The notes under the pieces are model-generated. The model was not told the DNA's origin. It did no database searches and was given only the letters and a program-made list of their open reading frames with translations. This document shows, one piece after another, positions 1 to 64,000 of a stretch of DNA of 64,000 bases (positions are counted from its first letter, which is position 1; each line of letters starts with the position of its first letter). The DNA is from an uncultured Chloroflexia bacterium (GTDB taxonomy: Bacteria; Chloroflexota; Limnocylindria; Limnocylindrales; CSP1-4). The stretch spans positions 48,775-112,774 of the forward strand of contig CAWJQZ010000019.1 of assembly GCA_963844945.1 (NCBI GenBank). Reading direction: 5' to 3'. A program made the position numbers and the translations under genes.

Positions 1-1811
1 GAGCGGGCGACGCGGCGTGTTCATCCAGACGTCCACGCCCTGGACCAGGTAGCGCGCGATGCGCATGTCGTAGTCCTCGACCATGAAGACGCGCCCGCGG
101 AGCCGGTCGCCGCGCGACCGGCCGAAGATCTCCTGGATCACCTGCTGGCCCGGTCGGTCGGCGGGGTGCGCCTTGCCCGCGAAGATGAACTGGACCGGGC
201 GGTCGGGGTCGTCGAGGAGCCGGGAGAGCCGGTCCATGTCGCGGAAGATGAGGCTCGCGCGCTTGTAGGTCGCGAAGCGCCGCGCGAACCCGATCGTGAG
301 CGCGTTCGGGTCGAGCTCGGTCTCGAGCTCCGTCAGCACCGAGGGCGCCTCGCCGTGGCGCGCGAACTGCCGGATGAGCCGGCCGCGCGCGAAGTGCATG
401 AGGTCGCGCTTCTGGCGCAGGTGCGCCTCCCACAGGTCCTTGTCCGGGAGCTTGCCCGACCTTGTCCCAGAAGCGGGACGCGTTCGTGCGGCCGTCGAGG
501 TCGTCCAGGTCCGCGGCCGAGGTACTTCTCGTACAGCTGGCGCATGGGGCTGCCCACCCAGGTGGGCGCGTGGACGCCGTTCGTCACCGCGAGGATCGGC
601 TGCGCCAGGATCGGCTGCCAGGTGGCGTTCGCCGTGTGCGCGTGGAGGCGGCTCACCGCGTTCGCGCCGTTCGTCAGGCGGAGCGAGAAGGCGGTCATGT
701 CGAACTGGCCGCGGTCGCCCTCCACGCCGAGCCCGTGCTCGAGGATGTCGCCGATCGGGACCCCGCCGGTGCCGGGGCGCCCGTCACCGTCGAAGAGGGG
801 CCCGGCGACACGCCGGACGAGGTCGGCATCGAAGCGCTCGTTGCCCGCCGAGACCGGCGTGTGGATGGTGAAGACGCTGTCGCGCCGCACCGCGGCGAAG
901 GCGTCCGTCGACGGCCGCGCCCTTCGCGACCATCTCGCGCGTCCGCTCCGCGAGGAGGAACGCGGAGTGGCCCTCGTTGAGGTGCCACACGGACGGCGTG
1001 ATCCCCAGCGCGCGCAGCGCGCGGACACCGCCGACGCCGAGGACCAGCTCCTGGTGGAGGCGCATCTCGCGGCCGCGGACGTAGAGGATGTGGGTGATCG
1101 GCCGGTCGGCGTCGTCGTTCTCCGGGATGTCCGTGTCGAGCAGGAGCACGGGCGTCCGCCCGACCTGCGCCCGCCAGACCGCGGCGGTCACCGTCCGGCC
1201 GGGCAGCTCCACGGGGACGCTTGAGCGGGTCGCCGTTGGCGTCGGCGACGGGGAGGATCGGGAGCGTCGTCGGGTCGTAGTCCGGGTACGCGTGCTCCTG
1301 GTGCCCGTCGGCGTCGATCGTCTGGTTGAAGTAGCCCTTGCGGTAGAGCAGGCCGACCCCGACGAAGGGGATCGCCATGTCGCTCGTCGTCTTCGTGTGG
1401 TCGCCCGCGAGGACGCCGAGGCCGCCGGAGTAGATGCCCAGGGTCTCGGTGAAGCCCGTACTCGGCGCAGAAGTACGCGATGGGGCCGGGGAGCTCGTGG
1501 CCGTGGCGTCGCGGGAACCAGTGGTCCGACCCGCCCGCCATGTAGGCGTCGAACCGGCCGAGGAGCTCGTCGTACTCGGCCATGAAGCGGGGATCGCTCA
1601 GGAGCGACGACCAGTCGACGCTCGCCTGGAGCGCGCGCACGGGGCTGTGATGGCGCGACCACGCCTGCGGGTCGAGGCGCGCGAACATCTTGCGCGCCTC
1701 CGGGTGCCACGCCCACCAGAGGTTGTAGGCGAGGCGGTGCAGGCCGGCGAGCTGCGGGGGGATGCGGAAGGCAGGACCCGGAAGGGTCGGGACCGAGACG
1801 AGAGGCTCCAT
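1..1811 (-). CDS. glgP: alpha-glucan phosphorylase (GlgP family, DUF3417-type N-terminus); C-terminus runs off the window edge; at least 3 frame disruptions
   Basis: N-terminal peptide MEPLVSVPTLPGPAFRIPPQLAGLHRLAYNLWWAWHPEA at 1811 reading leftward. Downstream pieces in other frames carry VFTIHTPVSAGNERF and LAVTNGVHAPTWVG..MRQLYEKYLG phosphorylase motifs. Frames switch near 1190, 1030 and 700. Confidence 0.75.
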
Positions 1812-1953
1812 GTCGGCCGGATGATAGCGCCGCCGGCGCGCCGCGTGTGAACCGGTTTAGTAGGCCGGCGCGCCGGGCCGCTCCGCGGCCCTCGTCGACG
1901 GCGACGGCCGGCGCCCGGCCCGCGGTGCCGCGCGCGGCGGGTACCATGGCGCC

Positions 1954-3423
1954 GTGCGCGTGACCATGGTCGCCTCCGAATGCGAGCCGTGGGCCAAGAC
2001 AGGGGGCCTCGGCGATGTCGTGGATGCGCTCGCCCGCGCCCTCGGCACGGGCCGGGGACGCCGGAGCCGCGCGTCGACGGTCCCGTCGACGTCTTCCTCC
2101 CGCGCTACCGGCCCATCTCCGTCCCGTCCGACGCGCCCGCCCGCGAGGTGCGCGTCCCGGATCCCACCGCCGCGGACGGCGCCACCGACGTGACGATCCG
2201 GACGGTCGACGGCGACGGCTACCGGCTCCGGCTCGTGGACCTCCCCGCCGCGTTCGACCGGGACGGCTACTACGGGACGGCCGCCGGCGACCACGTGGAC
2301 AACGCCTGGCGGTTCGGGATGCTCTGCCGCTCGGCGCTCGAGACGATCCGCGTCGAGGCGCGCCCGGTGGACATCGTCCACGCGCACGACTGGCAGGGCG
2401 CGCCGGCGATCCTCTACCGCGACGCGTGGTACTGGGGCGACTTCACCCTGGGTCGGACCGCGTTCGTCCTGACGATCCACAACCCCGCGTACCACGGCTG
2501 GACGCACGCGCCCGACGCCTGGACCCTCGGACTGCCGGGCGGGTTCGGCGACGCGTACGGCATCGACCTCCTCCGGACCGGGATCCAGCGGGCGGAGATG
2601 GTCAACACGGTGAGCCCCACGTTCGCCCGCGAGGTGCGGACCCCGGAGATGGGGATGGGCCTCGACTGGGCGCTCGCCGCCCGCGGCGACCGGTTCATCG
2701 GCATCCTCAACGGGATCGACACCGCGATGTTCGACCCGGCCACGGACGCCGCGCATCGCCGCGACGTACGGCCCGGGCGACATGAAGGGCAAGGACGCCT
2801 GCCGGGCGGCCCTCGCGCGCCGAGCTCGGGCTTCGACGCGGACGACGACGGACCCATCGCCGGGGCCGTCGGGCGGCTCGACCCGCAGAAGGGCTTCGAC
2901 CTGGTGGCCGACGCGGCCGACCGGATCGTCGCGGCCGGCGCGCGCCTGGTGGTGCTGGGCTCCGGCGACCCGACGATCGCGGCCCGCCTTCGCGCGGTCG
3001 CGGCCGCGCGCCCGGGCCGCATGGCCGTTCGCGAGACGTTCGACCGCGACCTCGCGCGCCGCATCTACGCCGGCTCGGACCTCTTCCTCATGCCGTCGCG
3101 GTTCGAGCCGTCCGGGCAGTCGCAGATGATCGCGATGCGGTACGGCACCCCGCCGGTGGTCCGCGCGACGGGCGGCCTCGCGGACTCGGTGATCGACGCG
3201 GACGCGGATCCGGCGGCCGGGACGGGCTGGACCTTCACCGACCCGTCCGGCGACGCGCTCGCCGAGGCGGCGCAGCGCGCCATCGCGGCGCGGACCGCGG
3301 CCGACACGGCGGCATGGGACGCGGTGGTCGCGCGCGGGATGGCGCACGACTGGTCCTGGGAGGCCGGGCCCGCTGCGCGGCTACCTGGAGATGTACGCCC
3401 GGGCGATCGACGCCCGCCGGTAG
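1954..3423 (+). CDS. glgA: glycogen synthase (ADP-glucose type) with at least 2-3 frame disruptions
   Basis: MRVTMVASECEPWAKTGGLGDVVDAL (KTGGLGDV motif) at 1954. Continuation in the other frame carries IVHAHDWQ, PSRFEPSGQSQMIAMRYGTPPVV and a C-terminal LRGYLEMYARAIDARR ending at TAG 3421-3423. Confidence 0.8.
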
Positions 3424-3499
3424 GTCGCGCCCTTCGCCTGCGTCGGCCCCGCCGGGCTGGTGTGTCCGGAACGCCGCCCGCCCTCGGCCGGCCCGCCCG

Positions 3500-4270
3500 T
3501 CAGGGCAGGCGCGTCGCCGCGAGGATCCCCCGGATGAGGCAGAACGACTCGCCGTCCGCCGCGATGCGGAACGTCTCGCGCGCGCGCGGCGGCGCCTCGG
3601 TCAGCAGCCGTCGCGCGGCCGCCTCCCGCCAGGGGGCGGTCCGCGAGCGCGCGAACCAGTCGGCGGAGACCAGCTCGATGGGCTCCGTCTCGGCGACCTC
3701 CACGCGGAACCCCGCGGCCGTCGAGGATCCGCTCCCACTCGGCCATCGTGATGGTCGCGGCCGTGGCTGGGGTCGCGGAGCAGCTCCACGGCGTTGATGA
3801 ACGAGTCGAGCGCGGGGTCCGCGGGTGCCACGGTGTCCACGACGACGATCCGGCGCGCCCGGTCGGAGGACGCGCGCCGCCTCGGCGATCCCCGCCGGGC
3901 ACGTCCGGCCCAGTGGTGCGCCGAGACGCGGCTCACCGCGGCGTCGAACGACGCGTCGGGGTAGGGGAGCGCCCGCACGTCGCAGGCGCGGAACGCGATG
4001 TTCGCGATCCCGCGCTCGGCCGCGAGGAGCGCCGCCTGCTCGAGCATCTCCGGGACGAGGTCGATCGCCTCCACCCGCGCCACGTGCGGCGCGATGCGCA
4101 CGGCCGAGTGGCCGGCGCCCGTCCCCAGGTCGATCGCGCACCTCGTCCCCGCGCGGCGCGAGGAGCTCGACCATCCGGTCGAGGTCGGCGCCGGTCGCGT
4201 GGACCTTCGACGTGCGGTAGGCGGCCGCGACGGCCGCGTACTGGTCGCGGACGACGGCCGTCGGGTCCGT
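3500..4270 (-). CDS. class I SAM-dependent methyltransferase (frame-disrupted)
   Basis: DQYAAVAAAYRTSKVHATGADLDRMVELL in one frame and IDLGTGAGHSAVRIAP...ANIAFRACDVRALPYPDASFDAAVS in another. The frameshift lies near 4130. Confidence 0.55.
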   Translation of the reverse strand, partial: TDPTAVVRDQYAAVAAAYRTSKVHATGADLDRMVELLAPRGDEVRDRPGDGRRPLGRAHRAARGAGGGDRPRPGDARAGGAPRGRARDREHRVPRLRRAGAPLPRRVVRRRGEPRLGAPLGRTCPAGIAEAARVLRPGAPDRRRGHRGTRGPRARLVHQRRGAAPRPQPRPRPSRWPSGSGSSTAAGFRVEVAETEPIELVSADWFARSRTAPWREAAARRLLTEAPPRARETFRIAADGESFCLIRGILAATRLP

Positions 4271-4299
4271 CGTCCGTCGCTCACGGCTCGGGCCCCGCC

Positions 4300-4985
4300 T
4301 GCGTCGAGGTACGTGCCGTGGTCCGGGTCGAGCGTCCGGCGTCGCACGTCGTCGTCGACCCACGCGAGGTGGTCGTCGACGCGGAGGACTCCGCCGACGC
4401 CCTGCGCGACCGCGACGATCGTCTCGGCGAGCGACCGGCGCTCCAGCGTCCCTGCGAGTCGCACGACGCCGTCACGGACCTCGACCTCGAGGACCCCGGG
4501 CTCCGGCGCGACCGAGGTCTTGGCCGCGATCTCGGACGCGACCGCGGCGGCGAGGTCGGCGTCGGACCGCGTGAAGACGCGGACGAGGTCCGCGCGGGTG
4601 ACGATCCCGACGAGCCTCCCGTCCTCCACGACGGGGAGTCGGTTGATGCCGCGCCGGACCATCGTGTCGGCGGCGTCGCGGACGCTGGCGTCCGGCCCGA
4701 TCGTCACCGCCGGCGACGTCATCGCCTCGCCCGCGGTCCGCGCGGTCGCCTTCGGCGAAGGCCTGCGCCCGAGGAGGCGCGCGATGGCGCCCCCGCCCGT
4801 CGCGGCGCCGGCGTCGTGCGCGAGGAAGTCGGCCTCGGAGACGACGCCGAGCACCCAGCCGTCCTTCCCGACGACCGGGATCCCCGAGACCTTCCGCGAG
4901 ACGAGGAGCTGCGCGACCTCGCGGAGAGGCCGGTCCGGCGTGACGGAGATCACGTCGACGGTCATCACCTCGCGCACGCGCATCT
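4300..4985 (-). CDS. CBS-pair plus BON domain protein
   Basis: MRVREVMTVDVISVTPDRPLREVAQLLVSRKVSGIPVV and RRGINRLPVVEDGRLVGIVTRADLVRVF (two CBS motifs), then VRDGVVRLAGTLERRSLAETIV (BON-like). The 3-prime end is unclear because the frame runs into the methyltransferase. Confidence 0.55.
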
Positions 4986-5259
4986 CTCGCGTCCCTCCCC
5001 TGGCCCGGCGACCGGGCATCCGGCCCGGCGCGCGCGGCAATCATCCCACTCGGCGATCCCCCGGTGAGCCGCAGGTGATCCGACGTCGATAGCCTCTCCG
5101 TCGGGAGGGCCTCGCTCCGCACCGCGCCAGGTCGGGGGGAGCGGGCCAGCGGGCGTCGGGGCTCCATCCCACCGCCGTCCGCCGGGTCACGGGCACACGC
5201 TCAGGCCCGGCGGACGGCCTGCGCCCGGGCCGCCGCACGTGGCACGGCACCCCTGGGGA

Positions 5260-6498
5260 TCAGGGTCGGTCGCCACCCAGCAGCGCGGTCGCGATCGCGT
5301 CGCACGCGTGCTCGACGATCGCGAAGCCCTCTTCGAGCGTCGGGTCCCGGTCGGTGTAGACGGCGATGACGTACGTGCTGCCGTCGAGCGTGACGATCCC
5401 CGAGGAGTTCATCACCCAGAGGCCGTCCGGGCCGGTGACCCAGCCGACCTTCATCGCGACGTCCGCGCCCTCCGGCGCGGTGGAGCCGACGCCCACCCGA
5501 TGCTCGGGGATGACGTGCCGCATGAGGTCGAGCGCGTACTTCGTGTGCTTCGCGTTGAGGAGCTTCCCCTTCTGGAGGAGCGTCAGCACGGCCACCTGCG
5601 CCCCGGGGGTGATCGTGCTCCAGCCCCACCCGCGCCACGAGGGCGAGGCGTCGAGGCCGCTGACGCCGATCCGCTTCATGTAGGCGGTCAGGCCGGGCGC
5701 GTCGCCGAGGAGGCTGTAGAAGTAGCCGGCCGCGTCGTTGTCCGACCGCGTGATCATCGCGGTCATGAGCGCGCGCTCCGCCGCCGTGGGCTCGCGGTGC
5801 TTCTTCTCGAGCGTCGAGAGGAACCAGGTGAGGACTCGACCTTGATCGAGCTCGCGATGAGGTACGGCCGGCCGGCGTTGTGCGTGTAGATCATGCCGCG
5901 CGAGAGGTCCCGGACCTCGACGCCCGCGCGCGTCCCGAACGATCGCAGGTACCGGTAGAGGTCGGCGTCGAGCGCGTCGATGGAGGCTGCCGCGACGCGG
6001 TCGGGCTTCGTGCGCGTGACCGACGCGAGGGGGACCCACGCGGTCCCGCTCCTGCCGGGCGTCGCCCAGCGGGCCTCGGCCCAGGTCTTGCCCGCGACGA
6101 CGCGCGATCCCGACGTGAGGTCCAGCGGGAAGGCCTTCCCGACGTGCGCCACCGCGCTCGCGGCGTCGCCCGCCCGCAGCGAGGAGCGCGAGCGATCGGG
6201 TCGTCCATGCCGGCCCCTCCGCGATGGCGGGTGCAGGCGTGGGCGTGGGTGCGGGCGACCCGGACGGCGTGGCGCTCGGGGCCGGCGAGGAAGTCGGGGC
6301 CGGCGATGCGGCCGCGATGAGGACCGGCGCGGGAGCCGCGCCTCGTCCTGTCCCGTCGGGGCCCGCGACGATCCCGGCCACGGCGGGGCTGCAGCCGCCG
6401 AGGAGCAACGCCGCCAGTGCCAGGACCGCGATCCGTGTCCGCGGGGTGGCACCCGCCGCGCGGGCGGACCTCTCCGCCCCTCCTCGGACTCCCGTCAT
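5260..6498 (-). CDS. serine hydrolase / class-A beta-lactamase-like lipoprotein (frame-disrupted near 5800)
   Basis: Lipobox LLLGGCSP with a Pro/Ser/Thr-rich linker. YLIASSIKV (SxxK) in one frame and beta-lactamase-fold C-terminal region RSDNDAAGYFYSLLG...KVGWVTGPDGLWVMNSSGIV in another. Confidence 0.55.
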   Translation of the reverse strand: MTGVRGGAERSARAAGATPRTRIAVLALAALLLGGCSPAVAGIVAGPDGTGRGAAPAPVLIAAASPAPTSSPAPSATPSGSPAPTPTPAPAIAEGPAWTTRSLALLAAGGRRRERGGARREGLPAGPHVGIARRRGQDLGRGPLGDARQERDRVGPPRVGHAHEARPRRGSLHRRARRRPLPVPAIVRDARGRRGPGPLARHDLHAQRRPAVPHRELDQGRVLTWFLSTLEKKHREPTAAERALMTAMITRSDNDAAGYFYSLLGDAPGLTAYMKRIGVSGLDASPSWRGWGWSTITPGAQVAVLTLLQKGKLLNAKHTKYALDLMRHVIPEHRVGVGSTAPEGADVAMKVGWVTGPDGLWVMNSSGIVTLDGSTYVIAVYTDRDPTLEEGFAIVEHACDAIATALLGGDRP

Positions 6499-6683
6499 GA
6501 ACCCCCCGACCCTGCGGCGTGGCGCGCCGTGCTTGCGGCGTCCCTTACAGCAAACCCGCCCGCCCGTCCCCGCGCATCACCCGCCGCGGGTGAGACGGGT
6601 GGGGCTCGTCGAGTCGAGTGGCGTCGGCGTGCCGCGCTTGGCTCCCGGATGCGCTCGGCACCGAGACGTGCCACCATCCTCCC

Positions 6684-8307
6684 ATGTCTCACCCCGGCGC
6701 GCCGCGCCTCGCTCGCCGGATCCCGGCCCTGCTCGGTGCCGCTCTCGTCTCGGTCGCCCTCGCGGCCTGCGGGGCGTCCGGCGGCGACCCCGCTCGGCCC
6801 ATCGCGAGCCCTGCGGCGATCCCGGCAGCGAGCCCCGTCACGCCGGGCGCGGTCCGCGGCCGCACTGCCCGCAGCGAGCCCTGGGGCGGCCGCGGTCGCG
6901 GCGGCCGAAGCCGTCCCCTTCGTGGTGGTCCGCGACTTCCGGAGCACCACCACCGCCGTCGACCTGGACGACATCCGCGCCGCGCTCGCCGGCTCCGGTG
7001 GGTACGGCGCCCTGGAGCTCGTGAAGTCGGACGCGAGCGCCCTGCTCGCCGCGCTCGGGCTCGACGCCGCGGCCGCGGATCACCTGGTCCTGGCGAAGTC
7101 GGCCGCGGCCCTCGCGAAGGACCTCGCGAAGCACCGCGACCGCCTGGGGCTGCTGCGCGCCACCGAGGTGGGGCCGGGCGTGCGGGCGCTCGCCTGGGGG
7201 AAGCGGTCGCTCTTCGGCGTGGATCGCGTCCGCGACCTCGCCGACTGGCCCCTGACCGCGCAGCTGCCGGTGCGCGACGGGGACGCGCCGTTCGACCCGT
7301 CCGCCGTCTGGACGATGGTGGCGGCGGGCGACGTCATGCTCGACCGCGGGGTCAACCGCGAGGTCGTCCAGCGCGGCCGGGGGATCGACTTCCCGTTCGA
7401 CGGCGGGACCGCGAAGATCGTCGGCCGCACGTGCTGCTCGTCCATGGGGTGGGCGCTCCCGCGGACCGTCCGCACGGGTGACGCGGGCGCGGTGCGCGAC
7501 CTGCTCGCCGGGGCGGACCGGTCGATCGTCAACCTCGAGGGGCCCGCGCCGGATCACGCGTCGTACCACGGCGAGGGGACCAGCTTCAGCTTCCGCCAGG
7601 ACCTCCTCGGCGGGCTCGCGAACGCGGGGATCGACATCGTCTCGCTCGCGAACAACCACATCGGCGACGCCGGCCGCGCGGGGATCCTCCAGACGGTCGC
7701 CGAGCTCGACAGGATCGGCATCGACCATGCGGGTGCGGGTGCCTCCGCCAAGGCCGCGCGGACCCCCGTGGTCTTCACGGCCGCCGGCGTCCGGGTCGCG
7801 GTGCTCGGGTACGACGCGATCGCCCCGGGCTACGCCGCGAGGACCGGGACGCCGGGCTCCGCCGTCCTCTCGGTCCACGACTACGCCGCGGACATCCGCG
7901 CGGCGCGCAAGGCGGGCGCGGACGTGGTGATCGTCTATCCGCACTGGGGCGTCGAGTACCGGGCGAAGGCGACGGCGGCACAGCGGGCCTGGGCGCACGA
8001 CATGATCGACGCCGGCGCGGACCTCGTCATCGGCAACCACGCGCACTGGGCCGCCGCGATGGAGGTCTACCGAGGGAAGCCGATCTGGTACGCGCTCGGG
8101 AACTTCGTGTTCGACCAGACGTGGTCGGAGGAGACGGAGGAAGGGCTGGTCCTCGAGCTCACGTTCCGCGGGTCCACCCTCGTCCAGGCGCGGATGCACC
8201 CGACCGTCATCCTCGACTCGAGCCAGCCGAACCTGCTCGATGCCAGGTCCGGGAAGATCGTGATGGACCGCGTCTACGAGGGATCGGGCGGCCTGCTGCG
8301 CTGGTGA
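6684..8307 (+). CDS. CapA/PgsA-family metallophosphatase lipoprotein (one frame disruption near 6880)
   Basis: Lipoprotein signal MSHPGAPRLARRIPALLGAALVSVALAACG. Long ORF carries ...VNLEGP...SLANNHIGDAGRAGIL...VIGNHAHWAAAMEVYRGKPIWYALGNFVFDQ, typical of the CapA family. Confidence 0.7.
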
Positions 8308-8328
8308 GGTCGCGCCCCGGCCGTACGG

Positions 8329-9057
8329 TCAGGCGGGTCGGCGCAGCACGAGGGGCCCCGGCCGCGCCTCGGGGGTGCTCCCCGCCCGGCGGGCGCTCCG
8401 TGCCGCGATCGAGAGGAAGATCCGGTACGTGGTGAGGAAGACGACCGCCACGGCGCTCCCCGCGTAGATCGCGAACGCCCACGGCGTGGTGGTGTCCGTC
8501 CCCGAGAGGATCCCGTGCGCGGTCGCGCCCACGAACGCGAGGAACGAGACGTAGTGGAACGCCCGCCACGCTCGCTGCCCGATGCGGCGCCGCGCGTAGA
8601 AGCTGAGCGTCACGAGGACCACCGCGTAGAAGGCGAGCTGCCCGATCCCCACCGCGATCGGCCGGTACGGCGACGCGAACGGGAGGAGCAGGTCCGCGAG
8701 GGTGAAGTGGATCGTCCGGTCGAGCCCGAGCAGGGCGCCGTGGATCCCCGCGAGCCCGAGGCCGATGGCAGCGAGCTCCTGGTGCAGCGCGAAGCTCACC
8801 GGGCGGTGGGCGATCGCGTCGAGGATCTTCGTCGAGAGCAGCAGCCCGTAGACCACGGAGCCCGCGATCGCCAGGTACGCGACGAATGCGGTGACGCGCG
8901 ACGAGATCCACGGCAGCTTCTCGGGCGTCGCGACGGCGAGCGTCGCGAGCCCCGCGGCCGCGGCCGGGAGGGTGAGCGCCAGCACGGCGCCGGCTGCGAG
9001 GCCGATGACGAGCGCGATGGCGATGCGAGCGGGCAGCGGGAGGCCGCGGTACGTCAT
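8329..9057 (-). CDS. ferric-reductase-like transmembrane domain protein
   Basis: Polytopic membrane ORF starting MTYRGLPLPARIAIALVIGLAAG. His-containing TM helices (HQELAAIGLGLAGIHGALL, HYVSFLAFVGATAHGIL). Lies next to ApbE. Confidence 0.5.
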   Translation of the reverse strand: MTYRGLPLPARIAIALVIGLAAGAVLALTLPAAAAGLATLAVATPEKLPWISSRVTAFVAYLAIAGSVVYGLLLSTKILDAIAHRPVSFALHQELAAIGLGLAGIHGALLGLDRTIHFTLADLLLPFASPYRPIAVGIGQLAFYAVVLVTLSFYARRRIGQRAWRAFHYVSFLAFVGATAHGILSGTDTTTPWAFAIYAGSAVAVVFLTTYRIFLSIAARSARRAGSTPEARPGPLVLRRPA

Positions 9058-10040
9058 GCGAGCAGCTCCGATGTGCGGGGGAGCGCGACGACGCGCCCAT
9101 CGCTGAGGAGGAGGATGGCGCCGAGCGCGCCGGCACGGTCGAGGAAGTCGAGTCCGTAGGCGGCGCCGAGGACGACGGCGGTCTTCGCCAGTGCCTCGGC
9201 GACGCGCGCCGAGCCCGCGATGGTCGTGCACTGGACCACGTCCGTCGATGCCGGCCGGCCGGTCCGTGGGTCGATGAGGTGGTGCGTCTCGCCGGCTGCT
9301 CCGCGCCAGCGATGGACCGACGTGCCCGAGGTCGCCACGCCCCAGCGGGACCGGCCGTGCTCGGCCGCGAGGACCAGGACGGCGAGCCGTCGCCCGTCCT
9401 CACGGGGGTCGTCCACCGCGACGTCGATCGTCTCCCCGGGCGCGAGCCGCACGGCGAGTCGCCGTCGGCATCCACGATGGCACCCGGGTGTCGTGACGCG
9501 AGGGCGAGGGCACGGTCGGCGATCCACCCCTTCGCGAGGCCGTCGAGGTCGAACCGCAGGCCCGGCTCACGCTCGACGGACGCGGTCCCGACGCGCGTCG
9601 TGCCCGGCGCAGGGATGCGCAGATGCCACGACCGGGAGGTCGGCGAGCCGCACCGGACGCGGCGTCCCCGGCGTCGTGCGGGCGCGCGCCTCCGCGGCCC
9701 ATTCGGCGGCGAGGCGCTCGTCCAGGAGCGTGGGGTCCACGATGCCGCCGGTCAGCTCCGCGGCGTCGCGCGCCCAGGAGAGCGCGGCGGCGAGGGTCGG
9801 GCCCACCGGGACCTCGGGTCGCGGATCGCGGTTCAGCCGGACCAGGTCGGAGTCCTCGCCGCGGCGCGTCAGCATGGCCGCCCACGCGCGCACGCGCCGG
9901 CGATGCGCATCTCGCGCCGCGCCTCCGCCTCGCGGCCCGCCTGCGTGGTCCGCGGAGGACGAGGCGCCCGCCCATCGCGGTGGAGGCGTGCAGCAGCGGC
10001 ACGAGGTCGACCGCCGCGCGGCGGACGCGCGGCGGCCTCG
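9054..10040 (-). CDS. apbE: ApbE-family FAD:protein FMN transferase (at least 2 frame disruptions)
   Basis: DSDLVRLNRDP, RFDLDGLAKGWIADRAL and HHLIDPRTGRP motifs found in three different frames on the minus strand. Confidence 0.65.
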
Positions 10041-10051
10041 CACGGTCACGG

Positions 10052-10350
10052 GATCACGACGCGCCCCGACTGGGTGGTCGTGACGACGACGACGCGCTGC
10101 TGGACCTGCTGGGGCGGCGCCGGCACCGGCGTGGCGTACACGACCTTGCGCGGCGGCGGCGTCGCGTCCGAGGGGATGGTCACGTACTGCGTGACGTGCC
10201 GGACGGGGACGGCCGCGCCTGGGGCGCGGCGGTCGCGCTCGGCGCGGCGGCCGGAGCGGCCGCGGCGGTCGCCCCGGCCGAGGCGCCGCCGGCGATCGCC
10301 GCGATGATCGCGGTCGTCGCGGCCGCGCCGGCCATCCCGATCGCGAGGCG
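10052..10350 (-). CDS. small membrane-anchored Pro-rich protein (hypothetical)
   Basis: MAGAAATTAIIAAIAGGASAG TM anchor followed by YVTIPSDATPPPRKVVYATPVPAPP... after a frame switch. GC3-rich codons. Confidence 0.25.
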
Positions 10351-10539
10351 CGCGGGCGTGGCATCCGGCTTCGAAGCGCGCGGCGCGCCTCCGGGCGACG
10401 AGGAGCCGCGGCCGCGACGGGCCGGGCCGGGCGGCTGCGACGGCCGGTCGTCGGGCGGGTCGCCGGGGGGTCAGTCGTCGGCCGCCGCGTCCCTGATGGA
10501 GCGGGGGCGCCCGGGGTCACGAGGATCGCGCACCGACAT

Positions 10540-11036
10540 CAGTCGTCGCCCCCGCCTTCGCCGCCCTCGTCGCCTTCGCCGCCCTCTCGCTCGCCGCCGC
10601 TCGCGTCCTGGGGACGACGCGGACGACCTTCACGGGCGGGCGGGTGGGCGCCGCGGCGGCCGGCGCAGGGACCACGATCGGTCGGGGTTCGCGGTCGGCG
10701 CGGGTGCGTGGACGTAGACGGTGTCCACGACCACCTGCTCCGTGGGTGCGGGGGTGGCGGCGTCGGCGACGCTGCAACGGTGGTCACGGCCGCGACGCGT
10801 CAGGGGCGGGGATCCGGTGGTCGTCGCGACCGCGAACGCGGCGACGAGCGTCGCGCCGGACGCGACACCTGCGGCGACGAGGGCGGCGACCGGGCCGGGC
10901 CGGTCGCGGAGCCGCGGGACGGCGCGCCGGGCCGGCCGGGCGAGAGGAGGCGCCCGGGCCGGCCGCGGCGGCGGCGGAGGAGGAGGGAGGGGAGGAAGCC
11001 TCCCTCGGGTCGAGGATGTCGTCGTTCATGGTCCAC
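10540..11036 (-). CDS. hypothetical membrane-anchored protein (anti-sigma-like topology?), frame-disrupted
   Basis: MNDDILDPREASS... cytoplasmic start, TM segment GPVAALVAAGVASGATLVAAFAVA in an alternate frame, Pro/Ala-rich C-terminus. Weak. Confidence 0.2.
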
Positions 11037-11233
11037 CAGATCGGTTCGTCGGTTTCTCGTGGGCCGCCCCGGCGAGGCCGGCAGGGGAGGGGGATCGTCC
11101 GTACCGGCCCCGCGCCGGGGCGACCCAGCGAGACGCAGTGTCCGCCGGCCGATGAGGCGGTCCTTTGAGGCGGATGAGCGTTCCCACAGGAAGGCGGTCC
11201 GGCGGTTGACGCGGCGGCGCGGCGCCCCCGACG

Positions 11234-11917
11234 ATGGCCGCGATGCATCTCCTCCTCGTCGAGGACGAGCCCCGGATGGCGGAGCTCGTCCGCCGCGTGC
11301 TCGTCGCCGAGCACCACACCGTGGACGTCGCGCCCGACGCCGTGACCGCCCTCGGCCTCGCCGGGGCGGCCGGGTACGACGTCCTCATCCTGGACCGCGG
11401 CCTCCCCGACCTCGACGGCCTCGAGCTCCTCCGGCTCCTGCGCGACCGCGGCGTCGCCGCGCCCGCGCTCATGCTCACCGCGCTCGGGTCGGTGGAGCAC
11501 CGGGTCGAGGGGCTCGACGCGGGCGCGGACGACTACCTCGCCAAGCCCTTCGCGTTCTCGGAGCTGCTCGCGCGGATCCGCGCGCTCGCGCGGCGTGCGA
11601 CGCCGGCCGGCGACGCCCGGCTCGCGGTCGGGGACCTGGAGCTCGACGAGGAGCGCCATGTCGCGCGGGTCGGCGGGGCCGCGGTGGACCTCTCGGCGCG
11701 CGAGTTCGCGCTCCTCGCGTACCTCATGCGCAACGCGGGCCGGGTGGTGACCCGGCAGCAGATCCTCGACGCGGTCTGGGGTGCGGAGCCGGACGTCTAC
11801 TCGAACGTCGTCGACCTGTACGTCTCGTACCTCCGCCGGAAGCTCGGCGAGCTGGACCGCGCCGACCTGATCCGGACGGTGCGCGGCGTCGGGTACTCGC
11901 TGCGGGGCGCGCCATGA
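11234..11917 (+). CDS. OmpR/PhoB-family response regulator
   Basis: Intact ORF. Receiver domain (LLVEDEP...DVLILDRGLPDLDG...DDYLAKPF) and winged-helix trans_reg_C (VDLYVSYLRRKLG...IRTVRGVGYSL). Confidence 0.9.
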   Translation: MAAMHLLLVEDEPRMAELVRRVLVAEHHTVDVAPDAVTALGLAGAAGYDVLILDRGLPDLDGLELLRLLRDRGVAAPALMLTALGSVEHRVEGLDAGADDYLAKPFAFSELLARIRALARRATPAGDARLAVGDLELDEERHVARVGGAAVDLSAREFALLAYLMRNAGRVVTRQQILDAVWGAEPDVYSNVVDLYVSYLRRKLGELDRADLIRTVRGVGYSLRGAP

Positions 11918-13300
11918 GCGCAGGGACGCGGGGCCGGGCGCGCACGACGGCGGACCCGCACGCCCGGCTGCTCGCGCGGACGCGTCGCCGCCTCGCCGTC
12001 GTCGTCCTTGTCCTCGTCGGGGCGCTCGTCCTCGCCATCGGCGCGGCGATCGCCCTCGCGGCGGTCCGCGTGCTCGACGACGAGGCGGACCGGGCGCTCC
12101 AGGCGTCGTCGGCCGCGTTCGTCGCGCGGCTCGACGGCGCCGTCGGCGGCGGCGGCGCCGGGGGCGGCTCCGAGGACGAGGGAGCGGCGGCGACAACGAG
12201 ACAGGCGAGCGCCCGCCCGCCGAGTCGGACACGTTCCACCTCGTCCTCGCGTCCGGACGGAGCGCTCGTCGCCAACCCGGGCCGCGTCCCGCTGACCGAG
12301 CTCCCGGACGAGGACGCCGTGGCTGCCGCGCGGTCCACGGCTGCGACCTGCGGACCGTGGACGAGGGCGGGACGCGCGTCCGGCTGCTGACCGTCCCCGT
12401 CACGGCGGCGGCATACGGTCGGCTACGTCCAGTCGGGCTACGTCCTGACGCTCCAGGACCGGCAGATCCAGACGATCGTCCTGACCGTCGTCATCGTGGG
12501 CCTCCTCGGGCTCCTGGGGGCGGCGGTCGTCACCGTCGTGGTCGTCGGCCGCGCGCTCGTCCCGATCCGCGCCGCCTTCGACACGGAGCGCCGGTTCGTC
12601 GCCGACGCGTCGCACGAGATCCGCACGCCCGCCGCGATCATCCGGGCGTCCGCGGAGGTGCTCGAGCGCGAGGGCCTCGTGACCGAGGGCGGGCGGCCGC
12701 TCGTCGCCGACATGGTCGCCGAGGCCGACCGGCTCGGGCGGCTCGTGGACGACCTGCTCGCGCTCGACGCGTCGGACCGCGGGACGCTGGTCCTCGACCG
12801 GCAGCCCGTCGACCTCTCGCGCTCGTCGCCGACACCGCGGCCCGGGCCCGGCCGCTCGCGGCCGAGCGCGGCGTCGCGCTCGAGGCCCCGCCGCCGGGCC
12901 GCCGGTGGTCGTGGACGTGGACCCGGACCGGCTGATCCAGGCGCTGCTCGTCCTCATCGACAACGCCAGCCGGCATGCGCCCGGCCGGGACGACGGTCCG
13001 CGCGAGCGTCGTCCGGGCGGGGCCGACGGGCGTCCTCCGGGTCGACGACGAGGGGCCGGGGATCCCGCCCGACGCGCGCGAGGCGATCTTCGAGCCGTTC
13101 GCCCGGCTCCCCGGCGAGAGGCGTCGAGCGGGTCCGGGAGCGGCCTCGGGCTCGCGATCGCCCGGCGGATCGTCGAGATGCACGGCGGGACGCTGTCGGT
13201 GACGGATGCGCCCGGGGGCGGCGCGCGGTTCGAGCTCGCGCTCCCGCTCGCGGAGGGGTCGGCGGGGCGCGACGCGACGCCGAGGCGCGGCCCCCGGGCC
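11914..13300 (+). CDS. sensor histidine kinase (at least 4 frame disruptions; 3-prime end uncertain)
   Basis: ATGA overlap with the regulator. TM anchor [22 protein letters not shown]-box [22 protein letters not shown]1 and G2 boxes ([39 protein letters not shown]) spread over four frames. Confidence 0.75.
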
Positions 13301-13304
13301 TCAG

Positions 13305-14162
13305 TCAGCCGCGGGTGGGGAGGAGCGCCTCGCGCACGATGGACGCGTCGATGCCGGTGCGGTCGGCGGCGTCGGCGGGTCGCGGGCGCGCGCGGCGCGC
13401 GTCGTTGCCGTCGCGGCCACCGCCGCCGGGCTCGGCCGCCCACACGTCGTGGTACCGGCGCTCGAGGAGGAACCGCGAGCGGTCGCCGCGGAGGAGCGAG
13501 TTGCTCATCTCCACCGGGACGCCGGCGTGGTCGAACGCGACGCGGCGGAGCAGGAGGGCCGGCGCGTGGCGCGGGACGCCGAGCAGGTGGGCCTCCCGGG
13601 GCGTCGTGACCACCGGCTCGAACGACTCGAGCGCGCTCTCGAGCTCGCAGCCGTAGTCCTCGCGCAGGATGTCGTAGAGCGAGCGACCCGCGAAGTCGTG
13701 CGCCTCGAGGCGGGGGAAGCGGGCGAGGGGGAGCCAGGTCGAGTCGAGCATGAGGGGCTCCGACTCGACCGAGCGCAGCCGGTCCAGCCGGAGGAGCGGG
13801 TCGCCGGGCAGGCAGCCGAGGTCCTGCGCCAGCTGCCGGCTGGCGTCCTCGATCTCGACCGCCAGGACGCGGGTGGCGAGCTGCATCCCGCGCGCGCGGA
13901 GGGCGGCGGCGACGGTGAAGAAGCCGGAGATCTCGGCGGCGACCGGCGGGCGCGTGACGAACGTGCCGCGGCCCTGGTGGCGGGTGATGAGCCCGCGCTG
14001 CTCCAGCTCCGCGAGGGCCTGGCGGAGCGTGGCGCGGCTGATGTCGAGCACGCGGCAGAGCTCGCGCTCCGGCGGCAGTCGCGTGCCGGGCGCCCATTCG
14101 CCCGACCGGATCCGTGCCTCGGCCCTGCTCGCGACGATCGAATGGAGCGGTTCCTTGCCCAC
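13305..14162 (-). CDS. GntR-family (HutC/UTRA subfamily) transcriptional regulator
   Basis: Intact. [65 protein letters not shown] (GntR HTH) plus a UTRA-like C-terminal domain. Probable GTG start. Confidence 0.8.
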
Positions 14163-14224
14163 TCGCGCGGGTATCCTCCGGTGTGAGAGCCTGTCCCCGG
14201 AGTGTACGGCAGGATCCGGCGATA

Positions 14225-14234
14225 GGTCTGGACC
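14225..14234. promoter_or_regulatory. candidate HutC/GntR-type operator palindrome GGTCTGGACC in the GntR-galK divergent intergenic region
   Basis: TAGGTCTGGACCAAT lies 14 nt upstream of the galK ATG. It resembles GGTCTAGACC-type (DasR/NagR-like) half-sites bound by HutC-subfamily regulators. Confidence 0.3.
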
Positions 14235-14247
14235 AATCGAGGTGTGC

Positions 14248-15476
14248 GATGACCCCGCCCGGAGGGGCCGGCACGGCGGCGCCCGCCCGGCCGTGGACCG
14301 TCGCGCTCGACCCGGTCCGCCTGCGCGCGCGCCTCGCGGCCGTCGAGCCGCTTGCCGCCGCCGACCCCGGGCCGTCGTCGTCGTGCGGGCGCCGGGACGC
14401 GTGAACCTCATCGGCGAGCACACGGACTACAACGACGGCCTCGTGCTCCCCGCAGCGATCGACCTGGAGATCCGCATCGCGCTCGTGCCGACCGACGACC
14501 GTCGGGTGGAGATCGTCCTCGACGCGACCGGTGAGCGCGCCGGCGTCGATCTCGACGAGGTCGTCGGCGGTCGCGAGCGCCGCGGAGGGTTCATCGACTA
14601 CGTCGCCGGCACGGCCTGGGCGATGCACGAGGCCGGCCTCCCGCTCCGCGGCTTCCGCGGGCTTCTCGCGAGCACACTCCCGCAGGGCTCGGGGCTCTCC
14701 TCGTCGGCCGCGCTCGAGCTTGCCTCCGCCTGGGCGCTGTCGCCGGCCACGGACCCGGCGGTGGATCCGCTCACGCTCGCGCGCATCTGCCAGCGTGCGG
14801 AGAACGCGTACGTCGGCGTCGCGTGCGGCCTCATGGACCAGTTCGCGTCGTCGTGCGGCCGCGCCGACGGCGCCGTGTTGCTCGACTGCCGGTCGCTCGA
14901 CCACCGGCGGTGCCGCTCCCGCTGGCCGACCACGTCCTCGTCGTCTGCCACACCGGGTCGGAGCGCAAGCTGCAGGCGAGCGAGTACAACGCCCGCCGAG
15001 CGCAGTGCGAGCGGGCCGTCGCGGTCCTCGCCGGGCGCGGGCTCCCGGTCCGGGCGCTGCGCGACGTCACGCCGACGATGCTCGAAGGGCTCCGGGGCGT
15101 CCTGGACGACGAGACGTTCCGACGCTGCGCGCACGTGGTGCGCGAGGACGTCCGCGTGGAGGGACGGTCGCCGCGCTGGGACGCGGGGACCTCGAGGTGG
15201 TCGGGCGGCTCTTCGCCGAGAGCCACGCGTCGCTCCGCGACCTCTACGAGGTGAGCTCGCCGGAGCTCGACGCCCTGGTCGAGATCGCGGAGCGGTGCCC
15301 GGCGTCGTCGCCGCCCGCATGACCGGGGCGGGGTTCGGCGGCTGCACGGTGAACCTCGTGCGCCGCGACGCGGTGGATGCCCTCGCGGCGCAGTGCTCGA
15401 TGAGTACCCGACGCGCACCGGCCTGACGCCCCGGGTCCTCGCGGTCGATCCGGCGGCGGGCGCCGGGGTCACCTGA
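14248..15476 (+). CDS. galK: galactokinase (GHMP kinase), about 4 frame disruptions
   Basis: [24 protein letters not shown] signature, [25 protein letters not shown] and C-terminal [13 protein letters not shown]. One indel was resolved by eye near 14915 (CCGGCGG run). Confidence 0.8.
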
Positions 15477-15591
15477 CGCGGGAGCCGGGAGCGACCGGGG
15501 TGACGGAAGGCCCTCGCCGCGGCCGGGGGCCCGGCGGAACTGTCGGGGACTCATACCGATTCGCCGGCCCCGCCGGCAGGAGGGTCCACCG

Positions 15592-16579
15592 ATGAAGGCA
15601 CGCAGAGCGGTCGCCCTGTCCCTCGCGCTCTCGCTCGCGGCCACCGGGGTCGCGGTCTACTACGCGCGCAAGGTCCGGCCGGTCTTCCGTAGCTGGGGCG
15701 CGACGGAGGAGGAGCTCGCCGCCCCGATGCCGGGCGACGAGGTCGTCACGGATCCGAGCTGGCAGGTGACCTACGGCGTCACGATCGACGCGCCGCCGGC
15801 CGACGTGTGGCCGTGGCTCGTGCAGATGGGCGTCGGGCGGGCCGGCTTCTACAGCTACGACATGATCGAGAAGCGGCTCGGCCTCGACGTCCACTCGGTG
15901 GAGCTCATCGTCCCCGAGCTCCAGGGGCTCAAGGTCGGGGACTCGATGCCCTTCGGCGCGTTCGACCTGCCCGTCGTCGCGCTCGAGCCGGACCGCCTGC
16001 TCCTGCTCGAGGCGGAGGATCGAGATCGGCGCGGGCTCGTTCTGCTTCGAGCTCCTCCCCACGCCCGCGGCGGGCACGCGGCTCGTGTTCCGGGGTCGCG
16101 CCCGCTTCGCCGACTGGGACGCGGAGTCGGCCACCCGATCCGCCGCCGGGCTGCGCCAGCTCCCGATGATCCTCGGGTTCGAGCCCGGCAGCTTCGTCAT
16201 GTTCCGCCGGATGCTCCTCGGCCTGCGGGAGCGCGCCGAGCGCACCCGCCTCGAGGGGCGCGACGCGATGACGGCGCCCGACGGGTGGTGGGCCGAGCGG
16301 GTCATGGAGATGGACAAGGAGCTCGCGGAGCGCGAGTCGATGCTCGACGAGGACCAGGCGGAGATCGACGCCGTCGTCGGCGAGGCGGCCAGCACGAAGG
16401 AGGCCGTCCTCGCCGGGGTGAAGGAGGAGGTCGGCCGGGCGAAGGGGCGCATCGAGAAGGTCCGCGCGGGGCTTCGCGCCGAGGCGCCGGAGACGCCGGA
16501 GACGCCGGGCGACGATGGTCCCGGGCCGGTGCACGTGGAGACGCCGCCGGCGCCCATGCCGGCCGAACCGGAGTCCTGA
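15592..16579 (+). CDS. SRPBCC-family (polyketide cyclase-like) protein with coiled-coil C-terminal extension; one frame disruption near 16020
   Basis: Signal-like N-terminus MKARRAVALSLALSLAATGVAVYYA. WPWLVQMGVGRAGFYSYDMIE motif typical of the SRPBCC family. Charged C-terminal region. Confidence 0.5.
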
Positions 16580-16710
16580 TCCGCGGATCCGCCCCAGGGA
16601 CGAGGGCAGAGGCCGCCGGCCGACGGGCCGGCGGCCTCGGCGCGTCGGCCGGCACGAGGCGGGCGGCCCTACGAGGCGGGCGGTCGCGCCGTGCAGGGAG
16701 CGGCCGCCCG

Positions 16711-18311
16711 TCAGTTGTCGAACGTCGCCACGCGTCTCGCGAACACGCCGACGTTCCCGCCGGCATCCCGCGCCTTCACCTGGACGACGTGTTCGCCGTC
16801 CGTGAACTTCGTCGTATCGAGCATGAAGGCGAACGCGCTCGTGACCGGGGGGCCTCCTCCGAAGTAGTCGGCTGACATCGGGACGCCGCAGGTTCGCGAC
16901 GCCCGACGCGACGCGCTTCCCGTCGACGTAGAGCCCGACGGTCGTGCGGCCGCCGCGGCCGTCGAATGCGAACCCCTCGACCGGGACGGTGCCGGAGATC
17001 GTCGCGCCCTGCGGCACGACGGTGCGGACGCCCTTCGGGTACCGCACGAGCTCGACGGCTCCCTCCGGCGGGGCGGTATCGGGGAACGGCCCGAGCCGCC
17101 GCGCGATGTCGTACGTCTCGCGCTGGAGCGTGCGCATCTGGCCCAGCATGAGGAACGTCGTGAAGTCGACGATGCTTCCGGGCGAGAAGCTGTACGGCGT
17201 GAGGAACGAGAAGACCGACACGCGGTCCGTCGGGCTGATCTCGGCCCGCGACGCGGTCGCCGGTGGGCCGCCCTGGGGTGCATAGGCCGCGAACCCGAAC
17301 CCCTGCGCGTCCGCCCATCCGCCCCAGAACTCCGAGAGCCAGCGGATCCGCGTGGCCGCGGGCCACAGCGGGAGGTCGGCCGGTCCGACCGTCGTCAGTG
17401 CGCCGCCGGTCCCGGGCTTCTTCCCGGTGTAGTAGACCCAGCTGCTGTAGTCGGCACTGATCTCGTAGCTCGCGATCGCGTTGTTCGCCTCCGCGTGGCT
17501 GTCGGTTCCGGTGTGCGTCAGGCGGTAGCGCTCCTGGAAGACGTACGGGTGGTTCGGGACCGGCGTGATCCAGCGCTCGACGACCAGGTCCGAGGCGACC
17601 ACCTTGTCGGGTCCACCGCCCTTGTCGTCCGGGCGACCATTCCGCAGCGGCGCTCTTCACGTAGATCGAGCCGTCCGTGACGCTCTGCTCGAGGATCGGG
17701 CTCCCGTGCCGGTAGATGTCGCACGACTCGGTCGGGTTCCAGCCGATCGCGCCCGAGCAGCCGAGGCAGTCGTCGTACTTGCCGTCGCCGTCGTAGAGGC
17801 CGACCGCGATGAGGTGGCTGCCCCATCCGGCCTTCGCGACGACGTCGCTTGCCCGTTGAGCGAGAAGAGGGCGACGGCGGCGCCGAGGGTCGTGTCCACG
17901 CCGATCCGGACGACGTCCGATCCGGCCATGTTCTCGAGGACGAGAAGCGAGCCGTCCTGGTAGCCGCGCGTCGTGAATGCAGGCTGGACGGTGACCGACG
18001 CGCGTCCCGAGACACTCCCGATGGTCGCAGAGATCGTGGCCGTCCCGGGACCGACCGCGGCGACGACGCCGGCGGCTCCGACCGTCGCGATCGTCGCATC
18101 CGATGACGTCCAGTGCACGCCCGCGGCGGAGGTCGCGCGCCCGTCCCTCGTGCGTGCCGTAGCGGCGAGACTCTGCGTGGCGCCGACGCTCAGAGTGACG
18201 AAGGACGGCGCGACGGAGATCGAGCGGATGCGGGTCGCGGCGGCTCCGGGCGGAGCCGTCGCGAGGACCAGCAAGCACACAGAGAGCCGCGGCCAGGCGG
18301 ATCCTTCGCAT
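16711..18311 (-). CDS. secreted protein with Big_2 (bacterial Ig-like) domains; at least 3 frame disruptions
   Basis: Signal peptide MRRIRLAAALCVL / LVLATAPPGAAA. SISVAPSFVTLSVGATQSLAATARTRDGRATSAAGVHWTSSDATIATV (Big_2). C-terminal Ig-like VQVKARDAGGNVGVF. Confidence 0.55.
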
Positions 18312-18415
18312 CCCCGACCCCCGGTTCGACGGGACGCGCGACGTGCTCGAGGGTCACCCGGCGGATCTGCGCGGACAAGGGCCGGAAGTCGGCCCGTCCG
18401 GCCGCCCGATCGTGC

Positions 18416-19935
18416 CTACGAGGCCTCGCCCGCCGTGGTGCGATGCGGGCCGCGCGCGACGAGCGGGAGGTCCGGCCACGGGCGCGGGTCCGGGTCGGGC
18501 TCCCACTCGTGGGTCGTCCCGCTCAGGGCGTACGTCCAGCGCGGCCCGTCGGACGCGATCGCGGCCAGCGCGCCGGCGACCGCCTCCACGTCCGCCGCGG
18601 TCGTGCCCAGCCCGAAGCTCATCCGGATCGCGCCGGGGAGGGCCGGGTCCTGGCCCGCGCGCAGCTCCGCGCGGATCGTCGCGGCGACGCTGTCGTCGAG
18701 GTGGAGCAGGTGGAGCATCAGCGGGTGCGCGCAGAAGCAGCCGTGGCGCACGCCGATCCCGTGCTCGGCGCTGAGGATCGCGGCGACGTGGCCGTGCTCG
18801 AAGCCGTCGACCGCGAACGTCACGAGGCCGATGTGCGGCTGGTCGAGCCCCCACGTGAGGTGCACGCGGACGCCGTCGATCGCCGCGAGGCGCTCGACCG
18901 CGAGCGCATGGAGCGCGAGCTCCTCGGCGGCGACCTCCTCCATCCCGATCGCCGCGAGCGTCTCGCAGGCGATCCCCATCGCGACCGCGCCCACGACGTT
19001 CGGGGAGCCCGCCTCCTGCCGGTCGGGGAGGGGAGCCCACATGACGTCGTCGAGCGTGACGAACCGGACCGCCCCGCCGCCCCAGAGGAACGGCTCGGTC
19101 TCCTCCAGCCAGTCGTGCCGGCCGACGAGCGCGCCGGCGCCGTACGGCGCGTAGAGCTTGTGCCCGGACATCGCGAGGTAGTCGATCCCGTCGCGCGTCA
19201 TGTCCACGGGGAGGTGGGGCGCCAGCTGGGCCGCGTCGACCATGAAGCGCGCGCCGTGCGCGTGGGCGGTCGCCGAGATGCGCGCGATCGGCCAGATCTC
19301 GCCGGTGACGTTGGAGGCGCCGGTCGTGGAGACGAGGATCGGGCCCGCGCCGGCGCGCGGGGACTCCGTCGGGCGCGGTCCCGCCCGCGCGCTCCTCGCG
19401 CAGCGCCGCGTCGAGGATCGCGACGAGGTCGTCCGGGGAGGCGGGGACCGGAAGGTAGCGGACGCGCCCGTGGCGCGTGCCGTGCCGCCACGGGAGCATG
19501 TTCGCGTGGTGCTCGACCGCGAAGACGAGGACGGTCGTCCCCTCCGGCAGGCAGCTGGCGAGAGGTTGATCGCGTCGGTCGTGTTGCGGGTGATGACGAC
19601 CGCGTCGTCCGGCCGCGCGCCGACGAACGCCCGGATCGCCTCGCGGGCGCGCTCGTACAGCTCGGTGGAGACGCGGCTCTTGAAGCCGGCGCCGCGGTGG
19701 ACGCTCGCGTACCAGGGAAGGATCTCCGCCACGCCGTCCGCGACCGCGCGGAGCGCCGGCGCGCTCGCCGCGATGTCGAGGTTCACGTAGCGTCGCGTCC
19801 CGCCCGTCACGAGCGGGACCTCCACGTCGGCGCCGACGAGGGCGCGCAGCACCCTTGCGTCCCGCTCGGCCGTCATCGCCGCCCCCGTCGCGGCGTTCGC
19901 CCTCATCGCGTCCCCGTCCGCCCCCGCCATCGGTC
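18416..19935 (-). CDS. aminotransferase class V / cysteine desulfurase-like PLP enzyme (frame disruption near 19550)
   Basis: VITRNTTDAINL, LAMSGHKLYAPYGAGALVGR (PLP lysine region), MSFGLGTTAADVEAV. Confidence 0.7.
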
Positions 19936-20013
19936 CCTCCTCGGTCGTCCCCCGGCGCAGCCTAGCCGACCCGCGGTACCCTGTGGCCGCCCCATCCGCC
20001 CTCCGGAGGTCCG

Positions 20014-21286
20014 ATGACGTCGGTCGATGCCCGCGCCCTCGCCGAGACGTTCGCCGGCGCCGACCCCGCCCGCCCGCTCGAGCCCTCGCTGCTGCCCGGA
20101 CGCCCGCCCTGCCCGCGGGCGCCGACCCGACCGAGGCGGACGCCGTCCTCGCCGACGGCGCCGACCAGGGACCGCGGATCCTCGCGGTCCTGCGCGAGCA
20201 CCTCGGCGCGCAGCCCGAGTGGACGGTCGAAGCGGACCGTGGCTTCACGTGGTGGCCCGGCCGGCTCGCGCTGACGGTCGAGTGGGGACCCCGGTCGTCC
20301 TGCACGGCCTCTCCGCCGTCCGCGTGCGCACGACGACCCCGCTCCTGCGCGACGTCCCGGCGACCCCGGAGGTCGCGCGGCTGATCGCGGCCCAGAACGC
20401 GCGGGCGGCGGTCGACGGGCTCGTGTGGGACCCGGACGCGCGGGACCGTCGTCCTCGCGACCGACATCTGGTGCCATGCGGGGGACGCGTGGCTGGACCC
20501 GCTCGTCTACTCGGCCAGCGGCCTCCAGGCCGCGATCGCCGAGTCGAGCGTGGACGCCCTCCGGGCCGAGGTCGGCGGGGAGATCGCGCGTCCGCACCAC
20601 CCGTCCTCGGGGGCGCGCACCGAGCCGGACGAGCTCGTGGACGCCGGCGCGGCGTTCGCGGCGGCGGGCGACCGCTCCACGCCGTTCACGGAGGGCGACC
20701 TCCGGCCGCTCGTCCGCGGCGATCTCGGGATCCTGCCCTTCGCCGTGCACGGCCCGACGCGCTCACCGCGGAGGTTCCCGCGGCGAACGGCGACGGGCTC
20801 ATGCCCGACCTCCGGACCGCGACCGGACCCGCGCGCTCGTGGACGCGGCCCGGCGCGAGCGGACCGACCCGGCCCGCGCGCACGAGGCGGCCTGGCTCGC
20901 GGCGTTCGCGGGGGACGGCGCCGGGCCGCGCCCGGGCACCGCGCTCCTGCGCATCTCGTTCGGTGACCGCCATCCGGATTACGGCGCCGGGCTCGCGATG
21001 CGGCTCCGGCTCCCCATCCGCGCCCGCGTCCGCGGACGACGCCGCGGAGCTCGCCTCGCGCCTGAACCGGCGCGAGCTGGTCGACGTGAAGCTGGCGCCG
21101 TTCGTCGGCGCATGGACGGCGGAGGGCGATGCGCCCGTCTTCGTCGCCTTCTTCCCGGTCCCGCTCGCCCGCGGGCTGGGGTCGGACGACCGGATCGCGA
21201 TCCTCGCGACGTTCGCCGCGTGGATGCGCGAGCGGGCCGCGTGGGCCGCCGCTGTGGCGGCCGACGGGCCGGAGGGAGCCGCATGA
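20014..21286 (+). CDS. hypothetical protein (frame-disrupted at least twice)
   Basis: GC3-rich coding. C-terminal LVDVKLAPFVGAWTAEGDAPVFVAFFPVPLARGLGSDDRIAILATFAAWMRERAAW. No recognised domain. Confidence 0.4.
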
Positions 21287-21800
21287 GCGACCCGCACGCA
21301 GCCGAGCACGCGTCCGAGCGTGCGCGCCTCGCCGCGGAGTCCGCCGCCGAGGAGGCGGCGGCCGACGCCGTCGCGGCGGACACGGCGGTCCGGCGTCCGT
21401 CGCTCCTTCCGGTACCCCACGGACCACCTGCTCGGCGTGATCGACCGGCCCGAGGACGGGCCCGCGGCCGTCGCCGCGCTCCGTCGCCTGGGCGTCGCCT
21501 CGAAGGACGTCGAGGTCCTCGCGGGCGACGGCGCGGACGACCGCCTCGACCTCCTCGCGGCGGACAGCCTCGTCCAGAAGGCGATGAGCGCGGTCCGCTT
21601 CATGACGATGGACCAGCAGCCCGACTTCGCGCTCTACCTCGCCGCGCTCCGCGACGGCCGCGCGGTCGTCGCGGTCCACGCATCGGACGGCGCGCTGCGC
21701 GGGCGCGCCGTCGAGCGCCTGAAGGAGCTCGGGGCGCACTTCCTCAACTTCTACGGCCGCGTCGCGACCGAGGAGATCACCCGCTGGCGCGGGGACGGAG
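21283..21800 (+). CDS. hypothetical protein
   Basis: MSDPHAAEHASERARLAAESAA... then LLGVIDRPEDGPAAVAALRRLGVASKDVEVLAGDGADDRLDLLAADSLVQKAMSAVRFMTMDQ. 3-prime end uncertain. Confidence 0.35.
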
Positions 21801-21873
21801 CTGCCGCTCCCGGGGTGGCTCCGCCGGTAGGGTCGAGGAGGCGCGGAGGCACGGCCTGCCGCGCTGGCTGTTC

Positions 21874-22290
21874 TCAGCGGCTGAAGGTGCGTCGCGCGCC
21901 GGGCATGAGCAGGTAGACGAGGATGATCGCCGGCGCGATCGACCCGGCCACAGCCATCGCGACGGTGGGGCCGCCGACCACGTAGCCCGCCACGTTCCCG
22001 ACGATGTGGAGCGCCGCGATGGCGATCGCGAGCCACCACGCCCAGCGGTGCCGGTCCCACAGGCCGAAGGCGACGAGGAAGTACAGGACCGCGCCCACGA
22101 GGCCGCCCACCCCGATGATCGAGCCGAACGGTCCCGTGTCGAGGCCCTGGTCGACCGGGCTGGAGACGGTGGCCGACGGGAACATCGTGAACGCCTCGAA
22201 GAAGGCGACGACGCTCCAGACGAGTGCGAGCATCGAGATGAGCGTGACCCCGATCGGGCGTTCGTCGAGCGACCGCTGCTCCTGCGTCAC
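21874..22290 (-). CDS. small polytopic membrane protein
   Basis: Intact 138-aa ORF with 4 predicted TM helices (LISMLALVWSVVAFF, IIGVGGLVGAVLYFLVAFGLW, WLAIAIAALHIVGNVAGYVV, AVAGSIAPAIILVYLL). Confidence 0.55.
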   Translation of the reverse strand: MTQEQRSLDERPIGVTLISMLALVWSVVAFFEAFTMFPSATVSSPVDQGLDTGPFGSIIGVGGLVGAVLYFLVAFGLWDRHRWAWWLAIAIAALHIVGNVAGYVVGGPTVAMAVAGSIAPAIILVYLLMPGARRTFSR

Positions 22291-22486
22291 CGGCGTCCCT
22301 CCTGCGTGGGGCCTCCTGCAGCCCCCACCGTCCGCGGCAGCGTGGCACGTCGCGCGGCGCGCCGCAAACGGCCCCTCCGCGGCCCTCCGCGACGCGACGC
22401 CGTGCCGAACGCGCCACGGGGCGTCCCGACGCGACGCCGTGGTACGGTGAAGGCGACGTCCGTCGTGCGCGACGGGCCGTCGGCGG

Positions 22487-22562
22487 GCGGGAGTAGCTCA
22501 GTCGGTAGAGCGTCAGCCTTCCAAGCTGAATGTCGCGGGTTCGAGACCCGTCTCCCGCTCCA
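22487..22562 (+). tRNA. tRNA-Gly (anticodon TCC), 76 nt with encoded CCA
   Basis: GCGGGAGTAGCTCAGTCGGTAGAGCGTCAGCCTTCCAAGCTGAATGTCGCGGGTTCGAGACCCGTCTCCCGCTCCA. Acceptor GCGGGAG/CTCCCGC, D-arm GCTCAGTCGGTAGAGC, anticodon loop CTTCCAA, T-arm GCGGGTTCGAGACCCGT. Confidence 0.93.
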
Positions 22563-22858
22563 GTTCCTCGGTTCCGTGGTCATGGCGACACTAAGCCTGC
22601 GATCACTGGACATCCGCACGGCTCGTTCCGTTCCGCTGAGCCGCCGAAGAGTGCCGCCACAACGCTCGCAGACACGCAGCCGCGCAGATTCTCGACCGTA
22701 TGGCGCCGTTGTGGCTTGCCTCCGCCCCGCTTACGGTGTCGACGCCGCCCGAACACTGAGCACTCCTCGCCGGTCGAAGCCTGAGCAACCCTGACGGTCT
22801 CGACTGGCACCCTCTCGCGATCGTCGTCAACGCCGGAACGACCGTCTACCGGGCGACC

Positions 22859-23728
22859 TTGGCAGCAGGCTGGACGGCAGCGCGGACGCGATGGTGCGCC
22901 GCGGCCGACTGGGCAGCCTCCATGCTCACCCTGGGCACCATGGTCCTCGCGTCGATCGTCATCGTGCTCGGCCCTGCGCCGGACCTCGAGGCGGCACGCT
23001 CCTTCGCGGTCGTCGTGCTGATCCTGGTCGGGGCCGCATGGCTCCTCCTCTCGCTGGTCTCTGCCCAGCGACGCCCGGCGGACGGCCGACTGCGGTCCCC
23101 GACGACGACCGGCACTGGCGGCCGAGCCTCGTCTGGCGCACGTTCGGGAGGCGAGCGGGAGGCATCGACGCGCGGCCCACACCCCGGCCGCCGGGACCGC
23201 GCCGAGCCACTGGCGAGACCGACCCGCACGACGGCGTCCCAGGAGGGTCTCGTGGAGTTGCTGACGTGGAGGCTCAGGGTATCGACACTGTGGATCTTCC
23301 TCGCTGTCGGCACGCTGGCCGCCTTCTTCGCTGTCGTTATGCCGGCGGACGTCCTGAGTGAGTACCTCGCGACCGGGCAACTCGAGGGCGAGGCGATGGA
23401 CGCCACGATGCTGGCCCTGATGGTCGGGCTGTTCGTCCTCCTGCCTCTGGCGATGGCCTTCCTCACGCTGGCGCTGAGGGATCCGGTCGACCGCTTGGCG
23501 AACGGCATCGTGGGTGCTCTCGCCGCTGTGATGTGGACGTGGGATCTGGCTGAGTCCGTGAGCAAGGAGCCCGCGATCAGCGGTGGGCCTGTCCTCACGG
23601 CGACCTTGATCCTTGCCGGGCTGCTGATCGTCTGGCACGCTTGGAAGTGGCCCAAGACGGCGGAGCAGGGCCTGCCCGGCCGGCGACCGGTGACCGGTCC
23701 CGACCTGGGAGCCGCCAAACCCGTGTAG
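22859..23728 (+). CDS. membrane protein ORF; probably two genes (short 2-TM ORF 22859-~23070 and a 4-TM protein from GTG 23252) separated by a duplicated leader element
   Basis: Continuous frame, but the middle R/G/S/T-rich stretch coincides with a 150-bp repeat that recurs upstream of the next gene. AGGAGG lies 5 nt upstream of GTG 23252. The downstream part (VELLTWRLRVSTLWIFLAVGTLAAFFAVV...) has 4 TM helices. Confidence 0.5.
   Translation: MAAGWTAARTRWCAAADWAASMLTLGTMVLASIVIVLGPAPDLEAARSFAVVVLILVGAAWLLLSLVSAQRRPADGRLRSPTTTGTGGRASSGARSGGEREASTRGPHPGRRDRAEPLARPTRTTASQEGLVELLTWRLRVSTLWIFLAVGTLAAFFAVVMPADVLSEYLATGQLEGEAMDATMLALMVGLFVLLPLAMAFLTLALRDPVDRLANGIVGALAAVMWTWDLAESVSKEPAISGGPVLTATLILAGLLIVWHAWKWPKTAEQGLPGRRPVTGPDLGAAKPV
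23075..23227 (+). promoter_or_regulatory. copy 1 of a duplicated ~150-nt structured leader ending 18 nt before the AGGAGG-GTG start at 23252
   Basis: CCGGCGGACGGCCGACTGCGGTCCCCGACGACG...GAGCGGGAGGCATCGACGCGCGGCCCACACCCCGGCCGCCGGGACCGCGCCGAGCCACTGGCGAGACCGACCCGC. About 85% identical to copy 2 outside a variable ~30-nt middle. Confidence 0.45.
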
Positions 23729-23851
23729 GCGGCAGGTCTCCAGCTGGAAGACGACAAGCAGGACGGCTCCGGCCTGCCCCGAGACGGGCGACCGGGGCCG
23801 TTTCGTGCGGGGCAGCGGGCCAGCGCGGCTCGGCGAGGCGTCCGGCGGACG

Positions 23852-23993
23852 GCTGACTGCCGTCCCCGACGACGCACGGCACTGGCGACGCGTGGCCCGA
23901 CGGCCGAGCATGACGGGCGAGCGGGAGGCTCTGACGCGCGGCCCACGTTCCGGCCGCCGGGACCGCGCCGAGCCACTGGCGAGACCGACCCGC
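23852..23993 (+). promoter_or_regulatory. copy 2 of the duplicated leader, ending 8 nt before the GGAGGG RBS of methyltransferase 24016
   Basis: Contains perfect hairpin GGACGGC-TGACT-GCCGTCC and the conserved 3-prime block GAGCGGGAGGCTCTGACGCGCGGCCCACGTTCCGGCCGCCGGGACCGCGCCGAGCCACTGGCGAGACCGACCCGC. Confidence 0.45.
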
Positions 23994-24015
23994 TCGCGCA
24001 CGGAGGGCCGCGCGA

Positions 24016-24698
24016 TGGGACTGCGCAGATCGTTCTGGCTGCCGTTCTTCGGGGTGCCGCGCGGTCCGCTCGGGTGGGTCGGCGCTCGGCTGCTGCCGAA
24101 GGTCGCCCGGCCCCTCTATGCGATGGTGGCCGGGCAGCTGGACCTCCGGCCCGACGATTCGTTGCTTGAGGTTGGCTGCGGCTCCGCGGGGTTGCTCGTC
24201 GAGCACGCCTCCCACGTCCGCCACGTCGCCGGCCTGGACGCATCGGAGATCCAGGTGGACATGGCCAGGAAGCGGCTGGCCGACCGCATCTCCGCTGGAA
24301 CGGCCGAGATCGTCCTTGGCAATGCGATGGCGCTGCCGTGGGAGGACGGCCACTTCAGCGTCGTCGCCTCGGTCAACTGCCTGAAGTTCGTCCCCGATCC
24401 CCCGAAAGCCCTGAGCGAGATGCATCGGGTCCTCGGTCCCGACGGACGGCTGGTGCTCACGATCGACAAGCAGGCCGACAAGTGGGGCCGGTCGGGCAAG
24501 ATCGACGCGTTCGGCCAGTGGCAGTGGAGCGTGGATGACATGCGGCGGATGGTGGAGGAGGCCGGCTTCGCCGACGTCTCCGTGGCCGATATGCCGACCA
24601 AGCTGGGCCTTCAGTTCGTCCGTGGCGCGAAGCGCGCGGCGATCCCCGCCGCGGAGGTCGCCGAGACGCCAGAGCTCGTCGGGGCGGCGCCACGGTGA
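24016..24698 (+). CDS. class I SAM-dependent methyltransferase (UbiE/COQ5-like)
   Basis: Intact. LEVGCGSAGLLVEHASHVRHVAGLDASEIQVDMARKRL...MALPWEDGHFSVVASVNCLKFVPDPPKALSEMHRVLGPDGRLVL. GGAGGG RBS 8 nt upstream of ATG 24016. Confidence 0.8.
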
Positions 24699-25201
24699 GC
24701 ACGCACCTGACCGGGGACCGCCGCGCCGGCACGCCGCGGCCGCCCTCCCACCGGATGATCCGTGCCTTCGGAGTCGTCCACCTCGCCGGCCATCGGCTCA
24801 CGGGCGGGAGGCTCGGGCTTTCGCGTCCGACTCCCGCCCGCTGGGGTCACATGTGCCTCACCACGACCGGGCGCAGAACAGGCAAGAAGCGGCACGCGAT
24901 GCTCGGCTACTTCGATGACGGCCGGAACCTGGTCGCGCTGGCCGTGAACGCATGGGCGGATGCCGAGCCCGCCTGGTGGCTCAACCTCCAGGCGCATCCC
25001 GACGCTATCGTCGAGCTCAAGGACGGATCTCGGCAGGTCAGGGCGCGCGCGGCGCAGGGCGAGGAGCGGGCGCGCCTCTGGGCGCGCTGGCGCGAGCTGG
25101 GAGAGCGGTCGGGCGTGGCCGAGATCGCCGACATGGATGCCTACACCGCCCAGTTGTCGCGCGAACCGGCGGTCGTGGTGCTGGAGCCGCAGCCCGGCTG
25201 A
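24695..25201 (+). CDS. deazaflavin(F420)-dependent nitroreductase-family protein (Ddn/DUF385-like)
   Basis: Intact. LTTTGRRTGKKRHAMLGYFDDGRNLVALAVNAWADAEPAWWLNLQAHPDAIVELKDG matches the PNPOx-like F420H2-dependent reductase fold. Confidence 0.7.
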   Translation: MSTHLTGDRRAGTPRPPSHRMIRAFGVVHLAGHRLTGGRLGLSRPTPARWGHMCLTTTGRRTGKKRHAMLGYFDDGRNLVALAVNAWADAEPAWWLNLQAHPDAIVELKDGSRQVRARAAQGEERARLWARWRELGERSGVAEIADMDAYTAQLSREPAVVVLEPQPG

Positions 25202-25249
25202 GGACCCTGGCGCGATCGCAGCGCGACCGCGCCAGGAGGAGGCGACGAG

Positions 25250-26071
25250 ATGAAGCCGTCGACGGATCCGGTCGGCATGTACGTGGAGGAGTCGGGGGCT
25301 CCGGGCTCTCCAGCCATCGTGTTCCTTCACGGCGCAGGCCAGAGCTGCCGGGAGTGGCGCGGGCATATGGCGGGCCTCCCAGCCTTCCACTGTCTGGCTC
25401 CGGACCTGCCCGGCCACGGTCGGAGCAACCATCTGCCGCTGCCTTCGCAGGAGCGCCTGGTCGATGACATCGCCGTGCTCATCGAGAGGCGGGTGCCCGC
25501 GGGACGCGCACACGTCGTGGGCATCTCGTGGGGTGCCAATCTCGCCCAGGTCCTCATCCGGCGGCACCCCGACCGCGTCGACCGCGTGGTCTCGGACGGC
25601 ACACTGATCGCCTGGCCGGGCGGCCTGGTGAGGACTCTGCTGCTCGGGTTCTACGCACTGATGGTGCCGTTCCTGCACACCCGGCCGGTGCGGGCGCTGT
25701 ATCGGGACATCGTGGACGCAGCGGACCTTCGCCTCGCGTCTCGCACGGCGTACTGGCGCGCCGTGCGGCAGTGCATGGAAGGCTTCGACGCCGTGACCGA
25801 GGCCCCATGCCCGACCCTGCTCGTCGCCGGGGAGAGGGAGGGCTACGTGCGGCCGCCCGACGCCGCGCTGGCCGCGGTCATGCCCCATGCCGAGGCCTGG
25901 TACGCACCCGGCCTGGATCACTGCTGGCAACGCAGGGCGCCGGACCTCCACATCCGGATGGTCGAGGCCTGGTGCACCGGCCAGGTGCTGCCACCCGGAC
26001 TCCGGCCCGAGCTGACGCCGAAGACCGAAGCGGTGGAGCGGATGCGACGGAACATCCCGGCAGGCGCCTGA
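25250..26071 (+). CDS. alpha/beta hydrolase
   Basis: Intact. IVFLHGAGQS...VVGISWGANLAQ (GxSxG nucleophile elbow). Confidence 0.75.
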   Translation: MKPSTDPVGMYVEESGAPGSPAIVFLHGAGQSCREWRGHMAGLPAFHCLAPDLPGHGRSNHLPLPSQERLVDDIAVLIERRVPAGRAHVVGISWGANLAQVLIRRHPDRVDRVVSDGTLIAWPGGLVRTLLLGFYALMVPFLHTRPVRALYRDIVDAADLRLASRTAYWRAVRQCMEGFDAVTEAPCPTLLVAGEREGYVRPPDAALAAVMPHAEAWYAPGLDHCWQRRAPDLHIRMVEAWCTGQVLPPGLRPELTPKTEAVERMRRNIPAGA

Positions 26072-26086
26072 CAGGAGGTCCGACCC

Positions 26087-26827
26087 ATGCGACTCGCCCC
26101 ATCGCTGCATCGGCTCGGCGAGGAGATCGTCAGCTGCTACCTCCTCGAGGAAGCCGGAGCGGTCACGATCATCGACGCGGGCGTGCCCGCCTACTACTCC
26201 GACCTGACGACCGAGCTCGCGGCCATGGGCCGGACGATCGAGGACGTCCAGGCGCTCGTGCTGACCCATGGCCACGACGACCATCGCGGGTTCGCCGAGC
26301 GGCTGCGAGTGGAGCACGACGTGCCCGTGAGCATCCACGTGCTCGACCGGGCGCTGGCACAGGGCGAGGTCGGGAACCCGAGCGCCGGCATGGGCGAGCG
26401 CAAGCTCGGTTCCCTGCTGCGCTACATGCTGTGGCTCATCCGTCACGGCGCGATGCGAACCAAGGCTCTGACGGCGGTCGGCACCTTCGACCCAGGCACG
26501 ACGCTCGACGTGCCGGGCGCGCTGCATGTCATCCACACACCAGGACACACGCCCGGCAGCGTCACGTTGTACGCGCCGGGACACGACGCCGTCTTCGTCG
26601 GCGATGCGTTGGCGACGGACGCCGTGATCAGCGAGCGGCACGGTCCGCAGATCTGTCCCTTCGCTGCCGACCCCGACGTGGCCCTTGCATCCCTGGCGAA
26701 CATCGAGCGGCTCGAGGCGCACTGGCTGCTGCCTGGACACGGCAGCCCCTGGACCGACGGCGTCGCGGCCGCCGTGGCCGCAGCGCGTGAGGTCGGGGTC
26801 GGACACTTGGCCCGCGCGAAACGCTGA
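26087..26827 (+). CDS. MBL-fold metallo-hydrolase
   Basis: Intact. LVLTHGHDDHRG (HxHxDH) and HTPGHTPGSV. Confidence 0.8.
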   Translation: MRLAPSLHRLGEEIVSCYLLEEAGAVTIIDAGVPAYYSDLTTELAAMGRTIEDVQALVLTHGHDDHRGFAERLRVEHDVPVSIHVLDRALAQGEVGNPSAGMGERKLGSLLRYMLWLIRHGAMRTKALTAVGTFDPGTTLDVPGALHVIHTPGHTPGSVTLYAPGHDAVFVGDALATDAVISERHGPQICPFAADPDVALASLANIERLEAHWLLPGHGSPWTDGVAAAVAAAREVGVGHLARAKR

Positions 26828-27207
26828 TCGGGCAGGGGACCTCACCCCGCCCACGCGCATCGCAAGCGCATGGCCCAAGCGGCCGAATAGGAGTAGCGGC
26901 CCGCCGGCGCGACCCTTGGGGGCCTTACGGCACGCCGGTCTGATCCACACCGGCTACCGGGTCTCCCTGCCTGTTGCGACGCCGGGTACGCCCGCGCCGT
27001 CACCGCCCCGTGAGCGGCGACGAGCCTGGCGCGGCCGGGATCACGCAGCGCGACCTCCTGATCGAGATGCGCGAGGACATCCAAGCGCCGCGCTCCGTCG
27101 CGGAATCCGCGGCCCGCGACCACCGCACATCGAGAAGCTGTCGGCGATGAAGGGAGCTCGCGACTCCTACCGGTCTGTCCGACGGCCGGCCATTGAGGGT
27201 CCGCTCC

Positions 27208-27358
27208 AGACACCAAAACTGGACGCCCTCCGCTCGCGTCCCCACGCTCGCCGTCACAGTGCTTCGGCGCCCCGGCCTTCCAAGCTGAATGTCGCGGGTT
27301 CGAGACCCGTCTCCCGCTCCAGTTCCCCGTTTCGTGCTCAGCACGACACGATAACTGG
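27208..27358 (+). repeat. att-like repeat A: degenerate P-arm, tRNA-Gly 3-prime half (27275-27321) and downstream flank with arm motif
   Basis: GCCTTCCAAGCTGAATGTCGCGGGTTCGAGACCCGTCTCCCGCTCCA is identical to tRNA-Gly positions 30-76, followed by GTTCCCCGTTTCGTGCTCAGCACGACACGATAACTGG. Confidence 0.85.
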
Positions 27359-27529
27359 GTGGCCCGCCTTCTGCGCGACGGGTCGAGGATGCCGAACCGA
27401 GTGCTGAAGCGCTCGGCCACACTCTGCCGGCATACCATCCTCCGAGATAGGCGGCGGCTCGCGACGTACGCTGTCCGTGTCGCGGACCGCGCTCCTTGCG
27501 CTGCGCCGCCATGGCTGCCGGAGAGTCCG

Positions 27530-28417
27530 ATGACTGACGTCCTGCCCTCGTGGAACGAGGGGACCGCCAAAGCGGCGATCGTCGGGTTCGTCACGGCGGC
27601 GACCACGGTCGGCGATTGTGCCTACATCGCGCCCGCCGACCGGATCGCCACGTTCGACAACGACGGCACGCTCTGGGTGGAGCAGCCCATGCCGCCCCAG
27701 TTCGACTTCCTGCTCCGGACGTGGACCACCGAGGCACAGGCGGACCCGTCCCTCGCGAGCCGGCAGCCGTACAAGGCCATCCTCGAGAAGGACCTCGCGT
27801 TCTTCGAGGGCCTCGTGACGCAGGACCCGACGGTCGTGGCGTCCCTGGAGGGCGCTGCCGGCCGGTCCTGGGCCGGCTCGACGCCGGACGTGTTCGATGC
27901 CCAGGTGCGCGACTGGATCGACACCGTCACGCAGCCGCGGTTCGGCGTCGGCTACACGCATCTCGTCTACCGGCCGATGCTCGAGCTGTTCGACTACCTC
28001 AAGGCGCACGACTTCCGGGTCTTCGTGTGCTCCGGCGGCGGCCGCGACTTCATGCGCGTGTTCGCCGAGGAGGCCTGGGGCATCTATCGCGAGGACGTCA
28101 TCGGCAGCGCGCCGGAGTACACCTACGCGGACGGGAGGATCGTCCGTACCGACCGGCTGCTCGGGGGCCTCGCCCTGGGTCCGGGCAAGCCCGAGCACAT
28201 CTTCGCCCGGACGGGCCGGCTGCCGGCCTTCGCGGGCGGGAACGCGGACGTCGACATCGAGATGCTCGAGACCGCGAGGTTCGCCTTGCTCGTGGACCAC
28301 GACGACCCGGAGCGCGAGTACGCCTACACGAAGGCCGCCGAGCGGTCGCTCGGAGCGGCCGCGAATCGCGGCTGGACCGTCGTGAGCATGAAGGACGACT
28401 GGGCGACGATCTTCTGA
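27530..28417 (+). CDS. HAD-superfamily hydrolase (phosphatase-like)
   Basis: Intact. ATFDNDGTLWVEQP (DxDGT motif I), VCSGGGRDFMR, FAGGNADVDIEML. Confidence 0.7.
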   Translation: MTDVLPSWNEGTAKAAIVGFVTAATTVGDCAYIAPADRIATFDNDGTLWVEQPMPPQFDFLLRTWTTEAQADPSLASRQPYKAILEKDLAFFEGLVTQDPTVVASLEGAAGRSWAGSTPDVFDAQVRDWIDTVTQPRFGVGYTHLVYRPMLELFDYLKAHDFRVFVCSGGGRDFMRVFAEEAWGIYREDVIGSAPEYTYADGRIVRTDRLLGGLALGPGKPEHIFARTGRLPAFAGGNADVDIEMLETARFALLVDHDDPEREYAYTKAAERSLGAAANRGWTVVSMKDDWATIF

Positions 28418-28429
28418 GGAGCGAGTCAC

Positions 28430-29074
28430 GTGGTCGACCTCACCGCCATCGACATCCTCGTCAACCCCGACAGGGAGACGCTCGAACGCGCACGCGAGCT
28501 CAACGCCCGCATGCGGCGGAGCGTGCCCACCGGCTTCGCGCTCGATGCGACGCACCAGCCCCACATCACGACCGTGCAGCGATACGTGCGGACGGCGGAC
28601 CTCACGACGGTCTACGACGCTGTCGAGATGACGATCGCCGCCACCGATGCGGCCTCGCTCGCGTATCGCGCCGTCGCGATCCGGCACGCGGACTGGGGTG
28701 TGCCCGGCGAGGGCCTCGCGGTCATCGTCATCGAGCCCAGCCCGCAGGTGCTCGACCTCCAGGCGCGCCTCCTCGCGGCCGTCACGCCCTTCGTCGGGTC
28801 CCGAGGCACCGCTGCGGCCTTCGTGACCGATCCGGGCGAGGAGATCAGCCAGAGCACCCGCGACTGGGTTGATGGGTACGTGCCCGACCAGATCGGCCCC
28901 GGGAAGTACATCGCCCACATCACGGTCGGGTTCGCCACGCTCGACGACCTGAAGGTCATCGAGGCCGAGCCGTTCGGCCCGTTCGACGTCCACCCGGCCA
29001 GCGTCGCCGTGTACCACCTGGGGAACAGCGGCGCCGCACGCACCCTGCTCAGGGAATGGAGCCTGCTGGCGTAG
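28430..29074 (+). CDS. 2H phosphoesterase superfamily protein (LigT/2'-5' RNA ligase-like cyclic phosphodiesterase)
   Basis: Intact. Two H-x-T-x motifs, QPHITTVQ and IAHITVGF, about 130 aa apart. Confidence 0.65.
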   Translation: MVDLTAIDILVNPDRETLERARELNARMRRSVPTGFALDATHQPHITTVQRYVRTADLTTVYDAVEMTIAATDAASLAYRAVAIRHADWGVPGEGLAVIVIEPSPQVLDLQARLLAAVTPFVGSRGTAAAFVTDPGEEISQSTRDWVDGYVPDQIGPGKYIAHITVGFATLDDLKVIEAEPFGPFDVHPASVAVYHLGNSGAARTLLREWSLLA

Positions 29075-29121
29075 CGCGGACGTCCCGCGGAGTGTCGCGG
29101 GCGATGCGCGAACCGGCCCGT

Positions 29122-29276
29122 GACGACACGATAACTGGACACGTTTCGCTCGGGCCCCTGAGCACGATGCTGTTACGCACAGCCGCCGAGGCCTGCCAAG
29201 CTGAATGTCGCGGGTTCGAGACCCGTCTCCCGCTCCACTTCCTCGGTTCGTGCTCAGCACGACACGATAACTGGAC
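29122..29276 (+). repeat. att-like repeat B (best preserved): arm motif, tRNA 3-prime half (29191-29237) and arm motif
   Basis: GACGACACGATAACTGGACACGTTTCGCTCGGGCCCCTGAGCACGATGCTGTTACGC...CCAAGCTGAATGTCGCGGGTTCGAGACCCGTCTCCCGCTCCA CTTCCTCGGTTCGTGCTCAGCACGACACGATAACTGGAC. Confidence 0.85.
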
Positions 29277-29436
29277 GGCCGACTATCTCGACGAGCGGGT
29301 GATGCGGCCGAAGCGCCTGCTGTAGCGCTGGCGAACGGGACAGATGCGTTCGCGACGAGCACCCGGATGGCCCAGTGCACGTCGCGTCCCGCTCCCCGGT
29401 GCCACGCCCCGGTGCCACGCCCGGTGCGACGCGGCG

Positions 29437-29855
29437 TCAGTAGGTGAAGCCCCGGTCGATCGTCTCTGGGGTCAGGATGAGGCCATGGGCGGAGTCCGCG
29501 ATGCTCACCTTCTCCCATCGTTCGTGCTTCGCCGCCCACGGCGAACTGGGGTCCGTGGGGCAGGACTCGGCAGGGGGTGCGGCGACGAGCGAGACCCGGG
29601 CGGCGACCGTGCCGTCGGTCCCGGCGACCGCCTGAGCGGCGGCCGTGGCTGTCCCCTCCGTCTTGCGGGAGGTGCTGGGCCCACAGCCGAGGTCGCCGCA
29701 CGGCTCGGGCGCGGTCCCGCAGATCCATTCGAGGATTTCGTACCTGCCCGCGGCATTGAGTGAGACGACTTCGCCGGGTGCTAGCCCGGTCACGGTGATC
29801 GAGAGTCGCAGGCGACCGTCCGTCTCACCGGAGTCTTCGACGGCGCCGGCCATGG
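29437..29855 (-). CDS. hypothetical protein
   Basis: 139-aa ORF MAGAVEDSGETDGRLRLSITVTGLAPGEVV... with strong GC3 codon bias. No recognised domain. Confidence 0.35.
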
Positions 29856-30680
29856 TGATCCCCGCCCGGCTGACGGAGGGCCAGCCCGCCAGACTCGGCG
29901 ATCGCGCCGGGTACGCCTTCACGCTGGTGAACGCGACGATGGCTGCCGTGGAGACGGGAGATTGGGATTGGCTGCAGGGTGAGATCGAGACAGCCGTGGA
30001 GACCGCGCCGGAGGACGTGGAGCGGGCGTTTCTGACGTGGAGTCGTCTCATGATCGGCTCCCTGCGTGGGGAGGATCTGGCCGGGGAAGGGCGCTGGCTC
30101 GAGGGGTTTCTCGGCGGCTCGGACGAGAAGTCGTGGCGCGACTGGATTCCCGAGGTGCGCTTCTGGGTCGCCTTCGGGGCGGGCCGGCTCTCCGAGGCCT
30201 ACGACGCAGCGACAGAAGTCGGGCACATCTACCCGGACGAAGCGAGCTGGTTCTCCCCCTACGCCGCCATCTGCGCGCTCTGGGAGCGCGACGGCGAGCG
30301 GGCGGCCGCCGCGCTCGCCGCCCTGGACGCGACCCGGGCACATGGACGCGTCGTCGACATGAACCGCCGGACGATCCGGGCCGGGCTCGCGGCGCTCGAG
30401 GGGCGTGCGGGAGATGCCATGTCGGCCTTCCGGGAGGCGCTCGCGGGCTGGCGCGACCTCGGCTCGCCCTGGCGCGAGGCGCTCACGGGGATCACCATGG
30501 CGACGCTGCTGGAGCCGGCCGATCCCGGAGGTTCGGTCGGCCGCGGGGACCGCCCGCGAGATCCTCGTCCGGCTCGAAGCCGCGTCGTTCATCGCCCGAC
30601 TCGACGCGGCCATGGCTCGTTCATCGGACCAGGCCGGTCAATTCGCCGCGCCAACGGCGGTCTCCGTCACGCCCCCGTGA
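29852..30680 (+). CDS. hypothetical helical (TPR/regulator-C-terminal-like) protein; frame disruption near 30540
   Basis: ERDGERAAAALAALDATRAHGRVVDMNRRTIRAGLAALEGRAGDAMSAFREALAGWRDLGSPWREAL resembles the TPR-like helical region of large ATPase/LuxR regulators. GC3 is lower than in the neighbours. Confidence 0.35.
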
Positions 30681-30830
30681 CGACACGACAACTGGACACG
30701 TTACGCTCGGGCCTCTGAGCACGGTGCTACAGCGCTCAGGCGTCCCGGCCTTCCAAGCTGAATGTCGCGGGTTCGAGACCCGTCTCCCGCTCCACTTCCC
30801 CGGTTTCGCGCTCAGCAGGACACGCAGCCT
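30678..30830 (+). repeat. att-like repeat C (tRNA fragment 30748-30794)
   Basis: GACGACACGACAACTGGACACGTTACGCTCGGGCCTCTGAGCACG...GGCCTTCCAAGCTGAATGTCGCGGGTTCGAGACCCGTCTCCCGCTCCACTTCCCCGGTTTCGCGCTCAGCAGGACACGCAGCC. Confidence 0.85.
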
Positions 30831-31033
30831 GATATCCGAGCGATGGCGGCAGGCTGCTTCGGCCGTCTGCCCGGGACCGCCTCGCCATGGCAGGTCCCTC
30901 CATTGCTGGCCAACGCGGCGGTCCGCCCCGGAACCCGGCGCAAGTCGGGTTGCCCCGCGACGAACCACCTTCCGGTAACGCCGCGCCTGGCCGAGCCGCC
31001 GGAGCCGTGCGAGTGGCTGCGGAGCGCATGACG

Positions 31034-33394
31034 CTACTGGCGGGCCATCACCAGGCGGAACCAGTCGTCCGGCGAGACGAGGTGGTCCGGGTCCTCGGCG
31101 TCCGCGCCGATGCTGATCGCCACCCGGTGCACCGTGCCCGTGAACCCGTTCTCGCCCGCGTCGTAGTCGTCGCTGACCGGCGTGCCGGTATCGGCCCCGA
31201 CATCGGTGGTCTCGTCGCCCGAGAAGATCATCGGCTCGGTGCCATCCACGCGGCCCTCGCCGACCTGCTCTCCGTCGACGTACAGCGTGACGGTTCCGCC
31301 CTTGGCGAGCCCGCCGCCGTCGTACGCGAACTCGGCACGCACCTGGTGCTCGCCGGCCGGGATCGCGCTCGCGCCGTAGACCTTGAACCGGCGCAGGCCG
31401 AACAGGTTGTAGCAGTACGCCGGCCGGCCCTCGACGAGGTACACGGCCCAGCCGCCGAACGCCGAGCCCTGGGCCACGACCACGCCCGACGCGCCCCCTT
31501 CCGGCACCGAGATATCCGCGGTGATCGAGTGGGACCGGTTCTTGATGCTGATGACCGACGCCTCGGACAGGCGCTGCATGCCGCCGTACAGGACCTGCGT
31601 CGTGCCGTGGATGAGCTGCGGCCGGCCGGCCAGGTCCGCGTTGAACCGCTCGATGCGCCGGTCGTCGAGGGGCAGCACGTTGTACTTCGCCGCCTCCTCG
31701 AGGAAGAGGGCCTGGAGCTCGGCGAGCTTGTCGGGCATCTCGGCGGCCAGGTCGTGCGCCTGGGTCCAGTCGTCGGGCCCGTAGAGCTCCCAGCGGTCGT
31801 CCGCGATCGGCGGCAGCGGCGCCACCACCCATGGTGTGGAGTGCCGGGTCACGGCGGTCCAGCCCTCGTGGTAGATGCCGCGGTTGACGAAGCACTCGAA
31901 GTACTGCGTCGTCCGCCGGTCGGGCGCGGCCGCGTCGTCGTACGTGTAGGCGAGAGACGTGCCGTGGAGCGGCATCTGCGGGATGCCGTTCACCGTGGTC
32001 GGTGCCGGGAGGCCGGCCGCCTCGAGGATCGTCGGCGCGAGGTCGATGACATGGTGGAACTGCGTCCGCACCTCGCCCCGGGCGGCGATCCGCGCCGGCC
32101 AGTGGACGACCATGCCGTTGCGCGTGCCGCCCCAGTGCGAGGCGACCTGCTTGGTCCACTGGTAGGGCGTGTCCATCGCGTGGGCCCAGCCCACGGCGAA
32201 GTGGTTGTACGCCGCCGGCCCGCCGAAGTCGTCGATGTGCGACGCCATGAACTCGGGCGTCTCGAGGGCCGCCGCCCCGTTGAACAGGAACATCTCGTTG
32301 AAGGAGCCGTTGAGCGTGCCCTCGCCCGACGCGCCGTTGTCGCCGACGATGTAGAAGACGAGCGTGTCGTCGAGGACGCCCAGGTCCTCGATCGCGTCGA
32401 TCAGGCGGCCGACGTGGTGGTCCACGTGCTCGAGGAAGCCCGCGTAGACCTCCATCTGCCGCGCCAGGATCGGCTTGAGCTCGTCGGGCATCGCGTCCCA
32501 GGCCGGGATCTCGGCCGGGCGGGCCGTCAGCTCGGCGTCGGGCGGCACGACGCCCAGCTCCTTCTGGCGGGCGAACATCCGCTCGCGAAGGGCGTCCCAG
32601 CCGTCGTCGAACCGGCCCTTGTACTTGTCGCTCCAGGGCGCGGGCACGTGGTGCGGTGCGTGCGTGGCGCCCGGAGCGAAGTAGGCGAAGAACGGCTTGT
32701 CGGGCGCGAGCGAGTGCGCCTGCCGGATCCACGTGATCGCGTGGTCGGTCAGGTCCTCGGTGAGGTGGTAGCCGTCCTCCGGGCTCCGAGGCGGCTCGAC
32801 GGGCGTCGTGCCGCTGTACAGAGCCGGGTAGTACTGGTTGGACTCGCCGCCGATGAAGCCGTAGAAGTGCTCGAACCCGCCGCCGCCGGTCGGCCAGGCG
32901 TCGAACGGGCCGATCGGGCTCGTCTCCCAGACCGGGACTTCGTGGCACTTGCCGAACTGCGCCGTGCTGTACCCGTTGAGGCGCAGGACCTCGGCGATCG
33001 GGGCCGCTGCCTTGGGCCGGATCGAGCTGTAGCCCGGCGCCGAGGTCGCGACCTCCGGCACGGCGCCCATGCCCACGGCGTGGTGGTTGCGGCCGGTCAG
33101 CATCGCCGACCGGGTGGGGGCGCACAGCGACGTCGTGTGGAAGCGGTTGTAGCGGAGGCCGCCTGCGGCGAGCCGGTCGGCGGTCGGCGTTGCGACCGGG
33201 CCGCCGAAGGTGCCCGCGGCGCCGAAGCCGACGTCGTCGAGCAGGACGATGAGGACGTTCGGCGCGCCCTTCGGCGGCCGCAGCGGCTCGATCGGGGGGA
33301 ACGTGGCGCCCGGATCCTTGGCGTCCAACGCGGTGGACGGGGCCACGGGCCGGTCGGCGATGGGCAGGACGTCGCGCAGGAGATCGCCGCTCAT
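31034..33394 (-). CDS. arylsulfatase (type I sulfatase, Cys-type)
   Basis: Intact 786 aa. SLCAPTRSAMLTGRNHH (C-x-P-x-R formylglycine motif), GKCHEVPV..., a large AtsA-like protein. Confidence 0.85.
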   Translation of the reverse strand: MSGDLLRDVLPIADRPVAPSTALDAKDPGATFPPIEPLRPPKGAPNVLIVLLDDVGFGAAGTFGGPVATPTADRLAAGGLRYNRFHTTSLCAPTRSAMLTGRNHHAVGMGAVPEVATSAPGYSSIRPKAAAPIAEVLRLNGYSTAQFGKCHEVPVWETSPIGPFDAWPTGGGGFEHFYGFIGGESNQYYPALYSGTTPVEPPRSPEDGYHLTEDLTDHAITWIRQAHSLAPDKPFFAYFAPGATHAPHHVPAPWSDKYKGRFDDGWDALRERMFARQKELGVVPPDAELTARPAEIPAWDAMPDELKPILARQMEVYAGFLEHVDHHVGRLIDAIEDLGVLDDTLVFYIVGDNGASGEGTLNGSFNEMFLFNGAAALETPEFMASHIDDFGGPAAYNHFAVGWAHAMDTPYQWTKQVASHWGGTRNGMVVHWPARIAARGEVRTQFHHVIDLAPTILEAAGLPAPTTVNGIPQMPLHGTSLAYTYDDAAAPDRRTTQYFECFVNRGIYHEGWTAVTRHSTPWVVAPLPPIADDRWELYGPDDWTQAHDLAAEMPDKLAELQALFLEEAAKYNVLPLDDRRIERFNADLAGRPQLIHGTTQVLYGGMQRLSEASVISIKNRSHSITADISVPEGGASGVVVAQGSAFGGWAVYLVEGRPAYCYNLFGLRRFKVYGASAIPAGEHQVRAEFAYDGGGLAKGGTVTLYVDGEQVGEGRVDGTEPMIFSGDETTDVGADTGTPVSDDYDAGENGFTGTVHRVAISIGADAEDPDHLVSPDDWFRLVMARQ

Positions 33395-33695
33395 GTTGTC
33401 GCTCCATCCGGCAGGTGGGTGTCTGGGTCAGTGATACGACTCATTTTAGGCGCGCACTGTCCCGTTCAGGCCCCGCCGCTTGCGCGGCAGGTCGCGCCAC
33501 CGATGAGACGGGTCAGGCCGGCCACCGGTGGCGCCCCCGGTCGACGTCGATCACTCCAGCAAGACTCGCCCCGGCCGGCCAGAGGCGTTCGGCATGAAGG
33601 TCGAGCGCGAGATATCAGGCGAGGCGGTGGGGCGGTAACGTCTCGGCAACCACGGTCATCGCGACCGACCACGACCAGGGCTCCAGCATCCCCCG

Positions 33696-33847
33696 CGACG
33701 ACACGATGACTGGACACGTTTCGCCCGGGCCCCTGAGCACGATGCTGTTGCGCCTAGGCGCCGGTGGCCTTCCAGACTGGATGTCGCGGGTTCGAGACCC
33801 GTCTCCGGCTCCACTTCCCCGGTTCGTGCTCAGCACGACACGCAGCC
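33696..33847 (+). repeat. att-like repeat D (tRNA fragment 33767-33823, 4 substitutions)
   Basis: GACGACACGATGACTGGACACGTTTCGCCCGGGCCCCTGAGCACGATGCTGTTGCGC...GCCTTCCAGACTGGATGTCGCGGGTTCGAGACCCGTCTCCGGCTCCACTTCCCCGGTTCGTGCTCAGCACGACACGCAGCC. Confidence 0.8.
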
Positions 33848-34307
33848 AACAGCGGTCGGACGCCCGCGCGGCTGGTCTTGCCCCTCTCAGCCGGGCCGTG
33901 TCGCTGCCGCAACGCTTCGGGACACTGAGCCTCGGAGTCGAAGCGACCGCCGGTCGTGAGCGCAGTCGTGTGTACGGCACCGCTGAGGCCGCGAACGACG
34001 ACGCCGGTGCGGGAGTCGTCGGTCCGTGGAGCGGCGACACGGGCTGCGATCCCGCCGGAGCCTGGTTGCGCCGACTCGGCGCGCCTCAAGGGGCATGCGC
34101 GTGGGTCAACCGGGCTGGCACCAACGCCCGCGCCGTTGGGCGAGGCCGTACTCATCTTCTTCTCATCGAGCGCTCACCCCACGACGACCCCGCGGCCATA
34201 CGGTCACCGGGATAGACGCGGGAGGCGTTGACGCACGGTCCCCGACCTGGTCGCCTTGGATCGTGCCGAGCCAATGGCGAGACCGCCCCGCACCGGGAGG
34301 TACACAG

Positions 34308-34772
34308 ATGCGCTCGACTCGCAAGTTCGCCTCGGTGGCCAGCACCTTCGCCGCGGCCGCCCTCCTCGGGGCGACGGTCCTGACCCTCGCTCCACCCGCG
34401 CTGGCATCGACGCCACGGTACGGCAACCTCCACGTCGTGAAGGAGTGCACGGCCTACACCGGTGCCGCCGGCGGCTACTGCACCGTCACGTCTTCGAACG
34501 TCCCCGCGATCAAGGTCGGCTCGAAGATCGTCTACGGGCAGGCGGCCGGCGCGACCGCGCTCAACAGCGACATCGTCCTCACGTCCGGGGCCGGCAACAG
34601 CGCGATCGGCCACTGCTACCTCGGCTTCGCGGATGGCCTGGGGCTCTGCACGATCGCGGGCGGGACCGGCTCATTCGCCGGGTTCGAGGCGAGCGTCACC
34701 GTGACCGCGAGCTCCACCGTCACGAAGGGCTGGAACTGGGACGGCACGTACAGCTTCGACAAGATCAACTGA
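34308..34772 (+). CDS. small secreted Cys-containing protein (hypothetical)
   Basis: Signal peptide MRSTRKFASVASTFAAAALLGATVLTLAPPALA. Four Cys residues in the mature part. Gly/Ala/Thr-rich. Confidence 0.55.
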   Translation: MRSTRKFASVASTFAAAALLGATVLTLAPPALASTPRYGNLHVVKECTAYTGAAGGYCTVTSSNVPAIKVGSKIVYGQAAGATALNSDIVLTSGAGNSAIGHCYLGFADGLGLCTIAGGTGSFAGFEASVTVTASSTVTKGWNWDGTYSFDKIN

Positions 34773-34821
34773 GGCGGGACTGGCCGCCGCGCACTCCACG
34801 TCAGCCAAAGGAACGATCGCC

Positions 34822-35139
34822 GTGCATGTCCAGATCGTCATCTTCAAGCTGAAGGACCTGAGCGACACCGACTACCGCCGCACCTGCGAGGAATCGGCGC
34901 CCGCCTTCTCCGAGATACCCGGCCTGCTTTCGAAGGTCTGGCTCGCCGACGAGCGGACGAACACGTACGGCGGTGTCTACACCTGGGTCGACCGAGCCGC
35001 GATGGAGGCGTACGTCCAGAGCGACCTCTTCAAGGCCATCGCGGCAGATCCGGACTTCACCGACATCACGTCGCGGGACTTCGACATCATCGAGGGTCCG
35101 ACCCGCGTGACGTCGGGCATGATCGCCGTCCCCGGATGA
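34822..35139 (+). CDS. YdhR/Dabb-like putative monooxygenase (dimeric alpha+beta barrel)
   Basis: MHVQIVIFKLKDLSDTDYRRTCEESAPAFSEIPGLLSKVWLADERTNTYGGVYTWVDRAAMEAYVQSDLF. Confidence 0.6.
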   Translation: MHVQIVIFKLKDLSDTDYRRTCEESAPAFSEIPGLLSKVWLADERTNTYGGVYTWVDRAAMEAYVQSDLFKAIAADPDFTDITSRDFDIIEGPTRVTSGMIAVPG

Positions 35140-35186
35140 TCGACACGACGCACCGGCCGCATTGACATGGCGCCCACACTCATCCG

Positions 35187-37127
35187 ATGAACCGGACCGT
35201 TCGCCAGCTGATGGAAGAGCGGACCACAGAGCTCGTCGGACGCGACGACGAGAGGGCCGTACTCCGGCATCTGATGGGCGAGGATGGCCCGATCGTCGTG
35301 TTCGTGTACGGCATCGCCGGCGTCGGCAAATCATCCCTCGTCGACGCCTTCGCTGTCGAGGCGCGCGACGGCGGCACAGCTGTGGTGCGTCTCGATTGCC
35401 GGGCGGTCGAGCCGACGGAACGCGGATTCCTCGCCGCCCTCGAAGCCGCGATCGGTGGCGAGCTCACGACCGCAGAGGCTGCGGCTGCCCGGCTCGGCAG
35501 TCTTGCCGACCGGGTCGTCCTGGTTCTCGACACGTACGAGCTGCTCCGGATGCTGGATTCATGGCTGCGACAGGCGTTCGTCGTCGCGCTGACCGACAAC
35601 GTGCGGATCGTCCTCGCCGGCCGCGACCCGCCGATGACCGGCTGGCCGAGCGAGCTCGGAGGGCTGTTCCGCAGCGTCCCGCTCGGCAGCCTGTCGCGCG
35701 AGCACGCCGAGGCGTTCCTCCGCCAGGTCGGCGTCGATAGGTCGGATGCCGCCCGGATCAACCACGTTGCGCGAGGGCATCCGCTGTCCCTGAGGCTCGC
35801 CGCGTCGGCAATGGCAGAGCGACCCGACATCAGCGTGGATGCCGTCACGGTGAAGGCGATCGTGGAGGAGCTGACGGAGCTGTACCTCGAGGGCCTCGAC
35901 CCGCTGACTCGCGGGGCCCTCGATGCCGCCGCCGTCATCCGCCGCCCGACGCTCTCGCTCCTTGCGGCCATGCTGCCCGAAGCCGGTCCACAGGACGCCT
36001 TCGATCGTCTGCGGCGGCTCCCGTTCGTCGAGACGGACTACGACGGGCTCCTCCTGCACGACACCGTCCGCGAAGCCGTGGCAGCGATCCTCCGGTCGTC
36101 CGATCCCGACCGCTCCCGGCGGTATCGCGGCGCTGCCTGGCGCCAGCTCCGCGAGGAGGTCGCCCACGCGACGAGCCAGGAGATGTGGCGCTACACCGCC
36201 GACCTGCTGTACATCCTCCAGAACCCGATCGTCCGTGAGTCGTTCTTCCCCACGAGCGATCACATGTACTCCGTGGAGACGGCGACGCCGAGTGACGCCC
36301 GGCCGATCGCCGAGATCGTCGGACGATACGAGGGAACCGCCTCGGCTTCGGTCGTCGACGCATGGTGGCGACATGCCCCCGATGTCTTCCGGGTGGCTCG
36401 CGATCGCCTGGGTGGTGTCGCAGGCTTCTACGTCGTCTGCCAGGTCGACCGCATCACTCATCGTCTCGTCGAGGCCGACCCGGTCGCCCGTCGCTGCTGG
36501 GAGCACCTGCGGGCCCAGCCGATCCCGCGAGGTCAACGGGTCCTGTTCTGCCGCTTCATGCTCGCTCGTGAGTACGGCGAGTCACCCTCGCCCGTGCAGG
36601 CGGCCATGTGGCTCGACCTCAAGCGCTACTACATGGAGCTTCGGCCCGGCCTCCGGCGCATCTACTCGACCCTGAAGGACGTGGCGACGTGGGGTCCGAT
36701 CGTCGCCCCGCTCGGCTTCGAGGTCCTGCCGGGCGACCCGCTCGAGTTCGACGGCTCGCCCTACTACACGGCGGTCCTCGACTTCGGGCCTTCGTCGGTG
36801 GATGGCTGGCTCGCGAAGATCATCGCCGCGGAGCTCCAGATCAAGGATGATTCGATCCTCGATCTCGTGCAGCGTCAGCTCGTGCTCGACGGCCGCCGGA
36901 TCGACCTGACGCGGCTCGAGTTCCAGGTGCTCGACTACCTCTACCAGCGACGGGGGACCGCCGTCGAGCGATCGGCGCTCCTGCGCGACGTGTGGGGCTA
37001 TGACTACGCCGGCGGCAGCAACGTGATCGAGACACTCGTGCGATCGCTCCGACGGAAACTCGGCGACCGCGCCACCTCGATCGAGACCGTCCGCGGCATC
37101 GGCTACAGGTTCGTGCCAGCCGGCTGA
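35187..37127 (+). CDS. transcriptional regulator: N-terminal P-loop ATPase plus C-terminal OmpR/PhoB-type winged helix (trans_reg_C)
   Basis: Intact 646 aa. Walker A GIAGVGKSS, Walker B-like VLVLDTYE. C-terminus LEFQVLDYLYQRRGTAVERSALLRDVWGYDYAGGSNVIETLVRSLRRKLGDRATSIETVRGIGYRFV. Confidence 0.7.
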   Translation: MNRTVRQLMEERTTELVGRDDERAVLRHLMGEDGPIVVFVYGIAGVGKSSLVDAFAVEARDGGTAVVRLDCRAVEPTERGFLAALEAAIGGELTTAEAAAARLGSLADRVVLVLDTYELLRMLDSWLRQAFVVALTDNVRIVLAGRDPPMTGWPSELGGLFRSVPLGSLSREHAEAFLRQVGVDRSDAARINHVARGHPLSLRLAASAMAERPDISVDAVTVKAIVEELTELYLEGLDPLTRGALDAAAVIRRPTLSLLAAMLPEAGPQDAFDRLRRLPFVETDYDGLLLHDTVREAVAAILRSSDPDRSRRYRGAAWRQLREEVAHATSQEMWRYTADLLYILQNPIVRESFFPTSDHMYSVETATPSDARPIAEIVGRYEGTASASVVDAWWRHAPDVFRVARDRLGGVAGFYVVCQVDRITHRLVEADPVARRCWEHLRAQPIPRGQRVLFCRFMLAREYGESPSPVQAAMWLDLKRYYMELRPGLRRIYSTLKDVATWGPIVAPLGFEVLPGDPLEFDGSPYYTAVLDFGPSSVDGWLAKIIAAELQIKDDSILDLVQRQLVLDGRRIDLTRLEFQVLDYLYQRRGTAVERSALLRDVWGYDYAGGSNVIETLVRSLRRKLGDRATSIETVRGIGYRFVPAG

Positions 37128-37180
37128 CGCGTGCTCAGCTCCGATGCGGCAAGAGAGGGTCAGCGCCGTGGCCGCGTACG

Positions 37181-37337
37181 CACCAAAGCCGGACGAGGTT
37201 CGCTCCCGTTCCCACGCTCGTCGCCGCACTGCTCACCGCCGCTGGCCTTCCAAGCTGAATGTCGCGGGTTCGAGACCCGTCTCCCGCTCCACTTCGCTGG
37301 TTCGTGCGTGGGTCGACCCGGCAGGTTCGTGCTAGCC
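37181..37337 (+). repeat. att-like repeat E (tRNA fragment 37245-37291); the 5-prime arm variant is shared with repeat A
   Basis: CACCAAAGCCGGACGAGG...CCCACGCTCGTCGCCGCACTGCTCACCGCCGCTGGCCTTCCAAGCTGAATGTCGCGGGTTCGAGACCCGTCTCCCGCTCCACTTCGCTGGTTCGTGC. Confidence 0.8.
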
Positions 37338-37369
37338 AGTCCCGTCGACACTCAGGACGGCCGGATCGA

Positions 37370-37553
37370 CGCCATGCTCGGCGACACGCAGCCTGTGCGA
37401 TCGGGGACCTGGTCCCAGCTGCCGGCCTCGACCGTGAAGCACCACCTGGCGACCGCGCGGTCGAAGGTGGGCGCCGAGACGACGGCGCAGCTCGTGTGGA
37501 TCCTGGCCCCGCGGCTGCCGGAGTCCGAGGGCGAAGGGCAGACGGACGCGTAG
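37370..37553 (+). pseudogene. remnant of a LuxR-family HTH (C-terminal ~35 aa only)
   Basis: ASTVKHHLATARSKVGAETTAQLVWILA matches the TVKxH...KLG...R..Av tail of LuxR HTH domains. It begins about 30 nt after att-like repeat E. Confidence 0.3.
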
Positions 37554-37694
37554 CAGTCGGCTCGATGCGAGCAGCATCAGCACGAACGAAACCGGCGGCA
37601 TCGTGGAGTCGCACCGGGGCGGCTCGCCCGCCAGGAGGAGTTCGTAGCGAGAGGTCGCCGAGGTCGGGGTACCTCGCTTTGTCCGCGCTCGCCG

Positions 37695-38123
37695 TCAGCC
37701 GCTGTGGGCGGCGGACTCCACCTTCGATCCGAGGGCCCGGCGCAGGAGCCCGATGAGCGCCTCCTGCTCGTCTCCCGAGAGGTCCGAGAGCCCGGGGGCG
37801 GCGGTCACAAGCTCCTCGAGCCGGCGGAGCACCTCGCGGCCGGCATCCGTCAGGACCAGCTCCTTGACCCGGCGGTCGGTCGCCAGCGTCCGCCGCTCCA
37901 CCAGGCCCCGCTTCTCGAGCCGGTCGACGATCCCTGTCAGGTTGGAGGCGTCGCAGCGGAGTGCCTCGGCCGCGGTCCCCATCGACATCGGCTCGCGCAG
38001 CCGGCGGATCAGGAGCGCCTGGGGCTCGGTGAGGCCGACTGGTGCCACGGCGCGCGTGATCCATGCCTCGAGGTCCGAGGCAAGGTGGATCACGAGGGCG
38101 GCGACCTGCTCCTCGGGCCCCAT
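37695..38123 (-). CDS. MarR-family transcriptional regulator
   Basis: Intact. GLTEPQALLIRRLREPMSMGTAAEALRCDASNLTGIVDRLEKRGLVERR. Confidence 0.8.
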   Translation of the reverse strand: MGPEEQVAALVIHLASDLEAWITRAVAPVGLTEPQALLIRRLREPMSMGTAAEALRCDASNLTGIVDRLEKRGLVERRTLATDRRVKELVLTDAGREVLRRLEELVTAAPGLSDLSGDEQEALIGLLRRALGSKVESAAHSG

Positions 38124-38603
38124 CGGTCTCCCGGCCTTCCCTGGAGGAGCGTCGCAGTCATCGTGTCGTGGCGGTCTTGGCGACCCGTCGAGGCTGCCGA
38201 CTCGCGTGCTGTGACGCTTCGCCGACCACCATCGGAGCGGGAGCAGGCCTCAGTCGAAGGCTGGAGGCACGGCTGGGAAGGCAGCCTCAGGCCATCGGCC
38301 TTCAGTCCGCGGCCGAACCACCTGAGCTACGCGCCGGAGTCGCGGCGATCCACGCTCCGCCCATTTCCGCGGCTCGCCACAGAGGCAGTCGTGTCAAGCC
38401 CCCTTTACATCATGCTACGCGATCACGCGTGCGCGCGTGCTTCAGGGGATGCAGGAGGAGGAGGCCGTGGAGAAGGTGAACGCGGGACTCAGATACGGGC
38501 GCCACGAGCGCGTCCCGGCCGACCGCAACCGTCGAGAGGTCGCGTGGGACGAATTGCCCGCCGGCCGGCCAGGGGGGTGAGGCACGCCGCCGCCTCGAGC
38601 CCC

Positions 38604-39353
38604 TCACTCCCAGCGGAAGAACCGCGCCGACACCAAACCGCACACGACGAGGACGGCGGTCAGCACGGCCACCTCCAGCCACAGATCGGACCATGGCTCG
38701 CCGACCCAGAGTCCCCGCATGAGCCTGACCACGTACGTCAGGGGCAGGAACGCGGCGATCTGCTGGACGCTCGAGGGGAGCATCTCGAGAGGGATCGTGG
38801 CCCCGCAGAGGAACATCATCGGGTAGGCGATCACCATCCCGACCGTCTGGGCGACCCGCGCCGACGGGGCGAAGCTCGCGATCACGAAGCCGATCGCGAG
38901 GAAGGACAGGGTGCAGAGGGTGAAGCCGGCCAGCACGCTCACGATGTCGCCCTCGAATCGCACGTCGTACACCAGCTTCCCGACGATGACCAGGAGCACC
39001 ATCCCCACCAGTGCCATGACCCAGTAGGAGGTCACGTCGGCGACGATGTAGGTCAGGGGGCGCAGCGGGGTGACCCGGTACCGGCGCAGGATCCCGAGCT
39101 CGCGGTTGACCGACGTCTGGATCGGAAGACCGATGAGACCCACGGTCACGATGATGATCCCGAGGTAGGCGGGGACCGTGACGTCCATGGACCCTAGGCC
39201 GTTGAAGATCTGGTTCGGCTCGTTGCCGTAGATGAGCCCGAACAGGACGAGCATGAGCGGTGCGAAGAACATCGTGAAGAAGGTCGCGATGGGCTCGCGG
39301 AGGTAGAGCTTCCCCTGTGTCCAGGTGAAGATGGACAGTCCGCGGATCGTCAT
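38604..39353 (-). CDS. ABC-2 type transporter permease
   Basis: Intact 249 aa, 6 TM helices. Lies just downstream of the ATPase gene. Confidence 0.75.
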   Translation of the reverse strand: MTIRGLSIFTWTQGKLYLREPIATFFTMFFAPLMLVLFGLIYGNEPNQIFNGLGSMDVTVPAYLGIIIVTVGLIGLPIQTSVNRELGILRRYRVTPLRPLTYIVADVTSYWVMALVGMVLLVIVGKLVYDVRFEGDIVSVLAGFTLCTLSFLAIGFVIASFAPSARVAQTVGMVIAYPMMFLCGATIPLEMLPSSVQQIAAFLPLTYVVRLMRGLWVGEPWSDLWLEVAVLTAVLVVCGLVSARFFRWE

Positions 39354-39366
39354 CGTCAGCGCGCCC

Positions 39367-40311
39367 TCAATCCCGCATCTCTCGTCCGGTCAGGGTCAGG
39401 AAGACGTCCTCGAGGTTCGGCTGCTCCGTCTGCAGGTCGTGGAACGACTGGTGCGCCTCCCGGAGAGCGTCCAGCACCGGCACCAGGACCCGATCCGACT
39501 GTCCATACACCACCACGCGGCCGCCCGACCGCTCGACGCGCTCCACCCCGGGGATCGCCCTCAGCGCCCCGAGGGTCTCGTCGGCCATTCCGTCGGCATC
39601 GAAGGCGATCCGCTGCTCCACGCGAAGGGCGCGAACAAGCGCCGCGGGGGTGTCAAGCGCGACGATCCGACCTGCGTCGATGATCATCACGCGGTCGCAC
39701 AGCCGCTCGGCCTCCTCCATGTAGTGCGTCGTCAGAAAGACCGTCTTCCCCTTGGCTCGAACATCGCGGACGAGGTCCCAGGTCGCGTGGCGAGCTTGGG
39801 GATCGAGCCCGCTGGTCAGCTCGTCGAAGAAGACCAGCTGAGGATCGCCGACCAGCGCCAGCGCGATCGAGAGACGCTGCTTCTGGCCCCCGGAGAGCTC
39901 GGCGTAGGCGACGTTCTTCCTGTCGGCGAGGCCGAGCCCGTCGAGGATCGGCCCAGGCTCGAGCGGGCGGGCGTAGAAGGACGCGAACAGGCGCACGGCC
40001 TCTCCGACCTGCAACCTGGCCGGAAGGGCGCTCGACTGGAGCTGCGCCCCGATCCGTTCCCGGAGCGCGGCGCCGTCGCGGCGCGGGTCCAGCCCGAGGA
40101 CGAGCACACGTCCGCCGTCGGGTGCGCGCAGCCCTTCGAGGCACTCGATCGTGGTCGTCTTCCCGGCCCCGTTCGGACCGACGACGCCGAAGATCTCGCC
40201 CTCCTCGACCTCGAACGAGATCGCGTCCACGGCGCGGACGGAGCCATAGGACTTCTCGAGCGACTCGACCGCGATGACCGGTCCAGCCATGCGCGAGGCT
40301 CCTCCCGACAC
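39367..40311 (-). CDS. ABC transporter ATP-binding protein
   Basis: GPNGAGKTT (Walker A), LSGGQKQRLSIA (signature), VFFDELTSGLD (Walker B). Confidence 0.85.
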   Translation of the reverse strand: MSGGASRMAGPVIAVESLEKSYGSVRAVDAISFEVEEGEIFGVVGPNGAGKTTTIECLEGLRAPDGGRVLVLGLDPRRDGAALRERIGAQLQSSALPARLQVGEAVRLFASFYARPLEPGPILDGLGLADRKNVAYAELSGGQKQRLSIALALVGDPQLVFFDELTSGLDPQARHATWDLVRDVRAKGKTVFLTTHYMEEAERLCDRVMIIDAGRIVALDTPAALVRALRVEQRIAFDADGMADETLGALRAIPGVERVERSGGRVVVYGQSDRVLVPVLDALREAHQSFHDLQTEQPNLEDVFLTLTGREMRD

Positions 40312-40506
40312 GCGCCCGGCTCCCGCTCCTGTCGCCGTGCCCTGGTGTCACTGACGAAGCCCGGCCGGGGTCCCTAGTGCTCGAAGCGGCCGCGCTGCGG
40401 GCGGCGCCGTCTTGTCGGCGGCTTCGCAACGAACCATGTCGCGGTGGTGGTCACGGCGCCAGAGGCGCTGGTCGCAAATGTGACTCGCCCTGCGTGGTAC
40501 GGGCCT

Positions 40507-40622
40507 CACGACACGATAACTGGACACGTTACGCTCAGGCCCCTGAGCACGGTGCCACAACGCTCAGATGTCCCAGCCTTCCAGGCTGGATGTCGCGGGT
40601 CCGAGACCCATCTCCCGCTCCA
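40507..40622 (+). repeat. att-like repeat F (tRNA fragment 40574-40622, decayed T-arm; no 3-prime flank)
   Basis: CACGACACGATAACTGGACACGTTACGCTCAGGCCCCTGAGCACGGTGCCACAACGCTCAGATGTCCCAGCCTTCCAGGCTGGATGTCGCGGGTCCGAGACCCATCTCCCGCTCCA. Confidence 0.8.
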
Positions 40623-40646
40623 GCTTCTCCGACGGCGGCGCCGGCC

Positions 40647-43016
40647 TCAGGGGGCCGGCGCCGCCGTCGGTCGGTCCGCGACGTCCGCGAGCACCGCGCG
40701 TCCAAGCCGGCCGGACAGGGCGGCCGCGAACGTCGCTGTCATGTGGCCTCCGTCGCGATAGACGAGCAGGTCGCCGAGAACCGCCGGGCAGGGGCTCGTC
40801 GGGCAGACCCATGGCGTCGGGTCGATGAACCCCGCCCCGCCCGCGGCGGCGGCTCCCCGCTCCACGGCGAGCCAGCCGGGGTCCAGGGCGTCCTCCACGG
40901 GGGTCGCGCAGTCGAGGACGCTCGTCGGGTGTGCCGAGAGGCAGACCGGCGGGTCCACCGCGGAGCGCGGCGTGTCGGCGAGGAGGATCACCCGTCCGGC
41001 AGACGCCCGCAGACGGTCGAGCGTCCGTGCCATCCCCGCCTCCCATGCGGCCGTCCGCGCGTCGCCCGCCACGACGGTCCCGTTGGCGTCGACGGTTGCG
41101 AAGCCGCGCGTTCCCGCGACCACCACGATGTCCGGGTGCTCCTGCGCGAGGCGTTCGAGCGCCCACGTCCGCCACTCGTCGCACGCGGGCACCACGCTCT
41201 TGAGCGTCGGGTTCCACGCCCGGATGTCGGCGGGCGAGCAGGCCGACATCGTGAGGTCGAGCAGGCGCCAGCCCTTGTCGGTGGCCAGGCCCTCCATCGT
41301 CGGGAACCAGGCGAGCGCGTGGCTGTCGCCGAAGAGCACGATCCGCGTCTTCCCGTTCGGGTCGCCGTAGATGCAGGAGCCCCTGGGCCGGCCCCCGTCC
41401 TGCTGGACGTGGCACCGGTCGAGGTACGCGCCCGGGAGGTCGCCGCGGGCGTCGGCGAGCGCGGGCGACAGGTCCGCCGGCACGGGGCCGTCCGGCGTCT
41501 GCCGGGTGGGGGCGAGCGGGAGACCGGTGGACGCGGTGGAGCCGGCCGATGCCGGGCTCGCCGAGGCGGCGTCCGGCGAGGTGGCCGCCGAGAGGGTGCC
41601 GGCGGTCGCCGTGCCGGCAGAGGCTCCGGTGCCCGCGGTCCCCGTGCGCGATGGGGTACCCGACCGCGGGGTCCTGCTCGGCCCCGGCGCGCCGCTCGGC
41701 CCCGTCGCGCCGCCCGGGGACGCGCCCGCAGGGTCGCTCGCGACCGGGCCCAGGAACGCGTCGAGCTGCTGCGCGGCCTCGGCGGCCCCGATCGTCCGTC
41801 CCTGGCCGTGCAGGCCGGCCGCGGCCGAGACGCCGACCGTGACCGACAGCATGACCACGGCGACCGTGAGCCCACCGGCCATCGCGAGGTTCCTCCGCGG
41901 CAGGGTCCCCACGACGCGCCCCCGCCGGATCGGCTCCTCCACCCACCGCTGCGTCGCGGCCGCGAGGGCGATCGAGATCCCGATGAGGACGAGGCGCTCC
42001 CACAGCGGCAGCGGGACGCCCAGCGCGATGATGGGGATCACGAGGACCGGCCAGTGCCACAGGTAGAGCGAGTAGGAGATGCGGCCGAAGAACCGCGGGA
42101 TCGCGGTCCCCAGGCACCGCGCCGGTCCGAACCGCGTCGCCCGCGACCCGGCCACGATGACGAGCGCAGCTCCCACGGTGGGCAGGAGCGCCGCCATGCC
42201 GGGGAACGGGGTCGCCTCGCCGATCGCGACGGCGGCGATCGCGATGAGGGCGATGCCGGTCCACCCCGCCACCGCGGCCGCCGGGCCCGGGATCCGCTCG
42301 AGTCGCGTCCCCGCGACGGCGAGCAGAGCGCCGAGGCCGAGCTCCCAGGCACGCGTCGGCAGCGAGAAGAAGGCCCAGGGCTGGTTGACGGACGTCAGCC
42401 AGAGGGCGAGGACGAACGAGACCACGCCGATCGCCGCGACGATCGCCCCGACCCGTCGGCCCGGGCGGAGCGCGCCGCGCGCGACGACGAAGACGATGAC
42501 CGGCCAGAGCAGGTAGAACTGCTCCTCGACGCCGAGGGACCAGAAGTGGAGGATCGGCGAAGGCGTCTGGCTGGCCGCGAAGTAGTCGGTCGCCTGCGCC
42601 GCGAAGCCCACGTTGGAGACGAACAGCGCGGCCGCGGCCGCGTCTGTCGCGGCACCGGGCACGAGGAGCGGCGGAAGGAGGACGACGGAGGCCGCGACGG
42701 TCACGAGGAGGACGACGGCGGCCGCCGGCAGGATGCGGCGCGCTCGTCGCGCGTAGAACGATGGGAGGGAGAGCGTCCCCGTCTCGCCGATCTCGCGGAG
42801 CATGAGGCCGGTGATCAGGAACCCCGAGATCACGAAGAAGACGTCGACGCCCACGAATCCGCCAGTGAACCCGGAGATCGATGCGTGGAAGAGGACCACG
42901 AGCAGGACCGCGATCGCCCGCAGCCCCTCGATGTCCGCGCGGCGTCCGCCGGCCGGGGTGACGGGCCGCCCGACACGGTGCGCCATCGGCGCGCGCCGAT
43001 CGATCGGGTGCGCCAT
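40647..43016 (-). CDS. acyltransferase-3 family membrane protein with C-terminal SGNH hydrolase domain (OatA-like O-acetyltransferase)
   Basis: Intact. IEGLRAIAVLLVVLFHA, FFVISGFLIT, about 10 TM helices, Ser/Thr/Gly/Pro linker, C-terminal IVLFGDSHA (SGNH block I). Confidence 0.8.
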   Translation of the reverse strand: MAHPIDRRAPMAHRVGRPVTPAGGRRADIEGLRAIAVLLVVLFHASISGFTGGFVGVDVFFVISGFLITGLMLREIGETGTLSLPSFYARRARRILPAAAVVLLVTVAASVVLLPPLLVPGAATDAAAAALFVSNVGFAAQATDYFAASQTPSPILHFWSLGVEEQFYLLWPVIVFVVARGALRPGRRVGAIVAAIGVVSFVLALWLTSVNQPWAFFSLPTRAWELGLGALLAVAGTRLERIPGPAAAVAGWTGIALIAIAAVAIGEATPFPGMAALLPTVGAALVIVAGSRATRFGPARCLGTAIPRFFGRISYSLYLWHWPVLVIPIIALGVPLPLWERLVLIGISIALAAATQRWVEEPIRRGRVVGTLPRRNLAMAGGLTVAVVMLSVTVGVSAAAGLHGQGRTIGAAEAAQQLDAFLGPVASDPAGASPGGATGPSGAPGPSRTPRSGTPSRTGTAGTGASAGTATAGTLSAATSPDAASASPASAGSTASTGLPLAPTRQTPDGPVPADLSPALADARGDLPGAYLDRCHVQQDGGRPRGSCIYGDPNGKTRIVLFGDSHALAWFPTMEGLATDKGWRLLDLTMSACSPADIRAWNPTLKSVVPACDEWRTWALERLAQEHPDIVVVAGTRGFATVDANGTVVAGDARTAAWEAGMARTLDRLRASAGRVILLADTPRSAVDPPVCLSAHPTSVLDCATPVEDALDPGWLAVERGAAAAGGAGFIDPTPWVCPTSPCPAVLGDLLVYRDGGHMTATFAAALSGRLGRAVLADVADRPTAAPAP

Positions 43017-43453
43017 GAGGACGGGTCGTCGCGGGGCAGGCGGCTGCGGGCCCCGGCGGGGTACGTGCCGGCGACCCGCGTCTCTCTTCGTCGCGGACGC
43101 TCCGTCCGCGGGAGTGGCGGCCAGGTGGGACATCGCCCTCGCTGCCGGGCCGTCGGGCACATCCGACCCACTCGCTGAGATCGCCGGTACAGGCCCGGCG
43201 GCCTCAGAGCGTATCACCCCGTCAACGGGGCCCGAACTTCGACACGGCCGGGCGCCGGGGCCGGGCCGGCGACCGGCGGCGGCCGACTATCCGGTTCGCC
43301 CCAGCCTCCTCATCCGCGCCACGGCGGCACCGAGCAGCGCCAGTCCCACGGCGAGCAGCCCCGCCAGCCTGCGTCGTTTCGGCGGACGACTGATGCGGTC
43401 GGAGAGCCTGACCTCTGGTCGAGCGCCGGAATGCGCGGAGTAGGCTGCGATCC

Positions 43454-44461
43454 ATGGACTTCGGATTCACGCTCAAGCCTGACCACGACATCGAACGCTT
43501 CATCGCGCTCACGAGGCGGGCGGAGGCTGCCGGGTTCAGCTACGGCTGGGTGTTCGACAATCACGTGCCGTTCAGGGAGGTGTATCCCCTCCTCACGCTG
43601 ATGGCCATCAACACCACGCGCATGCGCCTCGGCACCTGCGTGACGAACCCGGCAACGCGGGACCCGAGCGTGACAGCGAGCGCTCTCGCGACGCTCGATG
43701 AGATCTCGGGTGGCCGCATGGACCTCGGCATCGGCCGCGGTGACGCCTCGGTCCGCTCGCTCGGCAGGCCTCCCACGACCATGAAGACGCTGGAGCAGGC
43801 GGTGACGGTCATCCGCGACCTCGTCGAGGGCCGCACGACCGGATACGAGGGCGCCAGCTTGAGCCTGCCCTGGGCCAAGGGGTGGCAGCTGCCCACATGG
43901 ATCGCCGGCTACGGTCCGATGGCGCTCGCCCTGGCCGGCCGCACCGCCGACGGCCTGATCCTCCAGCTGGCGGATCCCGACCTGATCCGCTGGATGGTCG
44001 GCCTCATGCGTGATGCGGCCGAGACAGCCGGCCGGGATCCCGCCTCGATCAAGGTCCAGGCCGCGGCCCCAGCACACGTCGGCCGCATCGAGGAGTGCCG
44101 TGAGCATGTCCGCTGGTTCCCGGGCCTCGTCAGCGGTCACGTCGTCGACCTCGTGAACAGGTATCCAAGTGACCAGCTGCCCGGATCGTTGACCGGCTAC
44201 ATCCGAGATCGCGAGGGCAGCCACGATCGCCGCCGTGGCGAGTTCGGCGCTGCGAGCGCGGCGTTCGTCACGGACGATGTCGTTGATCGCTTCACCATCG
44301 TCGGCCCGCCCGAGGAGCACGTACGACGGCTCAGGGAACTCAGCGCGACCGGCGTCGACCAGTTCAACCTTTATCTCATGAGCGGGGACGAGGAAGCTCA
44401 GCTGGAGTGCTACGGCTCCACCGTCATCCCGGCGCTCAAGGCAGCGCTCGACGACGCCTGA
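43454..44461 (+). CDS. LLM-class F420-dependent (luciferase-like) oxidoreductase
   Basis: Intact. MDFGFTLKPDHDIERFIALTRRAEAAGFSYGWVFDNHV..., TIM-barrel luciferase-like family. Confidence 0.75.
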   Translation: MDFGFTLKPDHDIERFIALTRRAEAAGFSYGWVFDNHVPFREVYPLLTLMAINTTRMRLGTCVTNPATRDPSVTASALATLDEISGGRMDLGIGRGDASVRSLGRPPTTMKTLEQAVTVIRDLVEGRTTGYEGASLSLPWAKGWQLPTWIAGYGPMALALAGRTADGLILQLADPDLIRWMVGLMRDAAETAGRDPASIKVQAAAPAHVGRIEECREHVRWFPGLVSGHVVDLVNRYPSDQLPGSLTGYIRDREGSHDRRRGEFGAASAAFVTDDVVDRFTIVGPPEEHVRRLRELSATGVDQFNLYLMSGDEEAQLECYGSTVIPALKAALDDA

Positions 44462-44499
44462 CCCGGGACGCAGCCTGCTGAGCAGGCCCGCCACCCGAG

Positions 44500-44724
44500 C
44501 TACGCGTCAGAGTCGCGGCGATCGATGCGCCGCCCATCGCCGCGTCTCGCCACGGCCGAGCCGATGACGACGCCGAAGCCGGCGCCGAGCGCGATGCCAA
44601 GCGCGATCTCGCCGAAGATGACGCCAAACGCGATCCCGACCCCGGCGCCGATGGCGATCCACACTCCCAGCGCATCCGTCTTCCTCTTCGCGTCGGCCTG
44701 CGGCGTCTTGTCGCTCTCCGCCAT
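44500..44724 (-). CDS. small Gly-zipper membrane protein
   Basis: ALGVWIAIGAGVGIAFGVIFGEIALGIALGAGFGVVIGSAV. Confidence 0.45.
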   Translation of the reverse strand: MAESDKTPQADAKRKTDALGVWIAIGAGVGIAFGVIFGEIALGIALGAGFGVVIGSAVARRGDGRRIDRRDSDA

Positions 44725-44745
44725 GACGTCCCCTTTTGGTGCGTG

Positions 44746-45123
44746 TCAGTGTCTGGCCTGGTTGTAGACGACGCCGCCGAGGAACGAGCCCCAGAGGGCG
44801 ACGAGCAGCCAGAACGAGCTGTCGCCGGCGTTGCCCAGGCTCGCGAACTGCCAGGCCCAGTACGCCTGCACGGCGACGGCCATGACGCAGAACGAGAAGC
44901 GCATCGCGTTGCCGACGATGAACGTCTGACGCTCGTCCTGGGTCTCGTCGATGCGCTTGCCGCGCCATGCCATGAATGCGGCGGCGAGCCCGCTTACCAC
45001 GAGCAGGAAGATGCCGCCGGCGATGAGTCGTCCGGCGTTCGGGCCGTCAGACCACAGGCCGATGACGAGATAGGGCAGCGCGAGCACCGCCGCGATGAGG
45101 ATGGTCAGGCGTGCGGTCCTCAT
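44746..45123 (-). CDS. membrane protein (DUF2178-like, partner of XRE regulator)
   Basis: 125 aa, 4 TM helices. Directly downstream of a small XRE HTH gene. Confidence 0.5.
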   Translation of the reverse strand: MRTARLTILIAAVLALPYLVIGLWSDGPNAGRLIAGGIFLLVVSGLAAAFMAWRGKRIDETQDERQTFIVGNAMRFSFCVMAVAVQAYWAWQFASLGNAGDSSFWLLVALWGSFLGGVVYNQARH

Positions 45124-45124
45124 G

Positions 45125-45325
45125 TCAGTCTCCCTGCGTGAAACAGAAGAGCTCCTCGATGGTCACGCCCAGCATCCTGGCCAGCTTCCAGGCGAGCTCG
45201 AGAGACGGGTTGTAGCGGCCGCGCTCGATGGAGATGATCGTCTGGCGGCTGACCCCGGTCTTGGCAGCGAGGTCCTCCTGGCGCAGACCCGCCGCCACGC
45301 GCAGATCCTTGACCCGATTGACCAT
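45125..45325 (-). CDS. XRE-family helix-turn-helix transcriptional regulator
   Basis: LRVAAGLRQEDLAAKTGVSRQTIISIERGRYNPSLELAWKLARMLGVTIEELF. Confidence 0.8.
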   Translation of the reverse strand: MVNRVKDLRVAAGLRQEDLAAKTGVSRQTIISIERGRYNPSLELAWKLARMLGVTIEELFCFTQGD

Positions 45326-45509
45326 CACAGGTCCTCTGTCTCGCCGTGTAAAGTTGGCTTGACATGACTCTAGCAAGGAGAGGCACGCGCGTCAAGCCTC
45401 CTTTACATCACGCCAGGTGAACTCGCGTGCCCAGGTGCTGCCCTGTTCGAGCGGCAGGGGCGTCGGTTTTCCCGTGGCGACCCCCGACGTGGGGAGTAAC
45501 CTTCGGTCC

Positions 45510-45782
45510 ATGAAGGGCGATCGGGTCGAGGCAGTGGTCGACACGGGGCAGGGCGTGCAGACATTCGACATCGTCGCGACGCGAGCCGGTCGTCGCATCG
45601 AGGTCGTCACCTCCCGCGGGGTGGTCGAGGTGCGCGAGGTGACGCGGACGGGCACTCCGGTGCGCACCGGCCGGTTCATGACCAGCCGCCTCATCGCCCT
45701 CGTCGAGCATCCGGCGATCGACGAGAGGGGCCGTGTCGAAGTGACGACCCGGCACCGGCTCGAGGCCCGCGATCACCGATAG
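45510..45782 (+). CDS. hypothetical protein
   Basis: MKGDRVEAVVDTGQGVQTFDIVATRAGRRIEVVTSRGVVEVREV..., GC3-rich. No recognised domain. Confidence 0.35.
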   Translation: MKGDRVEAVVDTGQGVQTFDIVATRAGRRIEVVTSRGVVEVREVTRTGTPVRTGRFMTSRLIALVEHPAIDERGRVEVTTRHRLEARDHR

Positions 45783-45888
45783 TCGGCCGGCCGTTCGTGA
45801 TATCGGTCTGCGGACGGTGGCAGAGCCTCTGTCCGTGACGGGTTTCCTGCGCTACCCTCGGTCGCACACGTCGCGTCGGGGTGCCGGG

Positions 45889-46013
45889 TGGTCTGCTCGA
45901 TCTGCGGGACGGAGAACCGACCGGGACGGAGGTTCTGCGGAGGCTGCGCGGCCCCGCTCGCGCTTGTCTGCCCGTCCTGCGGCGTCGCCAACGAGCCGGA
46001 GATGCGCTGCTAG
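45889..46013 (+). pseudogene. double zinc-ribbon fragment (N-terminal module typical of actinobacterial adenylyl-cyclase/ATPase regulators)
   Basis: VVCSICGTENRPGRRFCGGCAAPLALVCPSCGVANEPEMRC then stop. Two CxxC...CxxC pairs in 40 aa. Confidence 0.45.
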
Positions 46014-46453
46014 GCCGCCCGGGCGGTGGCTTCCCCGACGAGGACGGCCCCGGGCGGGGCGACCGCCTGGAGCCGGGCCGCCGTGTTGACGAGATCCCCG
46101 GCCACCATCCCCTGGCCGGTCGCGCCGACGGTCACCGCCGCTTCACCGGTCAGGACCCTGGCGCGGGCGGCGAACGTGGGGCCGAGCCTCCGGACCGCAG
46201 CGACGAGCTCGAGGCCGGCCCGCACCGCCCGCTCGGCGTCGTCCTCGTGGGCGACCGGGGCACCCCAGACCGCCATGACCGCGTCGCCGATGAACTTCTC
46301 GACGCTCCCGCCGTGGCGGGCGATCACCTCGCCGGCGAGCTCGAAGTAGCGGGAGAGGATGTCGCGGACCTCCTCCGCGTCGCGCTCCTCGGCGAAGGGC
46401 GTGAACCCGACGAGGTCCGCGAAGAGCACCGAGACGTGCCGCCGCTCGGCCAC
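46010..46453 (-). pseudogene. class III adenylyl/guanylyl cyclase catalytic domain, truncated at its C-terminus
   Basis: RHVSVLFADLVGFTPFAE...VEKFIGDAVMAVWGAP...GDLVNTAARLQ. Ends GEATARAA-stop, about 40 aa short of a full CHD. Its stop overlaps the zinc-ribbon stop at CTAG 46010-46013. Confidence 0.6.
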
Positions 46454-46798
46454 GGGAACGGGAGCGCGTGCCGGCGCTTCGGCGCGCCGCGGTGCCGGAG
46501 GGGACGGGGTCGCTCCGGCCTCCGTCGCGATCGTCTTCGAGCCGGCCGGGGAGCAGTGCTAACGGCCCAGGCATGCATCGGACGACACCAGTCATCCCGG
46601 TGCCCGCCACAGCCGGGCATGTGAGTCCAGCGCGGCCGTGAATTACCCTCATCGGCGCACGGGCGGCAGGTGGTCCACGCTGGAGTCTGGCTCGACCGGT
46701 GAGGCATCCCGGCGAATGGGCCGATGACCCATCGCGGACCGTCGACGGCGCCTCGAGAGCTCGGGGCGCCGCCTTCAGGGCCAGCCCCGGTTCGCGAG

Positions 46799-47680
46799 CT
46801 AGGCGAGGAACCCCTCGACGAGTGCCGCCGTCTCGTCCGGCTGCTCGAGCTGCGGGAGGTCCCCGGCGCGCTCGATCGTCGTGCGCGAGAGGTGCTCGTT
46901 GGCGGCGGTGAGAGCATCCGATGCCGCGGCGTCGGTGAAGCGCGGGTGGTCGCCGAAGACGAGCAACGTCGGGTTCGCCAGGCGCCCGTACGCGTCGCCC
47001 GCGCGCGGGTCGTTGAGCAGCCCAGAGACGAAGGCGAGCGGTGCCCGCCAGGCGCCCGGCTGCTGGCAGGTCCGCCAGCAGTAGCGCTCGTACCCCGGGG
47101 GGATCCGCGCCGGGTCGGCGAATGTCTGGGCGAGGAACCAGCGGATCACCCGGCGGCGGGCGAGGATCGCGAAGAGGAGCCTGCCGACCCCCGTCGAGCG
47201 CAGGAACCTGTAGAGGGTCTGCGGGGCTCGGCCGGCGCCGCCCTCGAAGCGTCCGAACCCGGTCGGGCTGATCAGGACGATGCGCCCGAACCGCTCCGGA
47301 TGCTCGGCGGCCGCCACGACCACGTACTGCCCTGGCAGAGACAGGGCGACGACGTCGACGGAGGTCTCGCCCGGCTGCAGGGCCGCCGCCCGGATGGTCT
47401 CGAGTTGCTCGTCGTAGAGCGCGGGGCCGTAGGGCGCATCGGGCCGCTCCGACGTGCCGAAGCCGAGCCAGTCCACGAGCACGACGCGCCGGTGCGCGGC
47501 CAGCCGCGTCGCGAGGGGCGCGAGCTCCACGCCCGTCCCGGCCGCGTTGAAGCTGTGCAGGAGGAGGGCGGTCGGTCCCTCGCCGAGGACGTAGCCCGCG
47601 ACCCGGCCTGCGGGTGTCGCCACGTCGAGCGGGAGGCCCTGGACGGGAGGAGGAAGGGGGATCGTCATGGGGCCGATCAT
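46799..47680 (-). CDS. alpha/beta hydrolase
   Basis: Intact. LLLHSFNAAGTG...VDVVALSLPGQ nucleophile elbow. Confidence 0.7.
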   Translation of the reverse strand: MIGPMTIPLPPPVQGLPLDVATPAGRVAGYVLGEGPTALLLHSFNAAGTGVELAPLATRLAAHRRVVLVDWLGFGTSERPDAPYGPALYDEQLETIRAAALQPGETSVDVVALSLPGQYVVVAAAEHPERFGRIVLISPTGFGRFEGGAGRAPQTLYRFLRSTGVGRLLFAILARRRVIRWFLAQTFADPARIPPGYERYCWRTCQQPGAWRAPLAFVSGLLNDPRAGDAYGRLANPTLLVFGDHPRFTDAAASDALTAANEHLSRTTIERAGDLPQLEQPDETAALVEGFLA

Positions 47681-47853
47681 CCCACGTGCACGGGCGGGAC
47701 GGCGGCGATGCCGCCGAGGACGCTCGACGCACCGCTGCTCCCCGAGGTGGGCTGCGTCGTCGGCAGGCCCGGCCGTGAACAGGCATCCGCCCGGCTGCGT
47801 TACGCTGAGCGCAGGGCGTCGCGCTGGGCGTGGCCGCGGAAGCCAGGGGGAGC

Positions 47854-49431
47854 ATGAGCCTTCAGTCCGTCGACGCCGTCACCGGCCACGGTTCGTACAT
47901 GGCCCTCGCGCCGGATGTCCGGGTCGTCGCCGGACGGCTCGACGACCTCCCGTCCGACGTGCTCGACGGGCTGCGCCACCACGTCGCGGGCGGCGGATCG
48001 CTCCTCATCGCCCCGGAGCCCGGCGACGCGATCGCCGCCGAGATGGCGGGCGTGGCGGTCGCGGGCGTGCATCCGGCCGCGGAATGGTTCGTCATCCTCG
48101 CCGCTCGCCCCGAGGCGGTCCGTCTCGATGCTGAAGCGCCGCTGACGTCGGTCCTGCGATCGCTGGCCCCCCTCTCGGCCGACGTCGCCGTGGCGGCGGC
48201 GACGAGCATCGCGCTCACCGACCGGCCGGTGATCACCGTCCGGTCGGTCGGGTCCGGGCGGGTCGTCGCCGTCGGGGTCGCGGACCTGGAGCGGGTCATC
48301 GCCCACCCGACGCTCGGTCGCTACGTGGGACGACTCCTGCGCACCGTCCCGCCCGACGCCGCGCGGGAGATCCGCGTCGCGATCGTGGGCTATGGACCGT
48401 ACGGCGGGATGGGCTACCTCCACGGGCTCGCGTGCGCGGAGACAGAGGGGCTCCGGCTGACGGCGGCCGCGGACCAGGTCCCGGAGCGCCTCGCCGCCGC
48501 CGCCGCCGACTTCACCGGTCTACGCACGTATCCGGACGCGGCATCGCTCGCCCGCGACGACGCGGTAAACCTCGCGATCGTCGCGACGCCCCCCGCCAGC
48601 CATGCGACGATCGCCATCGAGCTCCTGCGCGCCGGCCGGCACGTGGTGCTCGAGAAGCCGATGTGCCTGACCGTGGCAGAGGCGGACCTGCTCGTCGCGG
48701 AGGCCACACGGGCAGAACGGATGCTCACCGTCCACCAGAGCCGGCGGTGGGATCGGGACTTCTTGGCTCTTCGCGAGGTCGTGTCGAGCAGCCGGATCGG
48801 CGAGGTTTTCAACGTCGAGACGTTCGTGGGCGGCTTCGACCACCCGTGCCGCCTGTGGCACTCGGACGAGGACGCCTCCGGCGGGGCGATCTTCGACTGG
48901 GGCTCGCATCACGTCGACTGGATCCTCCGCCTGTACGGCTCGCGCCCGGTGCGGGTCCTCGTGTCGGCCCACAAGCGTGCCTGGCACGACGTGACGAACG
49001 CCGACCAGGTAACGGTGTGGATGCAGTGGTCCGACGGCCGCGAGGCCACGTTCCGCCAGAGCGAGATCGCGGCCATCCGCCGCCCCAAGTTCTACGTGCA
49101 GGGGACCGCCGGCACGATCGAGGGCCACTACCGGCCTCTCGTCGCGGAGACGGTCGAGCCGGGCCGCGGGTACATCGATCGTCACGAGCACCATGCCGAG
49201 GCGCCGGTCGCGCTCCGCATCGCCCGGTACGAGGGTCCGGGCCGGATCGGGCAGGAGGTCGTCCAGCCGGCCGCGAGCGCCGGCTGGACGTTCCACCGCA
49301 ACCTGGCCGACCACCTGCTGCTCGGCGAGCCCCTTGCCGTGCCACCCATGGAGAGCCGCGAGGTCGTCGCCGTCCTCGAGGCGGCCCAACGGTCGGCGGC
49401 CGCCGGCGGTGTCCTCGTCGACGTGGGCTGA
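47854..49431 (+). CDS. fusion: ThuA-like N-terminal domain plus Gfo/Idh/MocA-family oxidoreductase
   Basis: IRVAIVGYGPYGGMGYLHG (Rossmann GxGxxG), EKPMCLTVAEADLL. About 170-aa N-terminal extension. Confidence 0.65.
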   Translation: MSLQSVDAVTGHGSYMALAPDVRVVAGRLDDLPSDVLDGLRHHVAGGGSLLIAPEPGDAIAAEMAGVAVAGVHPAAEWFVILAARPEAVRLDAEAPLTSVLRSLAPLSADVAVAAATSIALTDRPVITVRSVGSGRVVAVGVADLERVIAHPTLGRYVGRLLRTVPPDAAREIRVAIVGYGPYGGMGYLHGLACAETEGLRLTAAADQVPERLAAAAADFTGLRTYPDAASLARDDAVNLAIVATPPASHATIAIELLRAGRHVVLEKPMCLTVAEADLLVAEATRAERMLTVHQSRRWDRDFLALREVVSSSRIGEVFNVETFVGGFDHPCRLWHSDEDASGGAIFDWGSHHVDWILRLYGSRPVRVLVSAHKRAWHDVTNADQVTVWMQWSDGREATFRQSEIAAIRRPKFYVQGTAGTIEGHYRPLVAETVEPGRGYIDRHEHHAEAPVALRIARYEGPGRIGQEVVQPAASAGWTFHRNLADHLLLGEPLAVPPMESREVVAVLEAAQRSAAAGGVLVDVG

Positions 49432-49436
49432 GGACG

Positions 49437-50398
49437 TGGACCCCGTCGGCTTCGGCGTCATCGGGGCGCGCTCGTTCGTCGCGACCCGGGCGGTGATCCC
49501 GGCGATCCGGGCGTCCGCCTCGGCGCGGCTGGTCGCCGTCGCGAGTCGAGGCGGACCGGTCTCGGCAGGCCTCGAACCGGTCGACGCCGGATCGTACGCG
49601 GCGGTGCTTGCGAACCCTCAGGTCGAGGCCGTGTACATCCCGCTCCCCAACGGGCTCCACCGGGAATGGGCCGAACGGGCGGCGGCGGCCGGGAAGCACG
49701 TCCTCTGCGAGAAGCCGCTCGCGCCGAGCGCCGCGGATGCGGACGCGATGTTCGCCGGTGCGGCGAGGTCGGGCGTCCTGCTCGCCGAAGCCTGGGCCAC
49801 GCCCTTCCAGCTTCGTTGGCGGCGCGCGCTGGAGATGGCCGGCTCGGGCCGGCTCGGGTCGGTCCACCACGTCCGGACCGAGTTCACGTTCACGATCGCG
49901 CCCGACCGGGCAGGGGACTTCCGCTGGGACCCCGCGCAGGGCGGGGGCGCGCTGCTCGACGTCGGTGTCTACTGCCTCGGGCCGGCCGTCGGGCTCTGGG
50001 GTGCCGAGCCGGTGGACGTGTCGGCGAGCGTCTCCCCGGGACGGACCGGCGTCGACATCACGACCGCCGCCTGGTGCGACTGGGGGGATGGCCGGACGGC
50101 GTCCATGCTCGCCTCCTTCGAGCTGCCGGAGCGCCAGCTCCTCGAGGTCGCCGGGACGGGCGGTCGCCTGGTCATCGAGGATCGGGCGCACACGGGTGGC
50201 GTCGGCGCGAGCACGATCGAGCTCGTGCTTCGGGACGGCCGGCGCGAGACGCTCCACCTGCCCGACGACGATCCGTACGAGCGGATGGTCGCCGCCTTCG
50301 CCGCGGCGGTCCGCGGCGAAGCCGTCTGGCCGCGCCCCGCCTCCGACGTCCTGGGATCGCTCGGCCTGCTCGACCGCATCCGCTCGAGCGCCAGCTGA
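49437..50398 (+). CDS. Gfo/Idh/MocA-family oxidoreductase
   Basis: GFGVIGARSFVATRAVIPAI...CEKPLAPSAADADAM. Confidence 0.7.
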
Positions 50399-50497
50399 CG
50401 AGCAGCGCGGCGTGGCCGCAGGCCGCCCGCGAGGGCCGGGACGGCCACGCGCGCGGTCGACAGGAGCGCTTTCGGGGTCACCGACGACGCCTGCCTC

Positions 50498-50560
50498 GCT
50501 GGATGGCTCGTGTTCGAGACCCTCTCCCGCTCCATCTCCTCCGGTCCGTTCACGACCGAT
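50498..50560 (+). repeat. terminal degenerate tRNA-Gly 3-prime-end copy G (T-arm plus acceptor only), candidate distal island boundary
   Basis: GCTGGATGGCTCGTGTTCGAGACCCTCTCCCGCTCCATCTCCTCCGGTCCGTTCACGACC aligns to GCTGAATGTCGCGGGTTCGAGACCCGTCTCCCGCTCCACTTCCCCGGTTCGTGCTCAGCACGAC. Confidence 0.55.
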
Positions 50561-50691
50561 GCCTCTAGTCCTTCCGGGCGGCGCACGCCACTCTCTGCCC
50601 GTGTGCGCGGGGCTGCCACACGGCGTCCACTCCCCGGCGGCCGCGCGGACCATCCGGTCCCACGGTCGGCTCGACGCCAAGGGAGGATCCG

Positions 50692-51723
50692 ATGGAGACG
50701 CCCCACTCGCCCCTCGACTCCGGTCCGGCCCCCAACTGGGGCTATCGGGCGCAGGGGTTCGGCAATCTCCTGCGGATGGGCCACTGCGCCCCGACCGTCA
50801 TGCAGACCCTCCTGGACGTCTCGTCGACGGACGAGGAATGGCTGGTCCGGCTGAGCGCAGGCATGCCCGGGGGCATCGGCAACACCGGGCACGAGTGCGG
50901 GGCGGTCACCTCGCCCCTCGTGATGCTCGGGATCCGGGATGGTCTGCGTGAGGTCGATGATGGCCTCCCGGTGATCTTCGACAAGGGGCACGCGCTGTGC
51001 GGCACCTTCCTCGCCTGCCACGGCACGCTTCAGTGCAAGGAGATCCGGAGGAAGGACCACTTCCCGCGGCACTGCATCGGGCCGGTCCTCCGCGCCCCGG
51101 AGCTCTACGTGGATGCCCTCGGCGGCGACCAGCGGGCCGCGATCCCGCCAGCCACGCGGGCGGGCTACGCGCGGCTGTACTCGCACATGGTCGAGAACGA
51201 CTTCCACTGCGCGCAGTCCGTGCTCACCGATCTCGGCTACACCCCCGCCGAAGACCGGGAGCTCTTCGACGGCACGTCGGCCTTCATGGGCGGGACCGCG
51301 TTCATGGGCAGGACCTGCAGCGCGTTCACGGCGGGCGTGATGGCGCTCGGCCTCGCGGCCGGCGAGATCGAGGACAGCCGCCTGCGCGTCATCCGCCTGC
51401 TCGGGATCATGACGGTCGGCGGAGATGCCTTCGACGATCGCCTCAACAGGTTCAACCCCAGCATGAACCGCGGGTATCGACTCTCGAAGTGGTTCGCCGG
51501 CGAGTTCGGTAGCACCCAGTGCCAGGCGATCACCGGATGCGACTTCGCCGACCCCGCGGGCGTCTCCGACTTCATCGAGGGCGACCGGATCGCGAGGTGC
51601 AGGGCGATCGGCTGTCGGGTCGCCGAGCAGGTCCGGACGATGCTGACCGAGACGAGCGGGCGCGCCGCCGCTCCCCGGAAGGGCCGGGACGGCACTTCGC
51701 CGGGTCGTGCCGGCGTCGCGTGA
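50692..51723 (+). CDS. C_GCAxxG_C_C-family putative redox-active protein (two tandem domains)
   Basis: MGHCAPTVMQ..., GHECGAVTSPLVMLG..., C..GTFLACHG and a second copy CSAFTAGVMALGLA...QCQAITGC. Family assignment is from motif recall only. Confidence 0.5.
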   Translation: METPHSPLDSGPAPNWGYRAQGFGNLLRMGHCAPTVMQTLLDVSSTDEEWLVRLSAGMPGGIGNTGHECGAVTSPLVMLGIRDGLREVDDGLPVIFDKGHALCGTFLACHGTLQCKEIRRKDHFPRHCIGPVLRAPELYVDALGGDQRAAIPPATRAGYARLYSHMVENDFHCAQSVLTDLGYTPAEDRELFDGTSAFMGGTAFMGRTCSAFTAGVMALGLAAGEIEDSRLRVIRLLGIMTVGGDAFDDRLNRFNPSMNRGYRLSKWFAGEFGSTQCQAITGCDFADPAGVSDFIEGDRIARCRAIGCRVAEQVRTMLTETSGRAAAPRKGRDGTSPGRAGVA

Positions 51724-52256
51724 TGGGCCAGGTGATGCGCATGGGTCGCACTCGCTCCGTCCCTGTTCCGGCTGGGCTCCCGGCGGGGGTGCTCGCCACG
51801 GTGGGCATGGACGCCGCCATCGTGGCCGCGAGCGTCATCGGGGGGCGCGCGTTCACCTCCGAACGAACGGACGTCGATGTGATCGGCCGGTGGGTGGCCG
51901 GCCTGCTGCGCGGCCAGTGGCGCCGCGACGACATCGCGAGCGAGCCGCCGGTACGCGGGGAGGTCGCCCTGGGCTTCCTCACGCACTACGCCACGGGGTT
52001 CCTCCTCACCCAGGCGTTCCTGCTGCTCCCGCGGCGTGGGGACGGGCGACCCACGTTCCTCGGAGGGACGGCGTACGGCATCGCAACGGCCGTGCTGCCG
52101 CTCCTCGTCATGTTCCCGTCGATGGGCTACGGCTGGTTCGCCCTCCACTCCGGCGAGGCCGCCCGGGTGGACCGGATCATGCTCGTCGGTCACACCGCGT
52201 TCGGCGTCGGGATCGGGCTGTGGGCGCCGCGGTTCGCGGCGCGCGGGTCTCGCTAG
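51723..52256 (+). CDS. DUF2938-like membrane protein
   Basis: ATGA overlap with the upstream gene. 4 TM helices (VLATVGMDAAIVAASVIGG, LGFLTHYATGFLLTQAFLLL, ...). Confidence 0.45.
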   Translation: MGQVMRMGRTRSVPVPAGLPAGVLATVGMDAAIVAASVIGGRAFTSERTDVDVIGRWVAGLLRGQWRRDDIASEPPVRGEVALGFLTHYATGFLLTQAFLLLPRRGDGRPTFLGGTAYGIATAVLPLLVMFPSMGYGWFALHSGEAARVDRIMLVGHTAFGVGIGLWAPRFAARGSR

Positions 52257-52286
52257 CGCCCCGGCCCCGCCTGCCGACGCGGCGCG

Positions 52287-53435
52287 TCAGGCAGGTGCGG
52301 GCCCGGTGCTCTCCCGGATCGCGAGGATGCAGGGCACCTCGACGATGGTCGCATCGGGCGCGGGGTCGCCCCGGTCGAACGCCTCGATCCGCTGCTGGAT
52401 CCGCTCCACCGCCCACGTCGCCATCTCGGCGACCGGCTGTGCCACGGTCGTGAGCGCCGGCTCGAGCATCGACGCGAGCGGGACGTCGTCGAAGCCCACG
52501 ACGCTCAGGTCGCGCGGGACGACGAGGCCGGCGGCGCGGGCGGCCTTCAACGCCCCCGCCGCCACGAGGTCGTTGTAGCAGATGAGGCCGGTCGGCCTGG
52601 GCGACCGCGCGAGGAGCTCCGCCGCCGCGGCGGCCCCCGACGCGAAGTCCCCGTCGCTGTGCGCGACCGCGAGCGCTTCCGGCGGCAGCCCCGCCGCCGC
52701 CACGGCGTCGCGGACCCCGGAGCGGCGCTCGCTGGTGGCGGCGCTGCGGGCCGGCCCGGCGATCTCGCCCAGGCGCCGGTGGCCCAGGGCGACGAGGTGC
52801 TCGACCGCGAGGCGCGCCCCCTGGCGGCTCGCCGCGAGGATCGCCGGGAGCGGGACGTCCGGCGCCTTGCACGAGAGCAGGACGACCTCCACGGGCGCCT
52901 GGGCGAGCCAGTCGATGTGCCGCGCCGTGATCCCCCACGACGCCACGAGGATCCCGTCCACGCGCCGCTCCGCCAGCAGGTCGAGGTAGCTCGCCTCCCG
53001 CTGGGCCTCGCCCGCGCCGTTCGCGAGGATGATCGTGTAGCCGCGGGCCTGCGCGGCGGACTCCACGGCACGGCCGAGCTCCGCGTAGAAGGCCTGCGAG
53101 AGGTCGGTCATGATCAGTCCGAGGGTCCGCGTGCGGCTCCCCGCCAGGGCGCGCGCAGGTCCCGACGGCCGGTAGCTGAGCGCCCCCACGGCCTCGAGTA
53201 CGCGCCGTTCCGTCTCCGGGCGGACGGCCTTGGAGGCCGACAGGACGCGCGAGACGGTGGCCGTGGAGACCCCGGCCATCCCGGCCACGTCGCGGATCGT
53301 GGGCGCCCACCCGCCGGTGCGCGTGGGCCGGCTCCGACGTCGTCGCGGGGTGTCCCGGTCGGCCGCGCCAGCGGCATCCGCGGGGCCGCGCTGCTCGTCC
53401 GCCCCAGGGGCGTCGACCGATGCGACGCGCCCCAT
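52287..53435 (-). CDS. LacI-family transcriptional regulator (likely repressor of the adjacent inositol genes)
   Basis: PTIRDVAGMAGVSTATVSRVLS (LacI HTH) plus a periplasmic-binding-protein-like core. The true start may be internal near 53300. Confidence 0.8.
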   Translation of the reverse strand: MGRVASVDAPGADEQRGPADAAGAADRDTPRRRRSRPTRTGGWAPTIRDVAGMAGVSTATVSRVLSASKAVRPETERRVLEAVGALSYRPSGPARALAGSRTRTLGLIMTDLSQAFYAELGRAVESAAQARGYTIILANGAGEAQREASYLDLLAERRVDGILVASWGITARHIDWLAQAPVEVVLLSCKAPDVPLPAILAASRQGARLAVEHLVALGHRRLGEIAGPARSAATSERRSGVRDAVAAAGLPPEALAVAHSDGDFASGAAAAAELLARSPRPTGLICYNDLVAAGALKAARAAGLVVPRDLSVVGFDDVPLASMLEPALTTVAQPVAEMATWAVERIQQRIEAFDRGDPAPDATIVEVPCILAIRESTGPAPA

Positions 53436-53521
53436 GAGGCCTCCTGCAGCACCCGGCCGACCCTTCACACCCGTCCCTCGTCGTGACGCTCCGCGCGCGC
53501 TGCGCGTGCGCCCTTGCATTC

Positions 53522-53546
53522 GGAGAGGTAAACGCTTACATTCTCC
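53522..53546. promoter_or_regulatory. candidate LacI-family operator (near-consensus TGTAAACG-CTTACA core inside a 25-bp palindrome) between the LacI gene and iolD
   Basis: GGAGAGGTAAACGCTTACATTCTCC. The core 13/14 matches the generic LacI-family palindrome TGTAAACGTTTACA. The outer arms GGAGA/TCTCC are complementary. Confidence 0.45.
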
Positions 53547-53648
53547 GCACCGGACACGATAAGCGCGTGTTCGCGTTTCGTCCAGAGCCCGTGGCGGCGC
53601 GATGCCGATGCCGGGGCGGGAGCGATCCACCAGGTTGGAGGGCTCGGG

Positions 53649-55534
<1,886 letters not shown>

Positions 55535-55538
<4 letters not shown>

Positions 55539-56412
55539 ACCGCATCGGGACGGCGGTCGTCAACTGGAACACCCCCGACATCCCGGAGATCTTCCCGTGG
55601 ATGCCGTACGGCGACGCCCTGGACCACATGGTGGAGACCGGGTACGACGCCACCGAGTGGGGTCCGAGCATGCCCACGGACCCCGTCGAGCTCGACGAGG
55701 CCCTTCGGTCGCGCGGCCTCGGCATGATCGGCGCGTTCGTGGGCCTCGGGTTCCGCGACCCGGCCGCCTACGACGCGGAGATGGCGAAGGCGATGGGGAT
55801 CGTGGAGCGCGTCCACGCCACCGGTGGCCGTCTCCTCATCGCCGCGGAGGCCGGGGACGACCGCCGCCGCGGCGAGGCCGGCCACGTGGACGAGTCCCGC
55901 GGGCTGACCGACGAGCAGTGGCGGAACCTCGCGTCCGGCCTCCACGACCTCGCCGATCGGATCGCGCCGCTGGGCATGTCGGTCGTCTTCCACAACCACG
56001 TGGGGACGTACGTCGAGACGCCCGCGGAGACCGCGCGCCTGCTCGACGAGACGGACCCGGCGAAGGTCGGCTGGTGCCTGGACATCGGCCACCTCGCGTT
56101 CGGCGGGGGCGACGCGATCGCGATGCTGCCGCGCTACGCCGACCGCGTGGGCCACGTCCACGTGAAGGACGTGGACGGCGACGATCCTCGCGCACGCGAA
56201 GGCGGAGGAGTGGAGCTTCGGGCAGGCGCTCGCGCACTACATCTTCCCGTCGCTGGGGCAGGGGATCGCGCACATCCCGGAGGTCGTCGGCGCGCTCCAG
56301 GCGCAGGGCTACGACGGCTGGTACGTCATCGAGCAGGACACCTCGCCCGACCCGACCGGGGTCGCGCGCGAGAACCGGCTCTACCTGGAGGGCCTGCTCG
56401 CGTCCGTCGACT
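55535..56412 (+). CDS. iolE: inosose dehydratase-like sugar phosphate isomerase/epimerase (xylose isomerase-like TIM barrel); one frame disruption near 56190
   Basis: MNRIGTAVVNWNTPDIPEIFP..., VGWCLDIGHLAFGGGD, C-terminal GYDGWYVIEQD. Confidence 0.65.
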
Positions 56413-56468
56413 GACGCGCGAGCCGTTCGCGCGGCCGGGATCCCGCCCGGCGCGCAGAAAGAGGACGC

Positions 56469-57512
56469 ATGACCAGCTGGAAGCCCCGTGACCCGAACAG
56501 CATCGGCGTCGCGTGCCTCGGCTCGGGCCGGATGGGGATCACGCACGTCCGCAACACCGCGGCCGTGCCGAATGTCCGCGTCGTCGTCGTCGCGGACCCG
56601 AGCCCGGAGAACGCCGCCCGCGGCAAGGCGGTCGCGAACGCGGACCGGTCGGTCGCCGACCCGTTCGAGGCGATCGCGGACCCCGACGTCGAGGCGGTCG
56701 TCATCTCGACGCCCACGGACACCCACGCACCGCTCATCGAGGCCGCCCTCAAGGCCGGCAAGGCGATCTGGAGCGAGAAGCCGATCGCCCAGGAGATCGC
56801 CGAGACGAAGCGGATCGTGGACCTCTGGCGCGACGCGGACATCCCGGTCCAGATCGGGTTCATGCGCCGCTTCGACCCCGGCTACGTCCGTGCGAAGCAG
56901 CTGATCGACGCCGGGGAGCTCGGCCGGATCGAGCAGTTCCGCGCCCTCTCGCGCGACACGTTCCCGCCCCCGCTCGAGTACCTGCTCTCCTGCGGCGGAT
57001 CGTTCCTGGACATGTCCGTCCACGACCTCGACCTCGCGCGCTTCCTCGTCGGCGAGGTGGACGAGGTCCACGCGTGGGCCTCGGTCCTCTTCGACGACCG
57101 GTTCGCGCAGGCGAACGACTGGGACACCTCGCTCACCGTCCTGCGGTTCCGCAACGGCGCGCTCGGCGTCCTCGAGACCGCCCGGCACTCGGAGTGGGGC
57201 TACGACATCCGCACGGAGGTCGCCGGCGCGAAGGCGAAGGTCGTCGTCGACGGCGCCCAGAAGACCCCCGCGACCGTGTCGGGCACGATCGACGGCGAGT
57301 TCAGCTCGAAGGGCGACCTCTACGCGAGCTTCCCCGACCGCTTCGAGGTCGCGTACCGCCGCGAGATCGAGGTCTTCTTCGAGGACCTCGCGGCCGGCCG
57401 GCCGGTGGGCCCCGGTCCCGACGACGCCCTCGAGACGCTGCGCCTCGCCGTCGCCGCCACGCGATCGTGGCGCGAGGGGCGGGCCGTGAAGGTGGACGAG
57501 ATCGTCGCCTGA
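56469..57512 (+). CDS. iolG: myo-inositol 2-dehydrogenase (Gfo/Idh/MocA family)
   Basis: Intact. IGVACLGSGRMGITHV, WSEKPIAQEIAETKRIVDL. Confidence 0.75.
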   Translation: MTSWKPRDPNSIGVACLGSGRMGITHVRNTAAVPNVRVVVVADPSPENAARGKAVANADRSVADPFEAIADPDVEAVVISTPTDTHAPLIEAALKAGKAIWSEKPIAQEIAETKRIVDLWRDADIPVQIGFMRRFDPGYVRAKQLIDAGELGRIEQFRALSRDTFPPPLEYLLSCGGSFLDMSVHDLDLARFLVGEVDEVHAWASVLFDDRFAQANDWDTSLTVLRFRNGALGVLETARHSEWGYDIRTEVAGAKAKVVVDGAQKTPATVSGTIDGEFSSKGDLYASFPDRFEVAYRREIEVFFEDLAAGRPVGPGPDDALETLRLAVAATRSWREGRAVKVDEIVA

Positions 57513-57597
57513 GGCGGGGTCGGCGGCCGGCCCTGCCTTCGGACGCTGCCGGCGGGCCTCTGCGTCCGGAGCACTGCCCGGCGGCGCGCCGCCGGGC

Positions 57598-58714
57598 TCA
57601 GGGGCGGGCGTCGGCGAGCCTCGCGGGCAGGCCGAGGAACGCGCCGTACGCGTCGGCTGCGCGCGCCAGCCCCGCGAGGTGGGCCCGCGAGAGCCGCCCG
57701 AAGGGGGCCGGCTCCACGACGACCTCGCGCCTCCCGGCCGTGCGCCGCCACGTGCCCACGACCTCGCCGTCGGCGACGATCGTGGCCTTGAACATCCCGT
57801 TCCCGCCCGGGATGATCGCGTCGAAGCGCTCCGGCGCCAGGACCGCGCTCCGGTCGCGGTACCCGAGGATGTACTCGTCGAAGCCGGGCAGCAGGTGGAC
57901 GCTCGAGGGGGGCGGGGGAGCGTCGAGCGTCTCGGGCGCGACCAGGTACGTCGTCCCGTCCACCTCCATCGTCGCGATCCGGTCGCCCGCGACCGAGATC
58001 CCGCGACGCACGTCCGCCATCGTGAGGCCGCACCAGCGGGCGAGGTCGGCCGTCGTGGCGGGCCCGTGGCTCCGGACGTACCGGCTCGCGAGCTCGCCCA
58101 GCGCCTCGTCGCGCTCGGGTCGCCGGGGGTGCGGGACCCACTCGTCGAGCAGCACGAACATCTGCCGTCCGCCGTCCGCGGGCCCCATGACGAGGGTGCC
58201 CGTCTGCGCCAGGTACCAGAGGATGTGATAGCCGCGCTGCCCCTCGGTGCTCACGCCGCCCGCGGCGATCGCCGCGAGGAGGGCGTCGCGGGTCAGCCGC
58301 CGTCCGCCCGCGAGCGAGGCGATCGACACCTCGCGCGCTCGCTCGACGTCCGCCTCGTCGATCCCGAGCGCCGCGCGCCGGGACGCGACCGAGGCGACCG
58401 ACCGCGGCGTCGTCAGCGCCAGCAGCCACGCCGCATCCTCGGCGGGGACCACGTGCAGCGTCCCGCGCATCGGCCAGGTCCGGACCACCTCCCCGGCGTC
58501 GCACGCGGCGTCGACCGTCGCCCCCGTGGCACCGGGAGAGCGCAGACCGATCGACCAGCGAGCTCCCGGCCAGTCCTGCGCCTGCATCGCGAGCATCCAC
58601 CGGACCGCGTCGGCGGGCGTGGGCGGGCCGGGCACGGCGATGCGCTGGGCGACCAGCCGGAGGGTCGCGAGGCGATGCCGGCCCCGGCCGGCCGCGGTGG
58701 CGGACACCCCCGCA
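57598..58714 (-). CDS. winged-helix DNA-binding domain protein (YcaQ/DUF1006-like)
   Basis: WPMRGTLHVVPAEDAAWLLALT, HLLPGFDEYILGYRDRSAVL, conserved in the YcaQ family. Confidence 0.55.
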
Positions 58715-58736
58715 GTATCCGTCGAGCGCGCGGCGC

Positions 58737-59810
58737 TCAGGCGGGCGGTCCCAGCGCGCTCCAGTCGATCAGCGGCTGCACCGCCTTGGCGAGCGCCGGC
58801 TCCGCCTCCGCGATCTCGGTCGCCATCGTGCTCAGGGTGCGGGAGGGATCGGGCCCGAGGTCCACCGGCTCGAACGTGACGCTCGCGACCGTCCCGTCCC
58901 CCAGCTCGAGGGTCGAGAGGTGGCGGGCGAGCGGGCCCAGCACGTGCTTCATGAGCCCGTACAGGGGCCGGACGAGGATGCCCTTCTCGTCGACCGGCTG
59001 GTAGAGCGCATCGAGGACGCGGAAGATCGCCTGGTACGACGCGTTCGCGAGGGTCGCGATCCGGGCCACGTCCGCCGGGTAGTCGGCGACGCGCGGGTCG
59101 GTCCGGACCGGGAGGACCTCGCCGATGTCCACCCTGCCGTCCGCGATGCGCAGGAGCTTGGCGTAGTGCGTGAGCTCCTGGTGGTCGGGGTCCGCCCACC
59201 GGTGCTCGCCCAGCCCTTCGCCCTGATGGACGATGACCTCGATCGCCGCGCGGGCGCTCGCGAGGTCCGTGACCATGACCAGGTCGCCGCTGTCGGCCGC
59301 GTCGAACTCCACCGGCCCGTAGAAGTGCCCGCCGGCGAGCTGGCGGTGCTCGCTCCCGGAGACGAACAGCGGCCCCGCTGCGGAGAGACGTTCGAACGCC
59401 GTCTCGATCGCGCCGTAGAACTGGCCCAGCGAGTGGTACTCGTCGTCCTCCGGCGGGGCGTTCCGCGCGCCCGGTCGCTCGATGACCATGAAGGTCGACC
59501 GGACGGCCGCGACCGACATCGGGACAAGGTGGAGCGGAAGCTCGGGCTTGTGGTGGGCGAGCCTGCCCGGGTATGCCGGCTGGAGCCCGGGATCCAGGAA
59601 GTCGGGCTCCCCGCCGATCGCCGCCAGCAGGTTCGCCGCGAGCGCGAGGTGGAGCATCTCCTCGGCGACGATGCTCAGGATCAGGCGCGCCGACTCGGCA
59701 TGCGGGTCGGCGATCGAGTACATCGCGTACAGGTAGGGCGGGATCGTCGAGAGCTCCACCTGCATGGCGACCTTCAGGTGGTCGCGCAGGTCCTCGGTCG
59801 TCGTGATCAC
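58737..59810 (-). CDS. ferritin-like domain protein
   Basis: Intact 357 aa. VELSTIPPYLYAMYSI...IVAEEMLHLALAANLL (di-iron ferritin-like helices). Confidence 0.55.
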   Translation of the reverse strand: MITTTEDLRDHLKVAMQVELSTIPPYLYAMYSIADPHAESARLILSIVAEEMLHLALAANLLAAIGGEPDFLDPGLQPAYPGRLAHHKPELPLHLVPMSVAAVRSTFMVIERPGARNAPPEDDEYHSLGQFYGAIETAFERLSAAGPLFVSGSEHRQLAGGHFYGPVEFDAADSGDLVMVTDLASARAAIEVIVHQGEGLGEHRWADPDHQELTHYAKLLRIADGRVDIGEVLPVRTDPRVADYPADVARIATLANASYQAIFRVLDALYQPVDEKGILVRPLYGLMKHVLGPLARHLSTLELGDGTVASVTFEPVDLGPDPSRTLSTMATEIAEAEPALAKAVQPLIDWSALGPPA

Positions 59811-59889
59811 GTCGGCGTCGTCCCTCTCCGACGGCTCGTCGCGTCCCCCGCGGTCGAGCCGTCGGGCCGGCCGCGCACGTCCCGCTCGG

Positions 59890-61969
59890 TCAGGCGCCCG
59901 TCGGTCCGGCCTCCGCCATCTCGAGGCCGGCCTCCTCGAGCTCGACCTCCGCCTCGCCTCGGTCGCGGTGCCGGAAGTACAGCCACATCGCGATGGTGAC
60001 TCCCATGAAGAGGAAGAGCGAGGTGATCAGGATCCTCAGGCTGGTCTGGCCGAACGCGTCCGCGTAGGCCTCGTCGCGGTTCAGCAGCAGCTGGCACCAG
60101 AGGAACATCGCGGACCCGAAGAGGAAGGCCCACACCCACTTGTTCCACCGCATGACGGCGGCGCCGTTCATGAACCGGAGCGGGAGCATGGTGAAGACGA
60201 ACCCCTCGAGGCCGACGATGAAGACGACCGCGAGCACCGACTCCACGAAGGAGTCACCCAGGTGCTCCAGGTTCGCGTGCTTGCTCGCCTCGCCGAGAAG
60301 GAGGAATGCGCCGAGCGAGAGGAAGAGCAGGGCGAACGACGGCCAGAAGACGAGCTGGGCCTCGTCCTTCCTGCTGAGCGCGATCGGCCTGAGGATGAAG
60401 CTCGAGGCGACGAACCCGAACACGAGGCCCGGGGCGAGGCCCATCGCCCGGGAGATCACGACCGCACCGACCGCGACGATCACGGCCGTCCCGTACATCC
60501 GGACGGTCGCCGGGACGCCGTAGCGCTTGCGCACGAGGAGGGCACGCAGGCCCTGCGTCATGTACGTGATCAGGCCGATGCCGACGATGAACGACAGCAC
60601 GAGGACCAGGCCGCGCTCGTCGAAGGTGAACTCGCGGGCGAGGAACCCGTAGATGAAGCCCACGGCGACCAGGATCCCGAGCGCGTGGAAGAAGGTCTGC
60701 AGGCGTGCGTGGCTGCTCCCGATGTTGTCCACGTACGCGGCCCCCGCGAGGACCGGGGCGAGCAGCCGCGCCGGGCCCGCGGTGAGACGGGACCACGTCG
60801 CGCCGAGCGTGCGCCGGTTCTCGTCGATCGTGGCGTTGAAGATCTCGGCCGTGATCCCGAAGAGCAGCACGAAGAGGGCGGAGAGCCCGGCGTTCGTCGC
60901 GACGACCTCTGGCTTGAAGCTCAGGGCGTCCGGGCACGGGAGCGCGGACATGAGACTCGAGAGATAGGGGCTGGACCCCCAGCCGGCGCACGGGGAGGCG
61001 GGCGGCGGGGGCGGCGGCGCGATCGCGGCGGGCGGCACGGGCGCCGGCGGGCTGGCGGTGGGCGACGGCGCGCTGACGATCGCGAGGACCTCACCGGTCG
61101 GCGTCGGGCTCGGCGTCGGGGTCGGGCGTCGCGGACGGGCTCGGCGTGGGCGCGGGCGGCCGGCGCGGCGGCGCGGGCGGCGGCGGCGCCGGACCGCTCA
61201 CGACGCCCAGGACCGCGCTGGTCGGGGCGGCCGTGGGGGTGGGCGAAGGCGTCGGCGTCGGCGTGGGGGTGGGTGTCGGTGTCGGTGTCGGCGTGGGGGT
61301 GGGGGTGGGCGCCGGCGTGGGCCGCTGTGTCGGCGCCGGCGTGGGCCGCTGTGTCGGCGCCGGCGTGGGCTCGAGGCGTGGCCGTCGGGCGTGGGCCGAG
61401 GCGTCGGCGTGGGCCGAGGCGTGGCCGTGGGCGTGGGCCGCGGGGTCGGCGTGGGCCGAGGTGTCGGCGGCGGCGTGGGCGGCGGCGTCGACCGCGGGGT
61501 CGGCGTGGCCGTCGGCGTCGGTGCCGGCGTTGCCGTCGGCGTGGGCTCCGGCGTGGCCGTCGGCGCCGGAGTGGGCGTCGGGCACTCGTCGTCGCCGTCG
61601 AGAGCGGTCGGGGTGTCCCCTTCGCCACCCTCACCGCACTCGTCGGGAGAGGGCGTCGGGTGCGGCGTCGCCGAGGGGCGCGGGGTGTGCGTGGGCTCCG
61701 GCGTCTCGGTGGGCTTCGGCGAGTGGGTGGGCCTGGGCGTGCCGGTCGCCTCCGGCGTCTCGTCCGCGTCCAGTGGGGCGGGCGCCAGGACCGGCGCGGA
61801 CTCCGCCCGTCACCAGGACCGATCCGGCGGGGACGCCGGCGGCGGATGCCGTCGAGGAGAACGCGAGGCCGGCGCTCAGGACGATGCCGACGATGGCGAG
61901 CACCGCGACTGCGCTGGACAGCGCCGCCCGGTGCGTGCGCCTGTGGCGACGCCGGCTACCACTCCTCAT
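59890..61969 (-). CDS. membrane protein with N-terminal signal/TM, His/Asp/Ala-rich repeat region, Pro/Thr linker and C-terminal polytopic domain (at least 2 frame disruptions in the repeat DNA)
   Basis: 61969 leftward: [37 protein letters not shown]. Then [17 protein letters not shown]...[23 protein letters not shown], then (PT)n. Then 61038-59890 polytopic membrane ORF ([13 protein letters not shown]..., 8-9 TM). Confidence 0.45.
61060..61620. repeat. low-complexity hexanucleotide repeat tract (GTGGGC/GTCGGC/GTGTCG)n with a 24-bp perfect tandem duplication (61311-61358)
   Basis: Runs of GTGTCGGTGTCGGTGTCGGCGTGGGGGTGGGGGTGGGC, and GCCGGCGTGGGCCGCTGTGTCGGC repeated twice in tandem. Encodes the His/Ala/Asp and Pro/Thr repeats on the minus strand. 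Confidence 0.8.
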
Positions 61970-62274
61970 GTCTCCCCCCGGAGGCGTGTCGTGCGATGTC
62001 AGCCGATCAGGCGTCCCGGGCAGGAGAGGAGTTCACGCATGGCCACCGCCCCGGCCGGTTCGACGTGGGACGCGTCGGAACGTAGTGTGGAGTGTCGGTC
62101 GCGATGGCGGCCTTGTCAACTGCTGCGGAACAAATGACCCGCCACTTGTCAAGGGCCTATCGGGGGTAATCGGGTCCTGCAGAATGTACTAGAGCCGGGA
62201 CGACGTGACGAACCCCCGGGACGGCCGTCCCGGGGGTTCGTCAGGCGAGGTCGGTGGCCCTGCCGCCGTCCGCG

Positions 62275-64000
62275 TCACGCCGGCACGGGTGCCGTCGACG
62301 TGGGCCGGTCGGTCCCGAACGAGACCGCGAGGGTGACGAGGAGTGCGACGAGGAGCGAGCCGGCGAGGAGGACGACCGCCGGGACGAGGTCGCCCGTCGT
62401 CCCGGTGATGCACGCGCGGAACGCGTCGGCGGCCCACGTCACCGGCAGGAACGGGTGGATGGCCTCGAGAGGGACGGGGAGCGTCGAGAAGGGGACCGGC
62501 GATGCGCACGCGGCCGCCTGCACCCCGCCGAAGAGGAGCCCGACGAGCCAGCCGCGGTCGCCGAACGCCACGACGAGCGCCTGGATGATCGCGGTGAACG
62601 CGGCCGCCGCGAGCGCCGCCACGGCGATCAGCGCCGGCAGCTGGGCCACGTCCATCCCGACCGCGAGGTCGAGCCCGGCGATCATGAGGACGGACCCCAC
62701 GATCCCGAGGCCGGCGGCCGCCCCGAACGATGCGACGGGCCCCGCCCACCAGCGCCGGCCGCGGCCGCGACGCCCGGCCGGCAGCACCAGGAACGCGACG
62801 AGCGCGCCGAGCCAGAGCGCGAGCGCCATCACGTACGGCGCGATCCCGGCCCCGGTCCCGCCGGACCCGGCTGCCGCGGAGGACGCGACGACCACGGGGT
62901 CGGCCGCGCGCTCGGCCACCGCCGGACGGGCGTCGCTGGACACCGCGCCGGACGAGGCCTTCGCCGCGTCGAGCCCCTCGGCGACCGTGGTGGCGTCGCC
63001 GGAGATGGTCGTGCCGTCCTGCGAGAGCAGCCCGGAGCGGGTCTCGATGACGCGCGCACCGTCGGCCATCTGGCCCACGGCGTTCTGCATCTGCGCGAGG
63101 CCGGACGCGGCCTGACTGGTCCCCTCGGCGAGCTTCGAGGCGCCCTGTGCGGTCGCGTCCGCCCCCCGCGCCACCGTGGAGGAGCCGGTCGCGAGCTGGG
63201 CGAGGCCCGACGAGAGCTGCGTCGCGCCCGACGCGACCTCGGCAGCGCCGGAGCTCGCCGTCGCGATCCCGTCGGCCAGCGCCGGCGTCCCCTCGGCGAG
63301 CGTCGTCGTCCCCGTCGAGAGCTGTGTCGCGCCCTCCGAGACCTGCGTGACGCCGGTGGAGAGCTGCGCCGCGCCCGTGGCCGACGACGCGATCGACTCG
63401 GTGAGCGTGGGCATCCCGGCCGCGAGACGCTCGGTGCCGGAGCTCAGCTGTGCCGCGCCATCGGCGAGTGCGGCCACCCCGTTCGAGAGCGCGACCGCTC
63501 CGGCCGCGGAGTCGGCGATCGCCGACTCGAGCTGCGGCGCCGCGGCCGCGGACTTCGCGGTCCCCTCGGCCACCGCCGCGGTCCCCTGGGCCAGACCGGC
63601 GGTCCCCTGGGCGACCTGGGACGTCCCGTCGGCGACGCCGTGCGCGCCCGTCGCGACCTGCGTCGCGCCGCCCGCGAGCGTCGTCCCCTGCGCCGCGAGG
63701 CCCGCGAGCTGGGCGCAGAACATGGCATTCGCACCCGACGTCGCGCACATGGCCGAGAGCCCGGAGACCCCCTGGGTGTACGCGCCGACCGACCCGGCGA
63801 ACGTGTCCGTCTGCGTCGCGAACGCGGCGGCGCCCTGCGCGGTCGCGGTCGCGCCGTTCGAGACGGTCGTCGCGAGCGATGCCACGTCCGCCGCGCCCTG
63901 CGCCAGCTTCGCGGCCCCGGCGCCCATCCCGGCCGTCCCCTGGGCGAGCGTCGTGAGCCCGGCGGCGAGCTTCTGCGCGCCGTCGGCCGTCGCCGTCGCC
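62275..64000 (-). CDS. YhgE/Pip-domain membrane protein (phage infection protein-like), N-terminus beyond window
   Basis: Long run of degenerate 11-residue helical repeats (AAQLSTGVTQVSEGATQLSTGTTTLAEGTPALADG...) followed by a C-terminal multi-TM domain. This architecture is characteristic of YhgE/Pip. Confidence 0.7.
   Translation of the reverse strand, partial: ATATADGAQKLAAGLTTLAQGTAGMGAGAAKLAQGAADVASLATTVSNGATATAQGAAAFATQTDTFAGSVGAYTQGVSGLSAMCATSGANAMFCAQLAGLAAQGTTLAGGATQVATGAHGVADGTSQVAQGTAGLAQGTAAVAEGTAKSAAAAPQLESAIADSAAGAVALSNGVAALADGAAQLSSGTERLAAGMPTLTESIASSATGAAQLSTGVTQVSEGATQLSTGTTTLAEGTPALADGIATASSGAAEVASGATQLSSGLAQLATGSSTVARGADATAQGASKLAEGTSQAASGLAQMQNAVGQMADGARVIETRSGLLSQDGTTISGDATTVAEGLDAAKASSGAVSSDARPAVAERAADPVVVASSAAAGSGGTGAGIAPYVMALALWLGALVAFLVLPAGRRGRGRRWWAGPVASFGAAAGLGIVGSVLMIAGLDLAVGMDVAQLPALIAVAALAAAAFTAIIQALVVAFGDRGWLVGLLFGGVQAAACASPVPFSTLPVPLEAIHPFLPVTWAADAFRACITGTTGDLVPAVVLLAGSLLVALLVTLAVSFGTDRPTSTAPVPA

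Follow-up and report, generated by a model that had tools for sequence, protein, structure and literature searches.

The window analysed here, a 64-kb stretch of DNA from an uncultured, high-GC, Limnocylindria-like soil Chloroflexota rather than an actinobacterium, carries a ~28-kb string of unrelated gene blocks beside a tRNA-Gly(TCC) gene. The tRNA gene is intact and lies at 22487–22562 on the plus strand (ARAGORN; Rfam tRNA, 72.7 bits). Its 47-nt 3′ part (22516–22562) recurs downstream in six plus-strand copies, all in the orientation of the tRNA, of which copies A (27275–27321), C (30748–30794) and E (37245–37291) are without mismatches, copy B (29191–29237) has one T to G change in the anticodon loop, and copies D (33767–33813) and F (40576–40622) have four mismatches each. 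ARAGORN, Rfam and the mapped positions of A–F thus confirmed the intact tRNA and six co-oriented 3′ copies described in an earlier reading of the letters alone (the sequence-only reading); its division into identical copies A–C and drifted copies D–F was right for A, C, D and F, while B carries one change and E is identical to the tRNA. The terminal copy G that it had placed at the far end proved real, with a weak but significant match: a degenerate core with a P′-like remnant and no P arm (50489–50555, plus strand; nhmmer E = 8.1e-7), it differs by seven mismatches and a deletion of 1 nt, ranks next after the other copies among local matches across the window, and its local alignment extends into the P′ arm. 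Copy G is the oldest recognisable junction of the array. Outward from the tRNA the mismatch series runs 0, 1, 0, 4, 0, 4, 8; since core decay is non-monotonic with distance from the tRNA, it is no simple record of age, such as the sequence-only reading had suggested, and the two substitutions that the D and F cores have in common look like a donor allele rather than drift.

The core copies are embedded in a composite repeat of ~190 nt, consisting of a P arm of ~77 nt, the 47-nt core and a P′ arm of 40–70 nt. The sequence-only reading had placed every copy inside a composite repeat of ~150 bp; the full anatomy applies to A–E, with F lacking the P′ arm and G the P arm. All core copies in the window start at G30–C31 of the anticodon stem and run to the tRNA 3′ end, and the last P-arm bases partly mimic the 5′ strand of the anticodon stem. 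An 18-nt arm motif, ACGACACGATAACTGGAC, has six matches at ≤3 mismatches, all of them at junctions, with 0 expected by chance. Using a junction profile built from 42 junctions of other genomes, exactly eight sites were recovered in the window, namely the tRNA and A–G, and none besides. The tRNA-Gly(TCC) heads the array and serves as the attB/attL core. It is followed by the P′ arm of attL (22563–22667, plus strand), as delineated by comparison with loci L078, L157, L158 and L161 and by the match of profile positions 78–172 to 22513–22610. This arm contains the degenerate palindrome ACACTAAGCCTG, the arm-type motif GATCACTGGACATCC at 22601–22615 and a P-arm-like inner motif at 22629–22667, which is connected through repeat family D13 with 40527–40565. 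In integrase-bearing relatives the integrase gene begins within this attL P′ region, and the gene is missing there in the window.

Segments and junctions, the latter all on the plus strand, alternate along the array, and the segments were annotated mainly with Pfam. Segment 1 (22611–27205; GC 71.3%) encodes an unknown 268-aa ORF, a SAM methyltransferase, an F420H2-dependent quinone reductase-like protein, an alpha/beta hydrolase and a metallo-beta-lactamase-fold protein, and ends at junction A (27206–27394; nhmmer E = 9.6e-42), which consists of a divergent P arm, the core and a P′ arm with the arm motif. Segment 2 (27395–29114), with a HAD-family hydrolase and a 2H-like protein, is followed by junction B (29115–29308; E = 3.6e-53), comprising P arm, core and P′ arm as do junctions C and D, and an orthologue of junction B is present in the relative L001. 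Segment 3 (29309–30671) was identified by blastn as a composite remnant: its first ~600 nt correspond to a '228-aa ORF' cassette (29310–29910, 94% identical to three tandem cassettes of L023), and fused to this part is the last ~780 nt of a ~3.6-kb cyclase-AAA-TPR cassette (29892–30673, 81–83% identical to the 3′ ends of cassettes in L008, L029, L063, L106 and L154). Beyond junction C (30672–30845; E = 7.6e-53), segment 4 (30846–33690) carries a minus-strand arylsulfatase gene (31034–33394; Pfam Sulfatase, 9.8e-66) and then a 3′ tail of the 228-aa cassette (33452–33690); a homologous sulfatase cassette is held between two junctions in L023. Junction D (33691–33878; E = 3e-44) leads into segment 5 (33879–37180), which contains a riboswitch-like element (Rfam RF03169, 34212–34297) and encodes a 154-aa ORF, a YdhR/ABM-like protein and a STAND NTPase with a winged-helix regulator domain. 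Junction E (37181–37322; E = 2.2e-25) has a divergent P arm of the same type as A, the core and a short P′ arm. Segment 6 (37323–40504) carries minus-strand genes for a MarR regulator, an ABC-2 permease and an ABC ATPase, and is bounded by junction F (40505–40628; profile positions 10–133, E = 1.4e-39), which is followed by a GC-rich hairpin. Segment 7 (40629–50488), recognised by Pfam and sequence comparison as an old, rearranged part of the array, contains an AT3-SGNH acyltransferase gene, a luciferase-like monooxygenase cassette (43379–44465; 92% identical to the second cassette of L016), genes for an HTH protein and an alpha/beta hydrolase, and two Gfo/Idh/MocA genes, together with 5′ fragments of the cyclase cassette at 45814–45993 (plus strand) and 46012–46466 (inverted) that match cassettes in at least eight loci.

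As the sequence-only reading had stated, the segments are mutually unrelated. They are not seven plain units: segments 3, 4 and 7 consist of deleted or rearranged cassette fragments and cores B, D, F and G are mutated, so that the array is partly fossil. Segments 1–5 have core and P′ arm at the left and P arm and core at the right, as in attL- and attR-type ends, and segment 6 has a short P′ arm only, at E. The GC content of the island is 69–73%, against 75% in the left flank. No recombinase was detected in the island or the 64-kb window by Pfam on the called island genes, a six-frame regex for tyrosine and serine recombinase motifs, an integrase HMM or tblastn, which bears out the earlier description of the segments as integrase-less; by the same searches, the segments agree with the definition of CIMEs as being without their own integration and transfer genes.

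Comparison with L001 showed uneven divergence along the array. The resolved part of segment 1 (to 25906) is 98.1–98.7% identical to L001 and the chromosomal flank 87–93%, and segment 2 is 91.1% identical, about the level of the flank. Judged from these identities, the head segment of the window has been exchanged between lineages recently. The gene order of L001 is the same through segments 1–3, with very uneven divergence in this one relative and this part of the locus; therefore, part of the window array was inherited and not recently assembled. Neither an empty tRNA site nor a strain with a subset of the segments was found in the relatives compared.

The junction belongs to a family that extends across Limnocylindria-like Chloroflexota. 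A 20-mer from the P arm was found in 29 loci, all of them in Chloroflexota MAGs (24 species representatives), with ~4 chance matches expected by a uniform-base estimate, and a 21-mer matched at least 120 metagenome contigs. In total, 312 junctions were collected across 152 loci; their median spacing is 1.6 kb, and a single locus can hold as many as eight. Of these loci, 95 contain more than one junction, and each of the 95 has all its junctions in one orientation. A full tRNA-Gly(TCC) lies on the junction strand in 34 loci and a tRNA-Arg(TCT) in three, which form a subfamily; the tRNA stands at the upstream end of the array in the loci inspected, and the tRNA part of the junction matches the head tRNA wherever both are in view. 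The P arm of the family, of ~77 nt, is conserved, with the arm motif ACACGATAACTGGAC and an inner block GCTCGG...GTGCTACAGCGCTCAG, and the P′ arm has the palindrome CGTGCTCAGCACG followed by ACAC(T/G)CAGCCTG, some copies having extra arm motifs. P arm, core and P′ arm are all kept in 124 of the 312 junction matches, many of the partial ones being cut by contig ends. P arms fold no better than shuffled sequences (mean z = 0.09, 42 sequences), and RNAalifold on the junctions returned the tRNA T-arm only. Among 152 complete cassettes, 90 contain one gene and 28 contain two; 99 of their genes lie on the strand of the tRNA and 103 on the other, so that neither orientation is favoured. The junction can be regarded as a lineage-wide att site, and its presence in more than 150 loci, in arrays whose cassettes are mostly single-gene, suggests an integron-like gene collecting that is undescribed for these Chloroflexota.

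A candidate enzyme was found in the same family of loci. It is a 303-aa Xer-like tyrosine recombinase with PF00589 and a SAM-like N-terminal domain, whose closest solved structure over a full-length alignment is XerD (1a0p), and it is of the 'simple' type, having the core-binding and catalytic domains only and no arm-binding domain. Its best models are XerC and XerD (~140 bits, below their cut-offs too), and with 43–49 bits on the integron-integrase model TIGR02249 it falls short of the cut-off of 265. In seven independent contexts (L078, L157, L158/159/160, L161, L162/163, L164 and L165), tRNA-Gly(TCC), P′ arm, ~100 nt and integrase gene succeed one another on one strand; in autonomous relatives the integrase is the first gene after tRNA and P′ arm, and its start codon lies in or beside an arm motif. 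The L078 element runs from tRNA-Gly, P′ arm and integrase to a P arm and core 7.6 kb downstream, and its P′ arm and arm motifs match the arms of the window junctions. An intact integrase is present in only one of the 34 array heads found via the P arm. Truncated integrase remnants lie directly after core and P′ arm in L074 and L140 and beside the P′ arm in L045, L129 has a C-terminal fragment, and in L122 a homologous integrase lies 5′ of the tRNA, contrary to the usual layout. We infer that the 303-aa integrase family acts on these att sites, with a crossover that would lie within the anticodon loop.

The same cassettes recur in unrelated arrays with their boundaries exactly at the junctions. 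Homologous cassettes of 85–95% identity had unrelated neighbours in 19 of 20 comparisons, and at ≥95% identity the neighbours differed in 10 of 41. For near-identical cassettes that stand beside different neighbours, the point at which identity changes is mostly a border of the 47-nt core. Switch points at the core are as compatible with homologous recombination within the longest stretch of identity as with exchange by an integrase; in one comparison the change falls at the outer edge of the P arm. In one junction of L111 the anticodon stem-loop is duplicated. A search for excised circular forms found none, no contig examined having a terminal overlap. Chimeric joins at repeats, the tRNA among them, can occur in metagenome contigs.

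Several other origins of the array were considered. It might be a product of decay alone, with the segments being wrecks of full-size integrase-bearing elements whose integrases and backbones were deleted, with reshuffling by homologous recombination between the ~200-bp repeats and with no integrase-less unit ever moved by an integrase. Such decay is the accepted origin of CIMEs (PMC5704250) and tycheposon islands (10.1101/2020.12.28.424599), and the large size of the integrase-bearing relatives (7.6 kb in L078, >10 kb in L157, L162 and L164), the integrase remnants adjoining P′ arms in L074, L140 and L045 and the scars that deletion and rearrangement have plainly left in segments 3, 4 and 7 all agree with it. 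However, integrase remnants occur in only ~6 of 152 loci, the cassettes cluster at one-gene size, unlike random deletion sizes, and they recur with exact junction boundaries in unrelated arrays; random deletion should often take away an arm, yet all three parts were kept in the 124 junction matches counted above. We therefore consider decay alone an unlikely explanation, though one with appreciable weight.

The composite could also be a generic dispersed repeat, MITE/REP-like or tRNA-derived and SINE-like, that lies near the tRNA by chance, being short, abundant, conserved and non-coding and having a few truncated copies without a core (L006 at 4284, L020, and L031 at 4825). This very improbable reading is already largely refuted by the single orientation in each of the 95 multi-copy loci, the matching full tRNA-Gly or tRNA-Arg on the junction strand in 37 loci and the agreement of the tRNA part with the head tRNA of the same locus; neither terminal inverted repeats nor target-site duplications were seen, and there are 0 copies outside the array within the 64-kb window. 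That the 47-nt copies, as direct repeats of part of the tRNA gene, are paralogous pseudogenes from tandem or segmental duplication of the tRNA region is hardly credible, because every copy begins at one anticodon-stem position and lacks the 5′ half, the flanking arms of the copies are absent upstream of the real tRNA, and the segments between them are mutually unrelated. A classical integron, in which IntI acts on attC sites, would share the mostly single-gene cassettes and a simple Xer-like tyrosine recombinase, but has next to no chance of being correct given the integrase score of 43 bits on TIGR02249, the junctions conserved in sequence with unremarkable folding, the near-equal gene strands and the tRNA half within the recombination sites. 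Integron membership was accordingly rejected: an array of single-ORF cassettes is present, and an IntI-type integrase, attC sites and gene co-orientation behind a common promoter are all absent. Invariant gene order, dispersed repeats and a pseudogene family, which the sequence-only reading had itself named as contrary outcomes, were not seen, the shared order in L001 being confined to segments 1–3 and accompanied by uneven divergence.

Integrons are the textbook platform for stockpiling single-gene cassettes, and tandem tRNA islands are usually viewed as graveyards of large elements. The present arrays resemble integrons in their fixed primary site, co-oriented array, mostly single-gene cassettes each with its own recombination site, the sharing and reshuffling of cassettes between arrays, and a simple tyrosine recombinase without an arm-binding domain; they differ in lacking attC-type hairpins, an IntI signature and Pc-driven gene co-orientation, in having a double-stranded att site around a tRNA 3′ half, and in the usual absence of the integrase from the array. 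They are also like CIMEs and ICE/IME accretion, in which integrase-less elements such as those related to ICESt1/ICESt3 of Streptococcus thermophilus keep attL and attR, lie in tandem with related elements at the 3′ end of the target gene and form composites by site-specific accretion (PMC5704250); att sites are in both cases common to autonomous relatives, L078 being one such relative in this family. CIMEs have been described as occasional decayed partners of ICEs or IMEs (PMC5704250), whereas here integrase-less units are the rule, and the present family has a 303-aa Xer-like enzyme, usually one-gene cassettes and no conjugation module that we could see. Within the same phylum, the ssrA islands of Dehalococcoides form tandems downstream of the gene for a small RNA, with direct repeats of the 3′ end of that gene between the islands and extra conserved nucleotides flanking the repeat. 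About half of them (15 of 31) have no integration module, and a CIME nature was proposed for this half. The Dehalococcoides islands are multi-gene and have a tmRNA target, a 20-bp repeat and a CcrB-type serine recombinase in a six-gene integration module (PMC3146451). In contrast, the arrays described here have a tRNA-Gly or tRNA-Arg target, a 47-nt core with ~150 nt of conserved arms, a tyrosine recombinase and mostly one-gene cassettes. In the tycheposons of Prochlorococcus, cargo integrates at tRNA genes with newcomers pushing older cargo inward, partial tRNAs and degenerate remnants are scattered through the islands, and most islands are without an active element; compared from that description, single-gene units with full, conserved att arms on either side go unreported there, the host lineage differs, and the hallmark genes probably differ too (10.1101/2020.12.28.424599). 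The Islander and TIGER catalogues record integrases that split a tRNA gene, islands that restore it and displaced fragments that mark the far end, with tandems occurring, and are described as mapping integrase-bearing islands (PMC4383910, PMC12424338); arrays of ~1.6-kb integrase-less units may therefore be missed.

Taken together, we consider it probable, at roughly 0.7, that the window locus is a tandem array produced by serial site-specific integration at the anticodon loop of tRNA-Gly(TCC), made up of integrase-less, att-flanked, CIME-like cassettes with integron-like dynamics, the latter because the cassettes are mostly single-gene, exchangeable units. The anatomy, distribution, integrase–tRNA-Gly linkage, cassette reshuffling and uneven divergence on which this rests are observed. 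The integrating elements would belong to one family across Limnocylindria-like Chloroflexota, with an attP composed of the P arm, the 47-nt tRNA copy from the anticodon stem to the 3′ end and the P′ arm. Each integration would swap the tRNA 3′ half of the element into the gene and push the old half, with everything behind it, downstream, so that repeated integration would leave P arm–core–P′ junctions; the 303-aa Xer-like simple tyrosine recombinase is the likely catalyst, and the window segments would be non-autonomous att-flanked cassettes. The integrase would act on the integrase-less cassettes in trans or in cis, and we infer their mobilisation in trans. The sequence-only reading had proposed either serial integration with hybrid junctions or a cassette array with the recombinase elsewhere. 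The former agrees with the tRNA–P′ attL, the internal P arm–core–P′ junctions, the identity block starting at the anticodon stem, the autonomous relative L078 and the integrase family directly after tRNA-Gly(TCC) in six further contexts; the latter fits the family, given its 152 cassettes of median 1.6 kb, the one head in 34 with an intact integrase and the reshuffling. The comparative data support both readings and connect them.

More tentatively, and at somewhat under even odds, these arrays could represent an independently evolved functional analogue of integrons in Limnocylindria-like Chloroflexota, with a tRNA as the primary site (Gly-TCC, or Arg-TCT in the sister subfamily) and single-gene, non-autonomous cassettes carrying a complete double-stranded attP of ~200 bp around a tRNA 3′ half, excised, passed between species and re-inserted by a trans-acting Xer-like simple tyrosine recombinase that would usually be encoded elsewhere or on transient autonomous elements; a community-wide cassette pool in peat and soil would be the outcome. 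The family stands between integrons and tRNA-island graveyards, combining ordinary tRNA-targeted tyrosine-recombinase chemistry with units that usually consist of one gene plus a full att site and no integrase and that are shared between species. Island finders keyed on integrase genes may overlook such arrays, and with the junction profile the accessory genes of these bacteria can be inventoried directly from metagenomes. Should the cassettes be mobilised in trans, the 303-aa recombinase and the ~200-bp att site would be a defined pair for experimental tests, and cassette-based genome plasticity would have a second route, with a mechanism of its own, in a lineage of abundant uncultured soil and peat bacteria.

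The array is headed by an intact tRNA-Gly(TCC) (22487-22562, + strand), called by ARAGORN and Rfam, and the repeated part is the last 47 nt of this gene, from the anticodon stem to the 3′ end, of which six further + strand copies lie downstream. Copies A (27275-27321), C (30748-30794) and E (37245-37291) match the 47-nt core without mismatch, copy B (29191-29237) carries one, a T to G change in the anticodon loop, and copies D (33767-33813) and F (40576-40622) carry four each. A degenerate + strand copy G (~50489-50555; seven mismatches and a 1-nt deletion; junction-profile E = 8e-7) is, after A-F, the next-best core match anywhere in the 64-kb window. The sequence-only reading of a tRNA-Gly followed by six co-oriented 47-nt copies and a degenerate one was borne out by ARAGORN/Rfam, the core search and the junction profile; its description of A-C as identical and D-F as drifted held for A, C, D and F, but not for B or E. 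Around each of copies A-E, the core is embedded in a composite repeat of ~190 nt, rather than the ~150 bp first proposed for every copy. Upstream of the core lies a P arm of ~77 nt containing the motif ACGACACGATAACTGGAC and an inner block, and downstream a P′ arm with the palindrome CGTGCTCAGCACG followed by ACAC(G/T). The intact tRNA is followed directly by a P′ arm, junction F consists of P arm and core without P′, and copy G retains core and a P′ remnant without P arm. A junction profile trained on the junctions of other genomes recovered the same eight sites in the 64-kb window and none elsewhere, and the arm motif is restricted to junctions in the window (6 matches vs 0 expected).

The segments between the junctions carry unrelated cargo, as Pfam annotation of the island genes confirmed, and their GC content (68.7-73.0%) lies below that of the left flank (75.4%), an outcome of the proposed per-segment GC check in line with the island reading. 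The segments had also been described as integrase-less, and indeed no recombinase was found in the island or the whole window by Pfam on the called island genes, motif regex, HMM search or tblastn; as an AGW-type box II escapes the strict motif regex, phmmer, HMM search and tblastn were used instead. A promoter and terminator scan of the island gave no signal at the junctions, and in phage and plasmid collections the composite repeat was matched solely via its tRNA part. A structured RNA or attC-like hairpin at the junction was rejected: no Rfam family matched, RNAalifold returned the T-arm only, and the P arm had a mean folding z of 0.09. Separately, an ARAGORN call of a 91-nt tRNA-Ala(CGC) at 54642-54732 (-), antisense to a well-supported coding region (54483-55538), is probably a false positive, as is a similar call within a GHMP-kinase gene of a relative (L002).

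The flank aminotransferase has its best relatives in MAGs that carry the labels Chloroflexi, Chloroflexota or Candidatus Limnocylindria, which makes the host an uncultured Chloroflexota of high GC content and not an actinobacterium. Exact-match queries with two flank proteins of the window gave no recorded sequence. The search of related genomes found no empty tRNA-Gly site, and tRNA-Gly is missing from the syntenic position in the relative of 75% identity (L002, L003). Two integrase-bearing loci (L158, L161) have glycogen-metabolism genes (GH57, phosphorylase, glycogen synthase) on the upstream side of their tRNA-Gly(TCC); in the window (1-5200; compared with L158, L161 and L002) the homologues of these genes are ~19 kb away, also upstream. 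The chromosomal surroundings of the tRNA may be loosely conserved.

The junction proved to be distributed across the lineage. A genome-collection scan with a P-arm 20-mer matched 29 loci, against ~4 expected by chance on a uniform-base estimate, and 29/29 were in Chloroflexota MAGs, which cover 24 species representatives; a metagenome scan with a 21-mer matched at least 120 contigs, with peat and wetland samples predominating among the matches listed. The profile search yielded 312 junction sites across 152 loci, with a median spacing of 1.6 kb (mode 1-2 kb) and a uniform orientation within the locus in all 95 loci holding at least two sites. A complete tRNA-Gly(TCC) was found on the junction strand in 34 loci, and in those inspected it marks the upstream end of the array. 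The same P arm joined to a tRNA-Arg(TCT) 3′ half, in arrays headed by that tRNA, defines a subfamily (L004, L012, L017, L024, L030, L144) in which no accompanying integrase was identified, and in three further loci (L009, L014 and the Dehalococcoidia MAG L019) the P arm stands beside other tRNA-like 3′ halves. The P arm is a module that combines with different tRNA cores, and the junctions have an att architecture tied to tRNA-Gly and tRNA-Arg.

Two other explanations of the copies, a dispersed repeat of the generic MITE/REP type and a family of tRNA pseudogenes, had been named at the outset. A dispersed repeat has neither the co-orientation, nor the tRNA at the array head, nor the lineage-wide array distribution seen across the 152 loci; a pseudogene family is likewise contradicted by the junction distribution and array organisation, in which the copies are the cores of a lineage-wide junction site. 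The uniform orientation and tRNA-headed arrays therefore rule out both.

One called gene was counted in 90 of 152 complete cassettes, two in 28 and none in 21, the genes lying on the tRNA strand in 99 cases and opposite in 103; the typical cassette is of one-gene size. The most widespread cassette (~3.6 kb; L005, L008, L016, L025, L029, L106, L125, L154) encodes a ~1170-aa zinc-ribbon-adenylate/guanylate cyclase-AAA-TPR protein; in L005, L016 and L025 at least, it opens the array behind the tRNA. A search of viral contigs gave one real match, an IMG/VR contig (L035) whose element differs from the array family: at 1-7250, a satellite-like element with a D5-type primase, a DNA methylase and a terminase small subunit abuts a junction core cut at the T-loop. 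A junction in L028 (~2337-2436) is truncated in the same way, and this suggests that a second element family targets the T-loop of the same tRNA sequence.

Pfam, motif regex, phmmer, HMM search and tblastn over ~930 kb of loci revealed a single intact recombinase, in L078. This 303-aa tyrosine recombinase (PF00589 and a SAM-like N-terminal domain) starts ~80 nt past a full tRNA-Gly(TCC) with P′, and the next P arm with core follows 7.6 kb downstream. Its element, the autonomous counterpart of the cassettes, has further genes for a Replic_Relax protein, for toxin-antitoxin modules and for unknown proteins. In L074 and L140, truncated remnants of this integrase type lie directly 3′ of core and P′; a C-terminal fragment of it is present in L129, and a fragment of a different tyrosine recombinase in L045; the family is nearly absent from the arrays. 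A database search with the L078 protein returned thousands of Chloroflexota homologues, and in all six contexts examined (L157, L158/159/160, L161, L162/163, L164, L165) the order was tRNA-Gly(TCC), P′, ~100 nt and int on the same strand, with an ACAC(G/C)ATAACTGGAC-type motif at or just before the integrase start. This integrase family thus has a fixed position beside tRNA-Gly and P′. No P arm-core site was found in four integrase-bearing elements, L157, L162 and L164 (10 kb each) and L165 (3.9 kb to the contig end); the first three carry restriction-modification and helicase genes over 10 kb, and L162 also a second integrase.

The L078 integrase has a full-length alignment with E. coli XerD (1a0p), falls far short of the model cut-offs for XerC, XerD and integron integrases, and is a ‘simple’ tyrosine recombinase without arm-binding domain, a type in the minority among the integrases of mobile elements (PMC8138268). 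Both sides of the core carry arm motifs, as in a classical attP. Derivation of the P arm from the integrase gene 5′ end was rejected, the similarity being at motif level only (GATAACTGGAC, GCTGCTRCARCGCTCA); the common motifs are taken to be binding motifs repeated on the two arms, not a sign of homology. In L122, an L078 integrase homologue (8354-9487; 45-60% identical; frameshift near 9011) is found 5′ of tRNA-Gly, with transcription directed away from the tRNA, and at least four cassettes are on the 3′ side, an integron-like layout. This contig is 100% identical to L080 from the tRNA 5′ end through two cassettes, and it may be a chimeric assembly because its upstream sequence differs from that of L080.

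Cassettes were found to be reshuffled between loci. Full-length homologous cassettes recur in different loci with their borders at junctions, and their neighbours differ in 19/20 comparisons at 85-95% identity and in 10/41 at ≥95% identity. A SnoaL cassette occurs twice in one genome (L007, L031) at 98% identity with both neighbours different. In near-identical cassettes with different neighbours, identity gives way to unrelated sequence mostly at the edges of the 47-nt core. Such a switch is a prediction of exchange within the core, but homologous recombination in the longest identical stretch looks the same, and in one case the switch lies at the outer edge of the P arm. The integrase-less cassettes may be actively mobilised, or may be mere remnants reshuffled by homologous recombination. 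A junction in L111 (~2100-2140) carries a tandem duplicated anticodon stem-loop (GCCTTCCAAGCCGAA|GCCTTCCAGGCTCAATG), which is consistent with a crossover in the anticodon stem-loop and resembles a scar at the presumed crossover site; a wrapped tRNA called there by ARAGORN is an artefact of its circular-topology mode. The proposed search for circular forms came back empty, with no circular contig among those examined.

The history of the window's array was traced by comparison with its closest relative, L001, which has the same tRNA, the resolved part of segment 1, segment 2, junction B and the start of segment 3 in identical order, and diverges unevenly from the window. Identity is 87-93% in the chromosomal flank, 98.1-98.7% in segment 1, 91.1% in segment 2, 98.5% at junction B and 96.6% at the segment 3 start. 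Segment 1 being far more similar than the flank, the head segment was exchanged much more recently than the lineages diverged; segment 2 looks vertically inherited. An apparent replacement around junction A was discarded, as L001 2180-3910 is a 1.7 kb homopolymer assembly artefact; in this public ENA contig, long poly-T, poly-C and poly-A runs were called as a 406-aa gene and mask the region orthologous to junction A.

Further downstream, segment 3 joins the initial 600 nt of a ‘228-aa ORF’ cassette, found as a tandem triplicate in L023, to the last 780 nt of the 3.6-kb cyclase-AAA-TPR cassette, the first cassette in many other arrays, and segment 4 ends in the 3′ tail of the 228-aa cassette. 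Within the F-G segment are a monooxygenase cassette that has 92% identity to cassette two of L016 and 5′ parts of the cyclase cassette, of which one is inverted; these cassette pieces support the outer boundary placed at G. The cyclase-cassette fragments (29892-30672 and 45814-46466) lie 15 kb apart, and the split and inverted pieces show array decay by deletion and inversion. Core decay had been taken as a measure of integration age. The mismatch series from A to G (0, 1, 0, 4, 0, 4, 8) shows no steady rise away from the tRNA and cores D and F have two substitutions in common, so the differences partly reflect donor alleles or internal events, and not age alone. The riboswitch variant c-di-GMP-II-GAG (RF03169; gathering score 40) has three strong + strand matches in the window, at 68-77 bits. 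Two in segment 1 (23149-23233 and 23915-23999), 766 nt apart, are part of a local tandem duplication, one within a called 268-aa ORF, and the third, in segment 5 (34212-34297), lies directly upstream of a 154-aa ORF; judged from these matches, some cassettes seem to bring their own riboswitch.

A mechanism can be proposed in which an L078-type integrase would use the anticodon loop of the tRNA as the point of recombination with an attP (P arm-core-P′), the anticodon stem supplying the inverted core-type binding sites around a 7-nt overlap. Every insertion would renew the tRNA 3′ half and displace older cassettes downstream, and the need to rebuild a working tRNA each time would explain the perfect cores of A, C and E. 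With its T33G change, core B is predicted to be inactive in this reaction. Any two junctions would then be attL- and attR-like partners, and integrase-less cassettes could be excised as circles with one attP and re-inserted when the integrase is supplied in trans or, alternatively, in cis by an autonomous element landing in the array.

The comparative loci support the overall sequence-only reading of serial integration or a cassette array at tRNA-Gly, and the finding is real. Integration at tRNAs and tandem accretion follow a well-known logic (PMC4383910), att-flanked partners that lack an integrase are called cis-mobilizable elements, CIMEs (PMC5704250), Dehalococcoides, also Chloroflexota, has tandem ssrA islands, 15 of them without integration modules (PMC3146451), and in Prochlorococcus islands partial tRNAs accumulate through tycheposon integration (10.1101/2020.12.28.424599). 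In contrast to these precedents, the units here are mostly single genes with complete, conserved arms, are common to many species and form loci with up to eight junction sites, while an integrase stands at only 1/34 array heads and the enzyme is a short Xer-like recombinase. The resemblance to integrons is functional: the cassette array is the sole defining feature in common, all others tested being absent. A full-text literature search found no description of such arrays in this Chloroflexota lineage. Collectively, the array is best filed under tandem accretion targeted at a tRNA, with CIME-like cassettes and dynamics resembling those of integrons, and what sets it apart from known systems is its scale and its unit.

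Follow-up and report, generated by a model that had tools for sequence, protein, structure and literature searches.

Repeated c-di-GMP-II-GAG riboswitch units and a conserved, probably promoter-side block in an uncultured Chloroflexia bacterium

Repeats and genes at the locus

The window analysed here, a 64-kb (64,000 nt) stretch of contig CAWJQZ010000019.1 from an uncultured Chloroflexia bacterium, carries two direct repeats placed just upstream of two successive genes. Self-BLASTN matched 23072-23230 with 23839-23996 in a single alignment (82.5% identity over 160 nt, E=3e-38). A repeat search divided the alignment into a 49-nt 5' block (23072-23120 and 23839-23887, 90% identity) and an 81-nt 3' block (23150-23230 and 23916-23996, 91% identity), with start-to-start distances between the copies of 767 nt and 766 nt, respectively. 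The approximately 28 nt between the blocks are about 45% identical, as estimated by eye from the alignment. Two direct copies with this conserved-variable-conserved pattern had been described in a previous reading made from the letters alone (the sequence-only reading), and both searches show them to be real. With up to 3 mismatches allowed, a 28-nt core of the 5' block was found at exactly 2 sites in the 64 kb, where 0 were expected from 100 shuffles. A third, more diverged copy, consisting of the 3' block only and absent from the sequence-only reading, was located at 34212-34297, and is approximately 80% identical to copies 1 and 2. The features of the locus are as follows.

22859-23075, + strand: gene for a small 2-TM membrane protein (TBLASTN homologues in loci L075, L028, L006 and L125)
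23072-23120, + strand: 5' block of copy 1, putative promoter-upstream DNA; -35-like CTGGCG at 23115-23120, imperfect inverted repeat at 23080-23098
23121-23148, + strand: variable middle of copy 1; 18-nt spacer 23121-23138, -10-like CACGTT 23139-23144, then 4 nt
23149-23233, + strand: c-di-GMP-II-GAG aptamer, copy 1 (RF03169, 67.8 bits, E=2e-11)
23234-23251, + strand: putative expression platform of copy 1; GCGTCCC 23234-23240, Shine-Dalgarno (SD) AGGAGGG 23241-23247
23252-23728, + strand: gene of copy 1, a 158-aa multi-pass membrane protein (24 homologues; weak DUF6326 match)
23839-23887, + strand: 5' block of copy 2; perfect inverted repeat at 23847-23865, -35-like CTGGCG at 23882-23887
23888-23914, + strand: variable middle of copy 2; 18-nt spacer 23888-23905, -10-like GAGCAT 23906-23911, then 3 nt
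23915-23999, + strand: c-di-GMP-II-GAG aptamer, copy 2 (RF03169, 76.6 bits, E=1e-13)
24000-24014, + strand: putative expression platform of copy 2; SD GGAGGG 24002-24007, GGGCCGCGCG 24005-24014
24015-24698, + strand: gene of copy 2, a 227-aa SAM-dependent methyltransferase (Pfam Methyltransf_11, 1e-20)
24695-25201: F420H2-dependent quinone reductase family, in the putative methyltransferase operon
25250-26071: alpha/beta hydrolase, in the putative methyltransferase operon
26087-26827: metallo-beta-lactamase fold protein, in the putative methyltransferase operon
34199-34204, + strand: -10-like TACGGT before copy 3, at offset -21 relative to GGGA; a hexamer shared by many family members
34212-34297, + strand: c-di-GMP-II-GAG aptamer, copy 3 (RF03169, 74.5 bits), without a 5' block; its P1 3' strand overlaps the SD
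34308-34772, + strand: gene of copy 3, a 154-aa protein with an N-terminal signal-peptide-like segment (homologue in L111)

The hairpin GGACGGC-TGACT-GCCGTCC, which the sequence-only reading had placed in both copies, is perfect in copy 2 but has an internal G.G mismatch in copy 1. The ribosome-binding site that it gave for copy 1, AGGAGG followed by GTG at 23252, is correct; for copy 2 its GGAGGG stands, but the ATG lies at 24015-24017 and not at 24016, an error of one position.

Class and fold of the aptamer

All three 3' blocks were matched from end to end (model positions 1-86 of 86) by the c-di-GMP-II-GAG model of Rfam (RF03169, clan CL00127) in a cmscan search, with the scores listed above and a gathering threshold of 40 bits. 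This model outscored the other clan members at all three sites, the lower clan matches being dropped by cmscan, so that the GAG variant is assigned indirectly, by best-scoring model. On these matches the 3' block of approximately 85 nt is classed as a c-di-GMP-II-GAG riboswitch aptamer. Our own model, R1, gave 86.4 bits for copy 1 and 96.4 bits for copy 2. The cmscan alignments contained 2-6 non-canonical pairs per copy, chiefly in outer P1.

Roughly 130 related aptamers were collected. Across an alignment of 106 aptamers, which was fitted to the covariance model and leans towards the model structure, 81.7% of helix cells were paired, compared with 30-51% when the partners were slid, and 16 of 22 pairs vary on both sides; none of 500 shuffles performed equally well. 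In the predicted pseudoknot, the hairpin loop CGGnCGCC and the 3' segment GGCGAGACCG are complementary in all three copies, with 78-99.8% pairing across the 106 sequences; its columns are near-invariant and its 3' strand lies within the scan pattern, so that this pairing comes without covariation evidence. The apparent invariance of the 3' half of the aptamer is partly a matter of ascertainment, as the genome scan pattern sits there.

The sequence-only reading had suggested a riboswitch of a class that it could not assign, to be checked by Rfam covariance models and by a search for compensatory base changes. For the conserved element this suggestion is borne out and the class can be assigned: matches above threshold were obtained in both copies, and compensatory changes are present in the aptamer helices of the 106 aligned sequences.

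Genes behind the aptamers

Homologues of the 2-TM protein in L075, L028, L006 and L125 terminate at '...AQRRPA(S/T)A*' (TBLASTN). The gene in the window is without a stop codon, and its ORF consequently reads through the riboswitch into the next gene, giving a merged ORF (22859-23728) with a GC3 of 0.85. Since 24 homologues, mostly of 158 aa, span only the C-terminal ~55% of this ORF, it represents two genes, as had been argued previously from the position of the repeat. The 158-aa membrane protein matches DUF6326 weakly (Pfam PF19851, E=0.038), and aptamers lie upstream of its homologues in L001, L006 and L007, as well as in L002 and L108 when searched with model R1.

The methyltransferase probably heads an operon with the three genes that follow it (24695-25201, 25250-26071 and 26087-26827). 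An orthologue with 71% identity was found behind an aptamer in locus L011 of a Chloroflexia MAG, and another in L125. No Pfam family was matched by the 154-aa protein, a homologue of which (50% identical) lies behind an aptamer in L111. Homologous elements had been sought upstream of related genes as the sequence-only reading proposed, and aptamers do precede orthologues of the membrane-protein, methyltransferase and secreted-protein genes elsewhere. The start codon lies 10-25 nt past the aptamer in 96 of 116 cases, and nucleotide matches outside the riboswitch are 78-91% identical to 'uncultured Chloroflexia' MAG loci.

The 5' block, its spacing and the putative promoter

The sequence GTCCNCGACGACNNNCGGC(T/A)CTGGCG recurs at fixed spacing before aptamers in 11 metagenome loci, each of which has the 5' block, an 18 +/-1 nt spacer of variable sequence, a -10-like hexamer and the aptamer, in this order. 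In copies 1 and 2 the hexamer ends 3-4 nt before the aptamer. Relative to the invariant GGGA, NANNNT hexamers are concentrated at positions -18/-17/-16 (62 of 92; the background is approximately 2 per position), and CACGTT of copy 1 (offset -18) and GAGCAT of copy 2 (offset -17) both fall on this family peak. Two unrelated -10-like types, TACGGT-like and GAnAAT-like, have only A2 and T6 in common; CACGTT and GAGCAT carry A2 and T6 without the T1 of TANNNT. At the -35 position, 18 nt further upstream, a C-T-n-G pattern is found, and some members have a canonical TTGACA or TTGCCA; the -35-like CTGGCG of the window is a poor match to TTGACA. In the window, L001, L002, L006, L007 and the 11 metagenome loci, C-T-n-G-n-n always stands 18 nt from the -10-like hexamer (17 nt when taken as TGGCGn). 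A related upstream module also stands directly before genes that have no aptamer, in one example with TAGCGT followed by an ATG 7 nt later.

Given a hexamer at a conserved position and a spacer of fixed length, what the sequence-only reading called the variable middle would be a promoter spacer and -10 box. The 5' block is thus most likely a promoter region and not an RNA structure, as judged from its recurrence and spacing, and would comprise the -35-like CTGGCG together with approximately 40 nt upstream of it as promoter-side DNA, with an 18-nt spacer, constant in length and free in sequence, between it and the -10-like CACGTT or GAGCAT. Transcription would probably start at the 5' edge of the aptamer, near 23150 for copy 1. 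The outer six P1 pairs are only ~55% paired among the 106 aptamers, which is consistent with a transcript starting inside them.

A consensus promoter and terminator scan of 22500-24800 returned 0 sites, a result of little weight for promoters at ~72% G+C. No Rfam family was returned for the 5' block by permissive scans that covered 22700-24200 and five array loci; the best match was IMPDH RNA at E=4.1. For the module scan a 15-mer was used in place of a loose 12-mer, which was too noisy in GC-rich DNA. Two other promoter types were spotted by eye and given up: an ECF-type GGAAC-N18-CGTT in L006, as the pattern fails in other loci, and a sigma-54-like GGCAC..TTGC, as its spacing is wrong.

Other explanations for the repeats

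The repeats could instead have been left by a recent local duplication or gene conversion, as a mere scar with no function implied for the 5' block. We regard this as unlikely, though not negligible. The copies are direct repeats 766-767 nt apart, and a ~14-nt insertion, which creates the hairpin, is common to both 5' blocks in the window and occurs in no other instance, so that these two blocks are each other's closest relatives. In addition, the sequence upstream of copy 1 is unlike that of the orthologous locus L007 beyond the -35 region, with the aptamer and gene ~93% identical in nucleotides and 97% in protein, which implies a recombination breakpoint at the 5' edge of the aptamer. However, identity between the copies is uneven (90% in the block, ~45% in the middle and 91% in the aptamer), where a neutral recent duplication would leave it uniform; each aptamer is nearer to relatives elsewhere (0.93-0.96) than to the neighbouring copy (0.905); and the block minus its insertion is found in 11 unrelated contigs, before different genes and at equal spacing. 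The scar that the sequence-only reading offered as its alternative therefore holds in part for the 5' block, by virtue of the shared insertion, but not for the element as a whole.

That reading's main proposal, a single structured leader of ~150 nt transcribed from end to end, would make the 5' block an RNA domain acting with the aptamer, such as a hairpin or a decoy strand. The 5' block of copy 2 does fold better than shuffled sequences (z=-2.58, matched by 1 of 200), but that of copy 1 folds no better (z=+0.84), and the hairpin is missing from 11 of 11 other instances of the block and from L007. Across 25 module copies, the analogous inverted repeat shows 63.9% pairing, which 61 of 500 shuffles equal, and is thus without covariation. 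The hairpin is therefore limited to the two 5' blocks of the window and lacks covariation support. As for a decoy, the 5' block contains CACUGGCG, an exact copy of the aptamer pseudoknot strand that could compete for the hairpin loop, and the related Chloroflexi-type module contains GGGACGC, the complement of the GCGUCCC found before the SD in ~40% of family members. Against any such RNA domain, the 5' block and the aptamer have a -10-like hexamer of sharply defined position between them, the spacer before this hexamer keeps its length and not its sequence, the module is found directly before genes without an aptamer, and the block matches no Rfam family. A single leader is for these reasons improbable, and only the 3' 85 nt would be an RNA element.

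It is scarcely credible that the repeats are coding, as an Arg/Pro-rich N-terminal segment shared by two proteins: ORFs 22859-23728 and 23805-24698 do both pass through them, the 3' blocks share a reading frame (the 766-nt distance agrees with the offset between the frames of the two ORFs) and 'REALTRGPHPGRRDRAEPLARPTR' is found in dozens of loci by TBLASTN, but those matches coincide with aptamer coordinates in every locus, whichever gene follows, the membrane-protein homologues, mostly of 158 aa, begin at the GTG past the repeat, the methyltransferase orthologue (227 aa) has the same start MGLRRSFW, the aptamer helices covary, and stop-free frames are frequent by chance at ~72% G+C.

Expression platform and polarity of the switch

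Returning to the reading of an aptamer behind a putative promoter, the aptamer ends 3-8 nt before the SD in copies 1 and 2, and in copy 3 the 3' strand of P1 overlaps the SD (GGGAGG, 34295-34300). An intrinsic terminator as expression platform was ruled out by the consensus scan (0 in 22500-24800). Because the aptamers adjoin the SD and no terminator follows, control would most likely be exerted on translation initiation.

Among 95 family members, 39-42 have GCGTCC(C) in the stretch from aptamer to SD, compared with 7 of 95 for a control segment, and the platform segment of copy 1 is identical in L007. For copy 2, GGGCCGCGCG is a perfect 10-nt complement of the stem 5' strand CGCGCGGCCC (23935-23944), and the two pair with each other in the unconstrained minimum-energy fold. 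Enforcing the aptamer helices raised the predicted accessibility of the SD from 0.38 to 0.49, with a rise in 70 of 93 members (p=4e-8); the gain is small, and is partly trivial in that possible partners are removed. In the free ensemble the SD is predicted to pair mainly with the 3' strand of P1. Modelled accessibility for copy 1 falls, from 0.51 to 0.39, with the helices enforced.

This modelling weakly favours a translational ON switch. Each aptamer would sit in the 5' UTR of its own gene, namely that for the DUF6326-like membrane protein, the methyltransferase-led operon or the small secreted protein. Without ligand, the 3' strand of P1 would pair with the ribosome-binding region, a role that in copy 2 would fall to the 5' strand of the hairpin stem; on ligand binding, the helices and pseudoknot would be locked, leaving the ribosome-binding site free and turning translation on. 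The joint account, with RF03169 aptamers, translational ON control and a promoter-side 5' block from which transcription starts at the aptamer edge, is in our judgement quite probable.

Comparison with known riboswitches

The window copies resemble other c-di-GMP-II-GAG aptamers (RF03169) in having P1, internal-loop, hairpin and predicted pseudoknot, in their same-strand 5'-UTR position and in their short distance to the SD, and the aptamers themselves show no difference from that class. The collected loci often contain several aptamers within a few kb, with five in L125, four in L080, and three each in L023, L062, L071, L100 and L118.

In the parent c-di-GMP-II class, known members frequently act as ON switches of genes for surface functions and motility. 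This riboswitch is said to go back to Lee et al. in 2010, with crystal structures reportedly dating from 2011. The parent class (RF01786) belongs to the same clan and has the same overall fold and a pseudoknotted aptamer of ~85 nt, but the window copies score best with the GAG model and not with the parent, and the genes here (SnoaL-like, SRPBCC, Kelch, methyltransferase and DUF6326) differ from the clostridial pilus and adhesin genes of that class. The sister variant c-di-GMP-II-GCG (RF03170) also belongs to the clan; the window copies are of the GAG type, whereas for one aptamer of a Chloroflexia array (L118, 2430-2515) the GCG model is the best match, its 47.6 bits falling just short of the threshold of 47.9.

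The GAG variant is defined by changes at ligand-contacting nucleotides, and binding of c-di-GMP by it is for that reason not to be assumed. To our knowledge, no ligand has been established for this variant. A ligand report was not found in the literature searched, which excluded the variant-defining paper, and the variant is not discussed in Weinberg et al. (2017, NAR) or in a review of tandem riboswitches (PMC9481103). As in the tandem riboswitches on single mRNAs that the latter covers, aptamers of the same class lie close together in the window. In contrast to those, each aptamer here has its own gene, SD and putative promoter, and 766 nt with a complete gene separate copies 1 and 2. The arrangement is that of a repeated single-aptamer unit and not a cooperative tandem.

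Implications for the regulon

The aptamer class itself was already known, and naming it by a standard Rfam scan is routine annotation. What appears to be new is the conserved, apparently promoter-side block at fixed spacing, no description of which was found in the literature searched. The same block is common to many riboswitch-regulon genes in related genomes. The module to which it belongs occurs in one form as GGGCGTCC-GGGGCCGT(T/C)CGC-CTCTnGCC and in the window as a form with ~11 extra bp, GCGTCCGG..CCGTCC(G/C)CGACGACnnnCGGC(T/A)CTGGCG. It stands at a fixed 17-18 nt from the -10, in Chloroflexota-like and other genomes, both with and without an aptamer. A tentative possibility, which we consider less likely than not to hold, is that the GAG regulon has a second layer of control at the DNA level, in which the module would bind a dedicated sigma or transcription factor and small genes would be gated by that factor together with the riboswitch ligand.

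The small genes in this picture lie in cargo segments with partial tRNA-Gly repeats at their borders. No integrase to explain these repeats was present among the Pfam matches for ORFs in 22-52 kb.

The GAG variant is an orphan as far as could be found, and its genes mostly encode small proteins without an assigned function. The window and the roughly 130 related aptamers yield a gene list for the regulon, and give evidence of gene-plus-riboswitch units that are common to distant genomes, such as that of the methyltransferase shared with the Chloroflexia MAG. The locus also offers a lesson, in that a conserved block adjoining a riboswitch need not be RNA. If a second layer of control does exist, the SnoaL-like, SRPBCC, DUF6326, methyltransferase and secreted-protein genes would be doubly gated, by the factor and by the ligand of an orphan riboswitch, and the promoter-side block may provide a handle for finding the transcription factor of the regulon.

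Identification of the aptamers

The whole window was scanned against Rfam at the gathering threshold, which is 40 bits for RF03169, and three full-length matches to this family were obtained, ahead of the genes for a 158-aa membrane protein (23252-23728), a SAM methyltransferase of 227 aa (24015-24698) and a 154-aa secreted protein (34308-34772).

c-di-GMP-II-GAG aptamers in the window
23149-23233, copy 1, full-length RF03169, 67.8 bits
23915-23999, copy 2, full-length RF03169, 76.6 bits
34212-34297, copy 3, full-length RF03169, 74.5 bits (missed in the sequence-only reading)

A sequence-only reading had proposed a riboswitch ahead of the first two genes, to be checked with Rfam covariance models; each copy matched RF03169, so the proposal was right and the class can now be named as c-di-GMP-II-GAG. 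The aptamers at copies 1-3 belong to RF03169, a family of the c-di-GMP-II clan, and agree with it in every sequence and structure feature that could be tested, and a permissive Rfam scan of 22700-24200 gave no other match of note. What sets the GAG and GCG variants apart from c-di-GMP-II riboswitches is a set of changes at positions that contact the ligand. For this reason, and as no report of a ligand for either variant was found in the literature searched (the variant-defining paper was outside its reach), c-di-GMP is not assumed to be the ligand of the GAG variant. In one collected locus (L118, 2430-2515) an aptamer inside a GAG-type array scored best as the sister variant c-di-GMP-II-GCG, at 47.6 bits (threshold 47.9), indicating that the two variants can be neighbours.

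Homologues and covariation

A genome-collection scan with a conserved aptamer 18-mer gave 118 loci, mostly from Chloroflexota MAGs and some from Actinomycetota, in which a covariance model of our own, built from eight aptamers, found about 130 aptamers. Metagenome contigs with homologues of the membrane protein carried the same aptamer 17-20 nt before the start codon (loci L001, L006 and L007), and a weaker one, at 40 bits with our own model, preceded the homologue in L002. Methyltransferase orthologues lay behind an aptamer in L011 (of equal length, 227 aa, and 71% identical) and L125, and a secreted-protein orthologue did so in L111; homologous elements upstream of orthologues were thus found for all three window genes. 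When 106 aptamers were aligned, standard pairs filled 81.7% of pair cells, compared with 30-51% when the partners were slid by 1-3 columns, and compensatory change was present, with both sides altered in 16 of 22 pairs, which none of 500 shuffles equalled. The pseudoknot was compatible throughout, yet near-invariant, part of this invariance being due to ascertainment. The sequence-only reading had staked the riboswitch on homologues and covariation, and since both exist the riboswitch stands.

A 289-aa ORF runs through copy 1, and its 24 database homologues, mostly of 158 aa, match only the C-terminal 55%. Judged from these alignments it is not a single gene, bearing out the earlier view that two genes are present. 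Ahead of copy 1, a small 2-TM gene (22859-23075) has lost its stop, which in homologues directly follows '...AQRRPAxA', so that the frame crosses the putative promoter and the aptamer and fuses in frame with the next gene.

The repeat pair and its probable promoter-side block

The direct repeats described earlier were confirmed. A direct-repeat search gave 5' blocks of 49 nt (23072-23120 and 23839-23887, 90% identity) and 3' blocks of 81 nt (23150-23230 and 23916-23996, 91%), which merged in a self-comparison of the window into one 160-nt match (82.5%, E=3e-38). The stretch between the blocks is much more diverged than the blocks in the alignment of copies 1 and 2. The 5' block core occurs twice in the window and in none of 100 shuffles. 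As for the start codons proposed behind the repeats, GTG 23252 was upheld, while the ATG lies at 24015 rather than 24016.

The 5' block lies outside the RF03169 model and is lacking in copy 3, and it is most likely promoter-side DNA, a reading that rests on sequence comparison. NANNNT hexamers cluster at -18/-17/-16 from the invariant GGGA of the aptamer helix P1 in 62 of 92 sequences, compared with about 2 per position further upstream. Two unrelated types occupy this slot, one TACGGT-like and one GA(C/G/T)AAT-like, with only A2 and T6 common to both, as is characteristic of a -10 box. The hexamer is CACGTT (-18) in copy 1 and GAGCAT (-17) in copy 2. At the -35-like position, 18 nt upstream of the hexamer, the family has C-T-n-G, T being the most informative base; a few members have canonical TTGACA or TTGCCA, and copies 1 and 2 have CTGGCG. 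By comparison with E. coli promoters the window hexamers are weak, and a consensus promoter scan found no site at them.

In metagenomes, GTCCNCGACGACNNNCGGCNCTGGCG was found at 21 loci, 11 of which have CGGC(T/A)CTGGCG, a spacer of 18 +/-1 nt of unrelated sequence, a (C/G)A(C/T)C(A/G)T hexamer and then the aptamer (in L134 the aptamer is clipped by the contig end and was recognised by eye only). The genes behind these 11 differ, encoding signal-peptide proteins and proteins with N-termini that appeared SRPBCC-like or SnoaL-like by eye. The other 10 loci, with CGGCGCTGGCG, were rejected as chance matches within coding DNA, with no aptamer. A related, commoner module (...GCACCGGGCGTCCGGGGGCCGTTCGCCTCTnGCC...), with the spacer and -10-like hexamer again behind it, lies about 46 nt before many aptamers and also directly before genes that have none, in one case with TAGCGT and then an ATG 7 nt on, as in a leaderless mRNA. 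The pattern of conserved, variable (about 30 nt) and conserved sequence would be the look expected of a -35 region, then a spacer with its -10, and finally an aptamer that is transcribed. Pairing in the outer six pairs of P1 is poor (about 55% in 106 aptamers), which would fit a transcript starting inside them. The conserved hexamer position, the recurrence of the block and the aptamer-less module argue for replacing the structured leader of about 150 nt first proposed with a promoter region and an 85-nt aptamer.

A conserved module, GCTCCGCACCGGGCGCTCCGCTC..GGATGGGACGCGCACCGGGCGTCCGGGGGCCGTTCGCCTCTnGCC, some 50-75 nt long, lying upstream of genes and containing GCACCGGGCG twice about 38 nt apart, was seen in up to five copies per 8 kb in L028 (minus strand, at 4397, 5102, 5528, 6206 and 7647), L125, L080, L023, L118, L070 and other loci. 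It heads genes with and without a riboswitch, and an Rfam scan gave no family match.

Hairpin and duplication

The hairpin proposed in both 5' blocks pairs perfectly in copy 2; in copy 1 a G.G mismatch interrupts it. Folding was better than in shuffles for copy 2 (z=-2.58) and not for copy 1 (z=+0.84), and the hairpin was found in 0 of 11 other instances of the block. The widespread module has an analogous inverted repeat, 63.9% paired over 25 copies, a level equalled by 61 of 500 shuffles. The comparisons thus lend no support to the hairpin as a conserved structure.

Compared with GGCGTCCGGGCCGTCCGCGACGAC, copies 1 and 2 have a common insertion of about 14 nt, the source of the hairpin, which is absent from the 11 other instances and indicates that one window 5' block was copied from the other, by duplication or gene conversion. 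A local duplication scar, offered earlier as the alternative origin of the repeats, is therefore partly right, holding for the 5' block but not for the aptamers, which are each closer to relatives in other genomes (0.93-0.96 core identity) than to the neighbouring copy (0.905), the family mean being 0.82. The orthologous locus L007 has about 93% nucleotide identity to the window from the aptamer core on and diverges sharply just 5' of it.

Proposed expression platform

A consensus scan of 22500-24800 gave no terminator-like site after the aptamers. In copies 1 and 2, 3-8 nt separate the aptamer from the Shine-Dalgarno sequence (SD), which in copy 3 shares nucleotides with the P1 3' strand. In copy 2, CGCGCGGCCC (23935-23944, the 5' strand of the aptamer's hairpin stem) is the perfect complement of GGGCCGCGCG (24005-24014, SD to start codon), a pairing used in the unconstrained fold. 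Across 93 members the main partner of the SD region in the free ensemble is the P1 3' strand, and enforcing the aptamer helices raised predicted SD accessibility from 0.38 to 0.49 (up in 70/93, p=4e-8), an effect that is small, partly built into the test and opposite in copy 1. This predicted gain favours a translational ON switch. About 40% of members, copy 1 included, have GCGTCC(C) immediately ahead of the SD, and no pairing partner could be assigned to this motif.

Arrays and genes of the regulon

Many of the 8-kb blocks contain more than one aptamer, with five in L125, four in L080 and three each in L023, L062, L071, L100 and L118, every aptamer with a gene of its own behind it. In both L006 and L007 the gene adjacent to the membrane-protein orthologue has an aptamer as well, so two successive riboswitch-led genes are typical of the family, not special. 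With one gene per aptamer, the window arrangement differs from a tandem riboswitch (PMC9481103). Pfam families were tallied over 112 downstream genes, and 116 predicted downstream proteins fell into 76 sequence clusters.

Pfam families of genes downstream of aptamers
SnoaL-like, 9
SRPBCC / Polyketide_cyc2, 8
Kelch, 5
alpha/beta hydrolase, 4
collagen-like, 3
methyltransferase, 3
DUF6326, 3

So scattered a regulon would fit a sensor of a signalling molecule better than a metabolic feedback switch.

Genomic setting

G+C is lower around the riboswitch genes (0.69-0.72 versus 0.75-0.78), in a region which starts at a tRNA-Gly(TCC) gene and is divided over 28 kb by seven further copies of the tRNA 3' portion (about 47 nt, anticodon loop to CCA) into cargo segments of 1.5-10 kb.

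tRNA-Gly repeats in the window
22487-22562, +, tRNA-Gly(TCC), start of the lower-G+C region
27275-27349, +, partial copy
29191-29265, +, partial copy
30748-30831, +, partial copy
33767-33842, +, partial copy
37245-37303, +, partial copy
40574-40629, +, partial copy
50489-50549, +, partial copy

Four copies have about 75 nt upstream and 40 nt downstream in common, including inverted CTGAGCAC/GTGCTCAG and flanking direct ACGACACGATAACTGGAC, and Chloroflexia MAG loci L040, L064, L044, L071 and L116 contain the tRNA-Gly repeat too. The repeats have the appearance of tRNA-targeted insertions arrayed in tandem; no integrase was detected among Pfam matches of the ORFs in the region. Copies 1 and 2 of the riboswitch are in the first cargo segment, and copy 3 lies at the start of the one that follows the repeat at 33767-33842. 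Outside the riboswitch, those of the collected loci that match the window best come from 'uncultured Chloroflexia' MAGs (78-91% at the nucleotide level), so the window probably stems from a Limnocylindria-like Chloroflexota genome. In two Chloroflexia MAG loci, tRNA genes (L023 1761-1833 and L028 3784-3857) adjoin riboswitch/module arrays, as in the window.

Other features of the window are a 38-nt perfect palindrome (62206-62243), a 42-nt near-palindrome (90%, 40629-40670), strong AT-skew and GC-skew swings at 60-63 kb and an AT skew of 0.37 at 42-43 kb. ARAGORN called a 91-nt tRNA-Ala(CGC) at 54642-54732 (-), at which the Rfam tRNA model was silent at the gathering threshold; it may be a false prediction or a tRNA gene with an insertion. 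The minus strand at 46010-46450 encodes a 146-aa protein with a stand-alone class III nucleotidyl cyclase domain (Guanylate_cyc, 8e-15), and this stretch has 85% nucleotide identity to L040 5937-6371.

Beyond the naming of the class, the conserved, probably promoter-side block and the orphan status of the GAG variant are a small added value, and a small nucleotide cyclase sharing an island with orphan riboswitches of cyclic-dinucleotide type may merit attention.

Follow-up and report, generated by a model that had tools for sequence, protein, structure and literature searches.

The tycheposon islands of Prochlorococcus (Hackl et al., bioRxiv 10.1101/2020.12.28.424599) are tRNA-adjacent islands of flexible, niche-type accessory genes that are built by tyrosine-recombinase integration, with newer arrivals pushing older ones outward and partial tRNA repeats left behind. 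The array described here, found in a 64-kb stretch of DNA that we call the window, has these traits in common with them: inserted DNA lies between direct repeats of part of a tRNA gene, an intact copy of which stands at one end, the cargo is accessory, and older arrivals appear to have been displaced outward. Each tycheposon carries its own recombinase and usually a replication module, a combination that we found here only in an autonomous element of the type seen at the related locus L014 (integrase plus AAA_25). The two systems differ in that integrase-less cassettes of ~1.6 kb dominate here, each with a conserved two-armed site of ~165 bp, packed into arrays as dense as 7 units per 15 kb, whereas in Prochlorococcus the partial-tRNA remnants are scattered and an integrase is present in each element. 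The host here is Limnocylindria and the target is tRNA-Gly(TCC); the likeness is one of description.

The layout also resembles that of integrons (IntI, attI and attC, with CALINs and In0). In both, a recurring site stands between small, functionally diverse and recombinase-less cassettes of mostly one or a few genes, empty platforms (here L186, L187 and L183) and integrase-less arrays (here the window) exist, and insertion favours the position adjoining the primary site. In some relatives (L150, L185, L188 and L111), though not in the window, a two-domain tyrosine recombinase of simple build is also encoded divergently beside that site, ahead of the array. The integrase here is not IntI, however (the candidate P0001 scores 51 bits against TIGR02249, for which the cut-off is 265, and does not match PRK15417), the site is a sequence-conserved tRNA fragment with arms and not a palindromic attC that folds as a single strand, and the primary site is a functional tRNA gene. 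Nor do the cassette genes show an orientation bias (47 plus versus 46 minus), so that neither a common Pc-type promoter nor the logic of promoterless, co-oriented cassettes applies.

Classical tRNA-targeting elements of the lambda/L5 type share with this locus an identity block running from the anticodon loop to the tRNA 3' end, an intact tRNA restored at one junction and a direct element common to both arms, but here the candidate integrases lack an arm-binding domain and the units between repeats lack an integrase. Integration sublocations within tRNA genes, the anticodon loop among them, were reportedly classified by Williams in 2002. CIMEs, which are seen as deletion derivatives of ICEs or IMEs and are usually single, and IMEXs, which use XerCD at dif, are likewise stretches of DNA that are bounded by recombination sites and rely on a recombinase encoded elsewhere. 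They differ from the many small tandem cassettes found here at a tRNA gene, for which the candidate recombinase scores 145 bits against XerC/XerD equivalog cut-offs of 335. On our best reading the array is close to the tycheposon islands and integron-like in layout, and our literature search met with no account of arrays like this, whether in Limnocylindria or in other organisms. We put at roughly 0.65 the probability that it is an array of cassettes with attP-like sites, formed by site-specific recombination at the anticodon loop, in which the integrase-less cassettes are served in trans.

Anatomy of the repeats and of the array

Each repeat has a left arm of ~70 nt that opens with an 18-base motif, then 47 nt that copy the tRNA 3' part, starting at the anticodon loop and ending with CCA, and finally ~40 nt of right arm. 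The identity block starts at a defined tRNA sublocation, at GCCTTCCAA, two bases ahead of the anticodon loop; the reciprocal 5'-half fragment, ending ...CCTTCCAAG, is found at L180. Within the window, six clear repeats and one decayed repeat, all on the plus strand, delimit segments of 1.4-10 kb that contain unrelated accessory genes.

The array is headed by an intact tRNA-Gly(TCC) gene (22487-22562, plus strand; ARAGORN, and 72.7 bits with the Rfam tRNA model), which is its attachment site and forms an attL-type junction. The original prediction placed degenerate versions of the motif just past this gene. Related sequences do lie there, in the form of a canonical right arm (GGCGACACTAAGCCTG) followed by a remnant of a left arm. 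The former belongs to the tRNA-proximal cassette and fits the right-arm consensus (22563-22599, plus strand, GTTCCTCGGTTCCGTGGTCATGGCGACACTAAGCCTG). The latter is decayed and lacks a tRNA core (22600-22668, plus strand, CGATCACTGGACA...GCTCG...CTGAGC...CACAACGCTC); it matches positions 24-76 of the unit profile (nhmmer, E=0.1) and shares the direct repeat D15 with the arm of repeat F.

Segment 1 (22669-27195) contains no recombinase by Pfam and Rfam. Its cargo includes two c-di-GMP-II-GAG aptamers with their downstream genes and a SAM methyltransferase, together with an F420H2-dependent quinone reductase family protein, an alpha/beta hydrolase and a metallo-beta-lactamase-fold protein. Repeat A follows (27196-27360, plus strand; nhmmer E=1e-38; tRNA part 27275-27321), and cassette 2 (27361-29114) encodes a HAD-like hydrolase (Pfam) and a second protein that resembles the 2'-5' RNA ligase (2H) superfamily weakly, below threshold. 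Beyond repeat B (29115-29277, plus strand; E=5e-45; tRNA part 29191-29237), cassette 3 (29278-30670) encodes unknown proteins and is a chimera, its 5' part matching cassette 1 of the relative CAVQVT at 94% identity and its 3' part matching the end of cassette 5 there at 82%. Repeat C (30671-30834, plus strand; E=2e-48; tRNA part 30748-30794) precedes cassette 4, which carries a sulfatase on the minus strand (30835-33690; Pfam), and repeat D (33691-33849, plus strand; nhmmer; tRNA part 33767-33813) precedes cassette 5 (33850-37180), with a c-di-GMP-II-GAG aptamer and its gene, a YdhR-like monooxygenase and a STAND NTPase fused to a Trans_reg_C regulator domain.

Repeat E (37181-37319, plus strand; E=3e-27; tRNA part 37245-37291) has a decayed right arm and is followed by cassette 6 (37320-40503; Pfam), in which a MarR regulator, an ABC-2 permease and an ABC ATPase all lie on the minus strand. 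In repeat F (40504-40628, plus strand; nhmmer) the tRNA part (40576-40622) is decayed and the right arm is not recognisable. An older island segment (40629-50488), rearranged in content relative to CAVQVT, contains an acyltransferase-SGNH protein, a luciferase-like monooxygenase and other genes, and ends at repeat G (50489-50541, plus strand; E=3e-6), which is a seventh, decayed copy of the tRNA-Gly 3' part; its right arm is degenerate and the motif is missing. Directly after repeat F there is a GC-rich hairpin; the idea that this flank is the ancestral tRNA flank was dropped once the seventh fragment turned up at 50489. GCTC-N8-GAGC in the left arm resembles a D-arm, but too weakly for us to derive this arm from a decayed 5' half of the tRNA.

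The 18-base motif

The motif ACGACACGATAACTGGAC has six matches in the window against zero expected, solely within co-oriented repeats downstream of tRNA-Gly(TCC). All six were found on the plus strand when up to 3 mismatches were allowed, at 27343-27360 (right arm of A), 29123-29140 and 29259-29276 (left and right arms of B), 30680-30697 (C), 33698-33715 (D) and 40508-40525 (F), and there were none across 100 dinucleotide shuffles of the window. The motif is therefore real, as the original prediction held: in repeat B (29122-29283) exact copies stand on both sides of the 47-nt tRNA-Gly(TCC) copy, and the left-arm sequences that it gave for B, C, D and F hold. The further claim that the right arms of A, B, C and D all carry it went too far, since the full form is present in A and B alone. 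The right arms of C and D read CTCAGCA(G/C)GACACGCAGCC and have merely ACGACAC/GACACG in common with the motif, and the left arms of A and E form a diverged subtype.

A search of the window and 166 related loci with at most 2 mismatches gave 297 matches on the array strand and only 3 on the opposite strand. Of the 297, left arms account for 257 in the expected position and right arms for 8. The motif is present in 199 of 225 distinct units (88%, at most 2 mismatches) from many species, a frequency that is in part ascertainment-biased because the loci were gathered with a pattern demanding ACTGGAC 45-55 nt from the core, the other fragments of those loci being unselected. The gap between motif and core is exactly 50 nt in 175 of the 199 motif-bearing units (88%), and such retention at a fixed distance across species points to purifying selection.

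The left arm reads GACACG-ATAACTG-GACACG at a fixed -50, and both arms share, in direct orientation, CACGACAC followed by GATAACTG or TCAGCCTG. In the right arm CACGACAC is present in 116 of 260 units, at +19/20 after CCA in 106 of those 116, and the full 18-mer is a minority variant there (7 of 116). A half-related element lies 19-20 bp to the right of the tRNA end, and the motif itself lies 50 bp to the left of the core. The 18-mer is best explained as the near-invariant block of the left arm within a composite recombination-site repeat of ~165 bp; judging from its sequence and spacing, it is probably an accessory protein-binding site that assembles or directs the recombination complex.

The original prediction also allowed that the repeat might be transcribed as a structured RNA. 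In a fuller form of this idea the product would be tRNA-like, with the arms as helices, and might serve in regulation, as a signal for processing or as a decoy. Small hairpins can indeed be drawn (CGTGC-TCA-GCACG and GCTC-N8-GAGC), the unit contains a T-arm, and in relatives two full-length tRNA-Gly copies with insertions reach tRNA scores of 45-50 bits. The structure tests nonetheless all spoke against the idea: RNAalifold recovered the tRNA-derived stems alone, with a covariation term of 0.04 and no compensatory changes in 10 pairs, the arms have folding z-scores of -0.3 and -0.7, in a half-swap permutation native half-hairpins gain no stability over swapped ones (p=0.15 and 0.42), and by pair counts the breaks in the right-arm palindrome fall largely on one side. 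Moreover, the fragments fall below the Rfam tRNA threshold in the window and 17 related loci, and ARAGORN calls the native gene only. We regard an RNA function of this kind as highly improbable. Most of the column-wise mutual information in the arms is accounted for by two linked alleles (CACGAGGG versus TGAGCACG) and not by base pairing.

Spread through Limnocylindria and exchange of cassettes

The same design recurs in more than 160 loci, nearly all from Limnocylindria (Chloroflexota), a soil and wetland lineage. Genome loci number 53, nearly all in Limnocylindria MAGs, and metagenome loci at least 120. Together they hold 311 fragments and 44 native tRNAs, all co-oriented, and the native tRNA comes first in all 44 arrays that include it. 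Repeats are spaced at a median of 1608 bp (IQR 1162-2170, n=189). The cargo between them is very diverse, 88 proteins showing 68 Pfam families with no family in more than two. Outside these arrays the arms were found in no known phage or plasmid, blastn of repeat B against phage and plasmid collections having matched the tRNA part alone, and an IMG/VR scan with the arm-plus-core pattern gave 0 matches.

Cassettes are shuffled between genomes, and homology between genomes stops at the repeats. A left arm moves with the cassette upstream of it (76-92% identity, versus 28-79% for the preceding arm), and among 39 diverged homologous cassette pairs the neighbours are unlike in 18 of 20 comparisons. 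In CAVQVT one cassette is present in triplicate at 98.5-99% identity, and the contexts of near-identical cassettes differ even where the rest of the background is 99-100% identical. Comparison of backgrounds with 98.5% identity or more placed 23 of 25 homology breakpoints within -130 to +135 of a core start, against an expected 9.4%, and 7 of 13 right ends exactly at the tRNA 3' end. The breakpoint between L062 and L142 is at the motif edge, and the new cassette that distinguishes L055 from L138 adjoins the intact tRNA.

These breakpoints coincide with the two longest invariant stretches of the repeat, the 47-nt core and a 21-nt motif block, and ordinary homologous recombination would yield the same pattern. 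Old integrations might have founded the repeats, with present shuffling, duplication and loss due to RecA-dependent exchange between core and motif blocks and with no dedicated recombinase acting on the arms; that most arrays have no linked integrase agrees with this. Such exchange leaves unexplained why the arms, and chiefly the 18-mer with its exact spacing, are conserved across species while adjacent positions vary freely, why new cassettes prefer the intact-tRNA side, as in L055 versus L138, and how novel cassettes come by ready-made arms. We therefore consider it quite unlikely that homologous recombination is the whole explanation.

Recombinases and the proposed mechanism

A tyrosine recombinase is absent from the 64-kb window according to Pfam (~40 ORFs), jackhmmer on all ORFs seeded with IntA, lambda Int, L5 Int and XerD, and tblastn with the integrases of relatives; the tblastn matches that did appear are artefacts of ORFs overlapping the tRNA. 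Activity of the array in this genome is therefore hypothetical, which counts against our reading. Elsewhere, neither an integrase nor an AAA_25 remnant was found in ~190 cassettes, and among the top 25 Pfam families listed for 88 cassette proteins and 117 flank proteins there is no recurrent recombinase, single occurrences having been checked by local search. The cassettes thus carry no recombinase or replication genes of their own.

In some relatives, by contrast, recombinases adjoin the tRNA. Tyrosine recombinases are present in 8 of 173 loci, each touching the tRNA or a tRNA-Gly fragment of an array, and are placed either divergently upstream of the tRNA, with arrays or without them at the loci named above, or in a first element. 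First elements that encode an integrase beside the att site are rare (L047 and L014), and AAA_25, a replication gene, was found once, in L014; L041 and L078 contain degraded integrases. The integrase-bearing elements have a real tRNA 5' half with a 33-nt insertion at the left-arm position. Among the 20 arrays with enough upstream sequence, an integrase adjoins the tRNA in only 2 and is missing in 18, which counts against our reading. No array was found at tRNA-Lys beside a 62%-identical integrase in L191, and no displaced tRNA 5' halves were found within 10 kb beyond divergent integrases, in a test for a 5'-side island, except in L180.

The candidate integrases form an Xer-like family of two-domain tyrosine recombinases of 300-345 aa. 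In the candidate of 316 aa, a SAM-like core-binding domain (residues 33-110) and a catalytic domain (132-298) are preceded by only ~30 residues, and there is no N-terminal arm-binding domain of the lambda type, the domain by which heterobivalent integrases are defined (PMC8138268). A classical arm-type site is accordingly doubtful. The original prediction, that the repeats have the arm-site layout of attP, is supported in part, by the tRNA core beginning at the anticodon loop, by the conserved arms with their shared direct element, by the inserted DNA bounded by repeats beside an intact tRNA and by the tyrosine recombinases that touch the same tRNA in relatives. As first worded it finds no support on three counts, namely the missing integrase, the candidate enzyme and the scarcity of the full motif in right arms. 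Because the integrase is missing from both the window and ~190 cassettes, the repeats are better seen as junctions of integrase-less cassettes than as the attP of a resident element.

The autonomous elements at the same tRNA, L047 and L014 with an integrase and L014 also with AAA_25, and the degraded integrases of L041 and L078 suggest a further possibility, namely that the repeats are attR remnants of successive full-size integrative elements (integrase, replication genes and cargo) whose mobility genes were later deleted, leaving cassettes that are not mobile units and arms that have lost their function. Repeats A, E, F and G and the arm-only remnant are clearly decaying in the window, and tycheposon islands are described as gathering partial tRNAs and degenerated elements in a like manner (bioRxiv 10.1101/2020.12.28.424599). 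This history would not readily account for ~190 cassettes that retain no trace of an integrase or AAA_25, for a median cassette size of 1.6 kb with a tight IQR, for a motif kept in 88% of units (at most 2 mismatches) at a fixed 50-nt distance in many species, or for near-identical cassettes in different contexts within otherwise near-identical backgrounds, and we judge it unlikely.

Under the preferred reading, of recombination in trans at attP-like sites, a tyrosine recombinase would exchange strands within the 7-nt anticodon loop, the presumed strand-exchange site. Its substrate would be a circular cassette with a single attP-like site, in the order right arm, genes, left arm, core, which would enter the tRNA gene and rebuild the tRNA with its own 3' part. 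Each entry would push older cassettes outward, and each internal repeat would consequently be a hybrid of the arms of two neighbouring cassettes. Through exchange between any two repeats, cassettes could be excised, deleted, duplicated or reshuffled. The Xer-like family is the candidate for the enzyme, which would act in trans; as relatives suggest, its source might be a gene beside the tRNA 5' end or an autonomous first element (once with AAA_25). On the other side of the balance, neither circular intermediates nor empty sites were seen directly.

More tentatively, with the odds somewhat against it, the arrays may represent an undescribed gene-capture platform of Limnocylindria, an integron analogue with a distinct mechanism. 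Its primary recombination site would be the functional tRNA-Gly gene and its enzyme the Xer-like two-domain tyrosine recombinase, often divergent beside the tRNA. Hundreds of integrase-less cassettes of 1-2 kb with their own expression signals would each carry a double-stranded site of ~165 bp, composed of a decayed or replaced tRNA 5' region with the 18-mer first, the tRNA 3' half and the right arm. Like integrons, the platform would come in complete, empty and integrase-less forms.

If the cassettes move as units, they would constitute a second, independently evolved route to arrays of exchangeable accessory genes, operating with a tRNA gene as landing pad in abundant, uncultured Chloroflexota of soil, peat and freshwater and explaining part of the accessory gene variation in these bacteria. 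The 18-mer 50 nt before a tRNA-Gly half would then be a signature for harvesting flexible genes from metagenomes, and the compact recombinase/site pair would lend itself to studying how a simple tyrosine recombinase attains directionality without an arm-binding domain. Cassettes bear their own riboswitches (Rfam), and the link that this would give between the orphan class c-di-GMP-II-GAG and mobile cassettes may help to find its ligand.

A tRNA-Gly gene and its partial copies

We found that the only real tRNA of the window, by both ARAGORN and Rfam, is a tRNA-Gly(TCC) gene at 22487-22562 (+), and that its 3' part recurs six times downstream, always on the tRNA's strand, with starts at 27275, 29191, 30748, 33767, 37245 and 40576 (repeats A to F). 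This 47-nt core (GCCTTCCAAGC...CTCCA) starts two bases ahead of the anticodon loop and runs through CCA; a conserved left arm of ~70 nt precedes every copy and a right arm of ~40 nt follows most. A profile made from related copies gave two extra features in the window, whose G+C content is 73%: the remnant of a left arm, lacking a tRNA core (22600-22668), and a decayed seventh copy (50489-50541, +) whose right arm is degenerate and which has lost the arm motif. Because the seventh copy is located 10 kb past F, the island is at least 28 kb long and its outer boundary is not at F. ARAGORN also reports a 91-nt tRNA-Ala(CGC) at 54642-54732 (−), where Rfam sees no tRNA and the opposite strand has a long reading frame, high in GC3, that encodes TPP-enzyme domains; this call is probably a false positive.

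The segments between successive repeats (cassettes) carry unrelated accessory genes on either strand, as judged by Pfam: a methyltransferase, an F420H2-dependent quinone reductase family protein, an alpha/beta hydrolase and a metallo-beta-lactamase-fold protein between the tRNA and A; between A and B, a HAD hydrolase and a protein whose similarity to the 2H superfamily is weak and sub-threshold; unknown proteins between B and C; a sulfatase between C and D; a YdhR-like protein and a STAND/Trans_reg_C regulator between D and E; and MarR and an ABC-2 transporter between E and F. Intervals up to F measure 1.4-4.7 kb, and the older segment from F to the seventh fragment ~10 kb. Three c-di-GMP-II-GAG aptamers (RF03169) lie inside cassettes at 23149-23233, 23915-23999 and 34212-34297 (+), scoring 68-77 bits where the gathering score is 40, with small unknown genes and a methyltransferase downstream; those at 23149 and 23915 are parts of a 766-bp tandem paralogous unit. 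Seven more members of this orphan aptamer class, here carried on mobile cassettes, occur in 136 kb of related arrays (L029, L008, L013, L004 and L010).

A conserved arm motif in related loci

The pattern ACTGGAC placed 45-55 nt ahead of a tRNA-Gly half returned 53 stretches from one-genome-per-species bacterial genomes, nearly all of them fen, peat and soil MAGs that bear the label Chloroflexi, Chloroflexia or Candidatus Limnocylindrales/Limnocylindria, and at least 120 stretches from metagenomes. Viral contigs held no match to the arm-plus-core pattern, and phage and plasmid collections matched the tRNA part only. Four short contigs with the Limnocylindria-type repeat (L012, L032, L045 and L051) belong to MAGs labelled Verrucomicrobiota, Spirochaetaceae, Anaerolineaceae and Cellulomonas, for which mis-binning is more likely than cross-phylum spread. 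Among 166 loci we counted 311 fragments and 44 intact tRNA-Gly genes; copies are co-oriented within every locus, the intact gene comes first without exception, and the median spacing is 1608 bp (IQR 1162-2170, n = 189). The closest relative among the sequences compared is MAG MFD00032.bin.2.129 (L004, L010, L033), with ~93% identity in the segments common with the window.

According to the original prediction an 18-nt motif, ACGACACGATAACTGGAC, flanks the tRNA fragments on both sides. The motif is real and tied to the repeats, having six window matches at up to three mismatches and none in 100 shuffles, and 29122-29283 is repeat B, with exact copies on either side. The two-sided layout is less general than described: the motif forms the outer edge of the left arm in B, C, D and F, the left arms of A and E being of a diverged subtype; on the right side A and B carry it, and the arms of C and D have only ACGACAC/GACACG in common with it. 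When searched for more widely, 265 of 297 array-strand matches lie in arm positions and only three matches lie on the other strand. At up to two mismatches 199 of 225 distinct fragment units carry the motif, a frequency biased upward because the discovery pattern contains part of it, the remaining fragments of the same loci being ones that this pattern did not pick. The gap from motif to core is exactly 50 nt in 175 of these 199 units. The GACACGATAACTGGACACG block is almost invariant, and positions from the block to the core vary freely. In the right arms of 106 units CACGACAC stands 19-20 nt past CCA, usually followed by TCAGCC and in only seven by GATAACT, the type of window repeats A and B.

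That the repeat might be a structured RNA, as was also proposed from its small hairpins, is very improbable. RNAalifold on 81 units recovered tRNA-derived pairs only, with compensatory change in none and a covariation term of 0.04; arm folding energies are ordinary (mean z −0.3 and −0.7), native half-hairpins gain no stability over halves swapped among copies (p = 0.15 and 0.42), and an Rfam scan of the fragments did not call them as tRNA. Breaks in the right-arm palindrome CGTGC-NNN-GCACG are mostly one-sided. The most fitting reading of the arms is as blocks of conserved DNA sequence.

Exchange of cassettes at the repeats

Homologous cassettes are found in different genomes with homology that stops at the repeats and neighbours that differ; for pairs below 98% identity (n = 39), neighbours differ in 18 of 20 comparisons. 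The left arm tracks its upstream cassette (76-92% identity, versus 28-79% for the arm on the other side), a linkage expected if an attP permuted to right arm, genes, left arm crosses over within the tRNA core. Where loci are identical at 98.5% or more, homology breaks off within −130 to +135 of a core start at 23 of 25 breakpoints (9.4% expected), and 7 of 13 right ends of homology are exactly at the tRNA 3' end. Two loci, L055 and L138, are common from the second cassette on and differ in their tRNA-proximal cassettes. The nearest relative has one cassette in triplicate, and pieces of two of its cassettes make up window cassette 3, a chimera. Cargo is diverse (68 Pfam families among 88 proteins, none in more than two) and gene orientation unbiased (47 vs 46).

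Serial site-specific recombination at the tRNA-Gly anticodon loop, making an integrase-less cassette array, is the best-supported model. Each cassette would bring an attP-like site whose left arm starts with the 18-mer, and the recombinase would act in trans, coming from autonomous elements or from a copy resident beside the tRNA. Breakpoints fall within the longest invariant blocks and no circular forms were observed, as would suit repeats that are fossil scars of larger elements, or homologous recombination alone. Both explanations lose weight because the motif is strongly conserved and keeps a fixed spacing in different species, because no remnant of an integrase or of replication genes is found in cassettes, and because near-identical cassettes sit in differing contexts; we consider fossil scars unlikely and homologous recombination alone quite unlikely.

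The closest described concept to these arrays is the tycheposon island. Their array logic, including complete, empty and integrase-less forms, is integron-like, but they differ from integrons in the defining features tested (IntI, attC structure and co-orientation). Full-text literature searches returned no description of such Limnocylindria arrays or of tRNA-fragment-bounded cassette arrays, and there is a substantial chance that they are an undescribed gene-capture platform.

In two 99.9%-identical backgrounds (L062 2696 and L142 3721), homology starts precisely where the 18-mer has its outer edge, and the left arm is identical throughout despite unrelated upstream cassettes, a hint that exchange at times takes place within the motif and not in the tRNA core. 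The ABC-transporter genes of window cassette 6 (38541-39686) are 94% identical to a stretch of L004 outside its recognised array (CAVQVT merged coordinates 22128-24000) that directly abuts the homologue of window 44712-45430; this difference is a rearrangement between close relatives.

Recombinases beside the tRNA

No tyrosine recombinase was found in the 64-kb window by Pfam (~40 ORFs), by jackhmmer on ORFs of at least 70 aa (seeds IntA, lambda Int, L5 Int and XerD) or by tblastn with the integrases of relatives. The co-localisation with an integrase that was proposed as a check is absent from the window but is seen in 8 of 173 loci, where each tyrosine recombinase touches the tRNA or a tRNA-Gly fragment of the array. 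Three arrangements occur. The integrase is directly downstream of the tRNA and co-oriented in L047/L162 and L078, L041 has a degraded copy of this kind, and a 97.5%-identical enzyme begins the L014 contig; it is ~170-250 bp upstream and divergent in L150 and L111; and a distant homologue (27% identity) lies just past a fragment in L128. The L150 (upstream) and L047 (downstream) enzymes are 53% identical. The L014 element also encodes an AAA_25 helicase-type gene, for which no other homologue was found in any locus searched. Where an array has 1.2 kb or more of sequence ahead of it (n = 20), the upstream integrase is present in only 2 cases.

The family is large (4797 matches at E<=1e-20), and its members (~316 aa) consist of SAM-like core-binding and catalytic domains with no space for an arm-binding domain, scoring far under XerC/XerD and integron-integrase cut-offs. 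The contexts of nine further members place them divergently beside tRNA-Gly(TCC), with an array (L185, L188) or without one (L186, L187, L183/L184), beside tRNA-Lys or tRNA-His (L191, L190; 62% identity), or at a contig end adjoining AAA_25, the tRNA being absent from the sequence examined (L189); L180 is a special case. The candidate enzyme is of the simple tyrosine recombinase type, as classed in PMC8138268, and a classical arm-type site for the motif is therefore doubtful; of the attP reading the layout stands, but the units bear no integrase.

In L180 the integrase-adjacent tRNA-Gly is interrupted right after the anticodon loop by an ECF-sigma/Kelch segment (7308-10951) ending in a truncated integrase start, spacer and full tRNA, which points to strand exchange in the anticodon loop. 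The segment is a mirror-image element that supplies the tRNA 5' half; in the other loci, tRNA-Gly most commonly has Kelch and ECF-sigma genes as its upstream neighbours.

L014 (5425-5530, +) and L047 (1253-1358, −) hold tRNA-Gly copies of full length in which a hairpin of ~33 nt is inserted between D-arm and anticodon stem. These copies form the right end of the integrase-bearing elements, are preceded by ACACGATAACTG and score 45-50 bits as tRNA in Rfam; they suggest a possible origin of the cassette left arm from a tRNA 5' half. Spacers separating the divergent integrase from the tRNA (L150 4090-4237; L185, L186, L187, L188, L183, L190, L191) contain two to three direct ~25-nt repeats, of Gly type TAyAGTTATACGCTGTAsG.GAGC or Lys/His type GAATCAyGTGCTsTAA..GAGC. 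The last repeat adjoins the tRNA, and CAGTTATaCGcTGT is similar to the reverse complement of the arm motif; the repeats may represent integrase sites or else tandem promoters of the tRNA. Defence-type genes abound on the far side of the divergent integrase (L185 10986-20924, L180 11029-17753, L188 10341-14385, L189 2213-11092), among them AbiEii, Abi_C, GmrSD, McrB-like, Fic, a UvrD/PD-(D/E)XK protein and a methyltransferase, and a defence island lying 5' of the tRNA may have its end at the integrase.
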